Shown: positions 1 to 64,000 of the stretch, piece after piece | Position numbering within the stretch: position 1 is the stretch's first letter | How the letters are laid out: every line of letters starts with the position of its first letter | Virus record (IMG/VR): IMGVR_UViG_3300032334_001128 | Span: 1-64,000 of that record | Source of the DNA: a virus | Length of the DNA stretch: 64,000 bases | Strand: one strand, 5' to 3' | The notes under the pieces: generated by a model | The model's database searches: none | What the model was told of the DNA's origin: nothing | The model's input: the letters and a program-made list of their open reading frames with translations, nothing else | Made by a program: the position numbers and the translations under genes

Positions 1-2
1 GT

Positions 3-749
3 GAAAAGTTACAAGCATTCTTGACTGAAGCGGCGAGCCATCTGGGCTATAGGAGCCATGCTGGACGTGTATCGTTCTACGGCGAGCGTAACGGGTATAG
101 CGGCCAGCCTTGGTCCGGGTCTTTTATTGATTATGTAGCGAAGGTAACCGACGTCGATATTCCCAGCTGCGTGTATCCTCCAGCTGCTGCAGCAAACTTC
201 TTACGAACGGGTCGCCTCTACGTTAATCCTAAGCCAGGTGACATCGTCTTCTTTAACTTTTCAACGGGTGGTCACTTTGAGATGCCACACGTGGGGATTG
301 TGATCGACGTAACCGGTGTAACTTTTAACGGAAGCTTCAAAACGATTGAAGCTAACATCGACACTGGACTCGCGAAGGGACCTCAGGATCGAAACGGGAT
401 CTTCGAACGAACCAGGTATCTGACGGACGTGATCGCCTTCGGCCGCCCCAACTTCTCACGAAGCCGATTAAAAGAGGGAGATCCGGATCCGAGCTTGCCT
501 CCGGTAAACTTAGCACGAGTGCTTTCGTTAAAACCTTGCCTGGATGTCGAGCTCATCCAACTCGCCTTGGCCGAAGAAGTCGGACTCAGAAATGCGAAGC
601 GGGGAACGTATGACGCTCAGACAAAGTCCGCCTTCGCAAACTTCCAACGAAAGATTGGATACGTTGGTGATGACGCGACTGGCATTCCGGATCGAAAGAG
701 TTTGGAAGCTCTTGCAATAAAAACAAAAAAGTTTGCGGTTTTGACTTGA
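3..749 (+). CDS. CHAP-type amidase/endolysin with C-terminal peptidoglycan-binding domain (5' end outside window)
   Basis: GQPW(S)GSF...HVGIV...TIEAN CHAP-like motifs; C-terminal DVELIQLAL...YDAQTKSAFANFQRKIG PG-binding pattern; frame is open from base 3. Confidence 0.75.
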   Translation, partial: EKLQAFLTEAASHLGYRSHAGRVSFYGERNGYSGQPWSGSFIDYVAKVTDVDIPSCVYPPAAAANFLRTGRLYVNPKPGDIVFFNFSTGGHFEMPHVGIVIDVTGVTFNGSFKTIEANIDTGLAKGPQDRNGIFERTRYLTDVIAFGRPNFSRSRLKEGDPDPSLPPVNLARVLSLKPCLDVELIQLALAEEVGLRNAKRGTYDAQTKSAFANFQRKIGYVGDDATGIPDRKSLEALAIKTKKFAVLT

Positions 750-774
750 CAATGTAGACGTCAAGAGTTATTAT
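746..774 (+). promoter_or_regulatory. sigmaA-type promoter, probably leaderless transcript
   Basis: TTGACA-17-TATTAT with the ATG 6 nt downstream and no RBS. Confidence 0.6.
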
Positions 775-780
775 CGAACT

Positions 781-1041
781 ATGAATACACCACATGACCC
801 ATATGAAAACCTAACCTTCATCAACGCACTAGTTCAGCAAGACCCGAGCTGGGAGCCCGAAGAAGTCGTTCTCGTTATTGGAGATGGCATTGCTGTCTTT
901 GACGAGGAATTCCCGTATGACGAACGCGTCTACTTCCACTTTGACAACGCTGAGCAGTACGAGACAGCAAAGACCACATTGCTGGAAAACGTTGGCTTCG
1001 TTGTACTACGTGAGCTTGAGGAAGAGGAGGGCGAGGAATGA
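781..1041 (+). CDS. acidic hypothetical protein
   Basis: 86-aa ORF behind a promoter, coupled to the next gene. Confidence 0.7.
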   Translation: MNTPHDPYENLTFINALVQQDPSWEPEEVVLVIGDGIAVFDEEFPYDERVYFHFDNAEQYETAKTTLLENVGFVVLRELEEEEGEE

Positions 1042-1196
1042 TCGAACCAAAAGATGAGTACGTATGTGATAACTGCTACGAGATGCAGGCAGACTATGGA
1101 GCTCCTGGAATTGATGGCACCATGGTTTGGATTTGCAGTGCGTGCAAAGAAGAAGGAACCTACGAGAACGTAGAGTTCGAAGGAGATGACGAATAA
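1038..1196 (+). CDS. small CxxC-containing protein (52 aa)
   Basis: ATGA overlap with upstream stop; GAGG RBS; two CxxC motifs; below ORF-track cutoff. Confidence 0.6.
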   Translation: MIEPKDEYVCDNCYEMQADYGAPGIDGTMVWICSACKEEGTYENVEFEGDDE

Positions 1197-1212
1197 ATGC
1201 TAGGATTAAAGA

Positions 1213-1479
1213 ATGAATGATGAAGAACTAACATTTGAAGATTGGATCAAGACCGGCCTGGAGAAGGGTTGGGTAGGACCGCCAGTCTGTGTACCACATG
1301 ACGGCGTGCCTATGTCCGCTGAAGAAGACGAAGCTTATGACAACGGCGAGGACCCTTGTTACCACGTAGTCCGGTTATATGATGATCTGGACGTCAAACG
1401 GAGCGTAGAAGAAAACCACTCACCATCTGTATGGCGTGCGACTTCGTACGGCGTGGATCTAGAAAGCAACGGCGAGTAG
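1213..1479 (+). CDS. hypothetical protein
   Basis: 88-aa ORF with AGGA RBS. Confidence 0.7.
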   Translation: MNDEELTFEDWIKTGLEKGWVGPPVCVPHDGVPMSAEEDEAYDNGEDPCYHVVRLYDDLDVKRSVEENHSPSVWRATSYGVDLESNGE

Positions 1480-1616
1480 CTCAGATCCGGTAAACTTCTA
1501 ACGAAGCACGGCGTGCCTTTGTTAGATGCTGCAGCACACTGAACCGCGGCGAGCGTATACGTACGTCCAAATAACATAACGGTGATGTGTATTAGTATTT
1601 CTATTGGAGGTACTAT

Positions 1617-1859
1617 ATGCAACAAGTTGAGCTGCACATAATTAACGATGAGACCGATGCCGGCCTGGCAGAAGAGTCTGGTCTGATCATATTTGAAACC
1701 GATGAGTTCTGCGAGAACTGCAACGAAGCTGTAGCCTACGCGGGTAACGGTAGATTCATCCCATGTGTCCTTGTGCTGGGAGATGTTGACGGGGACGACG
1801 TCGAGTACTTCATATGTAGCGACTGTGCTACACCAATCCTGGATCCTGGAAACTTCTAA
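1617..1859 (+). CDS. hypothetical CxxC...CxxC protein
   Basis: GGAGG RBS; two CxxC motifs. Confidence 0.65.
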   Translation: MQQVELHIINDETDAGLAEESGLIIFETDEFCENCNEAVAYAGNGRFIPCVLVLGDVDGDDVEYFICSDCATPILDPGNF

Positions 1860-2015
1860 CGAAGGAAGATCGCAGCTCAGCTGATGAGCGATCCGGATGT
1901 GTATAGAAACTTTTAACGAAAGCTCGTTCGAAGTTCCGGCCGGAGGAGATCACACTCAACGAAACTTGACATTCCACTGACTGGGACTGTAGACTTCTAT
2001 AAAAGAAGGAGTCAC

Positions 2016-2249
2016 ATGCCAAAGTACAAAATTTACTGGGAAGTCGAGATTGATGGGGAGCCTGCAACCTTGGAACTCAAGGGCTTGTGGGAATCAAAGG
2101 AGACAGACCCTGATGAGGTCTCGTTAGAAGTTGATGCAGATCCAGATCTGATTGGTGATGATTTCATTGGGTATCCAGACAACTATGACGAAGAGCATGA
2201 AGTGGTCTGGAATTCATTCCCGATTGCAATCAGAGTTGACGAAGACTAG
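2016..2249 (+). CDS. acidic hypothetical protein
   Basis: AAGGAG RBS; 77 aa. Confidence 0.7.
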   Translation: MPKYKIYWEVEIDGEPATLELKGLWESKETDPDEVSLEVDADPDLIGDDFIGYPDNYDEEHEVVWNSFPIAIRVDED

Positions 2250-2560
2250 TCGTCACTATTCATACGATCAATTAGCCTAGGTGATCTAGAAACATACCCG
2301 TTGTTTACTGGGGCATCAGTGAAGTCCCCCGCATTCAGTAGACGCCCGAGTCGAAGCTCAAGGCAACCAATGCATAGCATTCCCTTATCACCCGGTACCA
2401 CTGGCAACCACACGTGATCGTGTACCATGTAGTACTCGTCTAGGTGCAAAGTATTTCCATTGCAATCCATGCAGCTAAATCCATAGCACTCACCTTGACA
2501 TCCCGGAAATTGATCAGGACAAGGGTCTTCATATACATAATCATCACACGCGTAACACAT
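2246..2560 (-). CDS. Cys-rich conserved phage protein
   Basis: CMDC...EYYMVHDHVW...LCIGCLELRLGR pattern typical of phage hypothetical proteins. Confidence 0.65.
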   Translation of the reverse strand: MCYACDDYVYEDPCPDQFPGCQGECYGFSCMDCNGNTLHLDEYYMVHDHVWLPVVPGDKGMLCIGCLELRLGRLLNAGDFTDAPVNNGYVSRSPRLIDRMNSDD

Positions 2561-2651
2561 GTATCTATTGTATAAGAAACACAGCTTTCGCGCTATAGCT
2601 AGCTCCGAAAAAAGGATCAGAAAAAAAATTAATTATTTATAGCATTTCGAT

Positions 2652-2680
2652 TTGACTTCCAACGAAACTTCCTATAAGTT
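2652..2680 (+). promoter_or_regulatory. sigmaA-type promoter of the MoxR operon
   Basis: TTGACT-17-TAAGTT after an AT-rich tract. Confidence 0.55.
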
Positions 2681-2718
2681 AGTCCTATCAACATCCAAAC
2701 TAACGAAAGGTAATTCTT

Positions 2719-3198
2719 ATGGATGCTCAACAAACGCTGGCTGGTCAGGCTCTCTACTTAGAGATGTCTAATGGTGCCAAAGGCGATACTGCTCAAATCT
2801 TGCTCGTTCCAATGGGCATCATTGATGGCAAAGTGTCGCAACCTGTAATGCTAAGAAGAACAGTAAATCAATGGTCGCCAAGAGCACAATGGCAACTCGA
2901 CAAAATCCAAACAAACCCTGTTCCAACAATCCCGAGTGGAACTACTGCTACTTTCGGAACAATGTCTGATGAAGAAGCACAGCAACTTTCATTAGAAGTT
3001 CTTTCACCAATCAGAAATCAACTTGCTTATCTGATGGAAAAGGGTTGGACACTTAGAAATAATAAGCCCCTTGTTGTAGAAGTTTCACAGCAAGACTTGA
3101 TTGATGTAAGCAAGTGGTCAAGTCCACAAGGTCTGCTTCGCCGAGTTCTTAGAACTCGTAAAGAAGCAGGTTTCCCCGAAGAACTATTTACCAAGTAA
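2719..3198 (+). CDS. hypothetical protein, first gene of the MoxR/VWA cluster
   Basis: AACGAAAGG RBS; 159 aa. Confidence 0.75.
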   Translation: MDAQQTLAGQALYLEMSNGAKGDTAQILLVPMGIIDGKVSQPVMLRRTVNQWSPRAQWQLDKIQTNPVPTIPSGTTATFGTMSDEEAQQLSLEVLSPIRNQLAYLMEKGWTLRNNKPLVVEVSQQDLIDVSKWSSPQGLLRRVLRTRKEAGFPEELFTK

Positions 3199-3223
3199 GC
3201 CCGAGAGATAGGACATAAATAAA

Positions 3224-4249
3224 ATGGCTACATACCCCCCTACAAAAACAACAGTAGAAGATTTGGATGCTCTAAAAGCAATCTCGATCGATTTACCAAC
3301 TGCTCTAATCGCATACGCCGAACAAGCAGTATCATCAAAGAGCAAGTCAGTTCTTGATGGTCTAACAAACAAGGCTAGTGCCTTGACCAAAAGGGCTTCG
3401 GCTGGAACTATCCCTACAATGAAAAAGGTTCGTATCGTGGATGCCCCGAGTATTGATGGACAAGAGAGTTATGCTCGCCCTAATGGTGAGTTGTATTACT
3501 CTCGTAAATGGTCAGAGATGCCTGATGTCGAAGTCTTGCGTAAAGGTCGTGCCAATGGACACTATGCGTTGCTGTATGGTGCCCCTGGGTGTGGAAAGAC
3601 AGCATTGGTCGAAGCAAGTTTCGGGGATGAACTTTATACAATTCTCGGTTCTGGCGATACCGAACTTTCAGACTTCATTGGTGGCTATGTCCAAACTCCG
3701 AGTGGTGGCTTCGAGTGGGTTGATGGTGCTCTAATCAAGTCTGCCGAGCAAGGTAAAGTTCTGCTCATTGACGAGATTGGATTGATTGACCCGAAAGTTC
3801 TTTCTGCTCTCTATGGATTGATGGATGGTCGTAAAGAAATCACCATCACTCAAAATCCCGAGCGTGGAACTGTAAAGGCGAAAGATGGGTTCTATGTCGT
3901 TGGTGCGACAAACCCTAATGCCCCTGGGGTTCGCCTTTCAGAAGCCTTGCTATCTCGTTGCTTGCTACAAGTCGAACTGACTACTGATTGGTCGCTTGCT
4001 AAGAAGTTGGGCGTTCCAATGTTGGCAATCACAGCAAGTCAGAACTTGGCGAAGAAACAACTTTCAGGTGAAGTATCTTGGTCGCCACAGTTCCGAGAGT
4101 TGCTTGCGTTCCGAGAAATCGAAAGTGTCTATGGAACTGATTGGGCGATTGCGAACTTGCTTGCTTGCTCACCTGAAATGGACAGACCTGTTGTGGCTGA
4201 TGTCTTTACCCGAGTATTCGGAAAAGATTGTCGCCCTGCCAAAATCTAG
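3224..4249 (+). CDS. MoxR/CbbQ/NorQ-family AAA+ ATPase
   Basis: Walker A GAPGCGKT, Walker B LLIDE, GATNP sensor, LSEALLSR; adjacent VWA gene. Confidence 0.9.
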   Translation: MATYPPTKTTVEDLDALKAISIDLPTALIAYAEQAVSSKSKSVLDGLTNKASALTKRASAGTIPTMKKVRIVDAPSIDGQESYARPNGELYYSRKWSEMPDVEVLRKGRANGHYALLYGAPGCGKTALVEASFGDELYTILGSGDTELSDFIGGYVQTPSGGFEWVDGALIKSAEQGKVLLIDEIGLIDPKVLSALYGLMDGRKEITITQNPERGTVKAKDGFYVVGATNPNAPGVRLSEALLSRCLLQVELTTDWSLAKKLGVPMLAITASQNLAKKQLSGEVSWSPQFRELLAFREIESVYGTDWAIANLLACSPEMDRPVVADVFTRVFGKDCRPAKI

Positions 4250-4331
4250 GTAGTCCTATCCCTAGATCAGATTGGTAGTCGAGCTAGTGAAAATTAGCTC
4301 GGCTACTGATCCTGAAACTAGCTGATAGAAC

Positions 4332-4360
4332 TTGCTATAAAACTAAATCACCATTACAAT
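4332..4360 (+). promoter_or_regulatory. sigmaA-type promoter
   Basis: TTGCTA-17-TACAAT. Confidence 0.6.
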
Positions 4361-4387
4361 CGAAGTAAGTCAAACGAAAGGTAAAAA

Positions 4388-6232
4388 ATGGCTCACTATG
4401 GAAATGTAGAAATCACAGCAACAACTCCGAAAGAGTGGCTTGCTGTTGGTGCGAAACTCGGGCAGTTGGTCAATGAGTGGTCAGGTCGTAATGACCTTGC
4501 TGTTCTGATTGCTCACGAAATCGCTCACCCGAACCCTGCTCTATACAACCCGACAAGTTCGGAAATCGAAGTAAGTATTCCTATGGCATTTGGCATTGGA
4601 ACTACCCCTGCCAATCTTGGCGATTTATCAGACAAAGCAATTCAGTATGAGAACGCTAAGGCGATTGGCGTTATCTATCACGAGAGTTGCCACGCTAGGT
4701 TCTCTCGATACTCACTCGAAGATGCGAGCAAGGCTCTAACTGAAAACGAGTTCGGTGCTCTACACCTGCTCGAAGAAAGTCGTATCGAACATTGGGGCAT
4801 TACTGCTATTCCAAGTCATAGAGAGTTCCTAAGAAGTTCTGCTCTCGAAATTGTATTGGCAGAGATTGATACAGCAGTAGAGAAGATGTCTGCTATTCGT
4901 GCTGGTGCTTACCTATCAGGTCTGACCCTTGCTCGAATTGATGCTGGCGTTCTTGATGCTATGGATTTAGTTTCAGTATCAGAGTTCTTGGATGGATTAC
5001 TTGGTGCTGAAAATGTTGCTCGCTTGCGTGAAGTGTGGGTCGAGTTTCAGGCTCACGCTGACCACGCTAACGCCGAACCCCTTTACGCCTTAGCTCGAAA
5101 GTGGGAAAGTATCGTGAAAGAACTTTCCGAACAGGCAGGTCAAGAACCCGAAAATGGTCAGGATGGATGTAAGTTCCCTATTGGTGGCGAAGATGGTGAG
5201 AGTGGCGAAAAGGGCAAGGGTCGTGGAACAGGTCGATCGATTTCAGAGATGTTGGATGCTCTAACTGATGATGCTGATAACACTATGCTCTCGTCAAGAC
5301 AGAGTTTAGATAGACAGCAGACAGCCGAAGATTGGGATAAAGAAGTCAAGGCTCGTCAGAGTTCGGCAAAGAGAAATGCTGACCACCAAAAGGTAGCAAA
5401 GCAGATTATCGAACAGAACAAAAGGGGAAATGAACCTAGTTGCGATACCAACTCAAAGTTCTTGGGTGCGAGAAAACCAACTGCTATCGAAAGGTCGTCT
5501 GCTGTTCTCGTTGCGAAGTTGCTAGAAAAGGCAAAGTATCGTGAGAGAGATGTTGTCGTTCACAATCAAGTTCTTCCTGCTGGAAAACTTAGAACTCGAA
5601 CAATCGTTCAGGCACAGGCTCTCAAAGCAAAAGGTATTCACAATCCAATCGAGATGTGGAAGAACAAAACTCGCAAGCAAACTGACGAGCCAACTTTATC
5701 TATCGGCGTGATGGTGGACATTTCTGGCTCAATGGGTTCTGCTATGGAACCAATGGCAACGACAGCGTGGGTTCTATCCGAAGCAGGTCGGCGAGTTCAG
5801 GCGAGAACATCAATGGTCTATTTCGGCTCAGATGTATTCACCACACTCAAAGCAGGGCAACACTTGGAAGAAGTGCTGACCTACTCGGCTAATGACTACA
5901 CCGAGAAGTTCGACAAAGCGTTTCAGGCAACGGATGGGATGCTCAACTTACTAAACGGAAGTGGGGCGAGATTGCTCGTTGTTGTATCGGATGGACATTA
6001 CACTCCCGAAGAAACTAAAAAGGCGAGAGAGTGGATTGCCGAGTGTAAGCGTAGTGGCGTGGCTGTTCTATGGATTGGCTACGATAAATCCGTTGGTGGT
6101 GCCGAGTTCATTATCAAGGGAACGGATGCTGAATTAGTTTCTGTATCTAATGATGTTGCCGAAGCAAGTAGGGCTATCGGCGAGATGGCGAGTAGAGTTC
6201 TGTCCAAGATGGGCGAGCGCAACTCCTACTAG
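4388..6232 (+). CDS. VWA-domain protein (CobT/NorD-like) with N-terminal HExxH motif
   Basis: MIDAS DISGS and VVSDG; YHESCHARFS...LLEESRIE; MoxR neighbour. Confidence 0.85.
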   Translation: MAHYGNVEITATTPKEWLAVGAKLGQLVNEWSGRNDLAVLIAHEIAHPNPALYNPTSSEIEVSIPMAFGIGTTPANLGDLSDKAIQYENAKAIGVIYHESCHARFSRYSLEDASKALTENEFGALHLLEESRIEHWGITAIPSHREFLRSSALEIVLAEIDTAVEKMSAIRAGAYLSGLTLARIDAGVLDAMDLVSVSEFLDGLLGAENVARLREVWVEFQAHADHANAEPLYALARKWESIVKELSEQAGQEPENGQDGCKFPIGGEDGESGEKGKGRGTGRSISEMLDALTDDADNTMLSSRQSLDRQQTAEDWDKEVKARQSSAKRNADHQKVAKQIIEQNKRGNEPSCDTNSKFLGARKPTAIERSSAVLVAKLLEKAKYRERDVVVHNQVLPAGKLRTRTIVQAQALKAKGIHNPIEMWKNKTRKQTDEPTLSIGVMVDISGSMGSAMEPMATTAWVLSEAGRRVQARTSMVYFGSDVFTTLKAGQHLEEVLTYSANDYTEKFDKAFQATDGMLNLLNGSGARLLVVVSDGHYTPEETKKAREWIAECKRSGVAVLWIGYDKSVGGAEFIIKGTDAELVSVSNDVAEASRAIGEMASRVLSKMGERNSY

Positions 6233-6247
6233 CCGACAACAAGAGCT

Positions 6248-6310
6248 TCCCTATCGGGTGTCTGACTTCCCTTTCCTTTCGTTCATCAGACACTCGGTAG
6301 GGATTTCTTT
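6248..6310 (+). terminator. long-stem intrinsic terminator with anti-RBS loop
   Basis: 18-bp stem TCCCTATCGGGTGTCTGA/TCAGACACTCGGTAGGGA, loop CTTCCCTTTCCTTTCGTTCA, T-rich tail. Confidence 0.75.
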
Positions 6311-6645
6311 TATCGGCGAGCCTATGATCTCGGCGAGACGTAGCTGTAATAACGGCGAGCCCTACCCGGGTACTAAATTTATAACCGCGTGACCTAGGTG
6401 ATCCTGGGATCATAGCTGCATCAGTGTAACGGGGAATCTAACTTCTAACGGAGTGATGTTTGCAGCTGGTGAGATCTGTCCTTACATGTGCTTCGCGACT
6501 TCTAATGAACCGCTCGTGAAAAGATCTGATGAGAGATGAGAGGATCAGAGGATCAGAGGAGAGGATGGGAACTTCTAACGGAGAGCTCATCAGAAGATAT
6601 GCTGCCAGGTAGTACGTGGGAACCGGTGTGATAAGAAGCTGCCCT

Positions 6646-6683
6646 GCTCAGGGTGCTCAGGGTGCTCAGGGTCCTCAGGGTCC
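6646..6683. repeat. 9-bp tandem repeat (GCTCAGGGT)x3 plus CCTCAGGGT
   Basis: seen directly; would read AQG-AQG-AQG-PQG in one frame. Confidence 0.8.
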
Positions 6684-6916
6684 AACCGGTGGAACCGAAG
6701 TCTGACGAAGCTCATCGGAAGTTTACCTGGATCAGAAGCTGCCTGGTCGAACCTGGATCTGATCAGCTTCGTTCGAAGATTGCGGCCGGTGTATGTGGAT
6801 CTAATGCTGGCTGAGCTCCGAAAAATTAATTAAAAAATTTCGTGAAATGTGCTTGCTAATGTCGTGTCGTGTGTAATAATAGATACACCAAGCACACTTC
6901 TACGAAAGGAAACCCT

Positions 6917-7264
6917 ATGTGCGACAACCCTGAACACGACCACGAGAACTTTGACCCTATTGAACTAATCAGGAATACTGACGATGGGCAAGAGATTCTG
7001 GCTATCCTAGTGGCGAGCAACCTTGCCCTACTTGCTGACCACGCTGAAAAAGAATTTGTATCTCCACCAATGTCGCAAATGGCAGAAATCCTTGTTGCTG
7101 TTGCTGAACGAATTGGAAATCAAGAAGGCATTGACCTTGCCAAGTTCATCAAGATTACCATTGACGATGCTGTTGCTAACAATTGGGAAGTAGCCGAAGA
7201 TGATGGCGACACTACAACTTGGGTTCATAAAGCAGATAAAGATGATTTAGGCGAGGGTGCGTAA
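6917..7264 (+). CDS. hypothetical protein
   Basis: ACGAAAGGAAA RBS places the start at 6917. Confidence 0.75.
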   Translation: MCDNPEHDHENFDPIELIRNTDDGQEILAILVASNLALLADHAEKEFVSPPMSQMAEILVAVAERIGNQEGIDLAKFIKITIDDAVANNWEVAEDDGDTTTWVHKADKDDLGEGA

Positions 7265-7420
7265 ATGACCCTTGCTGAATTCTGCGATGAGAAGATTACC
7301 GAGCTGGAAGAGATGGCAATTGTTGCTATGGAAGAAGGCGATGATGACTTGGCGAGCTACTTGGAAGGATCTATTGATGCCTACTCCATTATCAAAAACA
7401 AGTTGGGCGAGTTGGCGTAG
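7265..7420 (+). CDS. small acidic protein (MTLAEFCDEK..., 51 aa)
   Basis: ATG directly after the upstream stop; not in ORF track. Confidence 0.65.
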   Translation: MTLAEFCDEKITELEEMAIVAMEEGDDDLASYLEGSIDAYSIIKNKLGELA

Positions 7421-7442
7421 CTCGGCGAGCACGATCTATGAC

Positions 7443-7471
7443 TTGCGACAAATCTAAATAACCACTAAACT
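7443..7471 (+). promoter_or_regulatory. sigmaA-type promoter
   Basis: TTGCGA-17-TAAACT. Confidence 0.65.
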
Positions 7472-7499
7472 CTTACTATGGCTAACGAAAGGAAATCAA

Positions 7500-8159
7500 A
7501 TGCCAAACTGGGTCTATAACTATGTTACTGTTACTGGCAAGACCGAAGAACTAAAATCGTTCATCACCAAATCAACTGAACCACGCCCCTATGAGAACGG
7601 CTTGTCGGAAAACCGAGACTTCTCGTTCTGGAACTTTGTGGCTCCACCCGAAGACAGACTGGATGAGTATTTCGGTATTCACGGATGGGTTGACGGCAAG
7701 CAACAAGGCGATACTGCTGTGAACTGGTATAACTGGAACAACGAAAACTGGAATACCAAGTGGGATGCTTGCGACCAGTATGTAGCCGAGATGGATGAAC
7801 TTGGTGATGGAACGGCGAGAATTAGTATTTCATACAATACGGCGTGGAGTATTCCTGAACCTGTGATGCGTGCGATGGTTGAGCAACATCCTGAACTTCG
7901 CTTTGAGTTCTCTTGCGAAGAAGAACAAGGATGGGGTGCTGACTTTGTTGGCGAGAACGGCGAGTTGGAAGAAACTAAATCTTGGGACATCCCGAACTCT
8001 CACGCTGACTATGTTGAGAGAGATAATGAAGACGGATGCCTTTGTAGTCACTTTGACGATGAAGACGAATGGTATAGTGACTGTCCTAAAGACACCGACC
8101 CTAACCGAGTTATCTCTATTGCCGAGATGGACAAAGACTTTAGGAACTTCGCCGAATAA
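7500..8159 (+). CDS. DUF1281/YubB ferredoxin-like domain protein
   Basis: MPNWVYN...WYNWNNENWNTKWD...YNTAWSIP signature. Confidence 0.75.
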   Translation: MPNWVYNYVTVTGKTEELKSFITKSTEPRPYENGLSENRDFSFWNFVAPPEDRLDEYFGIHGWVDGKQQGDTAVNWYNWNNENWNTKWDACDQYVAEMDELGDGTARISISYNTAWSIPEPVMRAMVEQHPELRFEFSCEEEQGWGADFVGENGELEETKSWDIPNSHADYVERDNEDGCLCSHFDDEDEWYSDCPKDTDPNRVISIAEMDKDFRNFAE

Positions 8160-8181
8160 ACTTGTGGTGAAAGCCACCTGA

Positions 8182-8226
8182 CTAGAACCCCCCTACACTT
8201 CCTTCCTTTCCTGTAGGGGGGTTTAG
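8182..8226 (+). terminator. terminator hairpin with anti-RBS loop
   Basis: AACCCCCCTACA/TGTAGGGGGGTT stem, loop CTTCCTTCCTTTCC. Confidence 0.65.
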
Positions 8227-8358
8227 TCTATCCATAGATCATTGACGGTTAGCCTGGGCGAGCTCAGCTCAGATTAGCTCCGGACGTGGCTTGCCGGTGA
8301 TCAGAATCTTAGCTGCGAAATTTGGATCTAAACACGCCATAAATAGTTTCGTTAGAAG

Positions 8359-8388
8359 TTGCGAAATGTCGTATCAAAGCATTATACT
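8359..8388 (+). promoter_or_regulatory. sigmaA-type promoter
   Basis: TTGCGA-18-TATACT, with ACACGCC upstream. Confidence 0.65.
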
Positions 8389-8416
8389 TTTAGTGTCTAA
8401 ACGAAAGGAAATCCAA

Positions 8417-8923
8417 ATGGGACTAGACATGTATCTATACGCTCGCAAGTATGTATCGGGCGTGGACTATTCACGAGCAAATGGTGAAGTAGTATCAACA
8501 CCAAATCCAATGTTCACTTCTGTAATCAACGCTATTGGACTTACTACTGACGAACTAAGTGAAGATTTTCCGTCTGCCACTATTTCGGTCAAAGTTGGTT
8601 ATTGGCGTAAGGATAATCAAATCCATAGTTGGTTTGTAAATAATGTTCAGGGTGGCGAAGATAACTGCGAAGAGTTTCATGTAAGCAGAGAGCAGTTGTT
8701 AGAGTTGCGAGATGTCTGCCGAAAGGTTGTTGCCGATAACTCACTTGCCGAAGAACTACTACCACCAGCCGAAGGATTTTTCTTCGGGTCATACGAGTAT
8801 GACGAGTGGTATTTTGAAGGTATCAAGGCGACTATCGCTATCTTGGATAGGATTTTGACTAACCCTAAGTTTGAAGATACGGGCATGTTCAGTTGGGACT
8901 TTTACTACCAGAGCAGTTGGTAG
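8417..8923 (+). CDS. conserved phage protein (MGLDMY...YWRK family)
   Basis: AACGAAAGGAAA RBS; GYWRKDNQIHSWF and GFFFGSYEYDEWY motifs. Confidence 0.8.
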   Translation: MGLDMYLYARKYVSGVDYSRANGEVVSTPNPMFTSVINAIGLTTDELSEDFPSATISVKVGYWRKDNQIHSWFVNNVQGGEDNCEEFHVSREQLLELRDVCRKVVADNSLAEELLPPAEGFFFGSYEYDEWYFEGIKATIAILDRILTNPKFEDTGMFSWDFYYQSSW

Positions 8924-9058
8924 AAAGTTGGCGTGGTGCCGGTGGAGAAATCTGCCGGCTCACCGGCCAGCAATCAGATCGATCGAAGACACGCGGCGAG
9001 CTGTTGCAATGAAATAATAAATCTTGTAAGATGGAGCTACGTTCGAGAAAGGAACAAA

Positions 9059-9241
9059 ATGAAACTAACCAAAGCTGAACACGATTTCCTAATGAAGCTC
9101 ATGGCTCAGACATGGGCATACGCCGACAGACACGAAGATGCTGTCGAACGTCAGGAGCTAGCTATGTCTATTATGGACAAGCTCGAAGAGAACCTAATCA
9201 GTAACGGATACGCTGACCAAATCGGCGAGCTAGGGGACTAG
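9059..9241 (+). CDS. hypothetical protein
   Basis: GAAAGGAA RBS before ATG 9059. Confidence 0.65.
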   Translation: MKLTKAEHDFLMKLMAQTWAYADRHEDAVERQELAMSIMDKLEENLISNGYADQIGELGD

Positions 9242-9328
9242 TGAAACGGATCGGGTTGTGGCGTGTTGTAGAAAATGTCACCCCGATTTGGTAGAGTTGT
9301 ATCATAACAACTAGTGAAAGGACTAGCC

Positions 9329-9550
9329 GTGAATAAAAAAGTTAGAAAGTTCTACTTAGAAAAAGTTGGTATGCCAAGAAGTTTGGTTTACCGACTAATG
9401 TTCTACAAAGTATTTCCAAAGGCAAGGGGCAAGGCTTTATTTGATGCCCTTGTAAACATCTTCCTTTACCGATACTACGAGAAGGTTGGCGAGCAACAAT
9501 TCTTACTAGAAACAAGTATTGTGAAGCACCCAGCAGGAAAGAGAAAGTAA
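9329..9550 (+). CDS. basic hypothetical protein
   Basis: GAAAGGA RBS before GTG 9329; coupled to the next gene. Confidence 0.6.
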   Translation: MNKKVRKFYLEKVGMPRSLVYRLMFYKVFPKARGKALFDALVNIFLYRYYEKVGEQQFLLETSIVKHPAGKRK

Positions 9551-9837
9551 TGAGTGGCGTGATTGACCCTTGCCACTATTGTGGCGAGAGCACGGCTTTC
9601 GGGTCTGGCAAGTTTGTGAACCGACTACCGGTAGAAGACGGCTGGGGTTGTGCCGAGTGTTCTGGCTTTGCTTGTGATAAGTGCTACAAGCAGATTTATT
9701 TAGACACCGATGTCCGTGATAAAGACGGATACTTTTATCACGCTACATGCTTACCGGTTGGCGAGCATGTTGGATTCAATGAAGACCTTTATGATGAGAG
9801 TTGTTGGTGCGAACTACATGAAACGGAGAGTGAGTAA
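9550..9837 (+). CDS. Cys-rich zinc-finger-like protein
   Basis: multiple CxxC motifs; TAATG overlap. Confidence 0.7.
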   Translation: MSGVIDPCHYCGESTAFGSGKFVNRLPVEDGWGCAECSGFACDKCYKQIYLDTDVRDKDGYFYHATCLPVGEHVGFNEDLYDESCWCELHETESE

Positions 9838-10031
9838 TGGCCGAGCTAATCCACTTTGTTCTTGCTGTTGATCTTGAAACCGGCGAGGTGATCCTAGATG
9901 ACGATACCCTGATCGCGCGATTCCATGATGGAGCTGTATGGGATACCGAAGCTAATGAGTGGCGAGCTGAGACGGAAGCTGAGTACGATAGATCAGTTGC
10001 GAAAATCAAACCGATACTTGACATTCGATAA
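9837..10031 (+). CDS. hypothetical protein
   Basis: TAATG coupling. Confidence 0.65.
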   Translation: MAELIHFVLAVDLETGEVILDDDTLIARFHDGAVWDTEANEWRAETEAEYDRSVAKIKPILDIR

Positions 10032-10072
10032 TAAATCACTAAACTGGTAATACGCTAACGAAAGGAAGAATC

Positions 10073-10261
10073 ATGGCGAGTTACACCGTAACACTAACAA
10101 CCAGCAACACCTCTTTTATCACGACCGTTGATTACGATGGCGAGATTGAAGCAGACGACTATCACCTTGCGATGATTGCTGTGTCCCGTATCTATGACAA
10201 TGAGGGACTAGACCTAACCCTTAGGCGTTGGGACTACACCGTGGAGCCTCTCGATGAGTGA
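10073..10261 (+). CDS. hypothetical protein
   Basis: TTGACA-16-TAAACT promoter at 10018-10045; AACGAAAGGAA RBS. Confidence 0.7.
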   Translation: MASYTVTLTTSNTSFITTVDYDGEIEADDYHLAMIAVSRIYDNEGLDLTLRRWDYTVEPLDE

Positions 10262-10374
10262 TTGGGAGTTTAGAGAAGACCAAGATATCTCTTGGTGGCA
10301 CTGTAACCAGCCTGGTTATTGGGAGGGCGAGGAAGTTTATTGCTCTAAGTGTCAAGCTAAATTGGAGGATACCG

Positions 10375-10515
10375 ATGAGTAAATTTACAGAGGAAGAATT
10401 GGACTTTGTATTTGGCCTGTTGTATGACGCTAGCAAACGTGCCGATGATCCTGAATGGGTTACGGATATTATGACTAAGCTGCATGAAACGATCTCCGAT
10501 AATACGGCGAGCTAA
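10375..10515 (+). CDS. small hypothetical protein
   Basis: GGAGG RBS before ATG 10375. Confidence 0.55.
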   Translation: MSKFTEEELDFVFGLLYDASKRADDPEWVTDIMTKLHETISDNTAS

Positions 10516-10603
10516 ACGGATCTGAATTGCGACACGCTAATAGAGTTGCACGGAACCACTAAACCTGTATAATGGACTTACGACCAAACGAAAGGAAAAA
10601 ATT

Positions 10604-11047
10604 ATGGTCAAGACTGAAATTGAATTACTGGACTATTGCACTTGCACTAAGTGGGATGAAGAAACCGAAGCCGAAGTTCTGGATGAACACGGCGACCCTG
10701 TGCCAGCCGAATGGTGTTCGGGTTGCTTTGATGACGACAAGTCAAACCTAGAGTATGAAATTGTTATGCCGTTCTTGAAGTCTAAGGGAATTGACGGCGA
10801 GCAGTTGCTCTACATCGGAGCAAGTGGAATTGGATGGCAGAGTAGAAGTGGATACGCCGTTGCTAAGGCGAACACGGATGCGATTATCAAGGCTCTCTCT
10901 ATCAACGGCGACTTTAGACTTGTCTTCACTTACGAAGACGGCGAGATGACTGCCGTTCGCTATTCTCACGATGAACCGATGGGGACTGGCAAGTTTGAGT
11001 TTAGACTTGCGACCGATGAAGAAATTGAAGCGTGGGACTACCGATAG
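10604..11047 (+). CDS. acidic hypothetical protein
   Basis: AACGAAAGGAAA RBS; 147 aa. Confidence 0.75.
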   Translation: MVKTEIELLDYCTCTKWDEETEAEVLDEHGDPVPAEWCSGCFDDDKSNLEYEIVMPFLKSKGIDGEQLLYIGASGIGWQSRSGYAVAKANTDAIIKALSINGDFRLVFTYEDGEMTAVRYSHDEPMGTGKFEFRLATDEEIEAWDYR

Positions 11048-11064
11048 CCTGAAGTCAAACGGCG

Positions 11065-11100
11065 AGGGGATATTGCTTAGGTGATATCCCCTTTAGCTTT
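11065..11100 (+). terminator. intrinsic terminator
   Basis: AGGGGATAT/ATATCCCCT stem. Confidence 0.6.
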
Positions 11101-11179
11101 ACCGGCCGGCGAGCTGATGGCGTGTAGAGATCTGTTGAACGGATCACTGAACGGCGAGCTAAGACTTACTGGCGTGTTG

Positions 11180-11208
11180 TTGCGTGAAGATACCTAAACC
11201 GATAGACT
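11180..11208 (+). promoter_or_regulatory. sigmaA-type promoter
   Basis: TTGCGT-17-TAGACT, with GGCGTGT upstream. Confidence 0.6.
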
Positions 11209-11236
11209 TTATACACGCCTAACGAAAGGAAACCTA

Positions 11237-11452
11237 ATGGCTAGTTATCAAGTTCTAACGGGCAAGAAGTATGATGTTGTTGCCGATACCCCCGAAGAAG
11301 CCGAGCAGAAGTATCACGCTTACCTTGCTGGTGAAGATTGCCCTTGTGGCTTTGCTCAATGGGGAGAAGAAGCAAGTGCCAATGGAGATGAACTTTGCTC
11401 TTGCGTAGAGTTTAGTGAGATTGATACTTGGGTGATTGGTGGTGATGAGTGA
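11237..11452 (+). CDS. hypothetical protein
   Basis: AACGAAAGGAAA RBS. Confidence 0.7.
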   Translation: MASYQVLTGKKYDVVADTPEEAEQKYHAYLAGEDCPCGFAQWGEEASANGDELCSCVEFSEIDTWVIGGDE

Positions 11453-11674
11453 ATGACTAAATACTATTTTGCCGAAGATGGAAACTTTGGAGATGCTAAC
11501 GACATCTTGCTAGTTGATGATGAGAACCTTGACGTTCACTTTTGGGAAGGTCTTGATTGGTCTGCCGATAGTGACAGATTGACTTTTGCTAAGTGGTTTG
11601 CTGGTAACAACCATAAGACAGATAGCAAGGGAACTCAAACTAGTTGCTCTCTTTGCGATAGCAAGATTAGTTAG
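11453..11674 (+). CDS. hypothetical protein
   Basis: abuts the upstream stop. Confidence 0.7.
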   Translation: MTKYYFAEDGNFGDANDILLVDDENLDVHFWEGLDWSADSDRLTFAKWFAGNNHKTDSKGTQTSCSLCDSKIS

Positions 11675-11774
11675 CAAGTAATCTCTACAAGAAGCTCCGG
11701 TGCCGATTGGTGCCGGATTTTCTTTTTCTAGCTTCACGCGGATCCAAATATTATGGCCGGTGCAGCAACGTTAG

Positions 11775-11933
11775 TTACTCGCCGTCATCAATAGGGAACG
11801 CTTGTCTAAACGCTTCATCTACCTCGGGGTCAAACAACCAACCTAGAAAGCCCTTGATACCCTCGGGGGTGTTCAGGTCAAACTTAGGGTTTAGTAGTGG
11901 ATTCTGGTCTGGGTCTGGAATTTGATTAGTCAT
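11775..11933 (-). CDS. 52-aa protein MTNQIPDPDQNPLL..., paralog of 25444-25605, apparently leaderless
   Basis: manual translation; shares the N-terminus and WLFDPEVD.AF.QAFP with the + strand copy; minus-strand GGAAT-N18-GTT lies just upstream. Confidence 0.75.
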   Translation of the reverse strand: MTNQIPDPDQNPLLNPKFDLNTPEGIKGFLGWLFDPEVDEAFRQAFPIDDGE

Positions 11934-12092
11934 ACTAAATAGAACTAAATTTGTTTAGGATTTATTCCCCGAATTAGAAATAAATTTTAATCGTGATCTG
12001 ATCTAGCTCCGGCCGGTGTCCGGTAATTTGGATCTAACTTGGATCTGATTCCGAGCTCTGCCGACACGCCGAAATTTATTTCCCGAATGGAC

Positions 12093-12122
12093 TTGCCAAA
12101 TGTCGTGGGGTTGCTATAAACT
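12093..12122 (+). promoter_or_regulatory. sigmaA-type promoter
   Basis: TTGCCA-18-TAAACT, with ACACGCC upstream. Confidence 0.65.
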
Positions 12123-12159
12123 GGCAAGGTAAATGATTCCCGACTGAAAGGAAACTAAA

Positions 12160-12678
12160 ATGGGAATGGATGTCTATGGTAAGAACCCTGCTAACGAAGT
12201 AGGGTCATACTTTCGTAGGAATGTTTGGGGCTGGCGACCACTCTGGGATTACTGCCTAAATGTTCATAACGAAATTGCTGGTGCTGTTGAGTATGGACAC
12301 TCTAACGATGGCGATGGACTGGATGGAACTGCTAGCGTAGAACTTGCTAACGCTATTCTCTCTGCTATTGCCGATGGAACTGCTCAGGATTACATTACTC
12401 AGCGAAACACTTATCTCGCTAATCTGCCGAGATTAGACTGCGACCTTTGTGCTGGAACTGGAATCAGGGCTGACGAAGTTGGCGTTGAGAATGGAATGCC
12501 TGAAAGGGAACTTTCTGCCGAGATGGCAATTCTCTTAGGCAGAACTAAGGGCTGGTGTAATTCTTGTAATGGCGAAGGCAAGAAAGAATCTTGGGATACT
12601 AACTACGATTTGGAACTTGACGACCTGAAAGAGTTTGCCGAGTTCTTGCTAAATTGTGGTGGCTTTGAGATTTGCTAA
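12160..12678 (+). CDS. conserved phage protein with DnaJ-like CxxCxGxG zinc motifs
   Basis: MGMDVYG...YFRRNVWGWRPLW; CDLCAGTG and CNSCNGEG. Confidence 0.75.
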   Translation: MGMDVYGKNPANEVGSYFRRNVWGWRPLWDYCLNVHNEIAGAVEYGHSNDGDGLDGTASVELANAILSAIADGTAQDYITQRNTYLANLPRLDCDLCAGTGIRADEVGVENGMPERELSAEMAILLGRTKGWCNSCNGEGKKESWDTNYDLELDDLKEFAEFLLNCGGFEIC

Positions 12679-12696
12679 TCTAATCGCCTAACGCTT

Positions 12697-12734
12697 ACAC
12701 GCCTGACCCGAAAGGGTTGGGCGTGTTTGCTTTT
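12697..12734 (+). terminator. intrinsic terminator
   Basis: ACACGCCTGACCC-GAAA-GGGTTGGGCGTGT plus T tract. Confidence 0.7.
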
Positions 12735-12922
12735 ACATGATCTAAACTGCCGAGCTCCGAATGCCGGCCGGCCAGGTGAATAGTTCCCGCGGTAAATAAA
12801 TTGGATCACTGCGGCTGAGATCTAGCTTGTGCCGAGAGATCTCTGAACACGCTCTAAATAAACTTGTGCGAATTATCTAATAGGACTAAACTGATTACAC
12901 GCCTAACGAAAGGAAATCAAAA

Positions 12923-13270
12923 ATGGCGATTACTAAAACTGAAACTACACTTATCGGCTGGTGTGCTGTTGATAGTGGACAAATCCTAATCACTGACCCT
13001 AGTTATCTTGCCGACTGGAGAGATAACGAAATGGGCGACACTGGCAAGGGCGACTATTCTTGGTCTGGTGCTTGTGCGACAACCTTGACTGACGAAAGGG
13101 CTGGGCAACTAAACTTTCTTGCTGGACACTCTGGGGCTGGTGTAGTTTCTAGCACGGGTCTTGGAGATGGTTTCTATCCTGTTATGGCTACTTATGTAGA
13201 TGACGACACTTGGGGTAAGCGTGTTTCTAAGTTGGAGATTATCTTTATTCAGGATGGAGAACTGGACTAA
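12923..13270 (+). CDS. DUF4241-like protein
   Basis: VDSGQILITDP...STGLGDGFYPV motif; promoter TTGTGC-17-TAAACT at 12864-12892. Confidence 0.6.
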   Translation: MAITKTETTLIGWCAVDSGQILITDPSYLADWRDNEMGDTGKGDYSWSGACATTLTDERAGQLNFLAGHSGAGVVSSTGLGDGFYPVMATYVDDDTWGKRVSKLEIIFIQDGELD

Positions 13271-13452
13271 TGGCGAAAGAGACTTACACGGTTGAACTTA
13301 GACAAATCTACGAGGTTACGGTTGAGGAGGGCCAAGACTGGACCGAAGCCTTAGATGAGAGTCTGCGGACTTACTACAAAACCGGTGTTGAGACTGATGA
13401 CGTGACTATGCTCCATAGTGCGTTTGAAGTGCTGGAAGTAACTGGAAGTTAA
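13270..13452 (+). CDS. hypothetical protein
   Basis: TAATG coupling. Confidence 0.65.
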   Translation: MAKETYTVELRQIYEVTVEEGQDWTEALDESLRTYYKTGVETDDVTMLHSAFEVLEVTGS

Positions 13453-13554
13453 TCGATAGGGCTAGGTTATCGCGATGCGATTGCCTAGCTCTTTCGGATC
13501 GATCTCTGAAACTTGCAGCTTATAAAAGTGGATCTAAACACGCCATAAATAAAG

Positions 13555-13584
13555 TTGCCAAATGTCTGCGGTGTCCTATAAACT
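13555..13584 (+). promoter_or_regulatory. sigmaA-type promoter
   Basis: TTGCCA-18-TAAACT, with ACACGCC upstream. Confidence 0.65.
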
Positions 13585-13610
13585 GGACTTATCTATCCCG
13601 AAAGGAAACT

Positions 13611-14093
13611 ATGTCTATCTTAGATATTGTTATTGTTCTACCGCTTGCCTATCTTGCGGTTGTTGCCATTCCCCTAATCGTTACTGACGCTAGGGTTCAT
13701 CGCCTACCTAACAAGTATGTGTTGCCGTTCATTCTTGTTTCATTCCTAACTACTATTGCGGTTGCGATTATTAGTGCCGATTGGATTAGGTTTGTAATCA
13801 CCTTTGGTGTTGCGGTTGCTACTTTGCTTATTGGTATCTATCTCAATGGTAGGGATATCTTGGGTATGGGCGATGTGAAACTATTTGTCGGTATCGTTCT
13901 TGCTCTAGGTTCATTCTCTCTGTGGTTTGCTCTTATTGCTATTGCGGTTGGCTTTGTAGTTTCAGTTGCGGTTACTCTAGTTAGAATGTTTGTAGTCAAG
14001 TCTGTAAGTATGTATGGGACTACAACTATTCCACTTGGCGTATTCACTATCTCAGCAACTTTGGTTACTGGGTTAGTTGCGGTTGTAATCTAA
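13611..14093 (+). CDS. A24-family prepilin peptidase-like membrane protein
   Basis: several TM helices; catalytic-type D in TDARVHRLPNK and GMGDVKL motif. Confidence 0.8.
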   Translation: MSILDIVIVLPLAYLAVVAIPLIVTDARVHRLPNKYVLPFILVSFLTTIAVAIISADWIRFVITFGVAVATLLIGIYLNGRDILGMGDVKLFVGIVLALGSFSLWFALIAIAVGFVVSVAVTLVRMFVVKSVSMYGTTTIPLGVFTISATLVTGLVAVVI

Positions 14094-14254
14094 CTCAGTA
14101 GAGTGTGACCCCTGAGCATAGCTCGGGGGTTTCACTTTATCCGGAGTGCCGGTTAGGATCAGCCACGTGAAAGATCTCTGGCGTGTTTGTAGCTTGGTAG
14201 TTGCGAACTCTGCCGATAAGTGCTAACTTTGTATTACCTAGAAAGGAAACTCAA

Positions 14255-14530
14255 ATGAAGTTTAGAGAAGCATTAGGTTCTGTTATTCAGGAATACCGAT
14301 ACAACAATAATCTAACCCTGCGTCAAATGTCGGGTGGTGGTTCTGGGCGTATCTCAACAACTTACCTTTGGGAGTTGGAGAACTCACGCAAGGAAGCAAG
14401 TAGCGAAATGCTTACGGAAGTTGCCGAGTGTATGAGCATTACAACTGCCGAATTGGTTATTCGTGTTGGGTTCTTTATGGGGGGTATCCCTGATTATGTG
14501 CCACAAGATTTGCTAGAACTCACCAGATAA
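14255..14530 (+). CDS. XRE-family HTH regulator, ClgR-like
   Basis: REALGSV...TLRQMS...YLWELENSRKEASSEML resembles actinobacterial ClgR; promoter TTGCGA-17-TAACTT at 14201-14229. Confidence 0.75.
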   Translation: MKFREALGSVIQEYRYNNNLTLRQMSGGGSGRISTTYLWELENSRKEASSEMLTEVAECMSITTAELVIRVGFFMGGIPDYVPQDLLELTR

Positions 14531-14629
14531 TTTGGGTGAGCTTCTAGATCTGTTCATGCCGGACTGATCTGGTTGCGGCCACCTGATTAATCCGGATCTA
14601 AAACACGCGGAAAATTATCTTGCCAATTG

Positions 14630-14655
14630 GGAATAATTTGTCGTAAGGTGCGGTT
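14630..14655 (+). promoter_or_regulatory. sigmaR/sigmaH-type promoter
   Basis: GGAAT-N18-GTT. Confidence 0.65.
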
Positions 14656-14686
14656 ATAATTTATGTAGACACGGAAAGGAAAACTA

Positions 14687-14878
14687 ATGTCTAATAAATC
14701 ATTCGAAACTCTATCTGAAACTGAAGTGCTAGAACTTATCCCTAGAACATTCTCGGCACTTGACCACGCTAGTGAAATTGGAAGTGTTCGGGACATTGTG
14801 ATTATGAAAATGGGTTTGGAGAAACTCATTGATAGACTGATTGAGTTGCTACTCACCACCGATGGAAAGGAAAACTAA
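14687..14878 (+). CDS. hypothetical protein
   Basis: GGAAAGGAAA RBS. Confidence 0.7.
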   Translation: MSNKSFETLSETEVLELIPRTFSALDHASEIGSVRDIVIMKMGLEKLIDRLIELLLTTDGKEN

Positions 14879-15018
14879 TGAACTGCGAAAACTGCGAAAC
14901 TGCACGTGGAACTATTCATTACCAAATTCGTAAAGATAAGTATCTCTATCTCTGCCTAACTTGCTATGAAGTGTTGGAAGAATACATCGCTTTGCGAAGA
15001 GCTCTACGCGGTAAATAA
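14878..15018 (+). CDS. small CxxC...CxxC protein (46 aa)
   Basis: GGAAAGGAAA RBS; TAATG overlap. Confidence 0.6.
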   Translation: MNCENCETARGTIHYQIRKDKYLYLCLTCYEVLEEYIALRRALRGK

Positions 15019-15096
15019 TTCTGACTGCGGCCACCCGGTGCAGCTGCATGGATCCGTCACCCGGTAACGATCAATGAAGCTAGGATCTGAAATCGG

Positions 15097-15122
15097 GGAA
15101 TAATTACGGTGAAATGTCGGTT
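15097..15122 (+). promoter_or_regulatory. sigmaR/sigmaH-type promoter
   Basis: GGAAT-N18-GTT upstream of the second ClgR-like gene. Confidence 0.65.
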
Positions 15123-15158
15123 CTATTTAGTATGATGGAAGTTATGGAAAGGACTGAA

Positions 15159-15404
15159 ATGATAACTGGTGAATTGTCTCAACTAATCGGGGAAGTTCTA
15201 CGGGAACTTAGATTAGAGAAGAATCTAAAACTTAGACAACTAAGTTCGGCTAGTGGTGTTGCTCTCGGCTACCTAAGTGAAGTGGAGCGTGCCGTCAAAG
15301 ACATCTCTTCTAAAATGCTGACCAAGATTCTAATCGCATTAGACATCTCTCTTTATGAATTTCTAATTCTTGTTGCCGAAAAAGAAAAAAATAAAACTCT
15401 CTAA
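15159..15404 (+). CDS. XRE-family HTH regulator, ClgR-like
   Basis: IGEVLRELR...LRQLSSASGVALGYLSEVER; GAAAGGA RBS. Confidence 0.75.
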   Translation: MITGELSQLIGEVLRELRLEKNLKLRQLSSASGVALGYLSEVERAVKDISSKMLTKILIALDISLYEFLILVAEKEKNKTL

Positions 15405-15465
15405 ATGTTGCTATTTGGAAGTCATAAGTAGTAAGCTATCTATACGCCAATGAAAGGAAAATAAA

Positions 15466-15735
15466 ATGGCACTCACAAAAGCTCACAAGGTAAGTATCGA
15501 AAGACAAGTTCGAGCAGAATACACCGAACAAATCAGCAAGCTAAATGACCACTCTCTATTCCACATGGTCAAGGGCTTAGACGCTAAGGGCAACAGCGTA
15601 GAGGGCAGACTAAAGACCTCTGCCATGAAGTACGGGTTCGAAGTTGGAATCCAAATTGCTACTGAAGTTCTGGAATCTCGTGGCCATGAAATGGTAGAGT
15701 TCCAAGCTATGTTCTTTATGTGTGAGCACCTATAA
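15466..15735 (+). CDS. hypothetical protein
   Basis: promoter TTGCTA-18-TAAGCT at 15408-15437; GAAAGGAAA RBS. Confidence 0.7.
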   Translation: MALTKAHKVSIERQVRAEYTEQISKLNDHSLFHMVKGLDAKGNSVEGRLKTSAMKYGFEVGIQIATEVLESRGHEMVEFQAMFFMCEHL

Positions 15736-15784
15736 ACTAGGTACCACTGATCTATAGGCACACCGGAAATTATTTGCAAAACGC

Positions 15785-15810
15785 GGAATAAATGTTGCGG
15801 TTTGTCGGTT
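15785..15810 (+). promoter_or_regulatory. sigmaR/sigmaH-type promoter
   Basis: GGAAT-N18-GTT. Confidence 0.6.
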
Positions 15811-15849
15811 GTAAATAGTAGGATTTAGTTAGTCAAGGAAAGGACTAAA

Positions 15850-16071
15850 ATGCTCACTCAACTACCGCTAAACGAAGACAAGACTCTATTTGCTTCTGTC
15901 GAAATGCCTGAACTACTATCTCAGTTTGTATCTGCTAACTCAGGGCGTAAGGGTAAAGTAATCTCTCTATCAACTAAACTAACCAAGTCTGGTTATGGCG
16001 TATTGGTTATTGAGTTTATCCCTAAGGGTCAAACTAAAAGTCAATGGGCAACTATTAGCCCTGTTGCCTAA
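15850..16071 (+). CDS. hypothetical protein, paralog of 17799-18038
   Basis: shared LPLN...GRxG...TKxGYG...QWAxxSPxA. Confidence 0.7.
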   Translation: MLTQLPLNEDKTLFASVEMPELLSQFVSANSGRKGKVISLSTKLTKSGYGVLVIEFIPKGQTKSQWATISPVA

Positions 16072-16336
16072 TCCCTAATCCCCGCCGAGTGTCGGACACA
16101 CTCACAAAATCCCTCGGGCGCGCACACAGCTCGGGGGATTTTTTTATGCGGAGAGATCTCTGCGGCCACGTTCCTGGAGCTGCACCGGATCTTGCTGCAC
16201 CTGGTGGATCCCGGAGCTTCGCCGGTGATGGATCTAAAACACGCCAAAAAATTATTTGCTATTTGGGAATAATTTAGGGTATTTTCGTGTAGTATTTATG
16301 TAGCAACATAAACCAACTAATAATGAAAGGTATCAA

Positions 16337-16555
16337 ATGAAGACATTTTTTCTTCGTGCTTTGGTTCTAGTCCCGATTACTGCTATTGCTTACCTATCTC
16401 AAAAAATCTCAGGTATGTATCTACAAAGTTGGGTTCTAAACAGCGTGGATGATGACCTAGTTATGTATTCCCGTTGGGAAGTAATTTCTTGGGTGTTCAT
16501 CGGGCTTACCCTAATTGGACTAATCTGGGCTATGGTTGCTCCCGATAAAGATTAG
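16337..16555 (+). CDS. two-TM membrane protein
   Basis: two hydrophobic segments; GAAAGG RBS. Confidence 0.7.
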   Translation: MKTFFLRALVLVPITAIAYLSQKISGMYLQSWVLNSVDDDLVMYSRWEVISWVFIGLTLIGLIWAMVAPDKD

Positions 16556-16570
16556 GTTTTCTCTCTAATG

Positions 16571-16603
16571 CTAAACCCCCGCGCTTGCGGGGGTTTAGTT
16601 TTT
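16571..16603. terminator. bidirectional terminator between convergent genes
   Basis: CTAAACCCCCGC-GCTT-GCGGGGGTTTAG plus T tract. Confidence 0.75.
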
Positions 16604-16627
16604 AGCTGAGAGATCTCTGGAATGAGT

Positions 16628-16831
16628 TTATAGTTTCATTCCATACTTACGGAGATACTGGCGAATGTATTTGATGGCACGGAAATCACTAGGCGAACTC
16701 GCTGAGTGAAAAAATCTGCCATCTGGCGAAGTCCAACGAATGTGACCTGACTTGGTTGCTTCTATTTGCCAACCTTGCTTAGTTGCTTTTTTGATTAGAG
16801 CCATAACATCTTTGTTTGTGGAGAGTGCCAT
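16628..16831 (-). CDS. HicA-like (dsRBD-fold) mRNA interferase/toxin
   Basis: MALSTNKDVMALIKKATKQGWQIEATKSGHIRW...SSPSDFRAIK; AGAAAGG RBS on the minus strand. Confidence 0.7.
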   Translation of the reverse strand: MALSTNKDVMALIKKATKQGWQIEATKSGHIRWTSPDGRFFHSASSPSDFRAIKYIRQYLRKYGMKL

Positions 16832-17005
16832 TTGGCAACCTTTCTTTTGTGGTAATACCACTTTACACCTCACCCGTGACATTTTGCCAAATTAGACACG
16901 CTGAAGCTTCTAGAGATCTCTGCGGCCACGTTCCTCCGGATCTTCGAGCTCCGGTCACGTGATTAATTTGGATCTAAAACACGCCAAAAAATTATTTGCA
17001 AATCG

Positions 17006-17031
17006 GGAATAATTTGTCGTAAGTTCGTGTT
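17006..17031 (+). promoter_or_regulatory. sigmaR/sigmaH-type promoter
   Basis: GGAAT-N18-GTT. Confidence 0.65.
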
Positions 17032-17076
17032 ATCTTATTTGTAGCAACAAAAAACAATCTCTAGGAAAGGTTCTAA

Positions 17077-17196
17077 ATGAGTGTTCACATCTGCGAAATC
17101 TGCGATAACCCTGTTGAGTTCCAATGGTGCGTTGAGTGTGGTGAAACTGTTTGCGTAATCTGCCACAACGCTTACGGCTGTCCAGAAAACTATTAG
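17077..17196 (+). CDS. 39-aa Cys-rich zinc-finger peptide
   Basis: GGAAAGG RBS; CEIC, CVEC and CVIC motifs. Confidence 0.65.
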   Translation: MSVHICEICDNPVEFQWCVECGETVCVICHNAYGCPENY

Positions 17197-17205
17197 GAGA
17201 AAATA

Positions 17206-17445
17206 ATGTCCAACACCACTAACTTTGCGTTTGAAGAAGTAATGCGTATGGCAGGGGGGCGAGATGTGTATTCATCTTCTACCCTTGCCATGATCTATGA
17301 AGAATGCGAGACCAACCGGCAAATCCAAGAACTTGCCGGTTGTCATCTTGTCGTAGCTTCTCCGGAGAAATCTCAGGAATACCTGACACGCTTGCGTTCT
17401 ACTCTGAAACTGGTATTCTTTACTCGTAGTGATTATACAAATTAG
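17206..17445 (+). CDS. hypothetical protein
   Basis: AGGAG RBS. Confidence 0.7.
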   Translation: MSNTTNFAFEEVMRMAGGRDVYSSSTLAMIYEECETNRQIQELAGCHLVVASPEKSQEYLTRLRSTLKLVFFTRSDYTN

Positions 17446-17458
17446 GAAAGGAACTAAA

Positions 17459-17587
17459 ATGTGCGAATGCGAAGATAGACCTTGCTGCGGTTGTCTTGCT
17501 GAGAGCGACATCTACGGAAGATACGAGCCAGACCCAATTGACGCTGAGCGTGCGCGTTTGGAAATGGATTACGACTACGAAGATTAG
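17459..17587 (+). CDS. 42-aa peptide with CEDxPCCG motif
   Basis: GGAAAGGAA RBS; MCECEDRPCCGC. Confidence 0.65.
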   Translation: MCECEDRPCCGCLAESDIYGRYEPDPIDAERARLEMDYDYED

Positions 17588-17604
17588 GCTGCCGGCCGGT
17601 CTAC

Positions 17605-17638
17605 CTAAACCCCTCGCATCGCGGGGGGTTTAGTTTTA
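17605..17638 (+). terminator. intrinsic terminator
   Basis: CTAAACCCCTCGC/GCGGGGGGTTTAG. Confidence 0.7.
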
Positions 17639-17730
17639 CCTGGTGCAGCTTCTCCGGTGATCTTAAATTACTTACCTAGGTAAATAAATAGAAGCTCGGA
17701 GATCTATGCGACACGCTGAAATAAATGTCG

Positions 17731-17770
17731 GGAATAAATGTTGCCAAATGTCGGTTCTATACTATAGACT
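17731..17770 (+). promoter_or_regulatory. overlapping sigmaR/H-type and sigmaA-type promoters
   Basis: GGAAT(17731)-N18-GTT overlapping TTGCCA(17741)-18-TAGACT. Confidence 0.7.
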
Positions 17771-17798
17771 GATAATGTCCAAACGAAAGGAAACCAAA

Positions 17799-18038
17799 AT
17801 GGCAGGACAAACCACACTACTACCACTAAACACCGAACGCTCTAAGTTTGCCGAAGTTGCTATGCCAACACTAGGCGACACTTACATTACCCCTAATGGT
17901 AGAACTGGCATCGTTGTTGAAATGGTGGTCAAGATGACTAAGGGTGGCTACGGAACTTTGAACATCTGCTTTGAAACCATTGATGCCGAAACTGGCGACA
18001 TTGATGTTCAATGGGCTTGCGTAAGTCCAATGGCTTAG
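17799..18038 (+). CDS. hypothetical protein, paralog of 15850-16071
   Basis: AACGAAAGGAAA RBS before ATG 17799. Confidence 0.7.
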   Translation: MAGQTTLLPLNTERSKFAEVAMPTLGDTYITPNGRTGIVVEMVVKMTKGGYGTLNICFETIDAETGDIDVQWACVSPMA

Positions 18039-18073
18039 GCTTCGCCTAGCCTACTCCAAGGGGCTAGCCGAAC

Positions 18074-18110
18074 GAACCCCCTAGCAGTTGGGCTAGGGGG
18101 TTCACCTTTA
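18074..18110 (+). terminator. intrinsic terminator
   Basis: GAACCCCCTAGC/GCTAGGGGGTTC. Confidence 0.7.
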
Positions 18111-18289
18111 CCCGAAATGGATCACCGGAGCTTTAGAGATCTCTAGAGCTTCTCCCGGTATTATAGCTGCAGCTTTGGATCATACACCATCCATCGATAA
18201 TAGCTAATAGATTCCAATAACAATATCTTTATAATAAATTTGCCCTAGATTTGACAAATATGCCGAACCTGTGCTTAGATAGTACTAAC

Positions 18290-18460
18290 AACTTCATACG
18301 GGTAAATGTAAACGGCTTATGGATTTCGATTCCCTGCTCATACTAGTTAAGCTGGAGAATCGAAAATACGAGTGTCAGGACTTCCCTGCCGTCTCTGTAG
18401 TTGGTACTTGCAAGTACAAAGGATTTCCCTCGGGTTCGCGACTCGGGGGATTTTCTTTTA
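18290..18460 (+). ncRNA. candidate structured sRNA (ORF-less cassette)
   Basis: TTGACA at 18251, then nested helices and a terminator at 18426-18460; no RBS or ORF. Confidence 0.5.
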
Positions 18461-18652
18461 TCGGGGGGCAAACTGATCCATAGACTGAGCTGGCCGGTGA
18501 GCTGAGCTAGCTGATCAGTTGCAGCTAAGATCACCAGGGATCTGATCAGGATCTATGAGCTGCCGGATGTTACAGACACTCCGGAATAGATTTGACTTTT
18601 CCGGTGTGTAGTGTATTCTTATAGTATTCCCGGAAAGGAAAGGAGGGGGCTT

Positions 18653-18709
18653 ATGTGTGAAGATTATCCATGTTGCGGACATGACAATGGCAACTGCCCT
18701 CGCAAGTAG
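18653..18709 (+). CDS. 18-aa micropeptide MCEDYPCCGHDNGNCPRK
   Basis: own promoter (TTGACT 18592), strong GGAAAGGAAAGGAGG RBS and terminator (18714-18740); motif shared with 17459. Confidence 0.6.
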   Translation: MCEDYPCCGHDNGNCPRK

Positions 18710-18790
18710 TTCTAGCCCCCGGTGCAAGCCGGGGGTTTTTACTTACCGGCCGGAGCTTCACAGATCTCTAGAAAATATTTTTATATTTCG

Positions 18791-18816
18791 GGAATAAATG
18801 GATTAGGCTAATGGTT
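18791..18816 (+). promoter_or_regulatory. sigmaR/sigmaH-type promoter
   Basis: GGAAT-N18-GTT. Confidence 0.65.
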
Positions 18817-18860
18817 ATTATTACTGTAAGGTAAATACAAATAACTCGAAAGGTTAGCCA

Positions 18861-19127
18861 ATGAACATCACGCCAGAGAAGTATGCCGAAATGGTAATCG
18901 CAAAGTTTTACAAGGTTGAGAACATCTACAACTTGACTAGGGCTATTGCCAGAGTTGCCGACAAGTATGCCAAGTGGGTTATGGAAGCCAGTAACAGACT
19001 TACTTGGGCAACTGACGGAACTGACGAACACGCTAAACAAAATGAACTTGCTCAAAAAGAAGCACTGGTCAAGTGTGAAGCGTATCGCCTAGCGTTATTT
19101 ATGCTCACCGATAAACTCCCTAAGTGA
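18861..19127 (+). CDS. hypothetical protein
   Basis: GAAAGG RBS. Confidence 0.7.
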   Translation: MNITPEKYAEMVIAKFYKVENIYNLTRAIARVADKYAKWVMEASNRLTWATDGTDEHAKQNELAQKEALVKCEAYRLALFMLTDKLPK

Positions 19128-19291
19128 TTAGGGAGTTTAGGGGAGCTCACCGGAGATCCTAAATCAGTTACCGCGGTAACTAAAAGAAGCTCACAGATCT
19201 CTAGAAGACACGCCAAAAAAAGTTTCAAATAAACTTGCACAAAAAACAAAAACTACGCTAAACTGAAATCACTCAGGAAAGGAGTTGCCAA

Positions 19292-19486
19292 ATGGCAATG
19301 TTCGATGTAAAAATCCAAGTCAATTACTCAGGTCAAATCGAAGCAAGTTCGGCAGAAGAAGCCGAGCAACTTGCTTGGTCTGCTTACTACGGAGATGACG
19401 CAACGCTAGAATACGATGGCGTTGAAAGTATCGAAGTTGAAGAAGCCGAAGAAGAAGAAGAAGAAGAAGAAGAAGAAGAAGAATAA
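19292..19486 (+). CDS. acidic protein with a poly-Glu tail encoded by (GAA)12
   Basis: promoter TTGCAC-18-TAAACT at 19235-19264; GGAAAGGAG RBS. Confidence 0.75.
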   Translation: MAMFDVKIQVNYSGQIEASSAEEAEQLAWSAYYGDDATLEYDGVESIEVEEAEEEEEEEEEEEE

Positions 19487-19644
19487 AAATCTTCTGAAGC
19501 GTGAAGCCCGTCAGGAATCTCTGGCGGGCATTCTTCTTCTATAGATCTGTTATTTACCTAGGTAACTATAACTAGATCTCTGCAGCTGAAATGTTGCGAA
19601 ATGCCGGCCGGCCCTGGTAGACTGGAATCAACGAAAGGAATCTT

Positions 19645-19869
19645 ATGACTCACGCTAAATCTCAAAAAACTTTATTCCTAACACCGGAGCAACTTGACGC
19701 CGGCGGTTATGAAAAGTGGGAGCTCGAAACTATTTATTGCTTGCCAGGTTGCGGCGTTCACTTTTACAGTCCGGACGGAATCGGCCGAATCTTTACCGGA
19801 GATGATTACGACCTGGCCGAAATGATTGGCGACCAGGGAGACCGGTTTGTGAGAATCCTGGAAGCGTGA
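19645..19869 (+). CDS. hypothetical protein
   Basis: promoter TTGCGA-18-TAGACT at 19594-19623; AACGAAAGGAA RBS. Confidence 0.7.
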   Translation: MTHAKSQKTLFLTPEQLDAGGYEKWELETIYCLPGCGVHFYSPDGIGRIFTGDDYDLAEMIGDQGDRFVRILEA

Positions 19870-19905
19870 GCTTCGAAAAGGATCTAAAAATAATTATTTA
19901 TTTCG

Positions 19906-19931
19906 GGAATAAATAACTTGTAATGTCAGTT
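19906..19931 (+). promoter_or_regulatory. sigmaR/sigmaH-type promoter
   Basis: GGAAT-N18-GTT. Confidence 0.65.
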
Positions 19932-19974
19932 GTTATTAGTAAGATGAACTTACCACTAGACAAAGGAAACTGAA

Positions 19975-20226
19975 ATGGAAGAACGCCTAAATAACTTACT
20001 TGCTAAGTTCGAAATTGCTCGCCTAGACCAAGTTGGTATTCTTGCTCGCATGGAAGGACTTGCTGTTGAAATCCGTAATGCCGAAGCAGATGAAGAATAC
20101 CTAACTAAGTTAGTAGCAGACTTGGACAACATGTTGACAAGATTGAAGAGCAACAAAAAACTTATGCTCGAAGTGATTGAAGGTATGGATTCAATCCAAA
20201 GAGAACTAAATCAGGAGGAAGAATAA
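19975..20226 (+). CDS. coiled-coil hypothetical protein
   Basis: AAAGGAAA RBS; heptad-like pattern. Confidence 0.7.
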   Translation: MEERLNNLLAKFEIARLDQVGILARMEGLAVEIRNAEADEEYLTKLVADLDNMLTRLKSNKKLMLEVIEGMDSIQRELNQEEE

Positions 20227-20462
20227 ATGGCTACTTATGAAGAAGCTCCGATTAGTAAATGTACCGAGTGTAATGACTTGCCACTGATCTGTCGAATGAA
20301 ACTACACTCACTAGATCGATGGTATTACGCTTGGTCATGGCCGGGTGTGTACTGGGTATTCAAGAAGCTTCACCGATCGGTGTGTAAAAACACGCCAAAA
20401 TAAATGTTGCCAAATGTCGCAACTGGGGTATAAACTGGACTTACTCGGGAAAGGAGTAAAAA

Positions 20463-20828
20463 ATGAGAGCAGTATTTACAGATGCCAAAAAGTGTGGTGC
20501 TAGTGAACTGGTGCTAACTGAAAACTGGTACGAGCAAATGAAGGAAGCAGTTGGGGGTTATGTCGAGATGGTTCGACTAACTGATTTCCTAACTATGTGG
20601 GTCAATGAAGAAGGTCTACTTCACGACTTGCCGATAAACGCAGTTGGCTCACTTGCTTACGGAGTTGCGTTTGATGCTATTGGAACACCAATCGCAGGGG
20701 ACATCGTATTCACTGGTGGACTAAACGGCGAAGGTGAGCCAACTGGAATTACTCAGGATGGTCTTGATTGGCTAGCGATGGTTGGTCAGTACGGGATTAT
20801 TATGAACGCCAACAAGCGCAAAGACTAA
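20463..20828 (+). CDS. DUF3846-like protein
   Basis: QMKEAVGGYVEMV...MWVNEEGLLHDLPIN...IAGDIVFTG; promoter TTGCCA-18-TAAACT at 20407-20436. Confidence 0.7.
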   Translation: MRAVFTDAKKCGASELVLTENWYEQMKEAVGGYVEMVRLTDFLTMWVNEEGLLHDLPINAVGSLAYGVAFDAIGTPIAGDIVFTGGLNGEGEPTGITQDGLDWLAMVGQYGIIMNANKRKD

Positions 20829-21023
20829 GTAATCTTTAGAGAGAAGCCAGACATCCGACAGGGTGTCTGGTTTTTCTTTTACGAGCTAGAGCAATTACGA
20901 TCCTAAACTAGCTGCAGATCATCCAGGGAGATCCTGGCCGGATCCTGGTTGCAGCTCAGCTCCGGATCTAGCTCAGCTCGCGATCCGGATCTAAAAAAAG
21001 TTTTAAAAATAGTGTGTTTGGAC

Positions 21024-21052
21024 TTGCGGAATAGTTTGGTTTCCTATACCAT
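21024..21052 (+). promoter_or_regulatory. sigmaA-type promoter of the candidate ncRNA
   Basis: TTGCGG-17-TACCAT. Confidence 0.6.
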
Positions 21053-21057
21053 AGAGA

Positions 21058-21281
21058 TAACAAGGTTCCGACGGGAACTTTGGAGTGTGGCTGAATAGTT
21101 CTGAAAGTCAAATAGGCAGAACAAAGCAACGCCTGAACTTAGCGGTTCACCTTAGCGGGTAAAGGGCGGGTGTGCTCAAAGCGGTACTTAGAGACCACAT
21201 TGACTAGGCACTTCTGGTAAAAGCAATCCAGACACTCACTATGAACACCACGAAGCCCCTTGCGGAAACGCAGGGGGTTTC
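21058..21281 (+). ncRNA. candidate ~220-nt highly structured ncRNA
   Basis: promoter, multi-branched helices with two identical TTAGCG loops, terminator at 21253-21281; no ORF or RBS. Confidence 0.65.
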
Positions 21282-21460
21282 GTGCTTCTGGCCAGCTTCA
21301 CGGATCCATGGCCGGCCGGATCAGATCAAGCTAAGATCAATGCTAGGATCTTAGTTAGACACGCCAAAAAATTATTTCCAAAATACTTGACAAAATGTCA
21401 TTCCCGTATGGTACTATTTAGGTATGGCAAAAAGCCACAGACAATTAGGAAAGGAACCAA

Positions 21461-21730
21461 ATGTCTCAATTAGTTAGCACAGTAGTTAGATTTGTCGCAC
21501 AGGAAAGAAATGTCAAGGAAGATTCTGTTACTGGAGTTCCTAGACTTATGGAAATTATCGGCTTCCTATGCGAAGATAAAATGGCAGACCTATCGGCTTC
21601 ATACGAAATGGCTGTTCTAGCCTTGCGTATGTATGACGCCGAACTTGCCGTAGTCAAGCAAGTTGAAAAGGAAAAGCAGGCTGAAATCAAAAAGTACTGG
21701 GACACAAAACTTGCTGAGTTCCCTGCCTAA
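21461..21730 (+). CDS. hypothetical protein
   Basis: GGAAAGGAA RBS; TTGACA at 21387. Confidence 0.7.
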   Translation: MSQLVSTVVRFVAQERNVKEDSVTGVPRLMEIIGFLCEDKMADLSASYEMAVLALRMYDAELAVVKQVEKEKQAEIKKYWDTKLAEFPA

Positions 21731-21893
21731 TAAGTTCTAAACTTACCCCCGAACGAAAGTTCGGGGGTTTAGTTTTATTCAAGGATCTCTAAGCTCACGC
21801 CGGCCGCCACGATCTAAACTCGCCAAACTAAATGTTGTAAAAATATTTGAAATGCGAGTAGAATGTAACTACGAACTACGAAAGGAAAACTAA

Positions 21894-21989
21894 ATGTTCG
21901 AAGACGCAATCAATGAAGAAGCCATCGAAGCACTTACCGAAGAGCAGGTGGATGAGGTTTTGGCAATTCTAATCAAGGCAGGTTACTAA
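21894..21989 (+). CDS. 31-aa acidic peptide
   Basis: ACGAAAGGAAA RBS; promoter TTGTAA-18-TAGAAT at 21835-21864. Confidence 0.6.
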   Translation: MFEDAINEEAIEALTEEQVDEVLAILIKAGY

Positions 21990-22213
21990 TGGGCTACTGG
22001 AAGATGAGAGGCTCATTCTCGGACTTGTTCGGACACGCAGAGCCAGAAGAGGTTACCGGTGTTTGGGGAGATTCACCGGCAGACATTATGGGCAACGCCA
22101 TTGACCAAATTGTAAATACATTCCAAGAAGACATTGGAAGAATGCCAACCAAAACAGAGTTGAAGAACGGGTTGCTATTCACAATTCAAGTTATGGATGA
22201 GTTGCCAGAATAG
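21989..22213 (+). CDS. hypothetical protein
   Basis: TAATG coupling; terminator at 22228-22255. Confidence 0.7.
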   Translation: MGYWKMRGSFSDLFGHAEPEEVTGVWGDSPADIMGNAIDQIVNTFQEDIGRMPTKTELKNGLLFTIQVMDELPE

Positions 22214-22374
22214 GTGATGACTCACCGAAAGCCCTAGCTTATGCTAGGGCTTTTACTTTATAGATCTGTTTCCGGATCACCGGATAGAAGCTCCGGAAAC
22301 ACGCGAAAAGAATAAGTTGCGAAATGTCAGGGCTAGGGTGTAATCTAGTTATACCCTAACGAAAGGAAATCAAA

Positions 22375-22713
22375 ATGGGCGACAGGTCAAGAATTATTGT
22401 AAAGAGTGAGAGTTTCCCTAACGCTATTCACCTTTACGGACATTGGGCAGGGACAGACAACCTAACTGCCGTAGTAAATGTTTTAGCCAAGACAGACAGA
22501 ATTGGCGACCCTAGTTATCTAACGGCTCAACTTTTTTATGAGTTCGCTAGTGATTACGATGGCAATTTAGGTTTTGGTATCAGCGTAGATGATGATGGAG
22601 TTTTTGACGACAACTCACCAATTACTATTTTTGCCGATAATGGTGATGTTGCTTATCAAGATTACTTTTATACCAAGCAAGAGTTTTTGGAAAAGTTTGG
22701 AGTTAGTGTCTAG
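22375..22713 (+). CDS. conserved phage protein (MGDR...LYGHW family)
   Basis: promoter TTGCGA-18-TAATCT at 22317-22346; AACGAAAGGAAA RBS. Confidence 0.75.
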   Translation: MGDRSRIIVKSESFPNAIHLYGHWAGTDNLTAVVNVLAKTDRIGDPSYLTAQLFYEFASDYDGNLGFGISVDDDGVFDDNSPITIFADNGDVAYQDYFYTKQEFLEKFGVSV

Positions 22714-22831
22714 GCGAAAGCCTAGGCACTACCAAGCTTCACTAAAACAGATCTAAACTCACCGGCCGGAATGTTGACATATGTCAGGGCTAGGGTGTAA
22801 TCTAGACTTATCAAGACGAAGGGAGTTCACT

Positions 22832-23047
22832 ATGGCAAAGCCAAGCGTGAAACTTGTAAAGGAATGGACAATCGCTTACGACAGCGACCTAGTTACAGTT
22901 AGTTACGGAACAGCAGTGTTTGAGCAGGACTATTGGAAATTAGTGAACAAGGTAACTAAAAAGACAACCTATTTTTACGGGGAGTCTGCGTGGTCAAACG
23001 CTAGGCGTATTGCTAGCGACACAGACTTTGGTGCGTGGAGTATCTAA
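22832..23047 (+). CDS. hypothetical protein
   Basis: promoter TTGACA-18-TAATCT at 22774-22803, sharing a 24-nt spacer/-10 sequence with the promoter at 22317. Confidence 0.7.
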   Translation: MAKPSVKLVKEWTIAYDSDLVTVSYGTAVFEQDYWKLVNKVTKKTTYFYGESAWSNARRIASDTDFGAWSI

Positions 23048-23238
23048 TGGAAACTTGCGTATTGTGTGTTGAGAAAAGACACAAAATCTATTGGGGCGAA
23101 ATGTCTGAAAAAGATATGGAACTATCCGGAGTCACTTATCACAAGTGTTCATTCTGTTCATACGAACCTCTAATTTGGAATACCGGTATTGGAGATGCTA
23201 GTTGCGAGAGTTGTGGCAAATGGCAGAACGAGAGTTAG
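23047..23238 (+). CDS. zinc-ribbon protein
   Basis: three CxxC motifs; TAATG coupling. Confidence 0.65.
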   Translation: METCVLCVEKRHKIYWGEMSEKDMELSGVTYHKCSFCSYEPLIWNTGIGDASCESCGKWQNES

Positions 23239-23251
23239 GGGAGAGACTCTA

Positions 23252-23368
23252 ATGGCCGATCAATGTGAACACGAGAACCTAAAACACGCTGATAGTTCGG
23301 CTCACTTAGCTTTCTGCCCGGACTGCGACCTAGAGTTTTTTTGTGAATGTGAAAATCCGGATTCGTAA
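23252..23368 (+). CDS. 38-aa Cys/His peptide
   Basis: GGGAG RBS; CEH...CPDC. Confidence 0.5.
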   Translation: MADQCEHENLKHADSSAHLAFCPDCDLEFFCECENPDS

Positions 23369-23453
23369 ACGGATCTAGTTTTATTCCAATATGTGCTTGC
23401 GTTTTTTGTTTTATGGTGTAGTCTAGTTATGTAGTTAGACGGAAGGAAATCAA

Positions 23454-23666
23454 ATGAACTTACTACAAGCTGAAATCCTAGTTATCAACCTTGAGCACGA
23501 AATCAAAGCAGACGGAAAAATGTCTTTCGGCGAACCGGCTATGAAATCTATTAGCCGGCTTTTAGGAATTGACGCCTACAAGACTTTCGGGCGTGGCGTA
23601 AAGGGCCGCCAAGCTGCGCTCGATTGGCTGCGAGAACAAATCGCCGAGAACACGCCGGCAGAGTAA
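23454..23666 (+). CDS. hypothetical protein
   Basis: GGAAGGAAA RBS; terminator at 23685-23712. Confidence 0.7.
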   Translation: MNLLQAEILVINLEHEIKADGKMSFGEPAMKSISRLLGIDAYKTFGRGVKGRQAALDWLREQIAENTPAE

Positions 23667-23742
23667 AAAAGCTCTATCAATGTGAAAACCCCTGGGAAAC
23701 CAGGGGTTTTTGCTATTTTTGCCGGAAAATAGATCTAAATTG

Positions 23743-23772
23743 TTGCTTATGATCATGATCACCCTTTATAAT
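23743..23772 (+). promoter_or_regulatory. sigmaA-type promoter with two GATC in its spacer
   Basis: TTGCTT-ATGATCATGATCACCCTT-TATAAT. Confidence 0.6.
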
Positions 23773-23855
23773 TTAGGAATACTGATCTTCGGATCAGTAG
23801 TTGGGAGACCCGACAATAAACGACCTGTACTAACGCAAGGAAAGGTGGTCGCTAA

Positions 23856-24416
23856 ATGAAGAGGTTCATCACAATAGCTAGTGTGCTCCTACTACTAGCT
23901 GGATGTTCATCAGCTGCAGCTGGATATGATCGAAAGCCGGTCGATCCTGTGCAGAAATTGAGTATTGTAAAAGCTAAGACTTTTACCCAAAAGGTAAAGT
24001 CTCAGCGTAATGCAATACGGATGAAGCAGGTTCTAAAGTACCTACGGACTAGAGTGGATCGGACATCGTATGTCTTTTCCGGATCTAGCCCTAGGGGATG
24101 GGACTGCTCGGGATTGGTACGCTGGACCTATGAACGGTTTGGCCTAGAAATCCCTCACTCTGCCAATAAGCAAGCGCATATTGGTAAGCGTGTATCTCAC
24201 CCCGTCCCTGGGGATATAGTTGTGTTCGCTTATAACGGCAGCACTAACTTTTATCACGCTGCGATCTATCTAGGGAACGGAAAGATCATTAACGCTCACT
24301 ACGGAGCTGGTACCACGATCATTCAACCATTGAGTGATTACAAAAGTGGCCAGATCCGGTTTGTTAGGGTTATTGATCAATTTGTCCCTAAAAAAGTTGG
24401 ATCGTATTTCAACTAA
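23856..24416 (+). CDS. NlpC/P60 (C40) peptidoglycan endopeptidase, putative lipoprotein
   Basis: GWDCSGLV catalytic Cys, HAAIYLGNG His; signal peptide with lipobox LAGC. Confidence 0.9.
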   Translation: MKRFITIASVLLLLAGCSSAAAGYDRKPVDPVQKLSIVKAKTFTQKVKSQRNAIRMKQVLKYLRTRVDRTSYVFSGSSPRGWDCSGLVRWTYERFGLEIPHSANKQAHIGKRVSHPVPGDIVVFAYNGSTNFYHAAIYLGNGKIINAHYGAGTTIIQPLSDYKSGQIRFVRVIDQFVPKKVGSYFN

Positions 24417-24499
24417 ATACGGAAAGAGCTACAGCTTACGCTGTAGCTCTTTTTCCGTTTTAGAGTTGCTTTTTGTTTTGTAATCTGCTACCATCATAA

Positions 24500-24642
24500 A
24501 GAGCCAATCAATAACGGTTTGTCATATTGTTTGGTTGGCTCGGCTTAGTAGTTTTTTGATTGTATTTCCCTACTAAGTCAGTTGTTTCCTTTCCATAAAG
24601 GCTCCCCGATAGTTTGTATTCCTATCGGGGAGTTTTATTTTT
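24500..24642 (+). ncRNA. candidate three-hairpin sRNA with an exposed anti-SD tract
   Basis: promoter TTGCTT-17-TACCAT (24466-24494), two 10-bp hairpins, single-stranded TTTCCTTTCC, terminator at 24602-24642. Confidence 0.6.
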
Positions 24643-24720
24643 ACGGAGGATCTAATTCTGGCGTGTTGTTGCGAATGTCGGTAGTAAGGTGTAATCTGGT
24701 TATGACGAAAGGAAGTCATA

Positions 24721-24903
24721 ATGATTGGTGAAATTATCGCTATCAAAGTTATTGCTAAAATCGCAACCAAGGTATTAGCCCCGATTGCTAACGAACACAA
24801 ATCTCTAGACATTGCTCACAAGGTAGTGTCTGGTCTTGATAGTGTTGGAATTGACGATGTAAAGGAACTTGTATCTCTTAGGCGTAAAAAGAGAGTAAGG
24901 TGA
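24721..24903 (+). CDS. hypothetical protein
   Basis: promoter TTGCGA-17-TAATCT at 24669-24697; ACGAAAGGAA RBS. Confidence 0.7.
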   Translation: MIGEIIAIKVIAKIATKVLAPIANEHKSLDIAHKVVSGLDSVGIDDVKELVSLRRKKRVR

Positions 24904-24907
24904 GACT

Positions 24908-25114
24908 ATGGAAAAGTGTTCGAGATGCGATAGAGATGTTGAGTTAGAACTTACTAGTTCGGAGTTCGGGGAGTGTCCGGAATGTAATGAAATCACGGAG
25001 CAAGAGATCTCTAAGAATGAAGCAATTATGGAGCAGGTATTCACTAGGCACGAAGCTGAGAGTGAAGCTGTAATCAAGGGGATCCAGGAAAGAATGGGAA
25101 GGTTCTACGACTAG
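24908..25114 (+). CDS. zinc-ribbon protein
   Basis: CSRC and CPEC motifs. Confidence 0.65.
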   Translation: MEKCSRCDRDVELELTSSEFGECPECNEITEQEISKNEAIMEQVFTRHEAESEAVIKGIQERMGRFYD

Positions 25115-25157
25115 CTGCTCCGGCCGGTAAAGGATCTAAAAATAATTATTTATTTCG

Positions 25158-25183
25158 GGAATAAATCTAAGAAGTAATCAGTT
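25158..25183 (+). promoter_or_regulatory. sigmaR/sigmaH-type promoter
   Basis: GGAAT-N18-GTT. Confidence 0.65.
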
Positions 25184-25205
25184 CTTATTCTTGGAAAGGA
25201 TACTT

Positions 25206-25409
25206 ATGTTTATAGAGCAACCCAGAGATGCCGAAATGGCAGAACTATTTGCGTTAGGTCTAATCAAAGAGCCTAAGGAAGAACCAAGACTAATCCTTGT
25301 TCCTTGTAAGCACCCGAAGTGGTGTAAGACACACGGGACTACACGGATTAGGTTTAGAATCCTGAAAAATAGAATCAAAAGAATTCTAAAATTTGGGAAT
25401 AAATCCTAA
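25206..25409 (+). CDS. basic hypothetical protein
   Basis: GGAAAGGA RBS before ATG 25206. Confidence 0.6.
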   Translation: MFIEQPRDAEMAELFALGLIKEPKEEPRLILVPCKHPKWCKTHGTTRIRFRILKNRIKRILKFGNKS

Positions 25410-25421
25410 ACAAATCTAGTT
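25396..25421 (+). promoter_or_regulatory. sigmaR/sigmaH-type promoter
   Basis: GGAAT-N18-GTT; nearly identical to the minus-strand promoter near 11943-11968. Confidence 0.7.
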
Positions 25422-25443
25422 CTATTTACTGAAAGGAAAATAA

Positions 25444-25605
25444 ATGACTAATCAAATCCCAGACCCAGACCAGAACCCGTTACTGAAATCACCACGCCTA
25501 AACCTAGAAACAGGTGAAGGGCGTAGAAGTTTCTTAGAGTGGTTATTTGACCCCGAAGTTGATAAAGCCTTTGAGCAGGCTTTCCCGTTAGAAGAAGGAG
25601 AGTGA
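25444..25605 (+). CDS. 53-aa protein, paralog of 11775-11933
   Basis: GAAAGGAAA RBS; MTNQIPDPDQNPLL...WLFDPEVD. Confidence 0.75.
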   Translation: MTNQIPDPDQNPLLKSPRLNLETGEGRRSFLEWLFDPEVDKAFEQAFPLEEGE

Positions 25606-25607
25606 GA

Positions 25608-25772
25608 GTGAGAGCAAGAGTGAAGCTAACACCTGAACAGATCACTGAGTTGGATAAGTTCCAGACACGGAAGCTCTATGAGTTTGTCTATCTAGGGATG
25701 GCCGCCGGTATTATCCCCTTTGTCCCTAACCTAAGACTTAGCCGGATGGTGAGGAAGCTAAAACAGATCTAA
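25608..25772 (+). CDS. small hypothetical protein
   Basis: GTG start after GGAG; 54 aa. Confidence 0.45.
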   Translation: MRARVKLTPEQITELDKFQTRKLYEFVYLGMAAGIIPFVPNLRLSRMVRKLKQI

Positions 25773-25848
25773 ACTCGCCTAAGTAAATGTTGCGAAATGT
25801 CTGTTGCTCAGTGTAAACTGAAACACCAACTAGGAAAAGGAGTGTCTT

Positions 25849-26085
25849 ATGACTCACGCTGTTTATCTAAGAGACGATGTATTTGGAGATGTAATCGAAG
25901 CTTTATGGTTCTGTTCGGATCCTTGTGCTAGAACTCACCCTGAGTATCAGGGCTGGAACGGTTGCCAAGAAAACTACTCGCAACCAAACTGCCAGAACGA
26001 AATGTGTAAAGAAGCCTTGAGTTGGTATTGCGAAGATGAGCAAATCTGGTATATTGGAGATACACCACAAGAGAAAGCGAACTAA
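25849..26085 (+). CDS. Cys-containing hypothetical protein
   Basis: promoter TTGCGA-18-TAAACT at 25790-25819; AAAGGAG RBS. Confidence 0.7.
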   Translation: MTHAVYLRDDVFGDVIEALWFCSDPCARTHPEYQGWNGCQENYSQPNCQNEMCKEALSWYCEDEQIWYIGDTPQEKAN

Positions 26086-26246
26086 TGGAAATCATTGACC
26101 AAATCCTAAAAAACTTAGTCAAGTCTGGCAGAGTTGATAAAGAAGATAACGCTTATGCGTATCTTGCTGGAATGGCTTTCGCTGTTCTTACAGAAGAACA
26201 GCAACAAGAAATCTTAGCGATTACTGAAAAGGAGTATGAGCATTGA
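26085..26246 (+). CDS. small hypothetical protein
   Basis: TAATG coupling; 53 aa. Confidence 0.6.
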   Translation: MEIIDQILKNLVKSGRVDKEDNAYAYLAGMAFAVLTEEQQQEILAITEKEYEH

Positions 26247-26428
26247 GCAAGTATGTAAAACACCTAACTAATGACGAACTGCTAGAACGCTTGGCAGATG
26301 AGTTAGCAACTATGCACAAGGAAACCTACATTGAGTTAGGTTCTTGGGAAACTGCCAGAGAGTTAGTAGAGCGTTTCTACGAAGTAAATACCGAAGTGAC
26401 TGTTGGCAGAAAAAAGGAACAGAGATGA
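26243..26428 (+). CDS. hypothetical protein
   Basis: TTG start overlapping the upstream stop; AAGGAG RBS. Confidence 0.6.
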   Translation: MSKYVKHLTNDELLERLADELATMHKETYIELGSWETARELVERFYEVNTEVTVGRKKEQR

Positions 26429-26574
26429 ATAAACTAAACCACATTCTATCTATGCTCTCCGGTGAAAGTCAGATCGATGTGTTTCTTCTTGCCGAAGATG
26501 AAGCTTTGGTTGAGATGATTACGAGTGGAACTGATTACGCTGAACTGCTAGACTATCTAAACGATAATTACTAG
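26425..26574 (+). CDS. hypothetical protein
   Basis: ATGA overlap; AAAGGAA RBS. Confidence 0.65.
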   Translation: MNKLNHILSMLSGESQIDVFLLAEDEALVEMITSGTDYAELLDYLNDNY

Positions 26575-26585
26575 GAAAGGAAATT

Positions 26586-26792
26586 ATGTTTAGGAAATAC
26601 TATGTCTATATTTTTGATTGCGTTCATTGTGCCAAGTTCTACGGAGAGCAATCTCTAACTAGAACTGGTGAATTGCTTTGTCCGTCTTGTGGAGCAGAGC
26701 AGTGGAAAGAAAGCGATTATGTTGAGAAGATGAGAGTGAAGCGTAAGCCTAAACCCTTTGACCCCTTGATTGCTTTTGCCGATTACATCTAA
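26586..26792 (+). CDS. zinc-ribbon protein
   Basis: CVHC and CPSC motifs; GGAAAGGAAA RBS. Confidence 0.7.
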   Translation: MFRKYYVYIFDCVHCAKFYGEQSLTRTGELLCPSCGAEQWKESDYVEKMRVKRKPKPFDPLIAFADYI

Positions 26793-27017
26793 TCATTCTT
26801 CACAAAGCTTCCCCGGTGATCACTAGATCGCCGGGGATCTTTATACCTGGATCAGATCAGATCCGGATCAGTTGATCAAGCCGGATCGGATCTTGCCTGG
26901 CCGGTGCAGCTAGATCCGGAATGATCTCTCCGGAAGGATCTCCCGAAACACCTTACGAAATCTTGACAAGACACGCCTAACTGATAAACTGGAACTACCA
27001 TTCGGGAAAGGAATGAA

Positions 27018-27185
27018 ATGAACAAGGCGAATAAGGCAAGGCGTAATGCCGAAGCGTTAGCGTTAGAGATTATCTTGCGTGAGCGTTCACGCTCTAACGC
27101 TTCTGGCGTTCACGCCAACAAGGCAGACAAGCGAGCAAGAACTCGCAAGGCTAGACTAAACAAGGCGATAAGAGAGTGGAACTAA
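27018..27185 (+). CDS. small Arg/Lys-rich basic protein
   Basis: GGAAAGGAA RBS; RSRSNASGVHANKADKRARTR. Confidence 0.6.
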   Translation: MNKANKARRNAEALALEIILRERSRSNASGVHANKADKRARTRKARLNKAIREWN

Positions 27186-27304
27186 TGACTAAAAGAGAAC
27201 TAACACCTGAGCAAGCTAAGGCCAAGCGTGCTGATGAGATTGCTTGCCGAGTATCTCTAAGCTTGTTTGTAATCTTTATGCTTATCCAAGTATTTACTAG
27301 ATAA
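27185..27304 (+). CDS. 39-aa membrane peptide
   Basis: TAATG coupling; C-terminal hydrophobic helix. Confidence 0.5.
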   Translation: MTKRELTPEQAKAKRADEIACRVSLSLFVIFMLIQVFTR

Positions 27305-27333
27305 AAACGGATCCAAATTTATTTCTAATTTCG

Positions 27334-27359
27334 GGAATAAATCTGTTAGAGTTTGAGTT
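27334..27359 (+). promoter_or_regulatory. sigmaR/sigmaH-type promoter
   Basis: GGAAT-N18-GTT. Confidence 0.65.
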
Positions 27360-27381
27360 GTTATTACTGAAAGGAATAAAA

Positions 27382-27906
27382 ATGACCAACTATGAAAAGT
27401 CTTATGACGAAGCCAAAACTAAGAAGTTCACCAAGCCTGAACTTTGGAGTGAAATCTTACCTAACCTATGGCTAGGTGGAACTGACGATAATGACCGAGT
27501 TGGTGATAAGCATTGCGAGTTTGATAGACAAGACATCTCTATCAAGCCACGACACTTTGATAGTGTCTATACCTTTTATGCTCACGCTAATCCTGTTGAT
27601 TGGCTAGTGAAAGAGTTTAGATACGGCTACTTTGATAGTGCTGATACTGACTTTGATAAGTCAGCGTTTATGCGTATCGCTTACAACATCTTTACTGATT
27701 GGAAGTCTGGCGATAAAGTGTTGGTGCGTTGCCAAGCAGGTCTAAATAGGTCTGGCTTACTTATGGCGATAGTGCTAATGCTTGACGGCTACGAAATCCA
27801 AGAAGCGATTGACCTTATGCGTGAGAAGCGACACGAACTAGTGCTGTTCAACCCTAACTTTGTTGAGTGGTTGAGAAACCTAGACATTACCAACCCTAGT
27901 TGGTAG
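27382..27906 (+). CDS. dual-specificity protein phosphatase (Cx5R)
   Basis: VLVRCQAGLNRSG P-loop; ILPNLWLGG. Confidence 0.85.
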   Translation: MTNYEKSYDEAKTKKFTKPELWSEILPNLWLGGTDDNDRVGDKHCEFDRQDISIKPRHFDSVYTFYAHANPVDWLVKEFRYGYFDSADTDFDKSAFMRIAYNIFTDWKSGDKVLVRCQAGLNRSGLLMAIVLMLDGYEIQEAIDLMREKRHELVLFNPNFVEWLRNLDITNPSW

Positions 27907-28067
27907 TGTCTAGGGTTGAGGCCGAAGCTTGGAGATCACTAGATAAGATCACACCGGGCCGGCCGGGGGATCCAATTGGATCTACAAACACGCTAATAAA
28001 TAGAGTTGCGAATTATTTGTTTGTGTGGTTAGATTGACTTATTCCCGATTAGAAAAGGAGAAATAAA

Positions 28068-28298
28068 ATGGGAAAGAAGAAACTAGATACTTGGGCGTGG
28101 TTTGTTGCTCAGTATGAAAGTCAGGGCTACAAGTCTCTAAATCAGTTCGCAATCGCAACGGGCTTACAGAAGTCTAGCCTGAGTAGGTATTTCCACAATC
28201 AGCGACACATTCCGTCAAACACACTTGCTACGCTCTGCCGAGAGTTGCGTGTCTCACCTTACGAGTTGCTAACTGCTATTGGTGAGAAAGTTTCATAA
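28068..28298 (+). CDS. XRE-family HTH protein
   Basis: SLNQFAIATGLQKSSLSRYF...PSxxTLxxLCxxL; promoter TTGCGA-18-TAGATT at 28006-28035. Confidence 0.75.
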   Translation: MGKKKLDTWAWFVAQYESQGYKSLNQFAIATGLQKSSLSRYFHNQRHIPSNTLATLCRELRVSPYELLTAIGEKVS

Positions 28299-28382
28299 GC
28301 CAATCTCATAGAAAGAGATAACACCTGAGCAAGTGTTCTAAACTGCTCACTTACCGATAGACTTACAACATAAGGAGTTCTA

Positions 28383-28487
28383 ATGAAAAAGAAGCTTGCT
28401 AAAAGTTTGCTAAGTCTTAGTGGTGCTCTAATGGGTATTGCTCATAGATTATCTTGGACTGCTCATAACCTAAACACTAAAAAATAA
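28383..28487 (+). CDS. 34-aa basic peptide
   Basis: AAGGAG RBS. Confidence 0.45.
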   Translation: MKKKLAKSLLSLSGALMGIAHRLSWTAHNLNTKK

Positions 28488-28500
28488 AGGAACAGATCTA

Positions 28501-28629
28501 ATGACTGATAAAAATAAATCTAAGCTAGCTAAAAAAGAAAGCTGGTCTTGTATGCTGTGTGGAGCTACTACAACGGATCCAACACAAGCTCTAATCACTT
28601 ATTTCCACTGGCCTTGCCCTAAAAGGTAA
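28501..28629 (+). CDS. 42-aa Cys/His peptide
   Basis: AAAGGAA RBS; CMLC...HWPC. Confidence 0.5.
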   Translation: MTDKNKSKLAKKESWSCMLCGATTTDPTQALITYFHWPCPKR

Positions 28630-28712
28630 TAAAAGAAACACCGAATAAATACTTGTGTATTTGTTCCCTTGTGGTATAAACTGGACTTATCTCTCGGAAA
28701 GGAGATTAGGAA

Positions 28713-28916
28713 ATGAAGTTCTTTGTTCGTAGATTACTTGCTGGTGTTGTTATCGTTCCACTTACGGCAGTTGCTTATGTTCTTGTCTGTGCTTTGCTTA
28801 TCGGTCTTGGTGCTGGGCAGAATGAATCGGTTGCTGGGTATTTCGGTATTGGTCTATGGTTTGGTGTAGGCTTGACCTTAGTGTTTGCTTTTGACGCTCT
28901 TAGGAAGGTGAAGTAA
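28713..28916 (+). CDS. two-TM membrane protein
   Basis: promoter TTGTGT-18-TAAACT at 28653-28682; hydrophobic helices. Confidence 0.7.
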   Translation: MKFFVRRLLAGVVIVPLTAVAYVLVCALLIGLGAGQNESVAGYFGIGLWFGVGLTLVFAFDALRKVK

Positions 28917-29101
28917 TGAAGTTCTTGTTGATGTTCTTGGCTGTCTGGTCTATTGTTGCTGGTATTTATTATGGTGAAGTAGAAGGACACTTTGTATCCT
29001 TGATGATTGGTCTATCTCTTGGTGCTTTACTGATGTTTGGTGCTTTGGTTCTTGCGATTAGTGAGTTGCCACGATTCATTAGGCGTAGGAATAGACGCTA
29101 A
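28916..29101 (+). CDS. two-TM membrane protein with basic tail
   Basis: TAATG coupling; terminator at 29114-29145. Confidence 0.7.
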   Translation: MKFLLMFLAVWSIVAGIYYGEVEGHFVSLMIGLSLGALLMFGALVLAISELPRFIRRRNRR

Positions 29102-29162
29102 CCTGTTTTACTAAACACCCCTAGGAAACTAGGGGTGTTTTTTATAGTGGTATCCTTGACTT

Positions 29163-29315
29163 ATGATCGAAATAATTATTTATATTCTTTTAGCTATAAC
29201 TGGGCTGTTTATTTTTTACATAGCTGCCCTGCTACCTATAGCTAAGCTCATCTACACATACGGAGAGTCTAAAGACGATTGGTATTCGCATTATGAGGAA
29301 GAAGCATTAGATTGA
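29163..29315 (+). CDS. small membrane protein
   Basis: 50 aa with an N-terminal TM helix. Confidence 0.5.
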   Translation: MIEIIIYILLAITGLFIFYIAALLPIAKLIYTYGESKDDWYSHYEEEALD

Positions 29316-29475
29316 TGGAGATTGCTGGTTTAGTATTGATCCTTGTATTCCTGGCCGGATTGACTGCCGGGATCTCATATTTGATCTTGTTCGTGTATGC
29401 TAATCGAGTGATCCGGAATAATGATCCGGATCCACAAACTCTACTCGGAGTAGTATCTCCGAAGAAAGAAGACTA

Positions 29476-29637
29476 ATGTCTAGTTGGCTTATTCGTTTGC
29501 GTGATCTAGTTTGGCCGGCGATCATCTCTGTGATCCTGGTATCTGCTTCTGTGATCGTTGCGTTCTTTGCTCCACCTATCGCCGTAGTTCTAGGACTCGG
29601 TGGTATCTCATTCGCTCTATTAGCTCAGCGTGCTTAG
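29476..29637 (+). CDS. two-TM membrane peptide (possible holin-like)
   Basis: 53 aa, two hydrophobic segments, upstream of a PG-binding protein. Confidence 0.55.
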   Translation: MSSWLIRLRDLVWPAIISVILVSASVIVAFFAPPIAVVLGLGGISFALLAQRA

Positions 29638-29658
29638 CTGAGAGATTGGTAATAAATT

Positions 29659-30225
29659 ATGTCAAGTAAGAAATCAAATGGATCTGATGATCTAGATCCG
29701 ATCGTAGATCAAGATCAGGATCTAGAAGTTGATCAGATTGTAGATCCGGAGCCGATCGTTGATCAGGATCCGATCGTAGATCCGGTTGTTGATCAGGATC
29801 CGGTTGTTGATCAGGTTGTAGATCCGATCGTAGATCCGGAGCCGATCGTTGTAGCCCCGATCATTGAGATCACTGATGGTGGAATGATCCCGATCCCTTC
29901 TCGCCCGATCGTTCCTCAGGAAGTAACTCCGGCTGGCCCGGCTGTTGTTGGGTTTGGAGTCTTTGATGAAGTGTTCCTGGACAAGTGTATCTACAAGAAT
30001 GTATACAATCGTAAGTCGCTAACGATCCACCACTTACAACGGAGATTGTATGAGCTAGGGTACATCGTAGCTCTAAAGGACAAGGATGGGTATTACGGGG
30101 ATCTAACTAGATCAGCTGTAGCTCAGTTCCAGGCAGATCGTAATCTAGCTGGGGATGGCCTTATGACTGCTGAAGCCTTTGAGCTCATCTTTGCTAACGA
30201 TCCGAATGTGAAAGTCGTTCTATAG
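29659..30225 (+). CDS. peptidoglycan-binding domain protein with a GATC-encoded D/P/V/Q low-complexity N-terminus
   Basis: IHHLQRRLYELGY...DGYYGDLTRSAVAQFQ...DGLM PG_binding_1 pattern. Confidence 0.75.
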   Translation: MSSKKSNGSDDLDPIVDQDQDLEVDQIVDPEPIVDQDPIVDPVVDQDPVVDQVVDPIVDPEPIVVAPIIEITDGGMIPIPSRPIVPQEVTPAGPAVVGFGVFDEVFLDKCIYKNVYNRKSLTIHHLQRRLYELGYIVALKDKDGYYGDLTRSAVAQFQADRNLAGDGLMTAEAFELIFANDPNVKVVL

Positions 30226-30324
30226 ATCGTTGTTCGCTGTTGAGAGATGCCAATCTGTTATACGGGTTGGCATTTCTCGTTATTATCCTGTAATGTTGGG
30301 AAAAGACAAGACAAAGGAGAAATT

Positions 30325-30903
30325 ATGTCTAATTATGTAAAGCAGAACCACGAACTACCTAGTGAAGTGCTAGATAGTGCCAAATCTATTCCATCTCGGG
30401 ATAAGCAGACTAGAAACGCTTATGTAAAGGCTCTAAGAGAGCAAGGGTGGACATTTGAGAGCATTAGCGTAGCATTTGGTATGACTAGGGAGAGAGTTCG
30501 TCAAATTGCCATTATGGAGAGCAATACGGACATTGTGAAGGACTATCCACTACCTTTACCACCATTGGCTCCCGAAGTAGTGAAAGTGAAGCGTGAGCTC
30601 ATCTTGCCTAGCGACAAGGTGCTTAGTCGCTTACTAGAACTACAACCACTAGCACAACAGGTGCGTTCCAATAGCAAGAAGTATCGTAGTGAAGCAGAAG
30701 AATACTCACACTTACTAAATCACGCTATCGAAGTAGAAGGTGTATCAACTTATCGGTTAGCCAAACTACTAGGTATCACTCACGGGGCTATTCGTTTCCG
30801 TCTTGCTAGATACGGCTATAAGCCTGAAACGGCAGGTAAGAGTTCTGTTTACTCTGCTATTCTGGATAAGAATAGAGTGGGTATCACTACCACCATTGAG
30901 TAA
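30325..30903 (+). CDS. double-HTH DNA-binding protein, possible terminase small subunit
   Basis: sigma70-r4-like WTFESISVAFGMTRERVRQI and a second HTH STYRLAKLLGITHGAIRFRL; immediately upstream of TerL. Confidence 0.6.
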   Translation: MSNYVKQNHELPSEVLDSAKSIPSRDKQTRNAYVKALREQGWTFESISVAFGMTRERVRQIAIMESNTDIVKDYPLPLPPLAPEVVKVKRELILPSDKVLSRLLELQPLAQQVRSNSKKYRSEAEEYSHLLNHAIEVEGVSTYRLAKLLGITHGAIRFRLARYGYKPETAGKSSVYSAILDKNRVGITTTIE

Positions 30904-30915
30904 TTAGGAGTGTAA

Positions 30916-32325
30916 GTGGCTAAATCACTTATGGAACAGATCGCTTTACTACCACCTGAAGAACAAGCAAGAGTATTAGCTGGAATGGATCCGGAGACTC
31001 TTATGTGGGACTGGTCTGCTTGGGGTAGACCTGAGCAACAAGCTCCCGTAGGTGATTGGAACATCTGGGCTTACATCGCTGGTCGTGGTGCTGGTAAGAC
31101 TAGGACTGCTGCTGAGTGGGTTCGTGAAGAAGCGAAATACACTACAACAGGACAACGACGCTTTGCTTTGGTAGCAAGAACAGCAGCCGATGTACGAGAT
31201 GTGATCGTAGAAGGTGAGTCAGGAATTATGAATGTGACTCCCCCTAGTGAAAGGCCACTATACGAACCATCTAAGCGTAGGTTGACCTGGCCTAACGGAA
31301 ATGTCGCTACTTGCTTTACAGCAGACGAACCAGACTCTCTCCGTGGACCTCAGTTCACTCACGCCTGGGGAGATGAGATTGCTGCCTGGCGACAGACACC
31401 AGACGCAGCTGGTATGACTGCTTTTGATAACTTGCGTGTTGGAACTCGTCTTGGTGCTACTCCTAAGATTATGGTCACTACCACACCGAAGCGTGTTCCA
31501 CTTTTGTATAAGTTGATCGAAGAAGCGAAGACAGGTCGAGTAGTGATCACTCGTGGATCTACTATGGATAACTCGGGGAACCTATCTGTTGCTTATCTAG
31601 ACGCTATTACTGGTGTTTATGCTGGAACTCGCCTAGCTCAGCAAGAAATCTATGGTGAGATGCTAGACAGCGTAGAAGGTGCTTTGTGGACAGAAGAACT
31701 GATTGAGCAACATAGACAAGGTGCTATGCCATTAGGGACTCCACTAAGAGTGATCGGTGTTGACCCTAGCGTTGCTGAGAACCCTAGAGATGAATGTGGG
31801 ATCGTTGTATGTGCTTCTACCTCTGAGCGTGATCTGTATAAGCGACACGCTTGGGTATTAGAAGACGCTAGCGTTCACGGATCTCCGGATGTTTGGGCTA
31901 ACAAGGTTGTTGAGATGGCTCGTAAGTGGGGATGTCCTGTAGTAGCTGAAGTAAACCAAGGTGGAGCATTGGTAAAGAATGCGATCCACACTATCGATCC
32001 AAACATTACTGTATTAGAAGTTCATTCTAAGTATGGTAAAGCTCTTAGAGCTGAACCTGTTACATTGGCTTATGAGCAGGGTAGAGTTCACCATTTAGGT
32101 TATCTCGGATCCTTAGAGAGCCAGATGTATTCCTGGATCCCTGGAGAAGGTAAATCTCCCGATCGTGTTGACGCATTAGTTCACGCTCTCACTGCTCTAA
32201 TGATCAAGCCTCCGTCTGGCTTTACTGGGGGAAAGATTACAGCTCGATCCGTGGCCGGAAGAAAGATCCCTAATGTTCGTGGTAATGACGCAACTGGATC
32301 TAGGGGAATCTTTAGAGTTAGATAA
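30916..32325 (+). CDS. terL: terminase large subunit
   Basis: AGRGAGKT Walker A, SLRGPQ, WGDE Walker B, GVDP RNase H-like nuclease, SPDRVDA. Confidence 0.93.
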   Translation: MAKSLMEQIALLPPEEQARVLAGMDPETLMWDWSAWGRPEQQAPVGDWNIWAYIAGRGAGKTRTAAEWVREEAKYTTTGQRRFALVARTAADVRDVIVEGESGIMNVTPPSERPLYEPSKRRLTWPNGNVATCFTADEPDSLRGPQFTHAWGDEIAAWRQTPDAAGMTAFDNLRVGTRLGATPKIMVTTTPKRVPLLYKLIEEAKTGRVVITRGSTMDNSGNLSVAYLDAITGVYAGTRLAQQEIYGEMLDSVEGALWTEELIEQHRQGAMPLGTPLRVIGVDPSVAENPRDECGIVVCASTSERDLYKRHAWVLEDASVHGSPDVWANKVVEMARKWGCPVVAEVNQGGALVKNAIHTIDPNITVLEVHSKYGKALRAEPVTLAYEQGRVHHLGYLGSLESQMYSWIPGEGKSPDRVDALVHALTALMIKPPSGFTGGKITARSVAGRKIPNVRGNDATGSRGIFRVR

Positions 32326-32332
32326 TTATTTG

Positions 32333-32358
32333 GGAATAAATCCCTTGCTTTGTCGGTT
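32333..32358 (+). promoter_or_regulatory. sigmaR/sigmaH-type promoter
   Basis: GGAAT-N18-GTT. Confidence 0.65.
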
Positions 32359-32401
32359 GTATGTAGTAGAGTGTAATCAACTACTACGAAAGGCTCTAAC
32401 T

Positions 32402-32527
32402 ATGGACGCTTCTAACCTTTACTATGGCGACGAAACCCTAGACGATTGTACCCGTGAAGAATACGACGCTTGGGTAAATCGTCCTGAAGTTTGGGACGAC
32501 AACTGGGACAAGAAGGAAACTGACTAA
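32402..32527 (+). CDS. 41-aa acidic peptide
   Basis: ACGAAAGG RBS before ATG 32402. Confidence 0.6.
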   Translation: MDASNLYYGDETLDDCTREEYDAWVNRPEVWDDNWDKKETD

Positions 32528-32751
32528 TGGCAACTACTAACCCTTACACCAACTACTCGGCCGAAGCTTTGGGCTATGCTCTGGAAGCAGCAAATCGCAA
32601 GGTATCACTTGGCGACACTAGCGAAGACTTGCTCACTATGATTGAGCAGATGGGCGAAGCTTTAGAACAGAAGCAGGGGACGGATAGGTGCCAACACGGC
32701 GTCTATCTTTATGGTGATGTGTCCCCGTCTTGTTGGGAATGTGAAGCCTAG
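32527..32751 (+). CDS. hypothetical protein
   Basis: TAATG coupling; terminator at 32762-32800. Confidence 0.7.
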   Translation: MATTNPYTNYSAEALGYALEAANRKVSLGDTSEDLLTMIEQMGEALEQKQGTDRCQHGVYLYGDVSPSCWECEA

Positions 32752-32868
32752 TAATCTCTTAATAAATAATCCCTTATCAAGCTGGTAAGGGATTATTTAT
32801 TATGCTGATCGGTTGCTTCTATGATCATTACCAGGCTAAAAATAGATCCAAAATAAATAAAAAATCTG

Positions 32869-32894
32869 GGAATAAATACCTTGCCTGATTGGTT
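32869..32894 (+). promoter_or_regulatory. sigmaR/sigmaH-type promoter
   Basis: GGAAT-N18-GTT. Confidence 0.65.
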
Positions 32895-32936
32895 ATTTAT
32901 AGTAAGATGAAATCACCACTCCGGAAAGGAACCCTA

Positions 32937-33284
32937 ATGAACCTAGAACACGCACAACTTTTTGAGTTTATTTGTGATGACGCTAGTTATGGTGGCATTG
33001 GCTACTGGGCTAGTTTGGCTGATAATAACCCTGAGAAGCAGACCTACTCTGTGGAAGTAAGACCTGAATACAGAGATGATGAAATCAAGGACAAGGTGCT
33101 AACTTACCAAGACCTTTATGACGCTTGCGAGAAGTTAGCCACTGGTAAGGTGTCTGTAAATAGCAACACCAAGAAAGTCTGCCAACAGATTATTCTTGAC
33201 CCTACTGATGATGTAGATTATGACGCAGAAGACGCAGACTGTATTGTCCAAGTTGCTATGTTCGGTGAAATCCTATTTGGCTAA
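32937..33284 (+). CDS. conserved phage hypothetical protein
   Basis: GGAAAGGAA RBS; GIGYWA...DAEDADCIVQVAMFGEILFG; terminator at 33300-33340. Confidence 0.75.
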   Translation: MNLEHAQLFEFICDDASYGGIGYWASLADNNPEKQTYSVEVRPEYRDDEIKDKVLTYQDLYDACEKLATGKVSVNSNTKKVCQQIILDPTDDVDYDAEDADCIVQVAMFGEILFG

Positions 33285-33346
33285 TCACTAATCTCTAATA
33301 AGTAATCCCTTGCTGAGCTAGCAGGGGATTATTTATTTATACGGAT

Positions 33347-33806
33347 GATCATTGCTACTGATCATTGATCATTGATCATACGGATCCGATCATTTGATCT
33401 GATCATTTGATCTGATCATTGATCATAGGCAGATCCGATCATATACGGTGATCCTGATCCATAGATCATTGCTGCTTAGATCCATTTGTGATCATTGATC
33501 TTGATCTGATCTTATACGGTGATCTGATCTGATCTGATCATAAGTTTTGATCTAGATCTGATCTGCCGATCTATTACGGCTATACGGTTGATCATTTGTC
33601 CCTGATCGTTGCTTTGATCATTGATCTTGATCTGATCATTATTAGATCAGCTGATCTAATTATTTTTTATTCGTTAGATCATTTGATCATTGCTTTTTTA
33701 TTTTTATTTGATCGTGATCAATAAGACGGAGCCTCTATCTAATGATCATTGCCTATCACTAATGATCAATACCCCCCTGTCCTTTATCAAGTGGAATACG
33801 GTGATC
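33347..33806. repeat. GATC-dense array (about 44 GATC, mostly TGATCA/TGATCT)
   Basis: hand count; non-coding. Confidence 0.9.
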
Positions 33807-33811
33807 ATTTA

Positions 33812-34198
33812 TAGCTCATAGCTCAGCTGGGTAGCTCAGCTCATAGCTCAGCTGGGTAGCTATCTAAGCTCATAGCTCAGCTCATAGCTCAGCTGGGTAG
33901 CTCAGCTCATAGCTCAGCTGGGTAGCTCATAGCTCAGCTCATAGCTCAGCTCGTATCTGGTAGCTCAGCTCATAGCTCGTAGCTCAGCTCATTAGCTAGC
34001 TCATAGCTCAGCTCAGCTCATAGCTCAGCTCGTTAGAAGTTTGTAGCTCAGCTCATAGCTCGTAGCTCAGCTCATCAGCTAGGTAGCTCAGCTCGTAGCT
34101 CAGCTCAGCTCGTAGCTCAGCTCATAGCTCATCAGCTAGGTAGCTCAGCTCGTAGCTCAGCTCATCAGCTAGGTCATCAGCTCAGCTCGTTAGAAGTT
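33812..34198. repeat. AGCT-dense array (about 56 AGCT; units such as TAGCTCAGCTCA)
   Basis: hand count; non-coding; no GATC in this block. Confidence 0.9.
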
Positions 34199-34472
34199 TG
34201 TGTGTTATTTGGTTAGGTTAGGCTTGCCTAACTTACTAGGTCTGGTCTGGTTCGTTAGAAGTTGGAGCGTTTGTCTGTCCAAATAGTTATGTAAAGTTAG
34301 GTAAGCCTTACCTAACTGACGGCATCTCAGGAAAAATTCAGGAAACGATTTAGAGTGCTCCGAAAAACATGCGTTGCCGTCTCGCAGGCCAAAGTCAAAA
34401 AACGTTAAGGTATCACTTTTACGTACAGTACAGTCTTTCAATCAATGTCTCATCTTCTGCTAAACTGTACAC

Positions 34473-34973
34473 ATGTCTAGACGTCCAGCTCGTAATCAAA
34501 AACTTCCGCCATCGGAGATCCAACTCTTCAAAACTCTCGACTACAATCACACCGTAGTCCGAGTCAAGGCTCTATTTGCAGCCGGTTGGACCCTGGCTTC
34601 CATTGGGGCGGCTTTCTACCCGTCTAAAGGACGTTCGTCTATCAAAGCTTGGGTGGATCGTCCTACGCCCCCGAACGTTGTCGTCGACGTCCCTATTCCC
34701 GATCCAAACTATAAAACCCCCAAAAACGGCTACGTCCGTAAGACTCCAGTTTCCCCGGGAATATCTACAGTCACAGAAGGTACTCTCAGACGTCTGGCAC
34801 CCATAGCTAAACGCTACAGATCGGGTATGGCATCGACGTCCCCAGAAGCTATCGCAAACGCTGAGATGGACAAACTCGTGAAGGGACTTAGAGAAGTCGA
34901 CGTCACTATTGCCGAGATTGCTCGTGCAGCCGGCGTAACACATCGAGCAATTTCCCGTAGACTGAGTAAATAA
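34473..34973 (+). CDS. double-HTH DNA-binding protein, paralog of 30325-30903
   Basis: GWTLASIGAAF and TIAEIARAAGVTHRAISRRL; TAAACT just upstream of the ATG (leaderless). Confidence 0.7.
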   Translation: MSRRPARNQKLPPSEIQLFKTLDYNHTVVRVKALFAAGWTLASIGAAFYPSKGRSSIKAWVDRPTPPNVVVDVPIPDPNYKTPKNGYVRKTPVSPGISTVTEGTLRRLAPIAKRYRSGMASTSPEAIANAEMDKLVKGLREVDVTIAEIARAAGVTHRAISRRLSK

Positions 34974-35341
34974 TGCAGATATTAGCCGACGTTTTTCCAG
35001 CACACTTTTCCGCTGCTTCAGCAGGCGTTCTTACGGACGTCTTTCAACTCAACCCGATCTCTCAAAGTTCAGGAACGTTCTACGTCGCCACGACAAGAGT
35101 TATCGTCTCGGAGACTCACATCACAGTAGCTTCAGACTCCCCTGAGGGACCCCAGATAGTCTTTCACGAGCCGTATCTCTCTTTCTTTAAGGCAGAGTCT
35201 CAGACAGGCGTATATCGCGTTTTAACGACGTCTGGGAAGATGCTTGCATTTCAAAAAGACACATCCTGCGGTTGTGGCTCACGTCTACGTGCGTGGAATC
35301 CATATCGCACCCTACAATCGATCATGGACCCAACGGAATGA
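34973..35341 (+). CDS. hypothetical protein
   Basis: TAATG coupling; C-terminal CGCGSRL motif. Confidence 0.7.
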   Translation: MQILADVFPAHFSAASAGVLTDVFQLNPISQSSGTFYVATTRVIVSETHITVASDSPEGPQIVFHEPYLSFFKAESQTGVYRVLTTSGKMLAFQKDTSCGCGSRLRAWNPYRTLQSIMDPTE

Positions 35342-35631
35342 CAGATATTCCCCTAATTCATTTCCTAGTTCTATCTCTCGCAACGTTTAGACTTGCACGT
35401 CTGTTTACCACCGACGTTATTTTTGACTGGCTACGTCAACGAGTTTGGAAGCGATTCCCACCGTCCACAACCCTAGGCTATTTCTTCACTTGCAACTGGT
35501 GCATGTCCATTTGGTTCGGATCACTAGTAACTATTTCCTATACAATATATCCATCAGTAACGTTTGTCTGCTTGCTGCCGCTAGCTCTTTCTGCAATTGC
35601 AGGGCTGGTATCTAACAAGCTTGATAACTAA
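35338..35631 (+). CDS. DUF1360-like membrane protein
   Basis: LATFRLARLFTTDVIFDWLR...FFTCNWCMSIW; ATGA overlap. Confidence 0.7.
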   Translation: MTDIPLIHFLVLSLATFRLARLFTTDVIFDWLRQRVWKRFPPSTTLGYFFTCNWCMSIWFGSLVTISYTIYPSVTFVCLLPLALSAIAGLVSNKLDN

Positions 35632-35657
35632 CTAGATAACTACAGGAGCCTCCCTCA

Positions 35658-37424
35658 ATGGCAGTTTTCAGACGTGAACAGAATCCAATTCGTGGATCAG
35701 TTCCACCTACCCGAACTCAGGTAACATCAACACCTACTCCGTTCGGCTACACCCAGCTATCCCCGGCTACATACAACGTTATGCGTCCTCTAACTGCTGC
35801 CGCTGCACAAATCAAACTTAATGATCGCAGCGAAGCAGACCAGTTCAGAAACCGACGTCTATCATCTTCTTCTGCATGGCAGTCAGAAGCTTGGGAGTAC
35901 TACGACGCAATTGGTGAAATCAAGTACGCATTCTCACTTGTTGCATCCGTTGTCTCACGTATCCGTCTTTACGCTGCAATCATTCTTGACCCAGCTGAAG
36001 CTCCGACTCCAATTCGTAATGCAGCTAGCATTGAAGAACGTCTAGCATCTGCCGCTGAGCGTGCTATCCAACGTCTAGACTCAGCCTACGGAGGCCAAGC
36101 AGGTCTCTTGCGTGACGCTGCTCTAAACCTCGCTGTTACCGGTGAATGTTACCTCGTACAGATTCCTGAACGTCAAGGATCAGGAATTCCTGAGTCCTGG
36201 GACATTCGCTCAGTTGATGAACTTCAGATTGACCAGAAAGGTCAGTACTCTGTTATCGCTAGACGAGAAATGCTTCAGGGAACTGCTAACGGAAAAGGCA
36301 TGGGAATCAAACTTCCTGCGAACGCTTTTGTTGGACGTATTTGGAGAGCCCACCCACGTTTCTCAGAAGAGGCAGACTCCTCTTTACGCGGTCTGCTAGA
36401 CCTCTGTGCTGAACTACTACTTCTAAACCGTACATTCCGTGCAACTGCACGTTCACGCCTAAACGCTGGTGCTCTCTATCTACCGGACGGCTTGAGCGTA
36501 GCTTCTAGTGCTGACCCTAACTATCCTTACGATGACGCTGACGGTCTATCTGCAGAACCTACTCCAGAAGAAATCGCAGACGAGTTCGAAGACCAGTTGA
36601 TCGACGCGATGACAACCCCGATTCGCGACGAAGACTCTGCCAGCGCAGTTGTTCCACTTATTATTCGTGGTCCTGCCGAACTTGGTGACAAGATTAAGCA
36701 GTTCAAGTTCGAGCGTTCATTCGATGCAACTCTTGTTCAGCGTGCTGACCGTGTGCTAGAGCGTATTCTGCAAGGTCTCGACGTCCCTAAGGACATCGTT
36801 ACCGGTCTTGCAAACGTAAAGTACTCAAACGCTGTTCAGATTGACGAGTCACTTTACAAGGCTCACATTGAACCGTTGATGCTTCTTATTGCTGACGCAA
36901 TCACAGTTGTTTATCTACGTCCTTATCTACTTGCCAACGGTTTCTCACAGACCGACGTTGACAGAGTTGTTGCTTGGTATGACCCATCTGCTGTTGCAAC
37001 TCGTAACGACCGTGCAATGGATGCTGACTCAGGTTTCGACAAGATGGCTGTCTCATACGACACATGGAGACGTGCTCACGGATTCTCAGACCAAGATGCA
37101 CCTAGCCCATCTGAAGTAGCTCTACGTATGATTATGGACAAGGGTATGATCACTCCAGAACTTACTGAAGCAATGCTTAATGCTGTTGCTCCAGAGGTCA
37201 TGGAAGCCACTCGTAAGGCCTCACAGGCTAGCTCAGTGGCTCCAATTCCACCAGGCTTAGAGCAGATGCTACAGGGTGCCCAACCAGGCGCTCCTGCCCC
37301 TGCTCCCGCTGCTCCGGCAGCTCCAACTCCAGAGGCAATTCCGCCTTCTGGAGCTCCAACACAAGAAGCTCCGGCTCAGGAAAACCCGGCAGCTCCCCCA
37401 ATTCCGCTAGCGGAACCACAGTAA
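35658..37424 (+). CDS. portal protein
   Basis: WQSEAWEYYDAIGEIKYA actinophage portal pattern; position before the head genes; Pro/Ala tail. Confidence 0.8.
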   Translation: MAVFRREQNPIRGSVPPTRTQVTSTPTPFGYTQLSPATYNVMRPLTAAAAQIKLNDRSEADQFRNRRLSSSSAWQSEAWEYYDAIGEIKYAFSLVASVVSRIRLYAAIILDPAEAPTPIRNAASIEERLASAAERAIQRLDSAYGGQAGLLRDAALNLAVTGECYLVQIPERQGSGIPESWDIRSVDELQIDQKGQYSVIARREMLQGTANGKGMGIKLPANAFVGRIWRAHPRFSEEADSSLRGLLDLCAELLLLNRTFRATARSRLNAGALYLPDGLSVASSADPNYPYDDADGLSAEPTPEEIADEFEDQLIDAMTTPIRDEDSASAVVPLIIRGPAELGDKIKQFKFERSFDATLVQRADRVLERILQGLDVPKDIVTGLANVKYSNAVQIDESLYKAHIEPLMLLIADAITVVYLRPYLLANGFSQTDVDRVVAWYDPSAVATRNDRAMDADSGFDKMAVSYDTWRRAHGFSDQDAPSPSEVALRMIMDKGMITPELTEAMLNAVAPEVMEATRKASQASSVAPIPPGLEQMLQGAQPGAPAPAPAAPAAPTPEAIPPSGAPTQEAPAQENPAAPPIPLAEPQ

Positions 37425-37435
37425 GGTAAACCAAG

Positions 37436-38551
37436 ATGACTCACTCAAAAACTACTCTAAAAGATCACTTAGCAGTGTCTCTAGCTAACGCTGTGGTTAT
37501 GTATCACACTAGCCACGGTTACCACTGGAACGTCAAGGGACTTGACTTCAGAGAGTTCCACGAATTCTTTGGCGAAATATATGAAGACGTCTTTGGTTCT
37601 ATAGACGAGTACGCCGAGAACATTCGTAAGATCGGATTTGACGCTCCTTTCACAATGCAGGAGTTCTTGGAGCTAGCTACCTGCGTTCCAGAGAAGGTCA
37701 CCGTTAGCGATCCGACTCGCTTGACCGCTTCTCTGCTAGACGTCAACCTAAAGCTTATTAGCAGCCTAAAGGCAACCTTTGACTGTGCTAACTCTCTAAA
37801 CGAGCAGGGCGTTGCTAACTTCCTAGCTGAGCGCATTGATGCACACCAGAAGTGGGATTGGCAGCTTGCTGCAACCCTTGGTAACCAGACTTACTCAACG
37901 TCATTCATTGTTGTAGAAGCTGATATGCAGCCACTACCTCAGACTCAGGAAGGCTGGGATGACGAACTTGCATTCCTAGATGGCTACGACAACGAAGGTA
38001 CTGCATTCTTTGCATCTGGCCGATCACGTGAACTAGTTCTTCCACAGAACGTTGAAGCAGAGCTAAAGTCTTTGGTTGACGCTCACAACGCTTCAGCAGG
38101 AGAAGGTCTGAAGACCACTTTTGCTAAGTGTAAGACCGTCTACCGCCGTGGAGCTCGTAAGTATGCTGGCGAACTAGCTGAAGGTACTACACGCCACCGC
38201 TTTGCAGTTGCTCGTGTTGAACAGTTCCTATCTCAGATTGGCAGCGAAAAGCTACTAGCTACATTTAGCACTGACGATGCAGATCTTCTACCAAACTCAC
38301 ACCCTAAGGCTCTAAGCATTGATCCTCTAGTAGCTTCTGCTGCTGTTAAGAAGGGTCTAACTGTGACTGTTAAGAAGCCTGGAGAATACAAGCGTAACGA
38401 GGACGCAGTCCTAGATATCGCTGAGTTCTCTGGTAAAGGCTACGACGCAGTGAGCCAGATCAAGGATGCTTGGATCTATGGACAGTCTAAAGGCAAGTCA
38501 GGCTACAATACAGCTCTGGCATTTGCACTAGGCTATTTCGTACACGGATAA
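37436..38551 (+). CDS. Dps/ferritin-like domain fused to a phage head-associated domain
   Basis: HGYHWNVKG...FHEFFGEIYEDVFGSIDEYAENIRKIG Dps motif; C-terminal KTVYRRGA...AVARVEQFL...DADLLP. Confidence 0.85.
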   Translation: MTHSKTTLKDHLAVSLANAVVMYHTSHGYHWNVKGLDFREFHEFFGEIYEDVFGSIDEYAENIRKIGFDAPFTMQEFLELATCVPEKVTVSDPTRLTASLLDVNLKLISSLKATFDCANSLNEQGVANFLAERIDAHQKWDWQLAATLGNQTYSTSFIVVEADMQPLPQTQEGWDDELAFLDGYDNEGTAFFASGRSRELVLPQNVEAELKSLVDAHNASAGEGLKTTFAKCKTVYRRGARKYAGELAEGTTRHRFAVARVEQFLSQIGSEKLLATFSTDDADLLPNSHPKALSIDPLVASAAVKKGLTVTVKKPGEYKRNEDAVLDIAEFSGKGYDAVSQIKDAWIYGQSKGKSGYNTALAFALGYFVHG

Positions 38552-38656
38552 TTAAATCCGATACTAATCAAAGTTTAGATAATAGGATAAACTTTTTCTA
38601 AGCTTGTTACAATATAAACAGTTAAGCCATACCTGTAAGTAGGAAGGTACTCTTCA

Positions 38657-41600
38657 GTGAGTCAAAATCTTAGTGCCCTTGTTGCCGCGTTAGAAACTAT
38701 CAACCAGAAAGATCTGGAGCTCAGCGTTGTTGAGACCGAACAGATATTCAAGAAGGGCGTTGTAACTCACGTTCTCCAGCAGAATGCTCTAGTTGCATCA
38801 ATCCGACAGGTGGCAATTAAAGACGTTCTAAAGTTCACCGACCGCTACATCGCTAGCAAGCTAGATAACGAAGACCCTCGTGATGTTTTCTTCAACGCTG
38901 CACGCGAGGTCACAAGTTTTGTTGAGTACGCTGTCAACGGTCCAGCTCTAGAAAGAGTGATGGCAGTTGAGCACAGGGACCTACTCCCAGCGGCTCACCC
39001 GTTCTCAACAAAAACCATTAGCCCAATTACCGCATCAGCACTTCGCGTACGCAATGCTGCCTGGGTAGCCTGGGACCCACGTATTACTGATGATGCAGCA
39101 CGTAAGGCTGTATTTGACGCATACGTACAGCAACCAAACACAACCAAGGGTTTGTATGCAGTTGCACGCCTTGAATCACTAACTGCTTCTGTTGTTCCAG
39201 CAGACATCAAGCTTGGTGCAGTTACAGCTGCATTTGGCGTTGGTAACCCATTTGCTGGTAACAACTCTTCAGCTGCTCGTTCTGCTCGTGCTAAGTTGCA
39301 GCGTCGTGACCGTAAGGGTCGATTTGCCGAGATGGGTGGAGGATCTCGTATCCTTGCAATGATCGGCAACATGATTAAGTCATTCACCGGTAAATTTGCT
39401 GGTATCCCTCAAGACAGCAACAACATTGAAGTTGAAATTGCTGGCAACTCAGATCTTCCTGGCGGTATTTACTCTGTACCAGCATCAAAGGTTGAAGGTC
39501 TTAAGGCTATTCTTCGTGGCAACATGGTATCTCCTGCAGTACCAGCCAACTCACGTAACTCACGTGCAGCTATCGACCTACAAGATCTACTTGCAAGCCG
39601 TAAGAGTGCTCCTACTGGTTGGACAGATAACGGTGATGGTAAATTCACATCTGCAGACGGTTATTCAGTTTCACAAATTGATATCCCTCAGGATGCAACT
39701 GGAATGAATGATAAAAATGGTAACTTTTTACCATTTGAACTTCAAGGCAAATTTATCGGTGCTGGTCCAAACGGATCATACGACCGATCTAAGCCTGTGT
39801 TCGAACTTAAAGATGCTAACGGCAACGTAGTTGGTCGCGCTCAGGAATGGGCAAACCTTCAGAAGCTTGCAGCAGACTCAGACGAGTCTAAGGGTGCAGC
39901 TCCTAAGACAAAGGCACGTCTAAGAACCCCACAGCCTGCTGGCTTCCGTCAAGAACCTGGCGACAACACAGAGCCTATTGACGTAGTTGGCGATTCTGAA
40001 GTAGAGCCGCTACCGGCACCTCCACGTAAAGAAGATGATAATTTTGAAGCTAACTACATAAACTATTTAGCCACTAAGGATTACAAAGCTAAGGACGTTA
40101 CAGATACCGATGGCAAGTACTTCCTATCTGAGCAAGAGCTAGCCGATGGCGGTAAACTTTGGCAAGTAGGCGACGATATGGACGACAACGGTCCTCAGTA
40201 TGTAGCCCAAAAAGCAGACGGTACTTTTGAAGTTAATGGTAAGACTTTCTACCCAAAGAACTACGGCGGGGATGTTATTTCTGCTGCAGATGATGCCTTT
40301 AGTACTGCTGATAAGAATAGATCTGCTGGCAAACGGGGCTTTGCACAGGAGGCTGGTAGCGAAGAAAAAGTTAACAGCGAAACACTGGACGGCTGGGCAA
40401 AAAAGTACGGTGCAGTAGAAACTACTACTCCAGATGACACTGCTAAAAACATGAGAAGATGGGCATTAGATGGCCATGATATTGTTATGGAGAACGCTAA
40501 TACTGATTCTATTAAGCCTTACAATTTTAAAATAAAGATTACTGAGGGCCCAGACGCTGGTAAGTTCTACTGGGGATCAAGCGTTGCAGATATCCCATCT
40601 AACTATCAGTACGGTCTATCTAGGGAAGAGGATTTAGAACAACTCTTTTCATTCCCTAAAAATATAAAACGTAAAAAAGATGGCTTAGAGCCACTAAAAA
40701 CAGATAAAAATCAGCAACGCGATAGCAAGATTGAAAGAATTAAAAACAATCGTGCTCAAAGAGCTAAAGTAACTAATGCTATAGCTACTGCAGACCCAAA
40801 AAAGATTCAAGAAGCCTTAGATGATGCAGCAATTCCAGAAAAATACCAGGATGTTCTAAAAGCTCAGCTCAAAAAAGCTCAGGATTTTGAAAATGGATTG
40901 AGCGAAGATCCGCACTGGACTAAAGACGAAATTGCTGCTATCGAACAGATGGCAAAAGATTACGGCTATGAAGGCGATATAGTTCCTAATGAAGAAGGCG
41001 TGTACTCATTTACGCTAGGAAGCGAGGATGACTATAGTTGGGCCGAGCTAACTATATTCCCTGGCAATAGAGCTGACTTAACTCAGTATACTACTGGTGC
41101 ATATAGTCCTGGTGGATGGGATGAGCCTCCTAGCCAGGATGTAGATTCAGAAACTAGATCAATCCCTGTAGGGTCTTCTATGGACGATCTCGAGAATATA
41201 TTTGCTGGTGGAGATAATAGCTCCGATGCGCCAGAACCACCAGAGCGTGACGAAGACGAGGGCTTCTACCAAAAGCCGGGCGAAGAACCAGAAATTAAAA
41301 CCGTTGATGACTACGTAAACTCAAAGTACGGTAGAGGTTTCAAGGAAACAACTACTGAAGCTGATAAAGCAGCTGGAAGACGCGTTTGGTTCTATGAAGA
41401 CACAGACACTGGCGGTGGCGGTGAGGTCACTCAGAATGCTGACGGCACTGTTGATATTTCAGGTACCACTTTCTCTCAGGGTATGTTTGGCGAGAGACAA
41501 TCAGAATTTGATGACAGCTTTGACCCTAACTTCTATGGCGAGGGTGAAGACGGTAGAGTCGGTGCAATTGACGACGCCTTTGGTACTATTAAGTACAAAA

Positions 41601-44600
41601 CAGGTGATCCTGGCGTACCTGACTCTGACGGCTTCGAGCAGGCTCCTGGCCTCCCTGGATTCAGACAGAAGTCCGGTAAGGGTAAATTTGAACTACCTGA
41701 AGACTTTGACAGTGTTAAGAACTGGAAAGATCTTGGCAATGGTAAGTACGAGTACACCTCTAAAGACGGACGTCTAAAGGTAAGGTACAACGAAGAATTT
41801 GACGCCGAGCCTGACGGTGAAGGCGGTATGCGTGGCTACGAAAACTCATACGCTGAGATTGAACTAGACGGTGAAGTAATTGAAGACAGTCTAGATGCTA
41901 ACGGTGCTTCTTTCCTTTTTGGTGAGGGTGAGAGAGAATTCGAACCAGCTGAGCTAGCTGACAGAGTAGTTAAGTCTCTTAAGGATGCCCAGAGCAAGGG
42001 CTTCAAGCAAGAAGCTGGGAAAGACTCAGAGGCCCAGGCCGAGTCATACTTAAATGAACTAGAGCAAGATGCTTCAGAGATTCTCGATAGAAACCCGATG
42101 GGCACCACTGAATGGACATCTAAAGATGGAAGAGTTAAGGCAGTTCACGGTGATGACGGCAGTGCTGGTGAATACGTCGAGGTATTCCTAGATGGTAAAT
42201 CCATTGGAGGTGTTGGTAAGTATTCCCCTGTGGAAGATCCAAAAACTGGAAATTATAGTGAACCATGGGATAGCCCTGATAAAGAGCCAGGTTGGGTAGC
42301 TGATGGGATCTACGAGCTTCTAAAGGAGAACCTAGCTACTGAAGGCTTCAAGCAAGAAGCTGGTAAAGAAAAATTTGAACTTTCAAAAGAGTTTTACAAC
42401 GACAAGAACTGGTCTAAGGAACCATTTAAAAATCCTGAATGGACTTCTGCAGACGGTAAGGTAAAAGTCAAGTACGTCTCTGATGGCGACGTAAATGATG
42501 AAGGACGTCCAGTTGACACTTCTTACCTAGAAGTATCCGTTGATGGCGAAGTCATTGGAGATATTTCCGCACCTAATGCCCTTCAGTACAACGCAGGTGA
42601 TCCTAACGACCCTGAATACATGAGGACCGGAATTCCAAGTTCTAAACTAGAACTAGACGAGTACGGCGACGATGTCCAGGCTATGGTTGACAATCACCTA
42701 AAGTCTAAGGGTGGCTTCAAGCAGTCTGCTGGTGAAGCAGGTGGAGTTCGCAAGTCTCACATTTCTGACCTAGACAACTGGTCTAGTGACCCATCAGATG
42801 GTGGAGAAGGTACATACACCTCTCCAGATGGACGTCTAACTCTCGAGGCTATGGCTGACGCTGACACCGACGGTGAAGGCGGAATGAAGGATCTATCTCG
42901 CATTGCTGTTTCTTATGACGGTGAAGAGATTGGAACTCTACCTAAACTTGGCGTAATGTACAACGAGGCAGATCTTGCTGACGACGTCGACAATCTAGTT
43001 AGCAAGTACCTAGAAAAGCAAACTGGTGGTTTCAACCAGCAGCCTGGTTCTGGCAGACGAAAAGTTGGAAACTTTAGAGTAATTCCTAGAGAAGAATTCA
43101 CCGACATTGTTGGTGCAGCTGATACTTCTGATGGCGGAATTGTACGTCTTGAGAAAACTAAGAACGGTACAATTACCCCTACCGCTTATAACAGATTTGG
43201 TCAGGTGATGGCTCAGAGCGAGCCTACAACTGATCTAGACGCTGCTCTAAAAGAGGGTGAGCGACTGCTATCTGGTCTTGAAGGCAAGGCCCAGGACAGC
43301 CCTGAAGTTTCTGGATTCTCTCAGAAGCCAGGCGAAGAGCCACCAGCCTGGACTAAGGATCCAGCTACTCCTTTGCAGTACAACAAGCTTCAGGGTATTC
43401 TTGACAACCAGGCTGACAGGCTTCCAACTGATGTCCGTGACATGGTTGAAGAAGCCGTTGCTAACAAGGCTCTAACCAAGGGCGAGATGGGCAAGCTCCT
43501 TGCTGAGGTTGGTAAGAGTGCTGATCTTTCAATTAGCTACACTCCTAAGGTTGATAAGGCTCATGCTTCTGATAGAGCTAACTGGAAGTATGATAAAAAA
43601 TCTAAGAGTTACTCATACACCTCTGCTGACGGAAGACTGTCTATTAATGCTGTGTCTCCAGAAGACGGTGCAACTACAGTAACTTATGACGGTAAGCCAG
43701 TTCAGATATCTAGACCTTACGGCAGTGAGATCTGGCAATCAGTCGATAACGGTGGAGTTCCTATTGGAGATTCTGTCGATACTGCTATCAAAGATCGACT
43801 AGATTTTGAAAATAAAACAGGCATCTATTCAGATAAGTCAGGCTTCGCTCAAGCTCCTGGATCTACTTCAAAAGCAATCCGTACTCCTCAGCCACAGGTT
43901 GACGAGGGTCGTGCGGCATCAGCTAAATTTGCCAAGGACGGTTTCCTAGAACAAACAACCAACTACGGCAGTGGTGACTCTGACTTGTCATGGGAAATTG
44001 ATGTTGATGACATGGAAAGTGCTGCAATAGTTGTTAAGTACTCTCCTAACCGTGGAACATGGTACGCATACGCTCAGTACAGAGATAAGAGAGGTAATCT
44101 CAGTACTGCTGAAAATGGCGACTTAGGAGACTTTAAGACTGCAGAAGAAGCTATGGCTGCAGCTAGTGCTTTTAATAACGATGAAGATCGTATGGATGAG
44201 TACAATGAAATCATTCGCGATGCTAGAAAAGCTCGTATGCAGGCAGTTGCAACTAAGTTTGAAGAGGCAGTTGCAAACAAAGACTACGATGCTCTAAAAG
44301 AGCTTTTAAATGATGAAGATGTTCTAACTTCAGAAGACTCCGATTTCTTAGAGAATGACATTCTAGAAGAGATGAACTCTATATCTCTTGAAGAAGAGCG
44401 CCAAAGCGATGTTGAGGATGCTCTCGCTTCGAATGATAAAGATAGATTAGAAGAGCTACTGGGTGATGACGACTACGAGGAGTATCACTCTAGGCTGGAA
44501 GACGCTATCAATGACTTCAAACATGGAGAAGAAGATCCAGACGGCTTCGAGCAAGCTCCAGGTAAAAAACTAACTCCTCGAAACAACCAAACTCTCAAAC

Positions 44601-47600
44601 CAAACAGTATTGGTGGCTACGATACAGGAACCGACGGGGATGGCTATATAGAAGTAAATCCTAACAAGGACGGAACATGGGAAGTAAGTCACGCATATAA
44701 CTACCTGATCGATGAAAATGGTCCTGAAGGTGTTATGGATGAGGGCTCACAGACTTTCAAGACTAAAGAAGAAGCTATGGCGTATGCTAACGATAAGCTT
44801 GAATATTACAATAGTCAGGAAGTCTATGATGATGCCTCTGATCACGCTATGGAAGCTGCATACCGTGGTGGAATGTACGATGAGGGCTTTGAGCAACGTC
44901 CTGGAAGACAAGTCAACATTGGTGATTTTGAGGTCTTTAAGGGTAACTATTCTCTAAGTGATAAATTTGAGGACTTCAATGTCAGAATTGAAAAGACTCC
45001 AGAAGGTAAATGGAAAGTAACTCCATCAGTCTTTGGATTCCCTGGAAACGATGTAAACCGCCGCGAGGACTGGTTTGATCAAACTCCTCAAACATTTGAC
45101 AACTTAGAAGATGCTAAGAAGTCAGCTGTTAAAGAAGCAAACTATCTAAGTAATGACACCAATAGATCCGGTGCCCTCGATGAGAGGGGACCAGGTTATG
45201 GTTTCGCTCAGAAGCCTGGAAAGAAAGTAAGTCCAGAAGTTTCTGCTAAGAACAAGGAACTAGCTAAGAGACTTATGGAAAAGGGTGCTTTTGATCCTGA
45301 TGGTGGTTTAGATGAAGATGACCCAGACTATGAAGCTCTTCAAGATATTAAGGATCGTAACGAGGCTTACCTAGATAACCTTGCTGCTACAGATCCAGCA
45401 GAGTATTTCTATACTATTGCTAAAGCTGGAGAGTTTATGGGCGCTGAACCATCTGACTTCAGACGTATGATTGAAAAGCCATACAACTACCATGCTGAAG
45501 TTCTTGAATCAGAGATGAACAGCTGGGTCGGAGACAACAACAGCGGCTACTGGTTAGATGAAATCGGTCACGGCTCTGAGGGCGAAGGCTTCGCTCAAAA
45601 AGCTGGAACTAAGAAAGTAAATCCAAAGGCAGCAATTCAAAAGATTATTGATGCAGCTCCTAAAGATCAGGGCTTTGCTCAGCGTGCTGGTAAAGAAGAC
45701 GGTTTAAAGAGCAACGGTACAATTGCTGGAGATATCTATGATCCAGAGACCTACGGCATGATGGACTGGGCATCTAAATGGACAGATTTCTCGGTTTCTG
45801 AAGGAGAAAATAGGCTTGGCGAGTGGTGGAAGTGGCAAGAAGAGTTTGGTCAGTGGGCAGTTAGCGAAGATCCAAAAGAAGCTGCGGGTCAGGGTCTAGT
45901 TGACGTCTACACTCTTCGTGATATTTTAGATGGAAACGTTGGCACGTTTAATCCTCTAAGCAAGAGAGATTCCGGTTGGCGTGATCGAGGAGATGGTAGT
46001 CACGAGTTTAAATCTGAGACTATAAATATATTCCCTACTAAAAATGATGACGGAACATTTGATTACACCATTACTAATGCGGCTACCGATGAGTTGATTG
46101 ACACAATCGAAAACGTAGGTGCGGCTGATAGTGTTGAAAATCTTATTTCTGGTGAATTTAGATCAGATTTGGAAGATATTGGCTATGAAGTCAGTGGTAG
46201 ATCTAGTAATGCTGTTAATCTATTCTCAGATCCATATGACAGAAGTAGAGGGTTTGCTCAAAAGTCTGGATCTGACTCCGGGCTATTAGAAGAAAATCCT
46301 GCAGCTATTAAACTCAGCGGTAAATTTAGTGATACCGGATCTGGTGGAATAAACTATCAGGATTCTGAAGGTAGATCCAAGGGTAGCGTACAAATGTTCT
46401 TTACTAAAGATAAGAATGGTAAAGAAAGCTACGGTTGGATGGTCGAGTACCTACCATCTAATGGAGAAGGTATTGTACGTAAGAGTTTTATGCAAAAATA
46501 TGACGGTGCCTACGAAGGAAAACCGTGGATTGCAGCTGAAAAACATCTAAGAAATCTAATTGCTAAAGACAATGCTAGCCAGAACAAACAAAAAACTGGT
46601 GGATTCTCTGCTAAGCAGATGGAACCTGCAACTCCTGCCCAGTATGCTCTTCTACAAGAGTACGCTGACGAGAGAGTACCAGCTGATGATCTAACTGCAC
46701 AGGCAATTCAAGACGCACTTGCTAACAGGAACCTAACTAAGGCACAGATGAGTGCTCTTATTGGTCCTATGAACGATGCTGAATTCAAGCCGGGCGTTGA
46801 CCCTAACAAGCCAAGCGACCGTGCTCTTAAGTCATTAAACAGCAAGCTTGTCACTAAAGATCTAACTCCAGAAGAAGTCAAGGACATCCTAGACAACCTA
46901 CCGAACATGAACCGTGCAGAAGTTGATGCTCTAAACGACAGGCTTCGCAGGAAGAAGGATCGTCCAGAGACCATTGGTTTCGCTCAAGAGCCAGGTGGTT
47001 CTGATGACGAGAACATGGAGCAGCTAATGGGCGACGACCTAGGCAACGACAGAAACGTTGAAACCCAGGGCGAAATGTCTGACTACTACAACTCTCTCAA
47101 AGGTGACCGTATTGCAGAACTTCAAAAGAAACTCGATGCTGCAAATGAAGAAATCAATATCTTCGGTCTAGATGACTTGCAAGAAATGCTAGACGAGGCT
47201 GACCCAGATAGCGAAGCTAACCTAAAGAGATATGGTAAAACTTGGCCTGCAGAGCAGTCTTACATTGCAGCTCAGGATCTTAGAGACGCTGCAGAGCAAA
47301 TTAGAAACAGCAATAACCCTAACGTTGACAAGAGTCTAGCTGATGATCTAGACAATGCCGCCAATCAGGTTATGAAGCGTATGGAAGATAGGATCAATCC
47401 ACTACTGTTCGCTTCAGTTGAAGATCCATATGGTACCAATTTTGATCTAGGTGATGTAGACACAGATCTAGACCAGATGCGTGAACTCTACTTTGAGACT
47501 GACACAGATGAGATCAAGAAATATCTAGATCAAACTGGAGTCTACGGTGACGTTAGATCTGGTGGAGCAGAAGCAGTAGTTTCTGATAAACCAGAAGAAG

Positions 47601-50600
47601 ATGGCGAAAACAAAGGCAAATACAGAGCTTCTGTAAGTTACGGTGGCGGAACTGCTGCTGATGATCAGGTAGAGTACTTTGATGACCCAGAAGATGCTAA
47701 AGACTGGGCAGCTAATGAAGTTTCTAACTTAAGTAGCTATCACCAAGTAGGTCTTACTCACCCAGACAAATCTTTCTCAGATCTTGATGCAGAAAGAGAT
47801 GCTGCAATTGCAAATGGCACTGAGCAGGAGTTCCTAAGTAGACTATCTGACGTAGCAAAAATAATGAGAGATCAGAGAGGCGATGAAAAGCTATCTCGTG
47901 AACTTGATGACTACGTTGAACGTGCCCAGGCAGCTCTTGACAAGAAGAAGGGCAACGCAGGAGGTCAAGGCTTCGCTCAAAGACCAGGATCTGATGAGAA
48001 CGAGCAAGATATAATCGACGACATCAAGTCTCGTGGACAAGATATCATTGATGGTCTTAGAGACAATGGCAAAATCGATGTTGAAACTGATGAAGAGTTC
48101 GAAGCTAGAATTGCTGACTATCAAAGGAACTTGGATGGTCTACTATTCCAACTAAACTTTGGCAATAGCGATACTTTAGAGCGTTTTGGGATGGATTTCG
48201 ATTCCACAGCATGGACAAGTTCTGGTAATGACGAACTTCTTGCTCAGCTAGAAGATCTAGTTCCAGAAGCTAGAAGACGTCGTAGTAGTGCTATTTATGG
48301 ATCCCGTGGCTTTGCTCAGGAACCAGGCTCCGGAACCCCTGTCAGAAATGACAAACTAAACCCAACCAGTGATGGTGGATTTGGTACTAATCCTTACTCT
48401 GATAGTCAAATTGAAGTCAATCCTACCAAAGATGGTAAGTGGGAAGTAAATCATGCTTATAACTACATGATTGACGAGAATGGTCCTACAGGTACCATTG
48501 ACGAGGGTTCTAAACTCTTTGATTCCAAAGAAGAGGCTCTTGCATTTGCTAATGAAAAACTTGACTACTACAACAGTTCTGATGTAGACAGAGATGCAGA
48601 AGATCACAATGCTGATCGTTATACTGGGTTTGATCAAAAGCCAGGCAACGCAGTTGTCTCTCCTAAGATGGGTGAACCAGCTTCAGATGCTCAGTACGAC
48701 TACCTCAAAGAACTTGGCGATACTCAGGATGGAATCAGTCCGGATCTAGCTACTGCAATCCAGGATGCTCTATCAAGTAAAAACTTGACAAAGGCTCAGG
48801 TGGGTGCATTGCTAGGACAACTTAGAGCTCTAAAGCCTAAGGCTGGTATTGATACAAGTAAGCCGACTCCTCGTCAAATTCAGAGAGTCAAAGATCTTGC
48901 GAACTCACTTGGCCTAAGCCCTGCTGAAAAGCGTAAGCTTGGTCTTAGCAAGGTGAGCAGCATGTCTTCTGATGAAGTTCAGAAGCTCATTGACAACCTA
49001 AAGCGTAGAGGCGGGGGAGACGAGGGGTCAGGTGGTGTCCGCCCAAAAGGTAGACCCGGCGATAAGCCGGGTGGTGGCGGATCAGTAGGTCAAGTACCCG
49101 GAAAATTAATTTCTTATACTCCTAGAAGTAAATTCTTAGAAAAAGATAGATCTGACGCTAAAGAAATTTATGACAGAGTAAATAAGAATCTTGACAAATA
49201 TGCTAGTCAGGATTCTGAATTTGCAAAAAAATTAGAAGAGTCTAAGAAGAAGTACCCTGAAGGCATCTACAGCATGATTGACATTGCTGCAGATCCTAAC
49301 TCTACTCAGCAGCAAATTGACGATGTTATAAAAGACGTCAATGATCTTAATAAAGCTCTGCAGAGTAGTAAAGCGGATGTATTTGCTGGAGACACTAATG
49401 TATTAGATGGTCTTGCTAAATATAAATTTGCCGAGCTAACCCCAGAAGTTAATAAACAAAAACTATCTGGAGGAAGCAAGAAGCACTCTGAAGGTGACAC
49501 TGTAGATTCTAGATTTAGTGCTATGTATAACCCTAACCTAGTTGAATACAAGAGCTCAGAAAATGGTAGGGGCTCCACTAATACAGCAATTGGTTATGTA
49601 ACTACCGATGCTTTAGAAGGCATGGCTGGAAATGAAATTCGTAATGCAAGTGTAGTTAACGATATTGCAAAAGATCTTAAAAATGGAGTTGGATTTAAAG
49701 AACCGATAATCATGATTTACGATCCAAAAACCGGTAAAGCATTTATTACTGAAGGTAACCATAGACTTGCTGCAGCAAAAAAGGCTGGAGTTAAATACGT
49801 TCCAGTAAGAATTGTAAATCTAGATGTAGCTCCAGGTGACCAGATTAAGATGGAGCGAGTTGGTAAGCCTCTAGGACGTAGAGCTGCCCCTATTGGCGGA
49901 GGTGAGTGGTCTTCAACAATTCAGCCTAGTCAAATATTTGATGACTCTCAGCTTCTCCAAGAAGATGCCGGAGGTTTTGCTCAAGCAGCCGGATCACCTA
50001 GAGCCAAGAGATTCAACGAAATGGCGGCTGACCGTAAGTTTGTAGACGCTACAACTGAAAAAGATGCTAAGAAAGATATTAGCCGTTGGAGTAGAGAAGA
50101 AAACGGTCTAAAAACTGAAATTACTGAACGTAATGGAAGATTCACTGCCAAGTTCAGCGATAAGCCTAAAGAAGAAGTAGACCTTGGTATCAATGAATCT
50201 GCAGCGTTTAAAGAGGCAGAACGCCAGATTATGCTCAGAACCGCTGAGTTTGACACTGTTGACCTAGATGGCTTTGCTCAAAAAGAAGGCGACAAGGGTC
50301 CTAAGCGTCAACGCGTTCTAGAAGCCATCGCTTCAGTAAGCAACGCCCTCGGTCTATTCGACGAGTGGAAGGGTAAGACTACCAAGGTTCGTGAAGATGT
50401 AAACAACGTTGGCGAATTTGTCAACAACATGCGTTACGTCAAGGCGGATCTTGAAAAAGCAATCAATAACCTAAAGAACTCTAAGGGTGTTGAAGAGAAG
50501 ATGGCTGCCATCTCTGAGCTGACTGCTGCAATCAAGAAAGCAAAACTTGCTGCAAGAATTGCTAAGGATCGTTGGAAGAGAAATCACCCTGAAGACCTGA

Positions 50601-53044
50601 AGCCTAAGGCTCCAAAGACTCCTAAAGCTATTGAAGCTCCTACAGTTGAAAAAGTTAGCAAGAAGTTTGAAGACGATTTAACTGCAGCTGAAGAAGCAAT
50701 CAGTCCTACCCCTGGACGACTTCCTAATCCTGAGCCTTACAACATTCCACGTGGTGGAGTGTACATGTATGACGAAAACGGTAACCGCCTACGTCAAGAT
50801 GGCACACCTTTTAGACCGATTGGTCCTTCAGATCTGGATGGCTTCGCTCAGTCCCTACCGACCGAGACAGTATCTCCTAAAGATTTCAAGGCTAGACAAG
50901 CTAAAGCTATAGCAGATAACAAGGCTGCTGCGGCTTCTATGATGGATATTTTCCGTAAGCGTATAAAGAACCCAGCTTGGCACAAATGGCAAGCTCCTTA
51001 CTCAGATTATCCTGCCGACGATCCAATGACTGCTCCGGTTAATCCGAGCAACATGCCATTTAACCCTTCATCTAATCATCAATATAGTGCGATAAACCAC
51101 CACGCTCTAGCTACTGCAGCTGCTGAACGTGGCTATACAGACCCTCGCTGGATGACTTCAGCACAGGCTAAAAAACTTGGTGCTACTGTTCGTGATGGCG
51201 AGCAGGGTGTGAAGATCATGACATTTATGACTATTGAAGATGAAGAATCTGGAGAGCGCTCAATAGTCCAAGTACCTAGATTTGTTTTTAACGCTCAGCA
51301 AATGGATGGTCTAGAGCCTTATAGTCCTAGCCAACAACCAAAGATGGATGCTGCACAGGCTATTGATTTCGTTCTTGGTAGATTTAGTGAAGCCGAGAAA
51401 AAGCGTGGCAAGAGTGGAAATATAAAGATCTGGGAGGATCTGTACGGTAGTGACACCCCTATGTGGAGTCCTGCAGGAGCTCGTAGGCCTGAAAATATTA
51501 GAATGCCTGATCGTAGCAAATACGACAGCCCTGAAGATTACCTATATAGTTTATTCCACGAACTAGCCCATGCAACTGGAACTCAGGATAGACAGGGTAG
51601 AGAAGCCCACCTAGCTCAAGCGCGTGGGGACATGACTATGGGTCAGCTAGCGGTTGAAGAAGCCACTGCCGAGATTGCTTCTCAGCTATTACTACAGCGT
51701 CTAGGTCTAAACTATAATCCAGACAGAACAGCCGAATACCTAAGATCTCACGATCTTAATGATGCTCAGCTAAATGAAGCAATGGCAAAAGCAGAGCTAG
51801 CAGTTGATTATGTACTAGGTAACGATGTTCTCCCTCCATGGCATAACAGCTCTAGCGACATGATGGAAGCTGCAGAAGTCCCTGGATATACTCCACCTGC
51901 TTCACGTAGCTGGAACCCTAATACTAACCTAGGTCCTCAGGACGCTCCTTCAGCATTCCCTGCTGGAACTCCAGGATCTGATGAAAACCCAGAAGTAACT
52001 GGTTTTGCTCAGAAGCCTGGAAAGTTTGACAGAACTGGTAAAAAGTCTGTAACTGATAGCAAGACTGCAACAGAAAAAGTTATGGCCGGTCTTCTTGAGA
52101 AGATCAAGCAGGGAGAGACTCCTTGGCGTAAGCCTTACAAAGAGGGCGAAAAGTACGCAGGTATAGCTCTACCTAGAAACCCATCGTCTAAGCACATCTA
52201 CTCGGGTGTAAACGCTATGGCTCTAAGATTTGCTCAAGAAGAGAATGGCTATAGCGATCCTCGATGGATGACCTATAACCAAGCTTCGGCAATGGGTGGT
52301 CAGGTACGTAAGGGTGAGAAGGGTACATTCATTCTTGTTCCTATGCGTATCACTCAGCAGGATGAGAAAGACCCAAACAAGAAGCGTTCATTCACCATGT
52401 TCAAAGCTACTGCAGTATTTAACGCTGAGCAGATTGATGGTCTGAATCTACCTGAACTATCTACAGAGAGCCTCCCTAAGATGACTCCTCTAGATGCACA
52501 GGAATTCATTGTTGAGCGTTACAAGAAGGCAATGGCAGCTCGTACCGGCAAGGCTCCAAACATCAAACATACTTATGTTGGAAGTGGTGGAGCACACCAG
52601 GCTCCAAACTGGGGAACCTTATCGGATGAAGTTACTCTACCTAACCTAGAGCAATTTAATTCTCCTGAAGATCTGTTTGACACAATCGCTCACGAACTTG
52701 TACACAGTACAGGCCACCCAGATCGTCTAGACAGATCGGATCTAACCAAGGACTATGCCAATGATTTAGAGTCTAGAGCTAGAGAAGAACTTATTGCTGA
52801 AATTGGAGGTGCTCTACTAGCTAATATGTTTGGTGTAGATGCAACATTTGATAACAGTGCAGCATATGTTCAAAGCTGGCTAAAGCACCTACAATCCAAC
52901 CCAGACGAGATTATCAATGCAACTAGCCAGGCCCAAAAAGCTGTAGACTATATTCTTGGTACAGATCTTGGAGACTGGAGCCCGATTGACGGATATAGCA
53001 TTGGAAATGCTGTCCAAAAACCTACAGAAGAAGAGGAGTCATAA
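38657..53044 (+). CDS. 4795-aa polyvalent head-module protein with 25 GFxQxxG linkers, a ParB-like domain and two ArdC-like (ssDNA-binding + zincin) units
   Basis: single open frame; ITEGNHRLAAA (ParB/Srx); PWRKPY...YSGVN...DPRWMTYNQ...VRKGEKG and AHELVH/FHELAH...EELIAE. Confidence 0.85.
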   Translation: MSQNLSALVAALETINQKDLELSVVETEQIFKKGVVTHVLQQNALVASIRQVAIKDVLKFTDRYIASKLDNEDPRDVFFNAAREVTSFVEYAVNGPALERVMAVEHRDLLPAAHPFSTKTISPITASALRVRNAAWVAWDPRITDDAARKAVFDAYVQQPNTTKGLYAVARLESLTASVVPADIKLGAVTAAFGVGNPFAGNNSSAARSARAKLQRRDRKGRFAEMGGGSRILAMIGNMIKSFTGKFAGIPQDSNNIEVEIAGNSDLPGGIYSVPASKVEGLKAILRGNMVSPAVPANSRNSRAAIDLQDLLASRKSAPTGWTDNGDGKFTSADGYSVSQIDIPQDATGMNDKNGNFLPFELQGKFIGAGPNGSYDRSKPVFELKDANGNVVGRAQEWANLQKLAADSDESKGAAPKTKARLRTPQPAGFRQEPGDNTEPIDVVGDSEVEPLPAPPRKEDDNFEANYINYLATKDYKAKDVTDTDGKYFLSEQELADGGKLWQVGDDMDDNGPQYVAQKADGTFEVNGKTFYPKNYGGDVISAADDAFSTADKNRSAGKRGFAQEAGSEEKVNSETLDGWAKKYGAVETTTPDDTAKNMRRWALDGHDIVMENANTDSIKPYNFKIKITEGPDAGKFYWGSSVADIPSNYQYGLSREEDLEQLFSFPKNIKRKKDGLEPLKTDKNQQRDSKIERIKNNRAQRAKVTNAIATADPKKIQEALDDAAIPEKYQDVLKAQLKKAQDFENGLSEDPHWTKDEIAAIEQMAKDYGYEGDIVPNEEGVYSFTLGSEDDYSWAELTIFPGNRADLTQYTTGAYSPGGWDEPPSQDVDSETRSIPVGSSMDDLENIFAGGDNSSDAPEPPERDEDEGFYQKPGEEPEIKTVDDYVNSKYGRGFKETTTEADKAAGRRVWFYEDTDTGGGGEVTQNADGTVDISGTTFSQGMFGERQSEFDDSFDPNFYGEGEDGRVGAIDDAFGTIKYKTGDPGVPDSDGFEQAPGLPGFRQKSGKGKFELPEDFDSVKNWKDLGNGKYEYTSKDGRLKVRYNEEFDAEPDGEGGMRGYENSYAEIELDGEVIEDSLDANGASFLFGEGEREFEPAELADRVVKSLKDAQSKGFKQEAGKDSEAQAESYLNELEQDASEILDRNPMGTTEWTSKDGRVKAVHGDDGSAGEYVEVFLDGKSIGGVGKYSPVEDPKTGNYSEPWDSPDKEPGWVADGIYELLKENLATEGFKQEAGKEKFELSKEFYNDKNWSKEPFKNPEWTSADGKVKVKYVSDGDVNDEGRPVDTSYLEVSVDGEVIGDISAPNALQYNAGDPNDPEYMRTGIPSSKLELDEYGDDVQAMVDNHLKSKGGFKQSAGEAGGVRKSHISDLDNWSSDPSDGGEGTYTSPDGRLTLEAMADADTDGEGGMKDLSRIAVSYDGEEIGTLPKLGVMYNEADLADDVDNLVSKYLEKQTGGFNQQPGSGRRKVGNFRVIPREEFTDIVGAADTSDGGIVRLEKTKNGTITPTAYNRFGQVMAQSEPTTDLDAALKEGERLLSGLEGKAQDSPEVSGFSQKPGEEPPAWTKDPATPLQYNKLQGILDNQADRLPTDVRDMVEEAVANKALTKGEMGKLLAEVGKSADLSISYTPKVDKAHASDRANWKYDKKSKSYSYTSADGRLSINAVSPEDGATTVTYDGKPVQISRPYGSEIWQSVDNGGVPIGDSVDTAIKDRLDFENKTGIYSDKSGFAQAPGSTSKAIRTPQPQVDEGRAASAKFAKDGFLEQTTNYGSGDSDLSWEIDVDDMESAAIVVKYSPNRGTWYAYAQYRDKRGNLSTAENGDLGDFKTAEEAMAAASAFNNDEDRMDEYNEIIRDARKARMQAVATKFEEAVANKDYDALKELLNDEDVLTSEDSDFLENDILEEMNSISLEEERQSDVEDALASNDKDRLEELLGDDDYEEYHSRLEDAINDFKHGEEDPDGFEQAPGKKLTPRNNQTLKPNSIGGYDTGTDGDGYIEVNPNKDGTWEVSHAYNYLIDENGPEGVMDEGSQTFKTKEEAMAYANDKLEYYNSQEVYDDASDHAMEAAYRGGMYDEGFEQRPGRQVNIGDFEVFKGNYSLSDKFEDFNVRIEKTPEGKWKVTPSVFGFPGNDVNRREDWFDQTPQTFDNLEDAKKSAVKEANYLSNDTNRSGALDERGPGYGFAQKPGKKVSPEVSAKNKELAKRLMEKGAFDPDGGLDEDDPDYEALQDIKDRNEAYLDNLAATDPAEYFYTIAKAGEFMGAEPSDFRRMIEKPYNYHAEVLESEMNSWVGDNNSGYWLDEIGHGSEGEGFAQKAGTKKVNPKAAIQKIIDAAPKDQGFAQRAGKEDGLKSNGTIAGDIYDPETYGMMDWASKWTDFSVSEGENRLGEWWKWQEEFGQWAVSEDPKEAAGQGLVDVYTLRDILDGNVGTFNPLSKRDSGWRDRGDGSHEFKSETINIFPTKNDDGTFDYTITNAATDELIDTIENVGAADSVENLISGEFRSDLEDIGYEVSGRSSNAVNLFSDPYDRSRGFAQKSGSDSGLLEENPAAIKLSGKFSDTGSGGINYQDSEGRSKGSVQMFFTKDKNGKESYGWMVEYLPSNGEGIVRKSFMQKYDGAYEGKPWIAAEKHLRNLIAKDNASQNKQKTGGFSAKQMEPATPAQYALLQEYADERVPADDLTAQAIQDALANRNLTKAQMSALIGPMNDAEFKPGVDPNKPSDRALKSLNSKLVTKDLTPEEVKDILDNLPNMNRAEVDALNDRLRRKKDRPETIGFAQEPGGSDDENMEQLMGDDLGNDRNVETQGEMSDYYNSLKGDRIAELQKKLDAANEEINIFGLDDLQEMLDEADPDSEANLKRYGKTWPAEQSYIAAQDLRDAAEQIRNSNNPNVDKSLADDLDNAANQVMKRMEDRINPLLFASVEDPYGTNFDLGDVDTDLDQMRELYFETDTDEIKKYLDQTGVYGDVRSGGAEAVVSDKPEEDGENKGKYRASVSYGGGTAADDQVEYFDDPEDAKDWAANEVSNLSSYHQVGLTHPDKSFSDLDAERDAAIANGTEQEFLSRLSDVAKIMRDQRGDEKLSRELDDYVERAQAALDKKKGNAGGQGFAQRPGSDENEQDIIDDIKSRGQDIIDGLRDNGKIDVETDEEFEARIADYQRNLDGLLFQLNFGNSDTLERFGMDFDSTAWTSSGNDELLAQLEDLVPEARRRRSSAIYGSRGFAQEPGSGTPVRNDKLNPTSDGGFGTNPYSDSQIEVNPTKDGKWEVNHAYNYMIDENGPTGTIDEGSKLFDSKEEALAFANEKLDYYNSSDVDRDAEDHNADRYTGFDQKPGNAVVSPKMGEPASDAQYDYLKELGDTQDGISPDLATAIQDALSSKNLTKAQVGALLGQLRALKPKAGIDTSKPTPRQIQRVKDLANSLGLSPAEKRKLGLSKVSSMSSDEVQKLIDNLKRRGGGDEGSGGVRPKGRPGDKPGGGGSVGQVPGKLISYTPRSKFLEKDRSDAKEIYDRVNKNLDKYASQDSEFAKKLEESKKKYPEGIYSMIDIAADPNSTQQQIDDVIKDVNDLNKALQSSKADVFAGDTNVLDGLAKYKFAELTPEVNKQKLSGGSKKHSEGDTVDSRFSAMYNPNLVEYKSSENGRGSTNTAIGYVTTDALEGMAGNEIRNASVVNDIAKDLKNGVGFKEPIIMIYDPKTGKAFITEGNHRLAAAKKAGVKYVPVRIVNLDVAPGDQIKMERVGKPLGRRAAPIGGGEWSSTIQPSQIFDDSQLLQEDAGGFAQAAGSPRAKRFNEMAADRKFVDATTEKDAKKDISRWSREENGLKTEITERNGRFTAKFSDKPKEEVDLGINESAAFKEAERQIMLRTAEFDTVDLDGFAQKEGDKGPKRQRVLEAIASVSNALGLFDEWKGKTTKVREDVNNVGEFVNNMRYVKADLEKAINNLKNSKGVEEKMAAISELTAAIKKAKLAARIAKDRWKRNHPEDLKPKAPKTPKAIEAPTVEKVSKKFEDDLTAAEEAISPTPGRLPNPEPYNIPRGGVYMYDENGNRLRQDGTPFRPIGPSDLDGFAQSLPTETVSPKDFKARQAKAIADNKAAAASMMDIFRKRIKNPAWHKWQAPYSDYPADDPMTAPVNPSNMPFNPSSNHQYSAINHHALATAAAERGYTDPRWMTSAQAKKLGATVRDGEQGVKIMTFMTIEDEESGERSIVQVPRFVFNAQQMDGLEPYSPSQQPKMDAAQAIDFVLGRFSEAEKKRGKSGNIKIWEDLYGSDTPMWSPAGARRPENIRMPDRSKYDSPEDYLYSLFHELAHATGTQDRQGREAHLAQARGDMTMGQLAVEEATAEIASQLLLQRLGLNYNPDRTAEYLRSHDLNDAQLNEAMAKAELAVDYVLGNDVLPPWHNSSSDMMEAAEVPGYTPPASRSWNPNTNLGPQDAPSAFPAGTPGSDENPEVTGFAQKPGKFDRTGKKSVTDSKTATEKVMAGLLEKIKQGETPWRKPYKEGEKYAGIALPRNPSSKHIYSGVNAMALRFAQEENGYSDPRWMTYNQASAMGGQVRKGEKGTFILVPMRITQQDEKDPNKKRSFTMFKATAVFNAEQIDGLNLPELSTESLPKMTPLDAQEFIVERYKKAMAARTGKAPNIKHTYVGSGGAHQAPNWGTLSDEVTLPNLEQFNSPEDLFDTIAHELVHSTGHPDRLDRSDLTKDYANDLESRAREELIAEIGGALLANMFGVDATFDNSAAYVQSWLKHLQSNPDEIINATSQAQKAVDYILGTDLGDWSPIDGYSIGNAVQKPTEEEES

Positions 53045-53214
53045 TGGCTAAAAAAGAAATGCCAGAAGATCCAATGGAGCCTAAACGTTACACAGAAGAT
53101 GACCCAGAGTACTGGGCTCTGATGGCAAGAATTATTGGCAACCCTGTTCCAGACTTTGAAGATGATTCTGATGAAGTCGATGAAAATGGCGTCTACCGCG
53201 GAAAATCGAAATAG
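53044..53214 (+). CDS. 56-aa acidic peptide
   Basis: TAATG coupling; AGGAG RBS. Confidence 0.55.
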   Translation: MAKKEMPEDPMEPKRYTEDDPEYWALMARIIGNPVPDFEDDSDEVDENGVYRGKSK

Positions 53215-53275
53215 TCACTTTTACAATAGAAGTGTACAATAAATATAAATACTACTCAACAACAGGACTTTTTAG

Positions 53276-56200
53276 ATGATCACATTTATCGGCCAATCTG
53301 GGTCGTTGCTCTTGTTTACAAGTGAGCACCATGGTGTAGTTGTCGACACCGATTTTAATATGGTTGTTGAGTCAGGCGTTCCTGAGACTCTATTTTCTAG
53401 CCGTAGCTGGGAAAAATCTGATACAGAGCCTGGTCAAGATCTAACTGCTTTAGCCTCCATCTCTTTACAGACTATGGATGCAAAAACTATTATTGCGTCT
53501 GCTGGACGTATGTATACCATTCCAAAATCTGCTCAAGCAGAAGCCAAGAAAGCTCTTGAATGGCACAAGGAGCACCACCGTGGCGGCACTCCTGTCGGCA
53601 TGAATACAGCAAGAATTCTTGCTAAGGGTGGGCAAATAAGCCTACAAAAAGTACGCCACATCGCAAAGTACTTCCCTCGTCACGAAGTTGACAAAAAGGG
53701 TAAAGGCTGGAAGCCAGGCCAAGATAACTTCCCAAGCAACGGCAGAATTGCGTGGGCCTTGTGGGGTGGTGATTCAGCTTGGCGTTGGGCTGTTGATATT
53801 GTAAAACACGCAGATCCAAAACCAATTAAAGCTGGTGGCGGTTATCTGGCTCAGCAACAGCCTCAAGACCCTTTCCACAATGCGTTCACTCTTGAAGAAA
53901 ACTATGGTCCAGAGTTTATGGCTCGTGTATGCCTTGATGGATCTGGACTAGATCGCCTATACAAAGTTGACATCGATGGTCAAGTTTACGTGTGGGATAA
54001 CGACTGCTGGGACGACATGGGAAATGTCGACAGCGATGTCTGGGACTATGACCAGGGGTTAGATTATGAAGATGATGGCATAGAAAAAAGTCACATTCTT
54101 ATTGATGCATCGTCTGCTGTAATGATTGCAGCTCGTTTGGCAAACAATCCTTTCGGCAAAGTTTCTGTTTTTGATCTTGATGAGGACGAAGCTAGACTAG
54201 CTGCCCGATCAATTCCTGAAGAAGACTGGGAGATGATTGACCTAGGTATGGTAGCTGCTGGTGAAGGTGGTATTGGCCCAGCGTCATATACTCCAAAGGA
54301 ACGTGCAGCAAACGTAGCTAAGCAACCTCGCTCTGCGGGTGGAAGATTTGGATCAAAGGGTAGTAAGGCTCAAGTTGGCCAGAAGACTACACCTGGAGCT
54401 AGCAACCCTGGTTCAGCTCCAAGTGCTGGAAAACCTGGGGGCATAAGCCTGGAAGATCAGAGAAAGAATGCTAACTCCGGTCTTCCTCCTCAAGAAATAC
54501 TTGAAGGTCCTCTAGATACTTCTGGAATCCTTGGAGAACCTCGTACTCCAATCGATAGACCTAACGCTCGAATATCTGGCACTCTTCCTGCAATGACAAA
54601 GGAAGATCTCCACCAGGTTCTTTATGACTTCCCTGCTTGGGTTCAGAGCCAGCGTGCTTCTTATAGTCCTGGTGATTACCACACTCCTATGACTAGTGCT
54701 GGTGATGAGAAAAAAGAATCAGAAGACCCAGAATCTTACGACCACCCTTTACTTAAAAAGTGGCGTGCCACTAAACTCCGCGAAGAGATCAAACCTTCTA
54801 CAGACACTAGCTGGGCAGCCCCGGTTGTTGCTGCTGCAGGAGTGGCTGAGGCTCAGAAGCCAGCCGTAGATCCTGAGAAGGAAGTTCAAAAAGATGAAGC
54901 CAAACCAGAAGGTGCTCCAAAGAGCAATCCAAAACCTAGCGATCCTGGTAAGCCGGTACAGCTTACTCCTGAAACTTCTGACGTACAGCCTCTGTATTTT
55001 GCTATTGTTGCTCCAGATGACCCTCAAGCAGTAACCGATCTAATTAGCATGGTCCCAGCCAGCTCAACGTCAACTGCTCCTATGATCTACAAGCGCTTAG
55101 ATAAGAAGTGGGTTCGTGATGAGAAGACACTTGCTGATCTAAAGTCTGCAACTCCTCCACCTGTTGTCCCTCTTGACTCTGCAACTCTGAACGATGTTCT
55201 AAAGCAGGTTGACGGTCTAGTTGCATCTGCTGGTTACCTACAACACCAGATGATAGTTCTATGGGGACCTAGAGAAGATATTCTTGTTGCTGCTGGTGGC
55301 CTTGATAAAAACAGAGGTAACGCAGAAGAACTTCGCCGTTACTGGACTGTTGGCAAGGGTGCAGCCAAGATTCGTTGGAACACTAAGGGTGACTGGACTC
55401 GTTGTGTTCGTCATTTAGAAAAGTATCTAGGCCCACGTGCTAAGGGATATTGTGCTCTACGCCACAAGGAAGTTACTGGTCTGTGGACTGGTGATAAGCG
55501 CCATCGTGAGCTATATGGACGTAAGGGTGTAAATAGTAACAAGGCATTCTTCAGTGATGAAGTCCTTAAGTCTTCAGAAATGGTCATCGACTCAGTAACC
55601 TTAGTTGCTCGTGCTAATGATGCTAAGCACCGTCTAGGTCTATTGGCAAGTGCACCTATTGCCACATCTACTAATGGAGGAATGTTCCGTATTCCTTTAG
55701 TAATCCCTGAGGGTAAGCAAACCGGAGATGGTCGTACTTTCCGCAAGGGATCAATCACAATGCGTGAACTACCACTGCCATTGCTATGGCAAGTTAGAAC
55801 TTCAGACGGACACAATGGGTCCGTTGTAATCGGTCGAATTGACCGAATGGAGCGTACTGAAGAAGGTATTGGAAATGCTGTTGGCATTTTTGATACTGGA
55901 GAGTATGGGCGTGAAGCCGAACGTTTGGTTCGCAACGGATTTATTCGTGGCGTATCAGCCGATATGGATCAGTTCGAGGCTGAAGAAGAAAAAGAAAAGA
56001 AAACTTCTAAGTCAAAGACTGAGAACGACATCGACATCGATGACGATAAAAAAGTTGGTGGGGACAAACTCACTATAAATAAAGCTCGGGTAATGGCAGT
56101 CACTATGGTGCCAAAGCCCGCGTTCCAAGAATGCAAAATCTTCCTCGTAGAGGAAGGTGAACCCCAGGAGGATAATATGATTCCACAAGATGGAATATAT

Positions 56201-57988
56201 GCCGAAGACGTGGATTCACCTGACAATGCTGCACTTGTTGCATGTGCAATTGTTGCTGGTGTAATTCCTGTCGTGCCACCTGCTGAATGGTTCAACAATC
56301 CTAAGCTAAGTAAGCCTACTCCTATCACCGTTACTGACGATGGTAAAGTATTCGGCCACATTGCAGCTTGGAACGTTGATCATATCGGTTTGGTAGCAGG
56401 CACCAAACCTCCTCGCAGCAAGAGTAACTACTCTTACTTCCACACTGGCGTGATTCGTACTGCCAATGGTAAGGATGTACCTGTAGGTCAACTTACGCTA
56501 GCGGGAGGACATGCTTCACTAGAGGCTAGTGCCCTAGACGCTGTAAAGCACTACGACGACACTGCATCAGCAATTGCTGACGTACATGCCGGCGAAGATG
56601 CTCACGGTATCTGGGTATCAGGAGGTCTACGCCCATCCGCAACCCCTGAGCAGATCCGTTCGCTTCGTGCATCGGCTCCATCAGGTGACTGGCGTCCAAT
56701 CCGTGGCTCACTTGAGCTAGTAGCTGTATGCCAGGTAAATGTTCCTGGTTTCCCGATCGCTCGTGCTCGTGTTGCTTCAGGTGCTGTTATGGCTCTTGTA
56801 GCGGCTGGTGCTCGTCCACTTGCTGAGCTAAAAGCTTCGCAGTTGTACGGCCCAGAAGCATTGGCTGCTGCTGCTAAGGCTAAGTTCGACCAGCTTCGTG
56901 CTGAGCGTGCTGCTGTTTTTGCAGTTAAGTCAGCTGAGCTATCAAACAAGATCCATGGTTACGTTGATGCTCTAGCAATTACTAAAGCAGAACGCGATAC
57001 CGCTGCCAAGAAGCGTCAGGCTCTACCGGACGGTTCATATCCGATTCGTAATGAAGACGATTTGAAGAATGCTATCCAGTCATTCGGCCGTGCTAAGGAA
57101 GAAGACCGTGGAAAGGTACGTCGCCACATTATGCGTCGTGCTAAGGCCCTTGGCAAAATAGATCTAATCCCAGAGAAGTGGAATAAGCAACATGTTGCAT
57201 CTACTTCAGAGTCAATCACAGCTTCAACTCAGCCGAATGAACTTCGTGCTCGTGTTGCAGCAGCTGCGGCGGCTCTGGGAAAATCTGATGCGGTTGAGCC
57301 TGTAAATCCTCTCCCTACAGTACCTGTTAAGGCTGAAGCACCTCTTGGTGTAGAACCTAAAGACAAGCCTGTAATGGAGAAGCAACCAGTCGATGAACGA
57401 CTTACTCAGGAACAAATTGAGCAGAAGGTTATCCAAGAAGTTAAAAAGGATGCCGACCCATATGCTCAAGCTGGAGGTAAGTACATCCCTGGTAAGACTC
57501 AACCGCGTGATGAGTATGGCAAGTTCCGTAAGGTTCTAGCCAGACTTAAGCTCAACCTAGGTGTTGCAGGTCTTGAAGATGTAGCCAGAAAAGTCTCAGC
57601 GGCAGAGGGGTACACCGAAATCGGTGACTACGGAACTGCTGCTAAGGCTGCTGGTGATCTGATTGACACTGTAGATCGTTTGGACACTGGTGCTTTGAAT
57701 GCAAAGTCACTAGAGAACATCCGTACTACAACGCAAGAACTAGGTAAAACTATTGCCAACCTACCACTGCCATTTAAGGATCCAAACGCGAAACTTAGAT
57801 ACAGTGACCTCCCACCTGTTCTGAAAGAGTTGCTTGACAACATGACAGATCGAGTGGAGCAGAAAATTGGTTCTAAGGATGCGGCCGTCGCTACCCAAGA
57901 CGTACGTTCCTTTAAGTCAGGATCTAAGCTTTATAGCCAGTCGGATATTTCGACTCAGTTTAATAAGCTTCTAAGACTCCTAACCTAA
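53276..57988 (+). CDS. multidomain capsid maturation (prohead) protease
   Basis: PEGKQTGDGRTF...GHNGSVVIGRI...GVSADMD protease-like domain; GRIAWALWGG domain; ALPDGSYPIRN domain; directly upstream of the MCP. Confidence 0.75.
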   Translation: MITFIGQSGSLLLFTSEHHGVVVDTDFNMVVESGVPETLFSSRSWEKSDTEPGQDLTALASISLQTMDAKTIIASAGRMYTIPKSAQAEAKKALEWHKEHHRGGTPVGMNTARILAKGGQISLQKVRHIAKYFPRHEVDKKGKGWKPGQDNFPSNGRIAWALWGGDSAWRWAVDIVKHADPKPIKAGGGYLAQQQPQDPFHNAFTLEENYGPEFMARVCLDGSGLDRLYKVDIDGQVYVWDNDCWDDMGNVDSDVWDYDQGLDYEDDGIEKSHILIDASSAVMIAARLANNPFGKVSVFDLDEDEARLAARSIPEEDWEMIDLGMVAAGEGGIGPASYTPKERAANVAKQPRSAGGRFGSKGSKAQVGQKTTPGASNPGSAPSAGKPGGISLEDQRKNANSGLPPQEILEGPLDTSGILGEPRTPIDRPNARISGTLPAMTKEDLHQVLYDFPAWVQSQRASYSPGDYHTPMTSAGDEKKESEDPESYDHPLLKKWRATKLREEIKPSTDTSWAAPVVAAAGVAEAQKPAVDPEKEVQKDEAKPEGAPKSNPKPSDPGKPVQLTPETSDVQPLYFAIVAPDDPQAVTDLISMVPASSTSTAPMIYKRLDKKWVRDEKTLADLKSATPPPVVPLDSATLNDVLKQVDGLVASAGYLQHQMIVLWGPREDILVAAGGLDKNRGNAEELRRYWTVGKGAAKIRWNTKGDWTRCVRHLEKYLGPRAKGYCALRHKEVTGLWTGDKRHRELYGRKGVNSNKAFFSDEVLKSSEMVIDSVTLVARANDAKHRLGLLASAPIATSTNGGMFRIPLVIPEGKQTGDGRTFRKGSITMRELPLPLLWQVRTSDGHNGSVVIGRIDRMERTEEGIGNAVGIFDTGEYGREAERLVRNGFIRGVSADMDQFEAEEEKEKKTSKSKTENDIDIDDDKKVGGDKLTINKARVMAVTMVPKPAFQECKIFLVEEGEPQEDNMIPQDGIYAEDVDSPDNAALVACAIVAGVIPVVPPAEWFNNPKLSKPTPITVTDDGKVFGHIAAWNVDHIGLVAGTKPPRSKSNYSYFHTGVIRTANGKDVPVGQLTLAGGHASLEASALDAVKHYDDTASAIADVHAGEDAHGIWVSGGLRPSATPEQIRSLRASAPSGDWRPIRGSLELVAVCQVNVPGFPIARARVASGAVMALVAAGARPLAELKASQLYGPEALAAAAKAKFDQLRAERAAVFAVKSAELSNKIHGYVDALAITKAERDTAAKKRQALPDGSYPIRNEDDLKNAIQSFGRAKEEDRGKVRRHIMRRAKALGKIDLIPEKWNKQHVASTSESITASTQPNELRARVAAAAAALGKSDAVEPVNPLPTVPVKAEAPLGVEPKDKPVMEKQPVDERLTQEQIEQKVIQEVKKDADPYAQAGGKYIPGKTQPRDEYGKFRKVLARLKLNLGVAGLEDVARKVSAAEGYTEIGDYGTAAKAAGDLIDTVDRLDTGALNAKSLENIRTTTQELGKTIANLPLPFKDPNAKLRYSDLPPVLKELLDNMTDRVEQKIGSKDAAVATQDVRSFKSGSKLYSQSDISTQFNKLLRLLT

Positions 57989-58125
57989 ATAATAAACAAC
58001 TCAAAAACAGGGTAAAATAAAGTCTGGGTAGAGTGCCTGCCGCATGGTGCGGTAAGTCCCTTTGCTTTGGACCGAACAGCAAGGTATGTGAAATACGCAT
58101 ATCTCTAACTATCCTAGGAGGATAA

Positions 58126-59958
58126 GTGGATCACATTAAATCGCAGGTAGATGGCCTAGCAGAACTAAGCGACGAGCAAGTCGCCGCTCTGCAAGAGTCA
58201 ATCGTACGTGAATTTGAATTGGTCGAGGGTAAAGACCCATCTCCTGAGGTTGTTGACGCTATGACGTCACTTGCCGACATGTTGGACACCGTACGCGGTG
58301 AAACCAGTCGTCGCGAGGCCGCTAAAGAAGAGCTTGCTGCTCGTGCTGCCGAAGCGACTATGCGTGTTACAGGTGAGGACGGGGAGAACCCAGTTGGCGA
58401 CATGCCAGTTGAGGAAGCTCCAGCTGAAGGTACTCCTGAAGAAGAGGCTACAGAAACCCCTGAAGAAGAGGCTGTAGAAACTCCTGAAGAAGAGGCCAAA
58501 GAAACTCCAGCTCAAGAGGACGAGGAAAAAAAGAAGGCTTACTCAGCTGAAACCTCTGACGCATCAATGACTCAGGTTGAAGGATCTGAACTATCAACCG
58601 AAGAAACCCAAACAACTACAACCGCTGACGCAGTTCAGCAGGAAGAGCAGGCCCCAGTGACCGCAGCAGCAGAAGAGAGCTTCCAGGCTCCAGCTGACCG
58701 TCAGCCTGTTATTCAGGTTTCAGAGCCAGCAAAGGTAGCAATTACCGCTGGTGCTGACATCCCTGGCTACAGTGCTGGATCATCCATCTCTGACATGACC
58801 GAAGTTGCATTAGCAATGGAGAAGAGAATTCATTCTCTACGTCGTGTTAACGGTGGAGATGGAGAGCAGCACATCGTTGCATCCATCACAACCGAATACC
58901 CAGAGGCTCGTACTCTAACAACTGACGCAGAGTCAAACGCTCTGAAGATTGCAGCCGTCGCAGGCCCAGAAGCACTTGTTGCTGCTGGTGGTCACGCAGC
59001 TCCATTCGAAGTCAAGTACGACATCTACTCAATCGGCTCAAGCAACGTTCGTCCTCTACGCGATGCATTGCCTCGCTTCCAGGCTGACCGTGGCGGTATC
59101 CGTTTCGTAACTCCTCCATCATTCGCAGCTGGTACTTATGACACAGCTGTTGGTGTATGGACTGCAGCTAACGACTCAGCTACCACTCCTAGCCCAGCAA
59201 GCAAGACTAGCTACACTGTTACAGCTGCTGCTGAAAACACAAAGGCTACTGACGCTGTAACCCTACAGCTACAGTTCGGTAACTTGATGACTCGTGCTTA
59301 CCCAGAGTTGATTGCTCGTCACAACGAGCTAGCTCTAGTTCAGCACGCTCGTGAAGCTGAGCAGAACCTACTAAGCGCACTAAGCAGCGGTTCAACTGCT
59401 GTTACAACTACTAACCTAATCGGTTTTGGTCGTGACTTCCTAGTTCAGATCCGTCGTGCAGCTGTTGCTTACCGTAACCGTCACCGTATCGCTCATGACA
59501 CTCAGCTTCAGGCTTTCATCCCTGAGTGGGTATACGACGCTATGGCAGCAGACCTAACCTTGGCAATGCCAGGTGACGGTACTCTGTCTGTATCTAAGTC
59601 AGAGATCGATGGTTACCTAGCACACAGCAACGTAACTCTAGTTGCTTCTCCAGACATGACTGTATTTGGTTCACAGAGTGCTGCTGCACTTCTTGAGTTC
59701 CCGGACAGCTTTGACTGGTACCTATTCGCTGAGGGAACATTCTTGTTCCTTGACGGTGGAACTTTGGACCTTGGAATTATTCGTGACTCCACCTTGGTTG
59801 GCACAAACGATTACAAGATGTTCATTGAAACATTCGAAGCTGTTGCAAAGGTTGGTATTGAGTCTCTCAAGGTCACCTCAACCATCAGCATCAACGGTGT
59901 TGCTGCTGCATTGCGCGACACCACAGGCGGTACTGCTGCCGCTACTATCGAGCTTTAA
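58126..59958 (+). CDS. major capsid protein with N-terminal scaffold/delta region
   Basis: acidic coiled N-terminus, then HK97-like body (RPLRDALPRFQADRGG, FLFLDGGTLDLGIIRDS); strongly biased codons. Confidence 0.85.
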   Translation: MDHIKSQVDGLAELSDEQVAALQESIVREFELVEGKDPSPEVVDAMTSLADMLDTVRGETSRREAAKEELAARAAEATMRVTGEDGENPVGDMPVEEAPAEGTPEEEATETPEEEAVETPEEEAKETPAQEDEEKKKAYSAETSDASMTQVEGSELSTEETQTTTTADAVQQEEQAPVTAAAEESFQAPADRQPVIQVSEPAKVAITAGADIPGYSAGSSISDMTEVALAMEKRIHSLRRVNGGDGEQHIVASITTEYPEARTLTTDAESNALKIAAVAGPEALVAAGGHAAPFEVKYDIYSIGSSNVRPLRDALPRFQADRGGIRFVTPPSFAAGTYDTAVGVWTAANDSATTPSPASKTSYTVTAAAENTKATDAVTLQLQFGNLMTRAYPELIARHNELALVQHAREAEQNLLSALSSGSTAVTTTNLIGFGRDFLVQIRRAAVAYRNRHRIAHDTQLQAFIPEWVYDAMAADLTLAMPGDGTLSVSKSEIDGYLAHSNVTLVASPDMTVFGSQSAAALLEFPDSFDWYLFAEGTFLFLDGGTLDLGIIRDSTLVGTNDYKMFIETFEAVAKVGIESLKVTSTISINGVAAALRDTTGGTAAATIEL

Positions 59959-59984
59959 GCCTTAGTAGTAAATCAGTAATCGTT

Positions 59985-60030
59985 GAGGGGGGCCCGGAAA
60001 CGGGTCCCCCAATACGAAAAAACTTTAAAC
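59985..60030 (+). terminator. terminator after the MCP gene
   Basis: GGGGGCCCG-GAAA-CGGGTCCCCC. Confidence 0.65.
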
Positions 60031-60050
60031 TTTTTTATTAAGGAATATAA

Positions 60051-61190
60051 ATGGCCACTTTTGACGGAGCGTTTCCAGCCCCGAAGATCGTACCTTCCGC
60101 ATTTGGATTGTTTTCTGTAGTTAAGCCGGAAAATCCAAATTCTGAAGATAAGTGGGTTCGTGGTTTTAACCAATGGTGGGAGACCAGACCTAACTATGTA
60201 CGTAACTGGGATGAAACTAGCACTACTTCTTATGTAGTTGATACTAATCCAGCTGCTCCTCGTTACAGCTACCACATTCCATTTTTTATCGAATCTGAAG
60301 ATTTTGCTTCGACTTTTGGTCTTAATGGTGAAGACAGATTTGCAAAAGTTCTTCGTCAACTTGAAGGTGTCTCTCAGAAAGCCTGTGAAGTAGAACTTTG
60401 GGATGGTGCAGTAGCACTCCAAGGAACTGGCACTGACTTAGTAAACCCATACCTATCTAAGGGATCTAGCGTCACGGTTCTTTCGGGACGTAAGTCTGAT
60501 GGCTCAATTGCAGATCCTACTTCTGATGGTGCAGCAATTTCTGTTAAGCATGGTGTAGCTGTGCTTGAGTATCAAATTGGTCAGTACTCTTCTGGTGGTG
60601 AGCAGGGCTGGATCCACATGACTCGTGATGCAGCTGCAGTTCTTAGTTCTTATAATCAAATGGTATTCCACCAACCCGGAGCTTTAAATACACAGCACCT
60701 ACAGACTTTTGGTGGTACCCCTCTAATAGTCGGATCTGGCTACTCAGGTAACGGTCCAGTAGTTAACGTAACTAATAAGGCTGCTGACGGAACTAACGCA
60801 ACTTTAACTACAGCTAACAACCACGGCCTTGCTGTTGGTGACACTGTAGTTGTTACTGGTGTTGACTCTACTTTCAATGGTACTTATGTGACTACCACTG
60901 GTACTACCGCAACTACGATTAAGTATGCTAAAGCATCTACTGTATCTTCTACTGCCGCTACTGGCACTGCTCAAATGCAGGCTAATAGCCGCTACAAATG
61001 GATTTACGCATCAGGTGAAGTACGAGTTTATCTCGGAAAAGCTGAAGTGGTAAATGACAGCTTAGCTCAAGGCTATGGTGTTACATCAAATCAAAATGAC
61101 ATGAAAATTAAAGCTACTCGTGCAGCCGCCGTGTACTTTGATACATCCATCCACCTAGGTGTCAAGGTTGACTTGACTCTAACAAACTAA
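60051..61190 (+). CDS. virion structural protein (minor capsid or connector) with a Thr-rich beta/Ig-like insert
   Basis: between MCP and MTP; ATLTTANNHGLAVGDTVVVTGVDSTFNGTY module. Confidence 0.6.
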   Translation: MATFDGAFPAPKIVPSAFGLFSVVKPENPNSEDKWVRGFNQWWETRPNYVRNWDETSTTSYVVDTNPAAPRYSYHIPFFIESEDFASTFGLNGEDRFAKVLRQLEGVSQKACEVELWDGAVALQGTGTDLVNPYLSKGSSVTVLSGRKSDGSIADPTSDGAAISVKHGVAVLEYQIGQYSSGGEQGWIHMTRDAAAVLSSYNQMVFHQPGALNTQHLQTFGGTPLIVGSGYSGNGPVVNVTNKAADGTNATLTTANNHGLAVGDTVVVTGVDSTFNGTYVTTTGTTATTIKYAKASTVSSTAATGTAQMQANSRYKWIYASGEVRVYLGKAEVVNDSLAQGYGVTSNQNDMKIKATRAAAVYFDTSIHLGVKVDLTLTN

Positions 61191-61209
61191 CAATTAAGGA
61201 GAATAGGTA

Positions 61210-62754
61210 ATGCCTACTCAAGACTATGCAGCCAGCATCCAAGGTGTGTCGATCCGTGTCACCCGCTTGGACGCATCTGGCAACTTGATGACAGGTCCCG
61301 GTGACAGCTACGCAACATCAGCTTTCATGCGCTTGTCATTCACCCCTGAATACGAAGAAGGTGACGAGATCACTGAGAAGTCAGCAAACGGTACAGTTTG
61401 TGTAACTTACAAGTCTCCAGACACTCTGAAGCGTATCACTATGGAACTAGCTATTTGTGAGCCAGATCCAGAACTAACTGCTCTATTATCTGGTGGTCTC
61501 TTGCTTCGCAAGAACCTAGGTACTTTTGCTTCAGCTAACAACCAGTCAATTGGTTGGGCAGCTCCAGGTGTTGGCGATGACCCAGCAGGTAACGGTGTTG
61601 CTATTGAAGCTTGGTCATGGGCTATTAAGAACGGTAAGAAGGCAGGAACTCTTCCTTACTTCCACTGGGTATTCCCATACGTTAAGGTTCGTCAGTCAGG
61701 TGACCGCGTTATTGAAAACGGTCTATTGGCTAACACATTCGAAGGCTACGGTCTAGGAAACCCTAACTTTGCATCTGGTATTGATGGTCGCTGGGAGTTC
61801 CCAACTGCAGCTGAGCGTCCTTACTCATACGCACGTTCTGCTTGGGCTCCAGTAGGTCTATCTGGTTTCTACACTTGGAACTACGCTGGTGAAGGTACTA
61901 CCGAACTTGGTACTCCTAACTACACAGCTGTTACTTCACTTGATGGTCTTAACTACAGCCTATCTACTGAAGCAATCACAACTGCTGGTGCGATCACTCT
62001 AGTTACTTCAGCTAGCCACACTTACAGCGTTGGCGACAGCATTACAGTCGGTAACGCAGATACTACTTACCTAGTAACTAACAAGGCTGCTACTACTTCT
62101 ACTGTAACTTTGACACTTGCGTCTGGTCACGGTGTTGTAGTTGGTGACAAGATCATTGTTTCAATTGGTGACAGTGCATTTGACGGTACTTATGGTGTAG
62201 CTACAGTGTCGACTAACGACATTACCTACGCTAAGACCAATGCGGTTGCTGTGACTAGCGTTGCTGTAAACAGTTCATCTGCTGTTGTTACTCGCAGCAT
62301 CTTCAATGGTACATTCACTGCTCTTGCAGGTACAACTGGAACTAGCGTTGCTGTTGCTCGTCGTGTTGCAATTTCAGCATGTACAGGCGCTACAACTACT
62401 GGTACATACACTGCTACAGCTCACGGTCTAGTTACTGGTCAGCTAGTGACAGTGACTGGTTTCTCGACTAACGCAGCATTCAACGTTACCGCTGCTGCTA
62501 TTACAGTAACTGGTGTAAACACCTTCACTGCAACTATCTCAAGCACAACCGCTACAGAAACTATTGCGGCCGTTGCTCAGGTAACTCGTGGTACTGCAAT
62601 CACTGCAACTGCGGTTCCTTACGGTGCTTCTGTTTCATCAGCTGTGGCTGGTACTGCAGGTACAACTGGATACAACGTTCCTGGTAACATCAACTACAAC
62701 CCTGATGTTGCAATTGACCGCGTTATCAAGTCTAACGAGGACCCAACCTCTTAA
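61210..62754 (+). CDS. major tail (tube) protein with C-terminal beta/Ig-like repeats
   Basis: IRVTRLDASG...EEGDEITEKSANGTVC...ELAICEPDPEL actinophage tail pattern; three H(G/T)xxVG(D/Q) modules. Confidence 0.75.
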   Translation: MPTQDYAASIQGVSIRVTRLDASGNLMTGPGDSYATSAFMRLSFTPEYEEGDEITEKSANGTVCVTYKSPDTLKRITMELAICEPDPELTALLSGGLLLRKNLGTFASANNQSIGWAAPGVGDDPAGNGVAIEAWSWAIKNGKKAGTLPYFHWVFPYVKVRQSGDRVIENGLLANTFEGYGLGNPNFASGIDGRWEFPTAAERPYSYARSAWAPVGLSGFYTWNYAGEGTTELGTPNYTAVTSLDGLNYSLSTEAITTAGAITLVTSASHTYSVGDSITVGNADTTYLVTNKAATTSTVTLTLASGHGVVVGDKIIVSIGDSAFDGTYGVATVSTNDITYAKTNAVAVTSVAVNSSSAVVTRSIFNGTFTALAGTTGTSVAVARRVAISACTGATTTGTYTATAHGLVTGQLVTVTGFSTNAAFNVTAAAITVTGVNTFTATISSTTATETIAAVAQVTRGTAITATAVPYGASVSSAVAGTAGTTGYNVPGNINYNPDVAIDRVIKSNEDPTS

Positions 62755-62766
62755 TAGACAAGTAAG

Positions 62767-62812
62767 AACGGGCGGCGCGTTAGAGTGTTTATCACAAAAC
62801 GCGTCGCCCGCT
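62767..62812 (+). terminator. hairpin after the MTP gene
   Basis: GGGCGGCGCGTT/AACGCGTCGCCC. Confidence 0.55.
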
Positions 62813-62831
62813 TCACTAAGGAGAAGATTAA

Positions 62832-63941
62832 ATGACAGCTCTATGGGTTACACCATCAGATCTAGGATCTTACGAAAACACAGAGTTTGCTCAGGAGGCC
62901 TGCGAAATGGCATCCTATCTAATGTGGACTATGTCTGGTAGAAAGTTCACTGGAGAAGTAACTGTAACTGAACGTTACGTTTGTGCTAAGCGTGCATACC
63001 GTATGGGCCCTTCTTCTAAAAACTACTATGCCACACTAATTTCTGGTGAGGTATACAATATTCCGATCACTGATTTCCAAGAATATGCTGAATTGGTATC
63101 GGACGGTCTCTCCCCTGAGTCACGTATTAAGTTACGTGGTAGACCGATAACAAAGATCCATTCAGTTCGTATTAGGACCGGAGCTATCCTTAGTGAGGAT
63201 AGTTATTACCTAGTGGATCACTCTACGTTACAGGCAGCAGCAGGTGTTCCATGGACTCCTTGTAACGTTGAAGTAACCTACACTTATGGCTCTCCTATTC
63301 CAACAGCTGGAAAAATGGCTGCTCGTACTCTTGCCATTGAGTTTGCAAAGCTCTGGGCTGGAGATGATGACTGTATGCTTCCACAGCGTATTACATCTAT
63401 TTCTCGCCAGGGTGTTTCATACACACTTCTAGACTCACAAGACTTTATTGAGGACGTTAGAACCGGTCTATATATAGTAGATCTATTTCTGAAGTCAATC
63501 AACCCAGACAAGGCTAGAGCTAGAGCTAAGGTGTTCTCTCCTGATGCTCCTAGAGGACGTCGCTATACTCGTAAGGAATTACCACTTGCAGTTAATGCTG
63601 CTACTGACATTACCTTAAACAGGGATACTACTGCAACTTGGACATCTGCTGGCAAAGCCGGTGTTGATGTAAGTCTATTTTTTGATGAACCTGGATGGAC
63701 CCCTAGCGTGACTCTAAGAAGTTATTCTGGATCTAAAACAGTAGAAATTACTGCAGCTGACATCACCCTTAACAGCGGTGCTGAGACTGTAACTTTTCCG
63801 GTCACATACAAGAATGCCTGGGGTGCTCTTGGAATGGTAGATCCTGGAACATGGACTCTATACGCAACTAAGACTGTTGCTGGTGTTACGACCGTATCAG
63901 AGATTGAGACTGGAAACCTCCAGATCAAGTTATATAACTAG
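62832..63941 (+). CDS. head-to-tail adaptor
   Basis: AQEACEMASYLMWTMSGRKF...VTYTYGSPIP...LPQRITSISRQGVSY pattern. Confidence 0.7.
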   Translation: MTALWVTPSDLGSYENTEFAQEACEMASYLMWTMSGRKFTGEVTVTERYVCAKRAYRMGPSSKNYYATLISGEVYNIPITDFQEYAELVSDGLSPESRIKLRGRPITKIHSVRIRTGAILSEDSYYLVDHSTLQAAAGVPWTPCNVEVTYTYGSPIPTAGKMAARTLAIEFAKLWAGDDDCMLPQRITSISRQGVSYTLLDSQDFIEDVRTGLYIVDLFLKSINPDKARARAKVFSPDAPRGRRYTRKELPLAVNAATDITLNRDTTATWTSAGKAGVDVSLFFDEPGWTPSVTLRSYSGSKTVEITAADITLNSGAETVTFPVTYKNAWGALGMVDPGTWTLYATKTVAGVTTVSEIETGNLQIKLYN

Positions 63942-63954
63942 AAAAGAGTAGAGA

Positions 63955-64000
63955 ATGTCAGTTCAGACAAACTTCCGTGCCGTCGACATGCTCGGTGGCG
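63955..64000 (+). CDS. start of the next structural gene (truncated by window end)
   Basis: ATG with an open frame to the end of the window. Confidence 0.45.
   Translation, partial: MSVQTNFRAVDMLGG

Follow-up and report, generated by a model that had tools for sequence, protein, structure and literature searches.

Avoidance of restriction sites and other palindromes is a well-known strategy of phages against type II systems. In phages T5 and BF23, restriction acts only on sites in the FST, a terminal repeat of ~10 kb with a repeat-rich non-coding stretch at its inner border (PMC10644984; bioRxiv 10.1101/866236). In the T4-type phages RB49 and phi1, PeSL cassettes, each an early promoter with a stem-loop, are described as recombination sites in the sections of the source used here (PMC2839356), and in the Autographiviridae the early-injected region sets sensitivity to type I restriction, according to the portion of the source on which we draw (PMC12455610).

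The locus analysed here belongs to a lake-water phage of Actinobacteria (IMGVR_UViG_3300032334_001128; genome 126 kb, a collapsed circle estimated to be 94% complete), and the window is the 64,000 nucleotides at positions 1 to 64,000 of that record. Genes were called with a home-made rule combining ORFs and ribosome-binding sites. The feature of interest is the following block:

2630 to 34367, plus strand: region A, a one-directional block of ~75 small ORFs in which one set of words (layer 1, below) is depleted in genes and spacers alike

As in general phage avoidance, the purged words are type II targets and the set shifts fast between relatives, but here avoidance fills one block with borders sharp to a few bases, and four words are purged per ORF while three of them are enriched 100 bp away. 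Like the FST of T5 and BF23, region A would hold small host-takeover genes at the genome end in a long direct repeat (demonstrated among this phage's kin for Pumpernickel alone), has ~1 kb of repeat-rich non-coding DNA at its inner border (here, two arrays), and appears to confine the harm done by sites to the block, which is known here from the compositional footprint alone. However, neither the phage family nor the host phylum is related to those of T5 and BF23, and the block is three times longer (31.7 kb); the T5 border has DnaA boxes, an injection stop signal, whereas DnaA boxes here were fewer than chance, formed no cluster and numbered zero in the two border arrays; and the T5 FST (observed/expected 0.4–1.3, GCGC 3.7) has neither general 4-mer avoidance nor site-packed spacers. 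Two-step entry is a T5 feature and, for this phage, at most a possibility suggested by the analogy; among the families matched by 17 region-A proteins in Pfam and PHROGs, none is named after T5 A1, A2 or dmp. Region A also resembles the PeSL phages, as those sections present them, in its many small non-essential early genes flanked by a repeated hairpin and strong-promoter cassette and in a gene order shuffled among close relatives; nothing in those sections ties PeSLs to restriction-type words, whereas here a 40–110-bp run of GATC, AGCT and CCGG lies between hairpin and promoter. The Autographiviridae, within the cited portion, share the principle that only sites in first-entering DNA count, but are podoviruses with a single type I motif.

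A sharply bounded block depleted of eight palindromes

Eight palindromes (layer 1: ACGT, ATAT, CATG, GTAC, TGCA, TTAA, CGCG and GCGC) were depleted throughout region A, where palindromes made up 10 of the 11 most depleted tetramers (observed/expected 0.06–0.31); outside it only GCGC and CGCG were low, the other layer-1 palindromes being normal. Both borders could be placed with a precision of a few bases. On the left, TTAA at 2629 is the final outside layer-1 site, and one must go to 6217 for the following one; on the right, layer-1 sites end at 33441 and restart at CATG 34368, beyond which they occur at 21–38 per kb. These bounds, 2630 to 34367, replace the extent of 2640–33300 given in the first-pass annotation, which had also treated ACGT as a word partitioned between genes and spacers. 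ACGT is indeed missing from the cassette genes named there, but it is absent from the spacers too and is thus a layer-1 word. GATC and AGCT reach 1.5–1.9 times expectation in late DNA.

Site-poor first genes beside site-packed spacers

The genes and spacers of region A on which the following comparisons turn are:

2719 to 6232, plus strand: three-gene operon, all class 1, whose products are a small protein, a MoxR AAA+ ATPase (Pfam AAA_5 1.8e-19) and a VWA protein (weak VWA_CoxE match); synonymous-shuffle z = -5.6, -6.9 and -8.4
7500 to 8159, plus strand: class-1 cassette gene; no GATC, AGCT, CCGG or ACGT; synonymous-shuffle z = -5.2
12160 to 12678, plus strand: class-1 cassette gene; no GATC, AGCT, CCGG or ACGT
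13611 to 14093, plus strand: class-1 cassette gene, type IV prepilin peptidase-like (Pfam Peptidase_A24 9e-9); no GATC, AGCT, CCGG or ACGT
16150 to 16300, plus strand: typical spacer and promoter, with the AGAGATCTCT palindrome, CCGG/GATC/AGCT filler, GGATCTAAAACACGCC, an A/T tract and a GGGAATAA-type promoter
20883 to 20992, no strand: palindrome-packed spacer from a terminator to the next promoter (7 GATC, 6 AGCT, 3 CCGG)
23856 to 24416, plus strand: class-2 gene, site-rich, NlpC/P60 lipoprotein peptidase (Pfam NLPC_P60 2e-21)
26806 to 26945, no strand: palindrome-packed spacer (13 GATC, 2 AGCT, 7 CCGG)
27382 to 27906, plus strand: class-1 gene, dual-specificity phosphatase (Pfam DSPc 2.3e-11)
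29659 to 30225, plus strand: class-2 gene, peptidoglycan-binding (PG-binding) protein (Pfam PG_binding_1 2e-11)
30247 to 30903: HTH protein with a sigma region-4 fold
30916 to 32325, plus strand: large terminase subunit, terL (Pfam Terminase_6N and Terminase_6C)

Promoter-proximal ORFs were additionally poor in GATC, AGCT, CCGG and GGCC (layer 2; 8 seen versus 164 expected): 34 of 44 had none of these words, as against 7 of 31 promoter-distal ORFs (Fisher p=4e-6). Across 41 class-1 genes totalling 14.6 kb, with expectations taken from synonymous shuffles, seen/expected counts were 3/67.5 for AGCT, 3/50 for GATC, 0/30 for GGCC and 2/17 for CCGG, and the layer-1 words TTAA and ACGT stood at 0/54.5 and 0/32. 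Depletion extended to the asymmetric pairs GAGG (3/46) and CCTC (2/22) and GCGG (6/28.5) and CCGC (2/15), and to the interrupted words GGNCC (0/12.6), GCNGC (0/9) and CCNGG (2/14.7); the same comparison gave no depletion of CTNAG, AGNCT or CANTG. The purged words, asymmetric ones included, are type II restriction targets, and since asymmetric words are depleted on both strands, the pattern points to recognition of double-stranded DNA. Palindromes, together with asymmetric words in both orientations, make up the depleted set, and this makes RNA-level selection an unlikely cause. Composition and codon usage are ruled out as causes by synonymous-codon and dinucleotide shuffles; with protein and codon usage kept, the depletion persisted at z = -3 to -8 in the longer genes. 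Class-1 sequence in the MoxR operon holds almost no palindromes other than TCGA and CTAG.

Recounting gave zero GATC, AGCT, CCGG and ACGT in the genes at 2719–3198, 7500–8159, 12160–12678 and 13611–14093 and a single GATC in the MoxR gene (3224–4249), exactly as the first-pass annotation had it. Its "strict partition" captured the scarcity of palindromes in cassette genes and their packing in spacers, but was too strong, as 10 of the 44 promoter-proximal ORFs have sites and promoter-distal ORFs and late-type genes, like the spacers, retain GATC, AGCT, CCGG and GGCC. Such sites number 21 in the P60 gene (18 in its orthologue), 33 in terL, where layer-1 words are nonetheless avoided, and 45 in the PG-binding gene; 31 of the 45 are GATC, many of them within a D-P-I-V-D-Q type repeat read by eye. 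The site-rich small ORFs are not spurious calls, as substitutions by codon position follow 3 > 1 > 2. Two further points of that annotation hold: the site-free genes are those read first, and the late-type genes bear the sites. So does its argument that plain site avoidance across the molecule cannot explain site-free genes adjoining site-full spacers.

The unit of hairpin with T-run, spacer, promoter and ribosome-binding site GAAAGGAAA repeats ~40 times in region A. Across all region-A spacers (8,138 bp) there were 262 GATC, AGCT and CCGG sites versus 89±8 in dinucleotide shuffles (z=21), an over-representation of ~3-fold, with GGCC at shuffle expectation. The counts previously estimated for two of these spacers, about 16 and 22, proved exact, and their excess persisted under dinucleotide-preserving shuffles: 16 at 20883–20992 (shuffles 3.8±1.7, maximum 10 in 1000) and 22 at 26806–26945 (5.6±1.8, maximum 12). 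The latter begins with a terminator hairpin (terminator-like stem at 26810–26837). Promoters were placed by recurring consensus sequences in the spacers; a generic sigma-70 promoter scan gave no more matches than in shuffles.

Relatives, the right border and the proposed unit of selection

The layout is common to the closest lineage (~78% nucleotide identity) and to one more distant lineage, and palindrome-rich spacers are kept in both. In orthologues from the closest lineage, class-1 and class-2 membership is kept although the codon differs at ~38% of conserved residues: the orthologue of 12160–12678 (protein 87% identical) likewise has zero GATC, AGCT, CCGG and ACGT, and the phosphatase gene at 27382–27906 and its orthologue each have zero GATC, AGCT, CCGG and GGCC. 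Site counts of orthologous spacers correlate (rho 0.86), yet single spacer sites are not conserved beyond background (36% versus 35% for any other 4-mer). In the second lineage, whose MoxR protein is 66–69% identical, GATC occurs at 0–0.3 per kb in genes and 8–11 per kb in spacers. The block-confined layer-1 footprint recurs in L005–L008, L009/L012, L039, L043 and L072. In L039, L072 and L043, layer-1 words are absent only upstream of terL, and GATC, AGCT, CCGG, GGCC, CGCG and GCGC are absent across the whole locus; L009 and L012 (terL 89–90% identical) show layer 1, without layer-2 avoidance of GATC, AGCT, CCGG and GGCC and without spacer enrichment.

A non-coding stretch of ~1.1 kb with two arrays forms the right border of region A, followed by a conserved element:

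33346 to 33806, no strand: non-coding array of GATC units (TGATCAT, TGATC), from Tandem Repeats Finder and the sequence
33813 to 34188, no strand: non-coding array of AGCTC units (AGCTCATAGCTC, ~29 copies), from Tandem Repeats Finder
34404 to 34433, plus strand: conserved element GTTAAGGTATCACTTTTACGTACAGTACAG just outside the region A border, from alignment with L006, L039 and Pumpernickel

The 500-bp bins covering 33001–34000 hold 44 GATC. An array of the AGCTCATAGCTC unit occupies the equivalent position in the closest lineage, whereas L039, which has zero GATC and zero AGCT, has TATGTCT-type repeats there. In the relative Pumpernickel, an exact terminal repeat of 19,963 bp covers the small-gene block, with short-unit repeats in its border region too, and the GTTAAGGTATCACTTTTACGTACAGTACAG element aligns with the sequence following the right end of that repeat at 19,963, which predicts a repeat end or physical terminus near 34,375 in the present phage. 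We infer the terminal repeat, physical ends and entry order of this phage from this one distant relative.

With moderate confidence, we interpret region A as an early block shaped by restriction enzymes, comparable to the T5 FST, in which the early transcription unit is the thing selected. On this view a large siphovirus infecting freshwater Actinobacteria keeps its early host-takeover genes in region A, which probably lies inside a long terminal repeat and would be exposed to host restriction enzymes ahead of any protection by the phage itself. Restriction selection would have purged the eight layer-1 palindromes from the entire block, genes and spacers, and essentially every 4–5-bp type II target from the first ORF behind each early promoter, whereas promoter-distal ORFs and late-type genes would tolerate GATC, AGCT, CCGG and GGCC; for these four words the protected entity would be promoter, ribosome-binding site and first gene rather than the DNA molecule. 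Site-free first ORFs, with the same words tolerated or enriched elsewhere, do suggest that the unit and not the whole molecule is protected. The first-pass annotation did not describe this wider setting: the sharply bounded T5-like early block, its end at a predicted end of a terminal repeat, and the way the layout varies among related phages. We infer that the selection comes from restriction enzymes, that region A enters first, within a terminal repeat, and that a cut or a bound protein in a spacer does no harm, since the leading repeat copy need only express its genes.

Several observations count against parts of this interpretation. Homologues of Pumpernickel's first repeat genes lie outside region A, at 123.8–126.3 kb and 1–749, and are not palindrome-poor. 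Avoidance is not a general trait of terminal repeats, being seen in neither the Pumpernickel repeat nor the T5 FST. We know of no precedent for harmless cutting of leading DNA; in T5, a site placed in FST DNA makes a sensitive phage. If current hosts lack cutters of GATC, AGCT and CCGG, the exclusion of these words from first ORFs needs some other cause. The layer-1-only pattern of L009 and L012 also counts on this side. If the interpretation is true, restriction enzymes mould a phage genome on two scales, the first-exposed block and the single early transcription unit, and a cut or bound protein can be harmless 100 bp off a gene and harmful inside it, which is sensible only if the task of the DNA is expression, not inheritance. 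It would also offer testable entries to the survival of large freshwater-actinobacterial phages on hosts with many restriction systems, to the location of physical genome ends in these phages, and to which of the ~75 uncharacterised small genes act first.

Possible roles of the spacer words

The spacer words may serve for protein docking or as decoys, or may be cut sites that the phage tolerates. Some recurring motifs (GGATCTAAA and the 10-bp palindrome AGAGATCTCT) look like protein-docking sites, and there is an appreciable if minor chance that the runs are mainly docking arrays for a protein, either a nucleoid protein or a regulator of phage or host origin, by which early promoters are controlled or insulated; its motifs would need GATC, AGCT and CCGG, the bound protein would shield them, and ordinary avoidance would purge the genes. 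Consistent with this, sites concentrate 20–100 bp upstream of the -35 hexamer (~63 per kb versus ~4 per kb from promoter through 5' leader), GGATCTAAA(A)CACGCC recurs ahead of both promoter classes, all six exact copies of AGAGATCTCT lie in region-A spacers with zero elsewhere in 126 kb, and the HTH protein at 30247–30903 has a sigma region-4 fold. In L027, another relative, the equivalent place upstream of promoters is taken by a module of its own, GAAATTGAAATT-CGCGCTCCGCGC-AAACAGAATAA, which is strictly conserved and made of words that L027 genes avoid. But just ~10–25% of spacer GATC sites fall in recurring motifs, most sites being variable filler conserved like background, and shielding cannot account for sites in promoter-distal ORFs, terL and the P60 and PG-binding genes.

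Another option raised in the first-pass annotation, which we consider rather unlikely, is that the ~260 spacer and ~100 terminal-array sites are decoys that titrate scarce restriction (or methyltransferase) molecules in a very small host, with cuts landing between self-contained units of an expendable leading repeat while early genes disarm the host. The sites are limited to places where cutting spares promoter and first gene, their density is upheld by turnover rather than positional conservation, the GATC and AGCT arrays sit at the predicted repeat end, relatives banning these words genome-wide lack such arrays, and late DNA exceeds expectation for GATC and AGCT; Davison argues, moreover, that one T5 terminal repeat is lost anyway. 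The idea nevertheless presupposes both a terminal repeat and some means of mending or replacing the cut copy, and must face the harm done by sites in the T5 FST. To our knowledge, titration of a restriction enzyme by sites on the same incoming DNA is without experimental precedent. It is similarly doubtful that the leading repeat is an expendable string of restriction-proof units, with enzymes spent or soaked up between genes during continued production of early proteins, and the genome restored from the trailing copy; if true, this would be an anti-restriction defence by DNA layout, without any anti-restriction protein.

It is very unlikely that the spacer runs are functionless by-products, low-complexity DNA born of slippage, with gene avoidance a relic of an ancestor that banned the words genome-wide or a result of cassette exchange with such phages. 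Some runs do lengthen or shorten by insertion and deletion (~60 bp of GATC run is missing from the closest-lineage orthologue of 26806–26945), the terminal arrays are tandem repeats, many relatives ban GATC/AGCT/CCGG-type words genome-wide, and some cassettes are arranged differently in the closest lineage. However, a relic of a word-banning ancestor is ruled out by synonymous turnover between closest-lineage orthologues, in which ~38% of such positions changed while class-1 genes stayed site-free and class-2 genes rich in both; the layout also occurs in the lineage with the 66–69% identical MoxR; word-banning phages yielded no cassette above 83% protein identity; and late genes lie above expectation for GATC and AGCT.

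The first-pass annotation had also proposed that a DNA modification or a binding protein decorates spacers and late genes; site position and recurring motifs leave room for the binding protein, but the 126-kb genome yielded no modification enzyme of the families searched informatively. Searches there for N6/N4, Dam-type and C5 methyltransferases, TGT/DpdA and thymidylate-synthase-type genes returned none (PF01555, PF02086, PF00145, PF01702 and PF00303, zero matches; controls matched), and homologues of the DSL-LC01 methyltransferases were absent; PF05063 (MT-A70) matched nowhere, controls included, and says nothing on MT-A70 presence. Modification of virion GATC, AGCT and CCGG by a host or unrecognised phage enzyme, protecting the sites but hindering RNA polymerase so that first-read ORFs on parental DNA are kept site-free, would explain words kept in spacers, distal ORFs and late genes but not in first ORFs, yet is highly improbable given that these searches found no such gene in a record estimated to be 94% complete and given the absence from first ORFs of ~15 other restriction-type words that three or four modified sites leave unexplained.

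Under the restriction-shaped early-block interpretation, lists of purged words could show, with nothing but phage sequence in hand, which restriction systems uncultured hosts possess; across 31 relatives, orthologues of the 2719–6232 operon avoid widely differing sets of words.

A palindrome-poor block and its boundaries

Within positions 2630-34367 (region A), palindromes account for ten of the eleven tetramers with the strongest depletion, with observed/expected ratios of 0.06 for TTAA, 0.12 for ACGT and GCGC, 0.13 for ATAT, 0.18 for GTAC, 0.22 for CATG, 0.25 for TGCA and CGCG and 0.31 for TATA, and the genome outside region A is low in GCGC and CGCG only. Both edges of this first layer of avoidance are abrupt: on the left its last site stands at 2629, followed by one at 6217, and on the right such sites are nil between 33441 and 34368, after which they occur at 21-38 per kb. 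The main features are as follows, with gene calls made by our own rule of ORF plus ribosome-binding site.

2630-34367: region A, about 75 small ORFs, all in one direction; about 40 are preceded by their own terminator hairpin, spacer, promoter and GAAAGGAAA ribosome-binding site
6233-6916: a 684-bp non-coding stretch in the block with short tandem repeats (TGCTCAGGG x4, GATCAGAG x3), where palindromes avoided elsewhere in the block are locally clustered
3' end of region A: about 1.1 kb of non-coding DNA with a GATC-unit array and an AGCTC-unit array
33813-34188: AGCTC array units (TAGCTCAGCTGGGTAGCTC), which resemble the tRNA 5' D-arm consensus, maybe by chance
Near 34,375: predicted repeat end or physical terminus

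In its portal protein the phage shares 74% identity with the uncultured Actinomycetia phage DSL-LC01, for which an actinobacterial host is predicted (PMC10611076), and 65% with Microbacterium phage Pumpernickel. In Pumpernickel the first 19,963 bp, a block of small plus-strand genes, recur without change at the right end, with short-unit repeats before the repeat end and a conserved element, GTTAAGGT.TCA.TTTTACG..CAGTACA, after it. The same element also stands just after the arrays of the present phage, and this homology therefore places the predicted repeat end or terminus at most about 10 bases from where palindromes resume. We infer the terminal repeat from this one distant relative; the genes that open Pumpernickel's repeat have their homologs immediately beyond region A, undepleted, and the left edge is without a match. 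Although the record (126,293 bp, of which the window covers the first 64 kb) is given as linear, an endolysin-like ORF of 533 aa spans its junction (positions 1-749 of the window and 125,441-126,293 of the genome), which makes it in reality a closed or permuted circle.

The first layer fits a first-exposed early block of the kind found in phage T5. Experiments with T5 and BF23 showed that the action of type I and II systems is confined to sites in the repeat of first-step-transfer DNA, at whose inner border lies a repeat-rich non-coding region (PMC10644984; bioRxiv 10.1101/866236). However, we computed no general palindrome avoidance in T5 first-step-transfer DNA, whereas region A is strongly purged, so the model phage bears a far weaker imprint than the present one.

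Site-free first genes and site-packed spacers

The first-pass annotation had described a strict partition of 4-bp palindromes, absent from cassette genes and saturating the spacers between a terminator and the next promoter. On recounting, genes 2719, 7500, 12160 and 13611 contain no GATC, AGCT, CCGG or ACGT and the MoxR gene one GATC, and the counts of GATC, AGCT and CCGG reported for two spacers are exact (16 in 20883-20992 and 22 in 26806-26945). Dinucleotide-preserving shuffles gave 3.8±1.7 and 5.6±1.8 for these spacers, never reaching the observed values in 1000 trials, and 89±8 for all region A spacers pooled, against 262 observed; the palindrome shortfall in longer genes was 3 to 8 SD below a synonymous-codon shuffle done within each gene, with protein and codon usage kept. 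Since spacer enrichment and gene depletion both survive these composition-matched nulls, neither is a composition effect. The depleted genes and packed spacers are thus real, but "strict partition" is too strong because a sizeable minority of real block genes are site-rich.

Relative to synonymous shuffles, 41 ORFs (14.6 kb; class 1) are purged of almost all short type II targets, with seen/expected values of 3/67.5 for AGCT, 3/50 for GATC, 0/30 for GGCC, 2/17 for CCGG, 0/54.5 for TTAA and 0/32 for ACGT. Interrupted palindromes are depleted in the same ORFs (GGNCC, 0/12.6; GCNGC, 0/9; also CCNGG, GANTC and GTNAC), as are asymmetric pairs in both orientations (GAGG/CCTC, 3/46 and 2/22; GCGG/CCGC, 6/28.5 and 2/15); CTNAG, AGNCT, CANTG and CTAG showed no depletion there against the same shuffles. 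Because the words are low in both orientations and their list is like a restriction-enzyme catalogue, an RNA-level effect was set aside, and the purge points to restriction systems that recognise double-stranded DNA.

GATC, AGCT, CCGG and GGCC are retained in the remaining ORFs, including the large terminase gene terL (33 sites) and those for an NlpC/P60 lipoprotein (21) and a peptidoglycan-binding protein (45), and likewise in many small ORFs of region A, which are genuine genes since their substitutions relative to the closest relative fall mostly at third codon positions. ORFs free of all four words make up 34 of the 44 directly after a spacer versus 7 of the 31 downstream (p=4e-6). Avoidance over the whole molecule cannot account for this second layer, since 100 bp away, and across deep divergence, three of its words reach 3x expectation; in the simplest reading, selection on these words would protect every promoter together with its first gene.

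Spacer sites are densest 100 to 20 bp upstream of the -35 hexamer (about 63 per kb over 80 bp), and the promoter and 5' leader hold about 4 per kb. The promoters are of two recurring types, TTGC(C/G)A-N18-TAAACT and GGGAATAA-N17-GTT, and in front of both stand GGATCTAAA(A)CACGCC and an A/T tract. A 10-bp palindrome, AGAGATCTCT, has six copies, in spacers of region A only, and the majority of spacer sites fall within variable filler, for example CCGGATC, CCGGCCGG and GATCAGATCA. Between 14630 and 32869, ten GGGAATAA-N~17-GTT promoters, which resemble those of actinobacterial ECF sigma factors, stand beside fourteen TTGC(C/G)A-N18-TAAACT promoters, a pairing that may reflect the use of two sigma factors, or two classes of timing, in the early block.

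Conservation and turnover among relatives

A related large terminase occurs in 461 IMG/VR stretches and a related MoxR ATPase in 91, nearly throughout from lake metagenomes. In the closest lineage (L005-L008 and L086/87; terL 95% identical in protein and about 78% in DNA) the two layers are present, as are the two edges. Orthologous class 1 ORFs carry 0/0 sites in this phage and that lineage, and site-rich (class 2) ORFs 11/9, 20/18 and 41/30, and this retention of class, with about 38% of the codons that encode conserved residues changed, excludes a passive relic. For orthologous spacers the numbers of sites are correlated (rho 0.86), but an individual site is no more conserved than any other 4-mer (36% versus 35%) and insertions distinguish the runs, which argues that density is maintained, not position. 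Palindrome-rich spacers are also kept in L089-L092 (MoxR 66-69% identical), where the layout is the same, GATC occurs at 0-0.3 per kb in genes versus 8-11 per kb in spacers, and CGCG and GCGC are tolerated.

Elsewhere the pattern varies. Two relatives (L009, L012) have the first layer only; in three (L039, L072, L043) GATC, AGCT, CCGG, GGCC, CGCG and GCGC are missing along the whole locus and ACGT, CATG, GTAC, TGCA and TTAA upstream of terL only, and L039 has repeats of another unit at the position of the present arrays; L068, L071, L074 and L081 showed no word avoidance. Avoided sets differ widely among 31 MoxR-VWA orthologs, as fast-changing host restriction repertoires would produce. In L027 (IMGVR_UViG_3300042483_000433, 1-10000), each early promoter is preceded by a strictly conserved module, GAAATTGAAATT-(CGCGCTCCGCGC or AGCTCCGCTC)-AAACAGAATAA, which occupies the same spot as the spacer runs here with a different sequence, consists of words that L027 genes avoid, and looks like a repeated operator. 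DSL-LC01 (L001-L003, OQ999401) has no TTAA or ATAT in all 129,469 bp, its regions being alike. Many relatives' contigs (for example, L010, L016-L023, L028 and L030) stop 1-2.5 kb downstream of terL; assemblies seem to break where arrays and the predicted repeat end lie.

Candidate roles of the spacer sites

The spacer words are candidate docking sites for a regulator, although pure shielding by a bound protein is weakened by the occurrence of sites in distal and late genes too. Cutting in the spacers may be tolerated or sacrificial, the leading repeat copy being expendable; these two readings are compatible and neither excludes the other. A further candidate is that the sites titrate enzymes. 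The first-pass proposal that the words carry a DNA modification lost ground, because searches of the 126-kb genome for methyltransferase and base-modification genes (N6/N4, Dam-type, C5, TGT/DpdA and thymidylate-synthase-type) found none, the MT-A70 profile being uninformative.

Two further stretches of the genome, both beyond the window, are unusual in their words. Positions 100,001-104,000 hold 54 GTAC in 4 kb and lack nearly all other 4-bp palindromes; judging from DSL-LC01 gene order, our guess is that they belong to a repeat-rich region of collagen-like fibre genes. At 120,500-120,660, non-coding DNA before the first plus-strand gene of the early block contains iteron-like AACCATG repeats and their complement CATGGTT, which could be an origin or control site.

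Follow-up and report, generated by a model that had tools for sequence, protein, structure and literature searches.

Thirteen copies of the element GGAAT-N18-GTT, located in the first half of the genome of an uncultured 126-kb freshwater actinophage related to DSL-LC01, are probably phage promoters dependent on a host ECF sigma factor of the SigH type, some of them overlapping sigmaA promoters. That half, 64,000 nucleotides long, is referred to below as the window. From its sequence we infer which sigma factor reads the elements, where transcription starts and what the arrangement means physiologically.

Motif occurrence and consensus

The window contains 14 exact matches to GGAAT-N18-GTT against 1.9 expected (100 shuffles gave a mean of 1.87, sd 1.34 and a maximum of 6; 14 was reached in 0/100). 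Thirteen of the 14 form one family with the consensus (G)GGAATAAWT-N14-GTT-nT-N6-T-R, and the fourteenth (34674-34699, minus strand), which does not carry the extended motif, is probably a chance match. Among GGAAN pentamers combined with spacers of 16-20 nt, enrichment is confined to GGAAT with N18 (13 forward copies), the other combinations giving 0-8. When the whole 126-kb genome was scanned, zero additional copies were found outside the window; an exact-pattern scan of IMG/VR returned only single, chance-level matches per contig, and nucleotide searches of the phage collection gave no match. The 12 plus-strand GGAAT coordinates and the minus-strand copy at 11943-11968 listed in the earlier note were all exact on recount. 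Its two near-misses fared differently: the site at 16266-16291 (plus strand; overlapping TTGCTA-N18-TATTTT and followed by gene 16337-16555) is a family member in which GTA replaces GTT, whereas the site at 18583 (GGAAT-N18-GTG) has no extended box and sits on a sigmaA-like promoter, TTGACT-16-TATTCT. The element also contains a weak inverted repeat, TAAAT...ATTTA; a dimeric operator was judged an unlikely reading of it, because the half-sites are about 2.5 helical turns apart.

Promoter copies and associated genes

As the earlier note had it, the copies lie just upstream of cassette genes, at 22-45 nt from the start codon. These start codons carry a strong GAAAGGA-type ribosome-binding site, one copy abutting a leaderless ATG instead. 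The leaderless copy is on the minus strand (GGAAT at 11968, GTT ending at 11943), and its predicted +1 (11933) coincides with the A of the start ATG in a 52-aa gene at 11775-11933 (minus strand), whose mRNA is thus predicted to be leaderless if that start holds. The gene is a paralogue of 25444-25605 (70% amino acid identity) and is under purifying selection, since pN between the two is 0.185 and pS 0.86. All other copies of the family, with the genes that follow them, are on the plus strand. Three copies have short leaders. The first (25158-25183) precedes gene 25206-25409, with the ribosome-binding site from approximately motif position 36 and the ATG 22 nt past GTT; the second (25396-25421), which is identical to the minus-strand copy in 25 of 26 bases, precedes genes 25444-25605 and 25608-25772; the third (27334-27359) is upstream of a dual-specificity phosphatase gene at 27382-27906 (Pfam DSPc, 44 bits; phrog_10650). 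Another copy, at 15097-15122 with its predicted +1 at 15132, is upstream of gene 15159-15404, which encodes an 81-aa XRE/HTH_3 protein. The top NCBIfam match of this protein is ClgR (59.6 bits, under the equivalog cut-off), and it shows 45-49% identity to ClgR-like proteins of the candidate host clade. The suggestion that the gene set includes a ClgR mimic and the phosphatase is supported, as the motif precedes both the phosphatase gene and a genuine ClgR homologue.

Copies of the GGAATAATTTGTCG subfamily are found at 14630-14655 (overlapping a sigmaA-like TTGCCA-N18-TAAGGT from 14620; genes 14687-14878 and 14878-15018) and at 17006-17031 (overlapping TTGCAA-N18-TAAGTT; genes 17077-17587, then a terminator at 17605-17633). 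The copy at 17731-17756, ahead of gene 17799-18038, does overlap a sigmaA-like promoter (TTGCCA-18-TAGACT, 17741-17770), as had been claimed. The remaining copies are at 15785-15810 (gene 15850-16071), 18791-18816 (behind a terminator at 18714-18737; genes 18861-19127 and 19292-19486), 19906-19931 (genes 19975-20226 and 20227-20403), 32333-32358 (8 nt past the end of terL, 30916-32325; genes 32402-32527 and 32527-32751) and 32869-32894 (gene 32937-33284).

Site profile and predicted transcription start

A profile was built from 49 non-redundant sites of four phages, selected by GGAATAA alone. The GGAAT block is present in 13/13 window copies and, being itself part of the selection, in 49/49 profile sites; it is followed by A, and position 0 is G in 40/49. 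GTT occurs at exactly N18, the SigH/SigR class having a spacing of 18 (17-19) nt, with G24 in 47/49, T25 in 48/49 and T26 in 46/49 (94-98%). The bases after GTT read (A/G)(T)(A/T), fitting (g/a)(a/t)(a/t) in 37/49, 48/49 and 42/49 sites, and T28 is found in 44/49. Farther downstream, T35 and a purine at position 36 are each present in 46/49. The C. glutamicum sigmaH consensus consists of gGGAAta and GTT(g/a)(a/t)(a/t) (PMC4105308, PMC10012870), and the profile matches it in both blocks. The identification of GGAAT-N18-GTT with the SigH/SigR consensus, made in the earlier note, agrees in this way with the published core and, save for one position, with the extended consensus (PMC10012870, PMC4105308). 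At that position, the base preceding GTT, the phage sites have mostly G or A, and C or T in only 11/49, whereas the published consensus has C/T.

The T of GGAAT is -31 in SigH promoter numbering (PMC10012870), and the predicted +1 is therefore motif position 36, so that the conserved T-purine pair falls exactly at -1/+1 of the SigH geometry. Motif position 36 is where the ribosome-binding site begins in the three short-leader copies; in the minus-strand copy, exactly motif positions 36-38 are taken up by the ATG belonging to the gene under purifying selection. Neither the short-leader copies nor the leaderless copy leave room for a downstream sigmaA -10.

SigmaA-type promoters of the same phage and its relatives

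A second and more numerous promoter family, of the ordinary sigmaA type (TTGCSA-N18-TAAACT), is interleaved with the GGAAT family; in sites anchored on the -35 side only, TAnnCT is present at N18 in 8/8. Similar GGAAT arrays occur in the related lineages G006, G009 and G010, and other relatives have housekeeping-type promoter arrays in place of the GGAAT array; the motif is patchy in its distribution among relatives. Cultured relatives with no such array include the Microbacterium phages Cece, A3Wally and Pumpernickel and the Gordonia phages GMA2 and GodonK.

The strongest competing explanation, which we regard as unlikely, is that the copies are housekeeping sigmaA promoters. The true -10 would be a TAnnnT beside or downstream of GTT, GGAATAAAT would be an upstream or -35-region element that serves as an aid to binding or as an activator site, and GTT would be left over from the TGT-TATAAT extended -10 of relatives. 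About half of the GGAAT copies do overlap a sigmaA-like -35/-10 pair: TTGnnn-N16-18-TAnnnT is found in 6-7 copies, with its -10 at motif positions 35-40, and three copies of the GGAATAATTTGTCG subfamily show TTGCNA-N18-TAAGKT. For the 6-7 copies, the refuting case named in the earlier note (starts set by sigmaA -10 boxes, with GGAATAAAT as an upstream element) may hold. The backbone AATAAATG-TTGCCA-AATGTCG is common to the GGAAT family and the sigmaA-type family of the phage. Relatives point the same way, as DSL-LC01 carries at least 17 copies of a sigmaA-type TGTTATAAT promoter, TGTTATAAT or TGATATAAT arrays occupy the same genome region in DSL-LC01 and other relatives, and GTT in G009 and G010 often runs into TGTTATAGT, which is frequent there and readable as an extended -10; in view of the DSL-LC01 array, GTT could therefore be an extended -10 remnant. 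Against this, the -10 zone of the 49 sites has no near-invariant A (A27 in 26/49, A29 in 24/49), unlike GTT at 94-98%, and the TTG elements are variable in position and missing from five copies. Taken overall, the GGAAT family does not show TAnnnT with a near-invariant A at -11 and T at -7 at 16-18 nt past TTGnnn. GGAATAA stands at the -35 position and is unlike TTGACA. With a downstream -10, transcripts from the three short-leader copies and from the leaderless copy would begin within or past the ribosome-binding site or ATG. Judged by sequence, the GGAAT family and the sigmaA-type promoters of the phage are separate groups.

Search for a phage-encoded sigma factor

No match to PF04542 or TIGR02937 was obtained in a six-frame search of the phage, and PF08281 gave one weak match (12.9 bits), in a two-HTH protein encoded at 30247-30903. 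Comparison of 52 early proteins with Pfam and PHROGs yielded no sigma factor or RNA polymerase, and the domains of the giant proteins were limited to ArdC-N, MPTase-PolyVal and Tc-38. Neither a sigma factor nor an RNA polymerase could be detected in the phage; a very divergent factor could escape these searches. The ECF sigma factor of the phage's own that the earlier note had entertained was accordingly absent from both the six-frame searches and the family scans. The two-HTH protein, with its weak Sigma70_r4 matches, was rejected as a phage specificity factor because it has homologues in many motif-free relatives and is classed by PHROGs as an HTH DNA-binding protein. A presence/absence screen of G009 and G010 against the motif-free G007 retained 14 open reading frames, of which several are spurious overlaps; the real genes encode the ClgR-like HTH protein, the phosphatase, the two-HTH protein and an NrdH-like glutaredoxin, and no sigma-like or unexplained regulatory candidate was found among the 14. 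A scan for HxxxCxxC, as in an RsrA-like protein, gave one doubtful open frame of 59 aa (23189-23368).

These results bear on a further explanation, rated as improbable, in which an undetectably divergent phage factor (a sigma-like protein or a sigma appropriator, cf. T4 AsiA/MotA and phiEco32 gp36) would steer host RNA polymerase to GGGAATAAAT/GTT, the copies forming a phage-controlled middle class. For many early proteins no family can be recognised, large lytic phages usually have temporal promoter classes, and a patchy motif among relatives would be expected if it co-varied with a phage gene. The six-frame search found no sigma domain, however; the candidate at 30247-30903 is equally present in motif-free relatives, and the genes shared with G009 and G010 and absent from G007 include nothing sigma-like. 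A phage-specific factor would also leave unexplained that the motif is the autoregulatory sigH promoter of the candidate host clade, extended -35 box included.

A primarily non-promoter role, as a protein-binding or recombination repeat for cassette shuffling or repression (e.g. by phage HTH proteins) or as a decoy titrating host SigH, is very improbable: the terminator-element-small gene layout resembles mobile regulatory cassettes, the element has the weak inverted repeat mentioned above, and the spacers of the copies at 25396 and 11968 (minus strand) are identical at 13/14 positions though the genes attached to them have saturated synonymous sites. The element, however, always points the same way as the downstream gene, a fixed short distance from the ribosome-binding site or ATG, and the 49 sites are conserved mainly in two blocks set apart as in a promoter, while the spacers vary.

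SigH promoters of the candidate host clade

Genomes of the candidate host clade were located via the phage prepilin peptidase (33-38% peptidase identity), which points weakly to freshwater Micrococcales as candidate hosts. A SigH-like gene is present in 5/5 MAGs, and the SigH equivalog in 38/41 genomes of their family. The motif lies upstream of sigH at 34/34 loci of the MAGs and the family. GGAAT-N18-GTT is directly upstream of the SigH-like gene in 4/4 MAGs, and in the two nearest by peptidase it reads GGGAATAAAT or GGGAATAATT, like the phage motif; in 30/30 further family genomes one GGAAT-N17/18-GTT is found upstream of sigH, with gTA 7-8 nt past GTT. A zinc-type (ZAS, HxxxCxxC) anti-sigma gene comes right after sigH at 3/4 MAG loci. 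The clgR gene is preceded by the motif in 4/4 MAGs. In genomes of this clade the motif is also found before sufB (twice) and before a Bcp-type peroxiredoxin gene.

Proposed mode of transcription

Under the favoured SigH-type reading, host RNA polymerase carrying an actinobacterial SigH/SigR-type ECF sigma factor would read the 13 elements, with GGAAT at -35 to -31 and GTT at -12 to -10, and transcription would start at the conserved purine 10 nt past GTT. The promoters, placed behind terminators or gene ends, would each drive one to three small genes. Thiol oxidation or heat would free the stress sigma factor from RshA/RsrA, its zinc-type anti-sigma factor; as SigH is normally bound in this way, little activity would be expected of such promoters in unstressed cells, unless infection sets SigH free. 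Because the two promoter families are interleaved or overlapping, early and accessory genes would have two input channels, the housekeeping sigma factor and the stress sigma factor. The wiring to a stress sigma factor put forward in the earlier note is supported in part, by the promoter family, by its position before the ClgR and phosphatase genes and by the match to the host clade; its alternative of an ECF sigma factor of the phage's own found no support. It is quite possible, and is proposed tentatively, that this freshwater actinophage group converted part of its early-promoter array from the housekeeping to the host SigH type and acquired a ClgR homologue, the takeover block being switched on by the thiol-oxidation or heat alarm of the host or by a phage that triggers that alarm. 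If so, these phage genes would in effect report, through their transcription, the redox state of the host in sunlit lake water.

Comparison with known systems

The phage elements resemble those of the SigH (Corynebacterium, Mycobacterium) and SigR (Streptomyces) regulons in the GGAAT-N18-GTT core and in the gGGAAta and GTT(g/a)(a/t)(a/t) blocks, in having a clgR-type gene among the putative targets, and in the occurrence of the same motif ahead of sigH, sufB and a peroxiredoxin gene in the candidate host clade. SigH-only promoters of C. glutamicum are marked by T rather than C at -31 (PMC10012870), and the phage copies carry T at this position. They differ in that 13 near-identical copies are present on a phage genome, before small genes of unassigned function, in the G/A instead of C/T before GTT, and in the overlap of several copies with sigmaA-like promoters. 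Phages phiEco32 and 7-11 have their own ECF-like sigma factor (PMC8948821); phage promoters of ECF-like two-block architecture are common to both cases, but the sigma factor is phage-encoded there, whereas none was detected here and the motif is that of the host-clade SigH promoter.

The layout of the region recalls other large phages. Large lytic phages have strong early-promoter arrays in host-takeover regions, e.g. the terminal-repeat early genes of SPO1, and T4-type phages have promoter-plus-stem-loop cassettes. Here too, many tiny genes with near-identical promoters of their own, often with a terminator hairpin, lie in a plastic region, and the layout recurs, with different promoter sequences, in relatives of the phage. 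The SPO1- and T4-type arrays use the host housekeeping sigma factor, whereas the promoter repeated here has an ECF-type -35/-10. Early transcription of phages is generally described as relying on the host housekeeping sigma factor or on a phage-made polymerase or sigma factor, and a literature search found no published case in which early promoters of a phage depend on a stress ECF sigma factor of the host. If the SigH-type assignment is correct, a lytic phage in which such a factor controls at least a third of the early promoters would represent a different control logic: whether its genes are expressed would depend on the physiology of the host, with no phage regulator involved. As a sequence signature, the motif may help to link uncultured phages to actinobacterial hosts.

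Promoter family and its genes

The window contains 14 exact matches to GGAAT-N18-GTT against 1.87 +/- 1.34 in shuffles, which bears out the array claimed in the earlier note. Among the GGAAN / N16-20 combinations, only GGAAT with N18 is enriched. The match at 34674(-) is probably due to chance. In the 13 copies of the family the motif extends beyond this core: (G)GGAATAAWT follows a stretch rich in A/T, and after 14 variable bases come GTT and nTAtTTA-g-TA. Each copy lies 22-45 nt 5' of a start codon, just upstream of genes as had been proposed. No further copies were found when the rest of the genome was scanned. Two near-misses had also been put forward; 16266 is a true one, with GTA, and 18583 falls outside the family. 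Copies 25396-25421 and 11943-11968(-) are identical at 25/26 bases, spacer included, and their attached paralogous genes are saturated at synonymous sites; near-identity despite such saturation points to gene conversion or to extra constraint on the spacer. The set includes the suggested ClgR mimic, an 81-aa HTH protein behind copy 15097 (best NCBIfam match ClgR; 45-49% identity to host-clade ClgR-like proteins), and the suggested phosphatase, a dual-specificity enzyme gene behind copy 27334. Most of the other cargo has no recognisable family.

Proposed sigma factor assignment

Selection on GGAATAA alone yielded 49 non-redundant sites from this phage and its relatives G006, G009 and G010. Counting the first G of GGAAT as position 1, the sites show G at position 0 (40/49), G at 24 (47/49), T at 25 (48/49), T at 26 (46/49), A at 27 (26/49), T at 28 (44/49), T at 35 (46/49) and a purine at 36 (46/49). 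No near-invariant A, as a sigmaA -10 would require, was found in the -10 zone of these 49 sites. In C. glutamicum, promoters used by SigH alone read GGAAt / GTT, and the T of GGAAT sits at -31 (PMC10012870), so the +1 of the phage family is predicted at position 36, which coincides exactly with the conserved T-purine step. The layout of the genes fits this placement: the ribosome-binding site begins at about position 36 in copies 25158, 25396 and 27334, and positions 36-38 of the minus-strand copy are the ATG of a 52-aa gene, for which a leaderless mRNA is thus predicted. This gene is a paralogue of 25444-25605 (70% identity) and is under purifying selection (pN 0.185 vs pS 0.86). On these sequence features an ECF (SigH-type) reading of the family is preferred, and we infer SigH dependence. 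The GTT block could be a descendant of an extended -10 box.

The region of the GGAAT copies also carries about 14-18 promoters of sigmaA type, TTGC(C/G)A-AATGTC-N12-TA(A/G)(A/T)CT, among them those with -35 hexamers starting at 8359, 12093, 13555, 19594, 20407, 21835, 22317, 22774, 24669, 25790, 28006 and 28653. They fit the C. glutamicum sigmaA consensus, TTG(C/G)CA / TANAAT (PMC4105308), and TAnnCT stands at N18 in 8/8 sites anchored on the -35 side only. This family, TAAACT-like in its -10, is larger than the GGAAT family, and a conserved block, GGATCTAAA-CACGCC-aAATAAATG, lies 5' of its members. The two families have a common backbone, AATAAATG-TTGCCA-AATGTCG. TTGnnn-N16-18-TAnnnT also occurs in 6-7 long-leader GGAAT copies, with the -10 at positions 35-40, and the subfamily copies 14630, 16266 and 17006 have TTGCNA just 5' and a -10 within the spacer. 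Dual use is therefore possible for about half of the GGAAT copies.

An ECF sigma of the phage's own, for which a search had been suggested, did not emerge: Sigma70_r2 and a general ECF model gave no match in six frames, and Sigma70_r4_2 gave one, at 12.9 bits. The 52 early proteins scanned matched HTH/XRE, DUF3846, phosphatase and zinc-ribbon families only. Among three giant proteins scanned, one of 4795 aa has ArdC-N, MPTase-PolyVal and Tc-38 domains, with no RNA polymerase domain detected, and the other two have no Pfam family. A 218-aa protein encoded just upstream of terL (30247-30903) has two helix-turn-helix motifs that resemble sigma region 4. It probably serves in packaging as a DNA-binding protein or is of the small-terminase type, and many relatives without the GGAAT motif have it too. 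A 59-aa open frame at 23189-23368, with HLAFCPDC (HxxxCxxC), five cysteines and a listed start without a ribosome-binding site, may encode a small zinc-binding protein.

Candidate host

The phage encodes a family A24 prepilin (type IV leader) peptidase at 13611-14093, whose best genomic relatives (33-38% identity) are found in MAGs, 1.1-1.5 Mb in size, of freshwater Microbacteriaceae, Rhodoluna and Micrococcales. This is a weak lead to a freshwater Micrococcales-type host, and agrees with the terminase affinities. A SigH-like ECF gene is present in 5/5 MAGs of the candidate host clade. A single GGAAT-N18-GTT stands just 5' of it at 4/4 loci examined, two of these promoters being GGGAATAAAT or GGGAATAATT, as in the phage, and an HxxxCxxC anti-sigma gene follows directly 3' at 3 of the 4. 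In further genomes of the same family, one GGAAT-N17/18-GTT precedes sigH in 30/30, with gTA 7-8 nt later. GGGAAT-N18-GTT also lies 5' of a clgR-like gene (4/4 MAGs), sufB (two MAGs), a Bcp-type peroxiredoxin gene, and MMPL, TerC and MFS genes. In one MAG of the candidate host clade, at L261 (G001:C27:11840), an MFS transporter gene has a GGGAATAAAT-N14-GTT promoter 8 nt ahead of its ATG; the transcript is likely leaderless and SigH-type, and the geometry is that of the phage minus-strand copy.

Phage genome and relatives

The IMG/VR record comprises 126,293 bp (about 45% G+C; estimated completeness 94%), of which the window covers bases 1-64000. The large terminase it encodes (30916-32325) shares 77.5% identity with the one from Actinomycetia phage DSL-LC01, a metagenome-assembled phage from a lake (PMC10611076), 61-63% with its counterparts in Microbacterium phages and about 47% with those in Gordonia phages; IMG/VR contains 461 related loci. 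GGAAT-N18-GTT arrays are present in G006 (terL 95% identical) and in the complete 135-kb genomes G009 and G010 (84%). None were found in G007 and G008 (89-90%), DSL-LC01 or the cultured relatives tested, and a literature search found no publication describing phage promoters of this kind. Other relatives have repeated promoters of their own, of TGTTATAAT, TGATATAAT or TTGACT types, so the promoter class turns over between lineages. Lineage-specific repeated early-promoter cassettes were seen at the relatives' loci L014 (DSL-LC01), L152, L194, L200, L207, L144, L146 and L153, the types being ctaaagatGTTATAAT (at least 17 copies), ccTGATATAAT (13-15 copies) and terminator plus TTGACT.

Between 9 and 33 kb, small genes on the plus strand number in the dozens; their ribosome-binding sites are of GAAAGGA type, and terminator hairpins separate them. 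The 4795-aa protein (38657-53044) looks like a polyvalent protein: close to the C-terminus it has ArdC-N and MPTase-PolyVal (zincin) domains, two of each, and it also has a Tc-38 domain. Outside the window, at genome positions 108115-108339 (L011:4115-4339), an NrdH-like glutaredoxin gene lies directly 3' of a class II ribonucleotide reductase gene; the glutaredoxin was looked for in G007 and not found, and its G009 and G010 versions share 80-83% identity with it.

Follow-up and report, generated by a model that had tools for sequence, protein, structure and literature searches.

A probable stand-alone gene for a divergent short-form manA RNA in a freshwater Actinomycetia phage

Results

Organization of the locus

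The DNA analyzed here, a stretch of 64,000 nucleotides referred to as the window, makes up the first half of an IMG/VR virus record of 126,293 bp. In its early-gene region, among a gene for a DUF3846 protein and several small unannotated open reading frames (ORFs), lies a compact non-coding cassette whose parts follow one another in the order terminator, GATC-rich spacer, candidate promoter, structured RNA, 16-bp hairpin, spacer and TTGACA promoter. The individual features are as follows.

20463-20828: upstream gene, encoding a DUF3846 protein (Pfam)
20846-20880 (+): terminator of the upstream gene, a hairpin followed by a T-run (from sequence; inverted repeat I1)
21024-21029 and 21047-21052 (+): candidate promoter, TTGCGG and TACCAT separated by 17 nt (from sequence; weak -35)
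21057-21244 (+): the RNA proper, a short-form manA RNA of ~185 nt (Rfam family RF01745, covariance model R1, RNA-library contigs)
21249-21284 (+): GC-rich 16-bp hairpin with a weak U-tract, likely terminating the RNA (from the fold)
21387-21473 (+): start signals of the next gene (21461-21730), comprising a separate promoter with TTGACA at 21387-21392 and a ribosome-binding site (from sequence and the ORF list)

The terminator at 20846-20880 would, judging from its sequence, insulate the RNA cassette from upstream transcription, and the next gene is independent of read-through from the RNA because it has a separate promoter and ribosome-binding site. The RNA itself was originally predicted to have its own promoter, and the two hexamers are indeed present; the assignment is plausible only, as the -35 hexamer has three of the six consensus bases and a consensus scan of the region was silent. 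A transcription start 6-8 nt past the candidate -10 element would coincide with the conserved AACA at the 5' end of the RNA, and relatives that are promoter-driven have a -10-like element equally distant from the conserved 5' end. At the other end, the 16-bp hairpin likely terminates the RNA gene, and stand-alone relatives have clear hairpin and T-run terminators at the equivalent place. The predicted lack of an ORF holds in so far as the only ORFs to overlap the element are short mechanical ones (37-53 aa), none with a ribosome-binding site.

The cassette is bracketed by spacers rich in GATC and AGCT (20885-20995 and 21297-21352), which contain short direct and inverted repeats, for example TCCGGATCTA, present twice. 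The idea of a mobile cassette was considered and set aside, the flanks holding no convincing terminal repeats.

A full-length match to manA RNA

When positions 20800-21450 (651 nt) were scanned against Rfam in E-value mode, the one strong match was to the manA RNA family (RF01745), at 21064-21242 on the plus strand, over the entire model (1-192 of 192), with 53.7 bits and an E-value of 6.6e-13; in a scan of the whole window the same match was the best of any Rfam family (E 6.5e-11). This score lies 1.5 bits below the gathering cut-off of the family (55.2 bits), an operational threshold that corresponds to no structural feature, and the default scan, which applies gathering thresholds, is silent on the element for this reason. 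Among nine clade-mates scored against RF01745, six exceed the cut-off (63.6-69.4 bits) and the other three reach 48.2-52.2 bits, one of these being interrupted by the end of its contig. The Rfam cut-off thus conceals genuine divergent members of the family.

The Rfam alignment of the window RNA contains the landmarks of manA: the 5' hairpin with its GACG loop, the closing helix (its 3' strand and the GUG-N-CUGAAUA sequence that follows it) and the GGUA..AAUCC hairpin. The core helices P1, P2, P3, P4, P8 and P9 are all found, and the first junction has cleanly lost its third hairpin. The element does encode a folded RNA, a compact relative of manA in a family that is already known. The original prediction had put forward a novel RNA and had listed a hit to an established Rfam family among the outcomes that would count against it; the full-length RF01745 match is such an outcome, and the claim of novelty is refuted. 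Its statement that the element is not a tRNA, a tmRNA, an RNase P RNA or a known ribozyme is supported by the Rfam scans and by ARAGORN, which found neither tRNA nor tmRNA within the window. One further Rfam match in the window, to the BjrC68 sRNA at 24416-24474 on the minus strand, is weak, with 27.9 bits where the cut-off is 39 (E 0.004), and is probably due to chance.

A discrete short-form clade

A sequence pattern with the manA signature matched more than 118 viral contigs, mostly at 167-178 nt, and two narrower patterns applied to viral contigs and metagenomes recovered a separate set of ~160-nt relatives; in combination the pattern searches gave 20 distinct short-form sequences, every one of which has only two hairpins in the junction. 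A covariance model (R1) built from 18 of the 20 scores the window RNA at 190.6 bits (21057-21244, plus strand). Since R1 scores fall into two separate groups, 186-225 bits for clade members versus 33-63 bits for canonical marine manA RNAs with none between, the short form is a discrete group within manA.

The RNA is single-copy in the 126-kb genome, in which R1 finds no second match, and R1 has no match in the 129 kb of Actinomycetia phage DSL-LC01, the closest named relative of the window phage. A blastn search with 20850-21400 against 50,697 phage records was empty; no phage in that collection therefore has the short form at an identity detectable by blast. Neither did the short-form pattern match any of the species-representative bacterial and archaeal genomes. 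The general manA pattern gave 11 matches in the same genomes, and the eight that were tested lacked an Rfam manA match, so that these were taken as chance.

Fold, covariation and pseudoknot

The RNA strand of 21058-21285 has a predicted folding energy of -87.9 kcal/mol, compared to -62.9 +/- 4.5 kcal/mol for dinucleotide shuffles (z -5.5), and none of 200 shuffles was as good. For comparative support we used two alignments. A1 holds 18 distinct relatives, and the structure counted on it was taken from the window together with the Rfam alignment. Of its cells, 94.8% are paired, and both sides have changed in 29 of 55 pairs; none of 500 shuffles matches this, and slid controls give only 34-45% paired. 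In A2, which aligns canonical and short-form RNAs jointly in 84 distinct rows, the core helices and the pseudoknot occupy the same columns, with 90.2% of cells paired and double changes in 46 of 55 pairs. The fold score and the compensatory changes among the gathered homologs bear out the structure originally described; the prediction of a stand-alone non-coding RNA is supported as well. The elements of the fold, all on the plus strand, are listed below.

21061-21082 (+): P1, a 5' hairpin (21062-21081 when read directly from the sequence) whose GACG loop is invariant; double changes in 6 of 9 pairs among relatives
21083-21087 with 21233-21237 (+): P2, which closes the whole fold; 97.8% of cells paired, 3 of 5 pairs covarying in A2
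21090-21127 (+): P3 arm, consisting of an internal loop with the conserved sequence GGCUGAAUA, a stem of 6 bp and the 13-nt loop L3
21098-21103 with 21117-21122 (+): P3 stem; 6 of 6 pairs covary, 100% of cells paired
21106-21111 (+): pseudoknot strand 1, AGUCAA in L3, pairing with 21200-21205; 100% of cells paired, 4 of 6 pairs covary
21130-21134 with 21164-21168 (+): P4 junction (CGCCT/AGGGCG), spanning 21130-21168, with only two hairpins inside
21135-21148 and 21149-21160 (+): P5 and P6, with identical UUAGCG loops that share a conserved UAGC core
21172-21176 with 21207-21211 (+): outer stem of P8, GUGCU/GGCAC, which covaries (U-A to G-C in five sequences)
21181-21185 with 21194-21198 (+): inner stem of P8, enclosed by the outer stem and with the variable loop L8; the arm spans 21172-21211
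21200-21205 (+): pseudoknot strand 2, UUGACU, within the 3' internal loop of P8
21213-21232 (+): P9 hairpin, with a near-invariant GGUAAAAG..AAUCC motif; 100% of cells paired

Read directly, the region contains most of the motifs originally listed at the positions given for them, including the TTCTG/CAGAA helix and the CTGG/CCAG hairpin. The predicted small junction near 21170-21199, of GTG/CAC around a TGCT-CAA-AGCG hairpin, does not hold; comparison supports instead the two-part P8 arm with its covarying outer helix, for which 5 of 5 pairs covary in the family-wide alignment A2. Of the repeated TTAG loops, two are kept among relatives as the UAGC core of P5 and P6, while the third, in L8, is specific to the window and varies freely elsewhere. 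In P9, two pairs of the window RNA are compensatory relative to the other members of A1.

The pairing of AGTCAA with TTGACT, proposed as a kissing interaction, is real. It occurs in three versions within the short form (AGUCAA:UUGACU, AGCUAU:AUAGCU and AGCUGU:ACAGCU), and GGCAU:AUGCC of canonical manA occupies the same columns of A2. These six pairs between L3 and P8 would lock the fold, and the covariation is compatible alike with their formation within one molecule or between two. The L3/P8 pairing is probably the one labeled 'pseudoknot?' in the drawing of manA by Weinberg et al. (2010, PMC2864571), and what carried a question mark there is now backed by covariation.

In canonical manA RNAs (L003 and others in A2), GGCAU of the pseudoknot shares positions with the 5' strand of P3 as drawn by Rfam, a weak stem with two G-U pairs; because the strands overlap, the two pairings may be alternatives in those RNAs. 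In the short form, the P3 stem and the pseudoknot strand do not overlap.

Phage lineage and genomic setting

The major capsid protein of the window phage matches only actinophage records and is 71% identical to that of DSL-LC01, a phage from Dishui Lake with a predicted Actinomycetia host (PMC10611076). All occurrences of the short form to date fall within a single lineage of freshwater phages, 110-140 kb in size, that is related to DSL-LC01. All short-form contigs have genes in common with the window phage, as determined by tblastn of contig ORFs against its genome, the kinship being expressed in TerL proteins that are 76-78% identical, a portal protein that is 68% identical, or matches to the 108-117 kb region. 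The capsid protein of a complete 132.6-kb relative is 76% identical; five partial contigs with the short form, which are fragments, gave no match when searched for a capsid gene.

The location of the RNA varies within this lineage. It lies directly upstream of terL in four contigs and among tRNA and tmRNA genes in most other relatives. A same-strand tRNA gene follows within 200 nt in 15 of 24 short-form loci, and in 12 of the 24 a tRNA terminates at the 5' end of the RNA, as compared to only 7 of 115 canonical manA loci with any tRNA at all. The borders can be exact to the nucleotide: in Rfam coordinates, contig L124 has a tRNA at 5000-5073 and the RNA at 5074-5255, and in L143 the RNA (226-407) stands between tRNAs at 151-218 and 408-481. 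The remaining relatives have clear intrinsic terminators.

The 126-kb record as a whole contains no tRNA genes, where relatives have tRNA arrays beside the manA-like RNA. It does contain a tmRNA gene with the tag ANTSAYALAA (L146:6567-6910, about 110567-110910 of the record), and in the relative L134 a tmRNA also adjoins the manA-like RNA. Two very large ORFs (38657-53044, 4795 aa, and 53276-57988, 1570 aa) separate the portal and major capsid genes in the window; the corresponding place in DSL-LC01 is taken by a hypothetical gene of 9.9 kb.

RNA-library contigs

Parts of the stretch are contained in 20 public runs, which are labeled as metagenome or as aquatic, freshwater, pond or lake-water metagenome. 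Contigs from four freshwater metatranscriptome libraries, each from a different study, were compared with 20800-21500. They measure 142-165 nt and lie wholly within the RNA, and its flanks have zero cover by RNA-library contigs in this interval. One contig is >99% identical over 21074-21233, one spans 21082-21204 and then runs into adapter, and two derive from relatives at 90-95% identity. These contigs hint at a discrete, abundant RNA; they are a hint and not proof because they are assembled, of low depth and strandless, with ends not given and DNA carry-over possible. No joints indicative of a circular form occur in the RNA-library contigs, which cannot settle circularity.

Discussion

Comparison with cage-forming manA RNAs

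With high probability, the element is a stand-alone gene for a ~185-nt structured RNA, a divergent short form of manA (RF01745), in a 126-kb freshwater Actinomycetia phage. Interest in this family stems from a 2026 preprint on RNA-only cages, in which canonical manA RNAs are reported to form closed oligomers based on pentamers (pentamers, decamers and a 60-mer cage); these assemblies have been shown in vitro only (bioRxiv 10.64898/2026.07.01.735769). The cage interfaces comprise L5-L7' and L8-L9' kissing loops, a contact between L6 and a GNRA receptor, and L3-L8', and the manA variants solved by cryo-EM differ in their peripheral helices and keep the core (same preprint).

The short form has much in common with canonical manA: a GACG-type 5' hairpin, a closing helix followed by G-U-G-N-CUGAAUA, a P3 arm, a multi-stem junction at P4, a two-part P8 arm, a P9 hairpin with GGUA...AAUCC, a homologous L3/P8 pseudoknot, and residence in phages. 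The differences lie in the periphery and the setting. Its P4 junction has two hairpins, whereas the canonical junction has three (P5, P6 and P7), and its L3 is 13 nt long as opposed to about 5. Canonical RNAs have GUGGUG in L5, usually a GNRA loop in L6, an ACCA-containing L7, and CUGU and ACAG in L8 and L9; in place of the first three, the short form has a UAGC-type loop twice, and its L8 is variable and not complementary to the invariant L9, where the canonical loops form a CUGU/ACAG pair. By eye, the UAGC loops have no consistent Watson-Crick complement within the RNA, and no L8/L9 complementarity is conserved across the clade. The hosts differ as well (freshwater actinophages for the short form, marine cyanophages or a gamma-proteobacterium for canonical manA), as does the genomic setting, a stand-alone gene or tRNA array versus a 5' UTR.

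The core fold is therefore common to the short form and the cage-forming RNAs, and the cage interfaces lack a recognizable short-form counterpart except possibly L3/P8. As the L5-L7' and L8-L9' loop pairs are absent, self-assembly may not apply to the short form. That it self-associates in parallel with the closed oligomers of canonical manA we regard as less likely than not, since the known interfaces are missing. The scaffold role suggested in the original prediction would fit the preprint on canonical manA, with the reservation that the short form is without the loop pairs used there. A reduced natural variant that lacks the known assembly loops offers a ready test of which contacts assembly needs.

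A stable trans-acting RNA and its alternatives

We propose that a weak sigma-70-like promoter of its own drives the window RNA and that transcription would end at the 21249-21284 hairpin. In the relatives, the RNA would be cut from tRNA transcripts by RNase P and RNase Z, a release by tRNA-processing enzymes suggested by the fact that it abuts tRNAs to the nucleotide. The product may act in trans as a stable particle and not as a riboswitch of the downstream gene, and its invariant loops could be presented to the RNA's own copies or to a host or phage factor. A more far-reaching reading, which we consider unlikely, is that the short form is a natural minimal manA that keeps only the core and L3/P8, has its cage loops swapped for twin UAGC loops, and arises as a stable RNA from tRNA operons (through RNase P and RNase Z) or from a mini-gene of its own, as one case of a class of trans-acting particles found throughout phages.

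An RNA family unrelated to those already described would agree with the empty Rfam scan at gathering thresholds, but we give this reading next to no credence in the face of a full-length manA match at E 6.6e-13, clade-mates that exceed the Rfam cut-off, and a core and pseudoknot common to canonical manA. A cis-acting riboswitch or other 5'-UTR element controlling the downstream gene deserves a more careful comparison, as Rfam classes manA as 'Cis-reg' and the account of the family by Weinberg et al. (2010, PMC2864571) places manA RNAs in potential 5' UTRs and proposes a riboswitch. Canonical members, moreover, may be read through, since a terminator-like hairpin occurs within 90 nt downstream in only 10 of 84 canonical loci. 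The short form is arranged differently: in the window, the RNA is directly followed by the 16-bp hairpin and then by ~100 nt of GATC-rich spacer and the separate TTGACA promoter before the next gene is reached, and what comes next in relatives is a tRNA gene or a terminator, not a coding gene. Within a single lineage the RNA also occupies three genomic positions beside unrelated genes. A 5'-UTR switch does not fit this context, and we judge it very improbable; the arrangement, as read from sequence, supports a stable RNA that would act in trans. An own promoter and terminator, or exact abutment to tRNAs, calls the 'cis-regulatory' label into question for at least the short-form branch.

It is also conceivable, if improbable, that the RNA is a trans-acting decoy or sponge, its identical loops capturing either a defense component or an RNA-binding protein of the host, a role of protein sponge, decoy or defense sensor that the original prediction had offered as pure inference. 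The same conserved UAGC-type loop is displayed on two hairpins, with no complementary partner seen by eye within the RNA, and the gene stands alone or, in relatives, forms part of a tRNA array; such arrays in phages have been implicated in countering defenses that target tRNAs. Against such a role, there is no candidate protein partner and no known binding motif, no neighboring gene co-varies with the RNA, and the phage genome shows no enrichment of antisense targets, as judged from the reverse complements of all single-stranded segments (5' leader, loops and 3' tail). The sponge overlaps with the trans-acting short-form manA RNA that we prefer, and the two are compatible.

Implications

The finding adds no new RNA class. 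What is new relative to the literature found is the host range in freshwater actinophages, the reduced architecture, and the organization as a stand-alone gene or member of a tRNA array; among the papers found to mention manA RNA, none describes it in freshwater actinophages. Should L3/P8 form between molecules, or a host factor bind the twin loops, RNAs of the manA type would be phage-wide trans-acting particles rather than riboswitches, and such particles would exist in hosts as distant from each other as cyanobacteria and actinobacteria.

The tRNA cluster of phage T4 likewise encodes stable non-tRNA RNAs, species 1 and 2 (rnaC and rnaD), which are released by tRNA-processing enzymes; to our knowledge, no function has been assigned to them, and their likeness to the short form is one of genomic arrangement only. 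Among the phages of the short-form lineage, three contigs (L129, L136 and L139) have a second conserved non-coding element of ~55 nt between the manA-like RNA and a downstream tRNA-Asp; the tRNA operon may thereby encode a further small RNA.

Follow-up and report, generated by a model that had tools for sequence, protein, structure and literature searches.

In the 64,000-nucleotide window analysed here (positions 1 to 64,000 of IMG/VR virus record IMGVR_UViG_3300032334_001128), a two-block array of GATC-rich and then AGCT-rich repeats is probably the sub-terminal repeat region of a long direct terminal repeat (DTR) in a lake phage, lying just inside the end of that repeat. Support comes from a conserved element next to the array, which is homologous to the sequence that holds the right DTR end in cultured relatives, and from the arrays of related phages, which keep their position while their units are exchanged.

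A two-block array in a non-coding gap

Direct counting bore out the abrupt switch from a GATC block to an AGCT block that an earlier note on this DNA had described. Block 1 holds 44 GATC in 33347-33806, against 2.9 expected from the window-wide rate outside the block, 6.3/kb (Poisson P = 4e-36), and block 2 holds 56 AGCT in 33811-34188, against 2.4 expected (P = 4e-55). The switch is sharp: block 1 contains a single AGCT, and GATC is missing from block 2. GATC in block 1 stands mostly within TGATCA (11 non-overlapping, 17 in all) or TGATCT (10), with (T)ATACGG in between. All 56 AGCT of block 2 stand in the orientation (T/C)AGCTC(A/G) at spacings of 5, 7 or 8 nt, the block being built of 5- and 7-nt steps (TAGCTCA plus GCTCA) and punctuated by GCTGGG, CATCAGCTAGG and CGTTAGAAGTTTG. 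TRF returned periods of 5, 7, 12, 25 and 41 at only 64-70% matches, in agreement with the earlier description of irregular repeats rather than a perfect microsatellite. Another cluster of GATC is present at 29.7 kb, but this one is a repeat within coding sequence. To the left of the array GC is ~0.41-0.44 with positive GC skew and over 34-40 kb it is 0.48-0.50 with negative skew, and the array does therefore mark a border between compositionally different halves, as had been proposed.

The array lies within a non-coding gap that extends over 33285-34472, with the terminase region on one side and the portal operon on the other (Table 1). An ORF scan of the gap gave no credible ORF, and a tRNA scan and an Rfam search of it found nothing. 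A scan for sigma-70 and terminator consensus sequences returned no more matches than shuffles and missed the terminator-like hairpin, which was revealed by folding. This hairpin marks where the non-coding region starts, and equivalents of it open the arrays in relatives and in cultured phages. A third CGTTAGAAGTT copy is found at 34253, in the unique spacer. The extended -10 promoter predicted by actinobacterial promoter rules ends 6 nt before the next ATG, which would give a leaderless mRNA for the HTH-p122-DUF1360-portal operon, of which HTH is the first gene.

Table 1. Features in and around the array, in window coordinates
Feature	Position	Strand	Evidence
HTH0, 218 aa, two sigma-70 region-4-like HTH motifs	30247..30903	+	Pfam and PHROG matches
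Large terminase subunit TerL, Terminase_6N and Terminase_6C	30916..32325	+	62% identity to Pumpernickel terminase
P2355, 131 aa, phrog_2355, last ORF before the array	32889..33284	+	profile match
Terminator-like hairpin, 19-bp stem, then ATTTATTTATACGG	33297..33337	+	fold -23.9 kcal/mol, z = -5.7
Block 1, irregular TGATC(A/T)(T) units with (T)ATACGG and TTGCT punctuation	33338..33660	+	34 of the 44 GATC
Middle segment, 67% A+T, spaced TGATCA words	33661..33810	+	partly alignable with the L004 middle segment
Block 2, (T/C)AGCTC(A/G) units, one orientation	33811..34188	+	75-80% alignment with L004 arrays
Unique spacer, two GTTAGG...CCTAAC inverted repeats (~34211-34232, ~34296-34318)	34189..34337	+	
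Conserved terminus element GGAAACGA...CCGAAAAACATGCGT/TGCCGTCTCGCAGGCCAAAGTCAAAAAACGTTAAGGTATCA...CAGTACAG, ~100 bp	34338..34436	+	alignment A1
Putative extended -10 promoter TGcTAAACT	34458..34466	+	conserved as TGATACAAT in relatives (upstream-region alignment)
HTH, 166 aa, HTH0 paralogue, first gene past the predicted end	34473..34973	+	sequence matches

The element beside the array is homologous to mapped DTR ends

DTRs measured in cultured relatives are 19,963 bp long in Pumpernickel, 15,503 bp in A3Wally, 17,312 bp in Atuin and 1,605 bp in Forza. The terminus element of the window is homologous to the Pumpernickel and A3Wally sequence holding the right DTR end, and the DTR ends of both phages fall at the same alignment column, 47, which corresponds to the junction of window positions 34374 and 34375. 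The records of two more Microbacterium phages, Zooman and Cece, both terminate in the shared motif ...AAATAAGGRY, and in all four phages the right end of a 15.5-20 kb DTR lies in the homologous element at one and the same column. From this homology we infer that the DTR of the window phage ends at 34374 and predict the right end of the virion DNA after that position, the cultured phages behind the prediction having portals only ~62-65% identical to that of the window. Conservation of the element could partly reflect the adjoining promoter. The homology upholds one of the alternatives in the earlier note, that of a genome-end element or packaging site.

The cultured phages also have a small form of the repeat region. 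All four Microbacterium phages carry a non-coding stretch of 570-714 bp before the cut, in which a terminator is followed by short irregular repeat words, and the cut lies at the right edge of this stretch. TAGCTCA occurs there in one to three copies in three of the four phages (none in Cece), always on the + strand, where 0.04 are expected, and TGATCA, GGCAGG and TAGGC are further words in these stretches. In Gordonia phage Forza a (TAGCTG)n array is found inside the DTR. The array of the window is therefore probably a much enlarged sub-terminal repeat region.

Gene order differs around the cut. In the cultured phages ~8 kb of minus-strand genes and TerL follow it; in the window TerL precedes the predicted cut and would thus fall inside the repeat. 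Synteny with the A3Wally repeat is seen at its other end as well: the genes that come first in that DTR have their counterparts at 123.9-124.7 kb and 0.3 kb of G000. For the left DTR boundary, no second copy of the terminus motif turned up, and the region upstream of the gp1 homologue gave an unconvincing alignment with the two known left junctions. A megablast comparison of window 30-38.6 kb with cultured phages returned no match. The 'direct terminal repeat' flags that IMG/VR gives to three complete relatives proved to be assembly overlaps of 103-114 bp at arbitrary places and are uninformative about real ends.

HTH0, encoded directly upstream of TerL, is a candidate small terminase or terminus-recognition protein. 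It is 46% identical (tblastn) to A3Wally gp41, the last gene inside the A3Wally DTR, and the last DTR gene of Cece, gp347, is annotated as an HTH DNA-binding protein and has an equivalent position. HTH0 had no match above threshold in a PDB sequence search or in NCBIfam, the weaker ones being sigma-region-4 and Cbp1-like. Its recognition helices (TRERVRQI and THGAIRFRL) are without change among 15 relatives, and together with the near-invariant C-terminal recognition helix of HTH (VTHRAI) they are kept among phages with different array units, which fits binding to the conserved terminus element and not to the arrays.

Contig depth gives a weak hint in the same direction, agreeing with a DTR that ends near the array. 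Two of the four runs show a step of ~1.7-fold between the left and the right of the array (20 versus 11.6 in X1; ~9-11 versus ~5.5 in X3), the comparison leaving out uncovered parts (for example 34375-34574 in X3) and the small-share run X5. The high-depth contig of X3 ends near 34374, as calculated from bin means. In X1, unitigs inside block 2 have depths of 12-25 with no clean doubling, and the two other runs have no step. The depth picture would look no different if several strains with a common left side were mixed. No IMG/VR contig was found to end exactly at the predicted cut; contig ends fall inside the arrays instead, which fits assembly breaks induced by the repeats.

Position is conserved and units turn over

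The earlier note had proposed looking for the same two-block structure in related genomes, and of this expectation the position stood and the composition did not: an array is kept at the equivalent place, whereas its units differ and the GATC/AGCT content is not conserved. The strong arrays of IMG/VR relatives sit either 1.3-2.4 kb ahead of the portal gene or just past TerL. Their units are lineage-specific and mostly non-palindromic (AGGCTCA, GGCAGG, TTGGGCT, TGTGT, CACGCA and others). Even in the sister phage, L004, block 1 consists of AGCTC and not TGATC, with the punctuation CATACGGAT as in the window; window 33652-33701 and L004 6008-6055 are 82% identical in alignment. The CAGCTCA of the window differs by one base from the unit CAGGCTCA of L020, L042 and L108-112.

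Alternative explanations

One alternative is that the array is a collapsed or mis-joined low-complexity region. Block 2 splits into unitigs of 50-110 nt in every run, so that its exact copy number is unverifiable, and many IMG/VR contigs break within such arrays. Against this, two samples each have one contig running right across block 1: a Logan contig from the probable source run covers 25137-33842 with no differences, and a contig from a second sample covers 33076-33897 with 21 differences. An AGCTC array is found at the equivalent place in four IMG/VR contigs of the sister phage, long IMG/VR contigs from several metagenomes span homologous arrays, and the finished genomes of cultured phages show the region in its small form. 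We regard an artefact as extremely unlikely. Hardly better placed is the central proposal of the earlier note, in which methylation of clustered GATC (m6A) and AGCT (m5C/m4C) sites would control the use of a packaging site or origin in the manner of P1 pac or E. coli oriC; this is very unlikely and already largely refuted. The 17 TGATCA, the words of P1 pac, do lie next to a predicted genome end, but the genome encodes none of the three main DNA methylase families (Dam, PF02086; C5, PF00145; N4/N6, PF01555), the AGCTC of the sister phage and the non-palindromic units of other relatives are hard to reconcile with control by two methylases, and the homologous cut is ~180 bp beyond block 2 rather than between word clusters. 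Genome-wide observed/expected ratios, 1.17 for GATC and 0.95 for AGCT, are nothing unusual, and with a GATC/AGCT content that even the closest relative does not conserve, the idea of a 'master sink' for a palindrome system is not supported either. An origin fares no better: no TTGTCCACA-like DnaA box with at most one mismatch was found in any of seven regions, and cumulative GC skew has a local dip over 34-40 kb followed by a rise, with no genome-wide minimum at the array. Two smaller ideas were set aside. A tRNA-derived origin of block 2, suggested by the similarity of TAGCTCAGCTGGGTAGCTC to a tRNA D-arm, is a curiosity, tRNA genes being present at the site in L012 only; Chi-like protection of DNA ends was rejected on units without common orientation or composition across relatives.

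A neutral expansion is a more serious contender, although we consider it unlikely. Slippage would simply inflate words between the terminator and the next promoter or cut, and the array would be a spacer only. The lineage-specific units, exchanged even between sister phages, are what such a process would give, and two strains that are 98.8% identical differ by a 37-nt total gap over a 3.1-kb stretch including the array. About half of the more distant relatives have genes in the interval but no strong array, and in some TerL directly abuts HTH, so that a large array is dispensable. The interval also takes other cargo: L012 has tRNA genes there, and L009 and L042 have small genes for membrane proteins on the minus strand. 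Phage genomes are compact, however, and arrays of 0.3-1 kb nonetheless persist in nearly all members of the nearest subclade, whose TerL is at least 86% identical, and are met again in distant members, in DSL-LC01 and in Forza. Very deeply diverged phages share the words TAGCTCA, GGCAGG and TAGGC, four contigs of separate metagenomic origin show no difference within the array, and no other non-coding low-complexity tract exists in 126 kb. A further alternative is that the array is a protein-loading platform (like a plasmid centromere, an iteron set or a roadblock) on whose 5-7-bp units a fast-evolving binder polymerises and with which it co-evolves. Polymerising binders of this sort are omega on the heptads of pSM19035 and ParG on the tetramer boxes of TP228. 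The units here are mostly heptamers in one orientation; the units of L030, L041 and L042 are half-sites (TTAGGC) of the GTTAGG...CCTAAC palindromes flanking the window array; and small neighbouring proteins evolve fast, P2355 being only 61% identical to its counterpart in the sister phage, where TerL reaches 94%. Yet neither of the two adjacent HTH proteins changes along with the units, the rest of the genome shows no enrichment of these units, and no candidate reader was identified; we consider a loading platform quite unlikely.

A model for the repeat region

If the array is the sub-terminal repeat region of a long DTR, as we prefer to read it, the region would open at the strong terminator behind the last gene of the repeat, run first through ~850 bp of simple-sequence arrays, then through ~150 bp of unique DNA that contains the two inverted repeats, and end at the conserved element, where the terminase would cut and so create the right end of the virion DNA. 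Packaged DNA would hold the array twice, with one copy ~0.2-1 kb from the right physical end and the other at the inner edge of the left repeat, between small early genes (together with the terminase gene) and the head operon. The sequence-specific signal would be the conserved element, probably read by HTH0/HTH and the terminase, and the arrays would act regardless of the sequence of their units. These units would turn over by slippage and homogenisation from a small stock of words (TAGCTCA, TGATCA, TAGGC, GGCAGG), of which soil relatives already carry one or a few copies. The GATC and AGCT palindromes would be by-products of whichever word expanded.

Any mechanical role that we infer for the array would be cis-acting, helping to form the end or to transfer DNA at the DTR boundary. 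It may slow or position the packaging complex for the nearby cut, as T7 pacB serves pacC, or, like the T5 injection stop signal, it may make DNA entry pause once the early region is in; it would also keep early and late transcription insulated from each other. More narrowly, the arrays might be a sequence-independent brake or pause for the packaging motor before the terminal cut, for DNA ejection, or for both, a tentative proposal that we rate as rather unlikely to be correct. Were it true, actinobacterial phages would have a T5-like two-step entry, with ejection pausing after a terminal repeat of ~36 kb carrying early genes, and about a quarter of the packaged genome, terminase gene included, would be duplicated in a large and abundant freshwater clade. 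With repetitiveness as the only property that counts, the array would be free to evolve in the manner of a satellite through unit turnover and homogenisation, and a telomere-like repeat would guard the DTR boundary.

Significance

The ends of uncultured phage genomes are almost never known. Anchored on the record ends of four cultured phages, the ~100-bp element allows the end to be predicted with an accuracy of a few bases throughout a large clade of freshwater actinobacterial phages, for which ~600 portal-bearing contigs were matched in IMG/VR, and the array and element region explains why assemblies frequently break between terminase and portal. Together the relatives make up a natural series: the sub-terminal repeat region has grown from a few words to ~1 kb, with units repeatedly swapped and neighbours fixed. 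Such a series is a good system for asking what the repeats do, a question that is decades old for the T5 injection stop signal and for T7 SRL/SRR. The array is also a caution that dense palindromic tetramers in a repeat array need not involve methylation.

Comparison with known systems

At P1 pac, seven clustered TGATCA/G words flank the cut, and cleavage is Dam-dependent. TGATCA words are clustered near a packaging cut in both systems, but dozens of words stand here, 0.6-1 kb from the predicted cut, and they are replaced by others in relatives; a phage-encoded methylase is absent, and the cut predicted from homology lies 186 bp beyond block 2 instead of between word clusters. Of the features of oriC, the array has an AT-rich segment of 150 bp; DnaA boxes are absent and the skew only dips locally. 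The 'a' sequence of HSV has the tandem arrays DR2/DR4 between the cleavage/packaging signals pac1 and pac2. As in the window, hypervariable short tandem arrays stand beside conserved cleavage/packaging signals, and both viruses would pair an HK97-fold capsid with a terminase; host domain and terminal architecture differ, and the likeness is one of analogy only.

In T7 and T3, the short repeats SRL and SRR reportedly flank the terminal repetition. Imperfect tandem words of ~7 bp lie within a few hundred bases of the genome end and near terminase genes in both phages, those of the window having steps of 5-8 nt and units TAGCTCA and TGATCAT at 186-1030 bp from the predicted end. The window arrays are 2-5 times longer. 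The T7 repeat measures 160 bp and has arrays on both outer sides, whereas the repeat here would be kilobases long with arrays inside, at one boundary; the relatives' repeats are 1.6-20 kb, and the left junctions of Pumpernickel and A3Wally have no array. The packaging signal of T7/T3 comprises PacB for recognition and PacC for cleavage (PMC9860248), and recognition and cleavage parts appear separable in the window as well.

Repeat Region 3 of T5, the injection stop signal, is untranslated, consists of direct repeats and palindromes, and lies at the inner end of a long DTR (Davison, bioRxiv 10.1101/866236). Its repeats keep their sequence and order among T5-like phages and include eight DnaA boxes, in contrast to the lineage-specific units without DnaA boxes described here; a terminase gene would moreover lie inside the repeat of the window phage. 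Both regions are untranslated over ~1.1-1.2 kb and full of direct repeats and palindromes, and both would stand at the inner end of a long DTR with small early genes, setting these apart from the rest. The region overruns the DTR boundary by 270 bp in T5, and 98 bp of non-coding sequence follow the predicted cut here. By these analogies, the untranslated repeat region 3 of T5 and the short repeats near pacB/pacC of T7 appear to be the closest counterparts of the array.

A two-block repeat array between the terminase and portal genes

All genes in the window, the 64 kb at the start of an IMG/VR phage contig of 126,293 bp, lie on the + strand. Between the last ORF after the large terminase (TerL) gene and the HTH gene that opens the portal operon is a gap of 1,188 bp in which we found no credible ORF, no tRNA and no match in Rfam, the sole non-coding low-complexity tract genome-wide. 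The gap starts with a hairpin (19-bp stem, -23.9 kcal/mol, z = -5.7 by folding) and holds the array reported in the earlier note, whose counts proved correct: block 1 has 44 GATC where 2.9 are expected (P = 4e-36) and block 2, its copy number being as assembled because it splits into short unitigs, has 56 AGCT where 2.4 are expected (P = 4e-55). The switch is as abrupt as claimed, with one AGCT in block 1 and zero GATC in block 2. Block 1 consists of TGATC(A/T)(T) units with (T)ATACGG as punctuation, block 2 of (T/C)AGCTC(A/G) units in a single orientation at steps of 5, 7 and 8 nt, and between them is a 150-bp AT-rich segment with TGATCA words spaced along it.

The 11-mer CGTTAGAAGTT has 12 exact copies among the matches listed for both strands of the 126-kb genome (~0.06 expected); three + strand copies punctuate or come after block 2, and several others are intragenic. 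At 100.5-104.3 kb of the genome, beyond the window, CCTTG repeats with a 9-bp period on the + strand correspond to collagen-like Gly-X-Y repeats encoded by minus-strand fibre genes; this stretch is almost free of GATC and AGCT.

Features of the array locus, dispersed repeats and corresponding intervals in relatives (window positions unless stated)
Feature	Position	Strand	Remark
GATC cluster	29689-29839		inside ORF 29659-30225
HTH0	30247-30903	+	two HTH motifs; directly ahead of TerL
TerL	30916-32325	+	
Last ORF before gap (P2355)	32889-33284	+	
Block 1	33347-33806		
Block 2	33811-34188		
Terminus element	34338-34436		directly after array
HTH	34473-34973	+	paralogue of HTH0
Portal	35658-37424	+	preceded by HTH, a 122-aa ORF and a DUF1360 protein
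CGTTAGAAGTT copies	1503, 1861, 2122, 6450, 6580, 8350, 34031, 34188, 34253		
CGTTAGAAGTT copies, genome positions	87685, 118002, 124375		
Exact 38-bp direct repeat	19877-19914 and 25129-25166		5.2 kb apart
tRNA-Asn, tRNA-Leu in L012	641-714, 1288-1361		positions in L012
Membrane-protein gene in L009	6290-6500	-	position in L009
Membrane-protein genes in L042	5600-5790, 6220-6530	-	positions in L042

The array keeps its position while its units change

Portal- and TerL-anchored IMG/VR searches gathered 160 loci. Among contigs of the nearest subclade (TerL identity of 86% or more), almost all that reach the interval have an irregular array of 0.3-1 kb with lineage-specific units: TAGCTCA; AGGCTCA / CAGGCTC; GGCAGG(T); GGTCAGG; GCAGGTGA; GGGCTAG; TTGGGCT; TGTGT / CCTGT; AGGGCA with GGCAAGG; and CGCGCCAC. 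CACGCA, CACTAC or AATCGT arrays are found in more distant members and in DSL-LC01, a published MAG-phage whose portal is 74% identical. The position of the array is conserved but its unit sequence is not. The two-block structure described in the earlier note is shared only in part by the sister phage L004 (TerL 94% and portal 91% identical to the window phage), which has the terminator, the ATACGG punctuation, an AT-rich middle that contains TGATCA and a block 2 of AGCTC, but AGCTC rather than TGATC in block 1. One base separates CAGCTCA from CAGGCTCA of L020, L042 and L108-112, and this kinship, together with the unit differences among relatives, therefore indicates satellite-like evolution of the arrays in which GATC and AGCT are incidental.

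Contigs of IMG/VR relatives frequently end within arrays, from both sides. Some relatives have no gap, TerL adjoining HTH, and others have genes and no strong array; in L012 the interval holds tRNA-Asn and tRNA-Leu genes instead. The block 2 word TAGCTCAGCTGGGTAGCTC looks like a tRNA D-arm. Small minus-strand membrane-protein genes lie between array blocks in L009 and L042; they encode hydrophobic proteins of ~60-70 aa, each with a bidirectional terminator and a GTTAGG...CCTAAC palindrome on the promoter side.

A conserved element after the array is homologous to sequence at genome ends of cultured phages

The ~100-bp element after the array is common to relatives and conserved far better than the adjoining HTH protein. 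It is followed by an extended -10 (TGcTAAACT) ending 6 nt before the ATG, from which we infer a leaderless HTH mRNA. In soil phages the beyond-cut part of the element leads into the 3' or 5' ends of minus-strand genes instead of the HTH gene, so that the conservation of this part is not explicable as that of an HTH promoter.

Since no array separates TerL from the portal gene in the cultured relatives that the portal led to, we examined their genome ends. The direct terminal repeat (DTR) of Microbacterium phage Pumpernickel is 19,963 bp (nt 1-1,000 are found again at 166,133), and its inner boundary falls within a 714-bp non-coding gap, where a terminator is followed by short irregular repeats (G-runs with CCTATAG/CTAGAGG, GGCAGG, TAGGCC and CATG words) leading into a homologue of the window element, ...GAAACGTTTGAGAGAAAGGCCGAAATATAAGGAC / TTTGCAGAAATCGGCCAAACG...TTAAGGTTCAC...CAGTACA. 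A3Wally has a 15,503-bp DTR; its record ends ...CCAATATAAGGAT and the left copy goes on TTTCCTCTCAGCGGCCAAACG.... Both DTR ends fall at column 47 of A1, our alignment of terminus elements, which is between window positions 34374 and 34375. The records of Zooman and Cece end ...CCCAAATAAGGAT and ...CCCGAAATAAGGGC. All four phages have the same lay-out of last DTR gene, terminator, repeat words, ~250 nt and cut. TAGCTCA occurs 1, 2 and 3 times in three of them and 0 times in Cece (0.04 expected), on the + strand only, and other words include TGATCA, GGCAGG and TAGGC; this is the vocabulary amplified by the aquatic clade. Gordonia phage Forza (L102, 1-1605; a 1,605-bp DTR with a (TAGCTG)n array of ~16 TAGCTG plus GTGATG repeats) and Arthrobacter phage Atuin (L096; a 17,312-bp DTR that carries three CCGAAATTTTTGT words just ahead of its boundary) fit the general pattern.

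Extent of the predicted terminal repeat

The last gene inside the A3Wally DTR, gp41, is a homologue of HTH0, to which it is 46% identical, and a weaker one of HTH, and the last DTR gene of Cece is annotated as an HTH protein. The first DTR genes of A3Wally, gp1 and gp4, match the whole contig at 123,956-124,756 and 309-449. Its nt 1-126 recur at 125,102-125,227 (99% over 126 bp), 1.2 kb short of the contig end and towards the 5' end of an endolysin-like ORF, whereupon the tail (125,228-126,293) loses all similarity. Rather than a fragment that lacks 6%, the contig looks like an effectively closed circle of ~125.1 kb with some variant or inserted sequence attached. By synteny, the predicted DTR would extend from ~123.8 kb across the contig join to 34,374, ~36 kb, and its left junction was not recognised in the genome. 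The module of terminator, repeats and cut element lies on the opposite side of TerL from that in A3Wally and behaves as a unit independent of its neighbours.

Among the sequencing runs behind the Logan contigs, mean k-mer depth drops from 20 left of block 2 to 11.6 right of it in X1, and from ~9-11 to ~5.5 in X3, where the high-depth contig ends at ~34,374 (calculated from bin means), these being contig means with noisy array unitigs (12-25) and a pattern that a strain mixture could also give. There is no step at the array in X2 and X4. The X1 and X3 step agrees weakly with a repeat ending at the array. Judging from sequence comparison, a predicted long DTR most likely has its sub-terminal repeat region here, expanded into the array, beside a conserved cut site. 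From its position and persistence we propose that the array has a cis-acting accessory role at this boundary, in end formation or in DNA transfer, whatever its unit sequence; transcriptional insulation of the early repeat from the head operon would be a side effect.

Alternative readings of the array

That the array is real DNA is borne out by a Logan contig of the probable source run, which spans 25137-33842 with zero differences, and by another from a second sample over 33076-33897 with 21 differences. Homologous arrays are spanned by long IMG/VR contigs from other metagenomes, four of them identical across 12 kb, array included, and we give an artefact next to no chance. The Logan contig spanning block 1 has its left end at the exact 38-bp direct repeat. 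The earlier note had inferred a packaging site, origin or genome-end element controlled by two methylases, with E. coli oriC among its models. Dam-type (PF02086), C5 (PF00145) and N4/N6 (PF01555) methylases had no match in the genome, in searches whose positive controls scored, and no DnaA boxes were found; GATC and AGCT are ordinary genome-wide, at 1.17x and 0.95x the Markov expectation. With the units also turning over between lineages, the basis for a two-methylase switch or an oriC-like reading is gone, and methylation control is very improbable. The second GATC cluster (37 GATC in 29-30 kb) was rejected as a site cluster in its own right: it is coding, its 18-bp repeats specifying an acidic (V/I)DP(I/E)(P/V)VDQ linker ahead of the PG_binding_1 domain of a peptidoglycan-binding protein.

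A predicted unit-specific binder using the array as its platform is unlikely. The recognition helices of HTH0 (TRERVRQI; THGAIRFRL) and HTH (VTHRAI) are invariant among phages with unrelated array units, so these proteins cannot read the units; for them the terminus element, or some other conserved target, is more likely. Outside the array, the genome shows no enrichment of the units. A candidate for binding them would be another fast-evolving small protein, for example P2355, which in the sister phage is 61% identical. Over its residues 57-188, HTH0 matches from end to end, far sub-threshold (E = 0.013), the model that NCBIfam has for Cbp1, a multi-HTH CRISPR-repeat-binding protein of Sulfolobales, only a hint that HTH0 may be a tandem-HTH protein. 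Changing units would also suit a purely neutral slippage tract, which we consider rather doubtful given where the array persists. 

Comparison with known systems

The closest described structure is Repeat Region 3 of T5, an untranslated region of 1.2 kb, most of which falls within the 10-kb left terminal repeat, with 270 bp beyond it; it is the presumed injection stop signal (bioRxiv 10.1101/866236). The T5 repeats are conserved and have DnaA boxes, whereas the array here is neither conserved in its repeats nor provided with such boxes. The second analogue, after T5, is formed by the SRL/SRR heptamer arrays of T7, which adjoin pacB/pacC (for PacB/PacC, PMC9860248). A third, and distant, analogue is the herpesvirus 'a' sequence.
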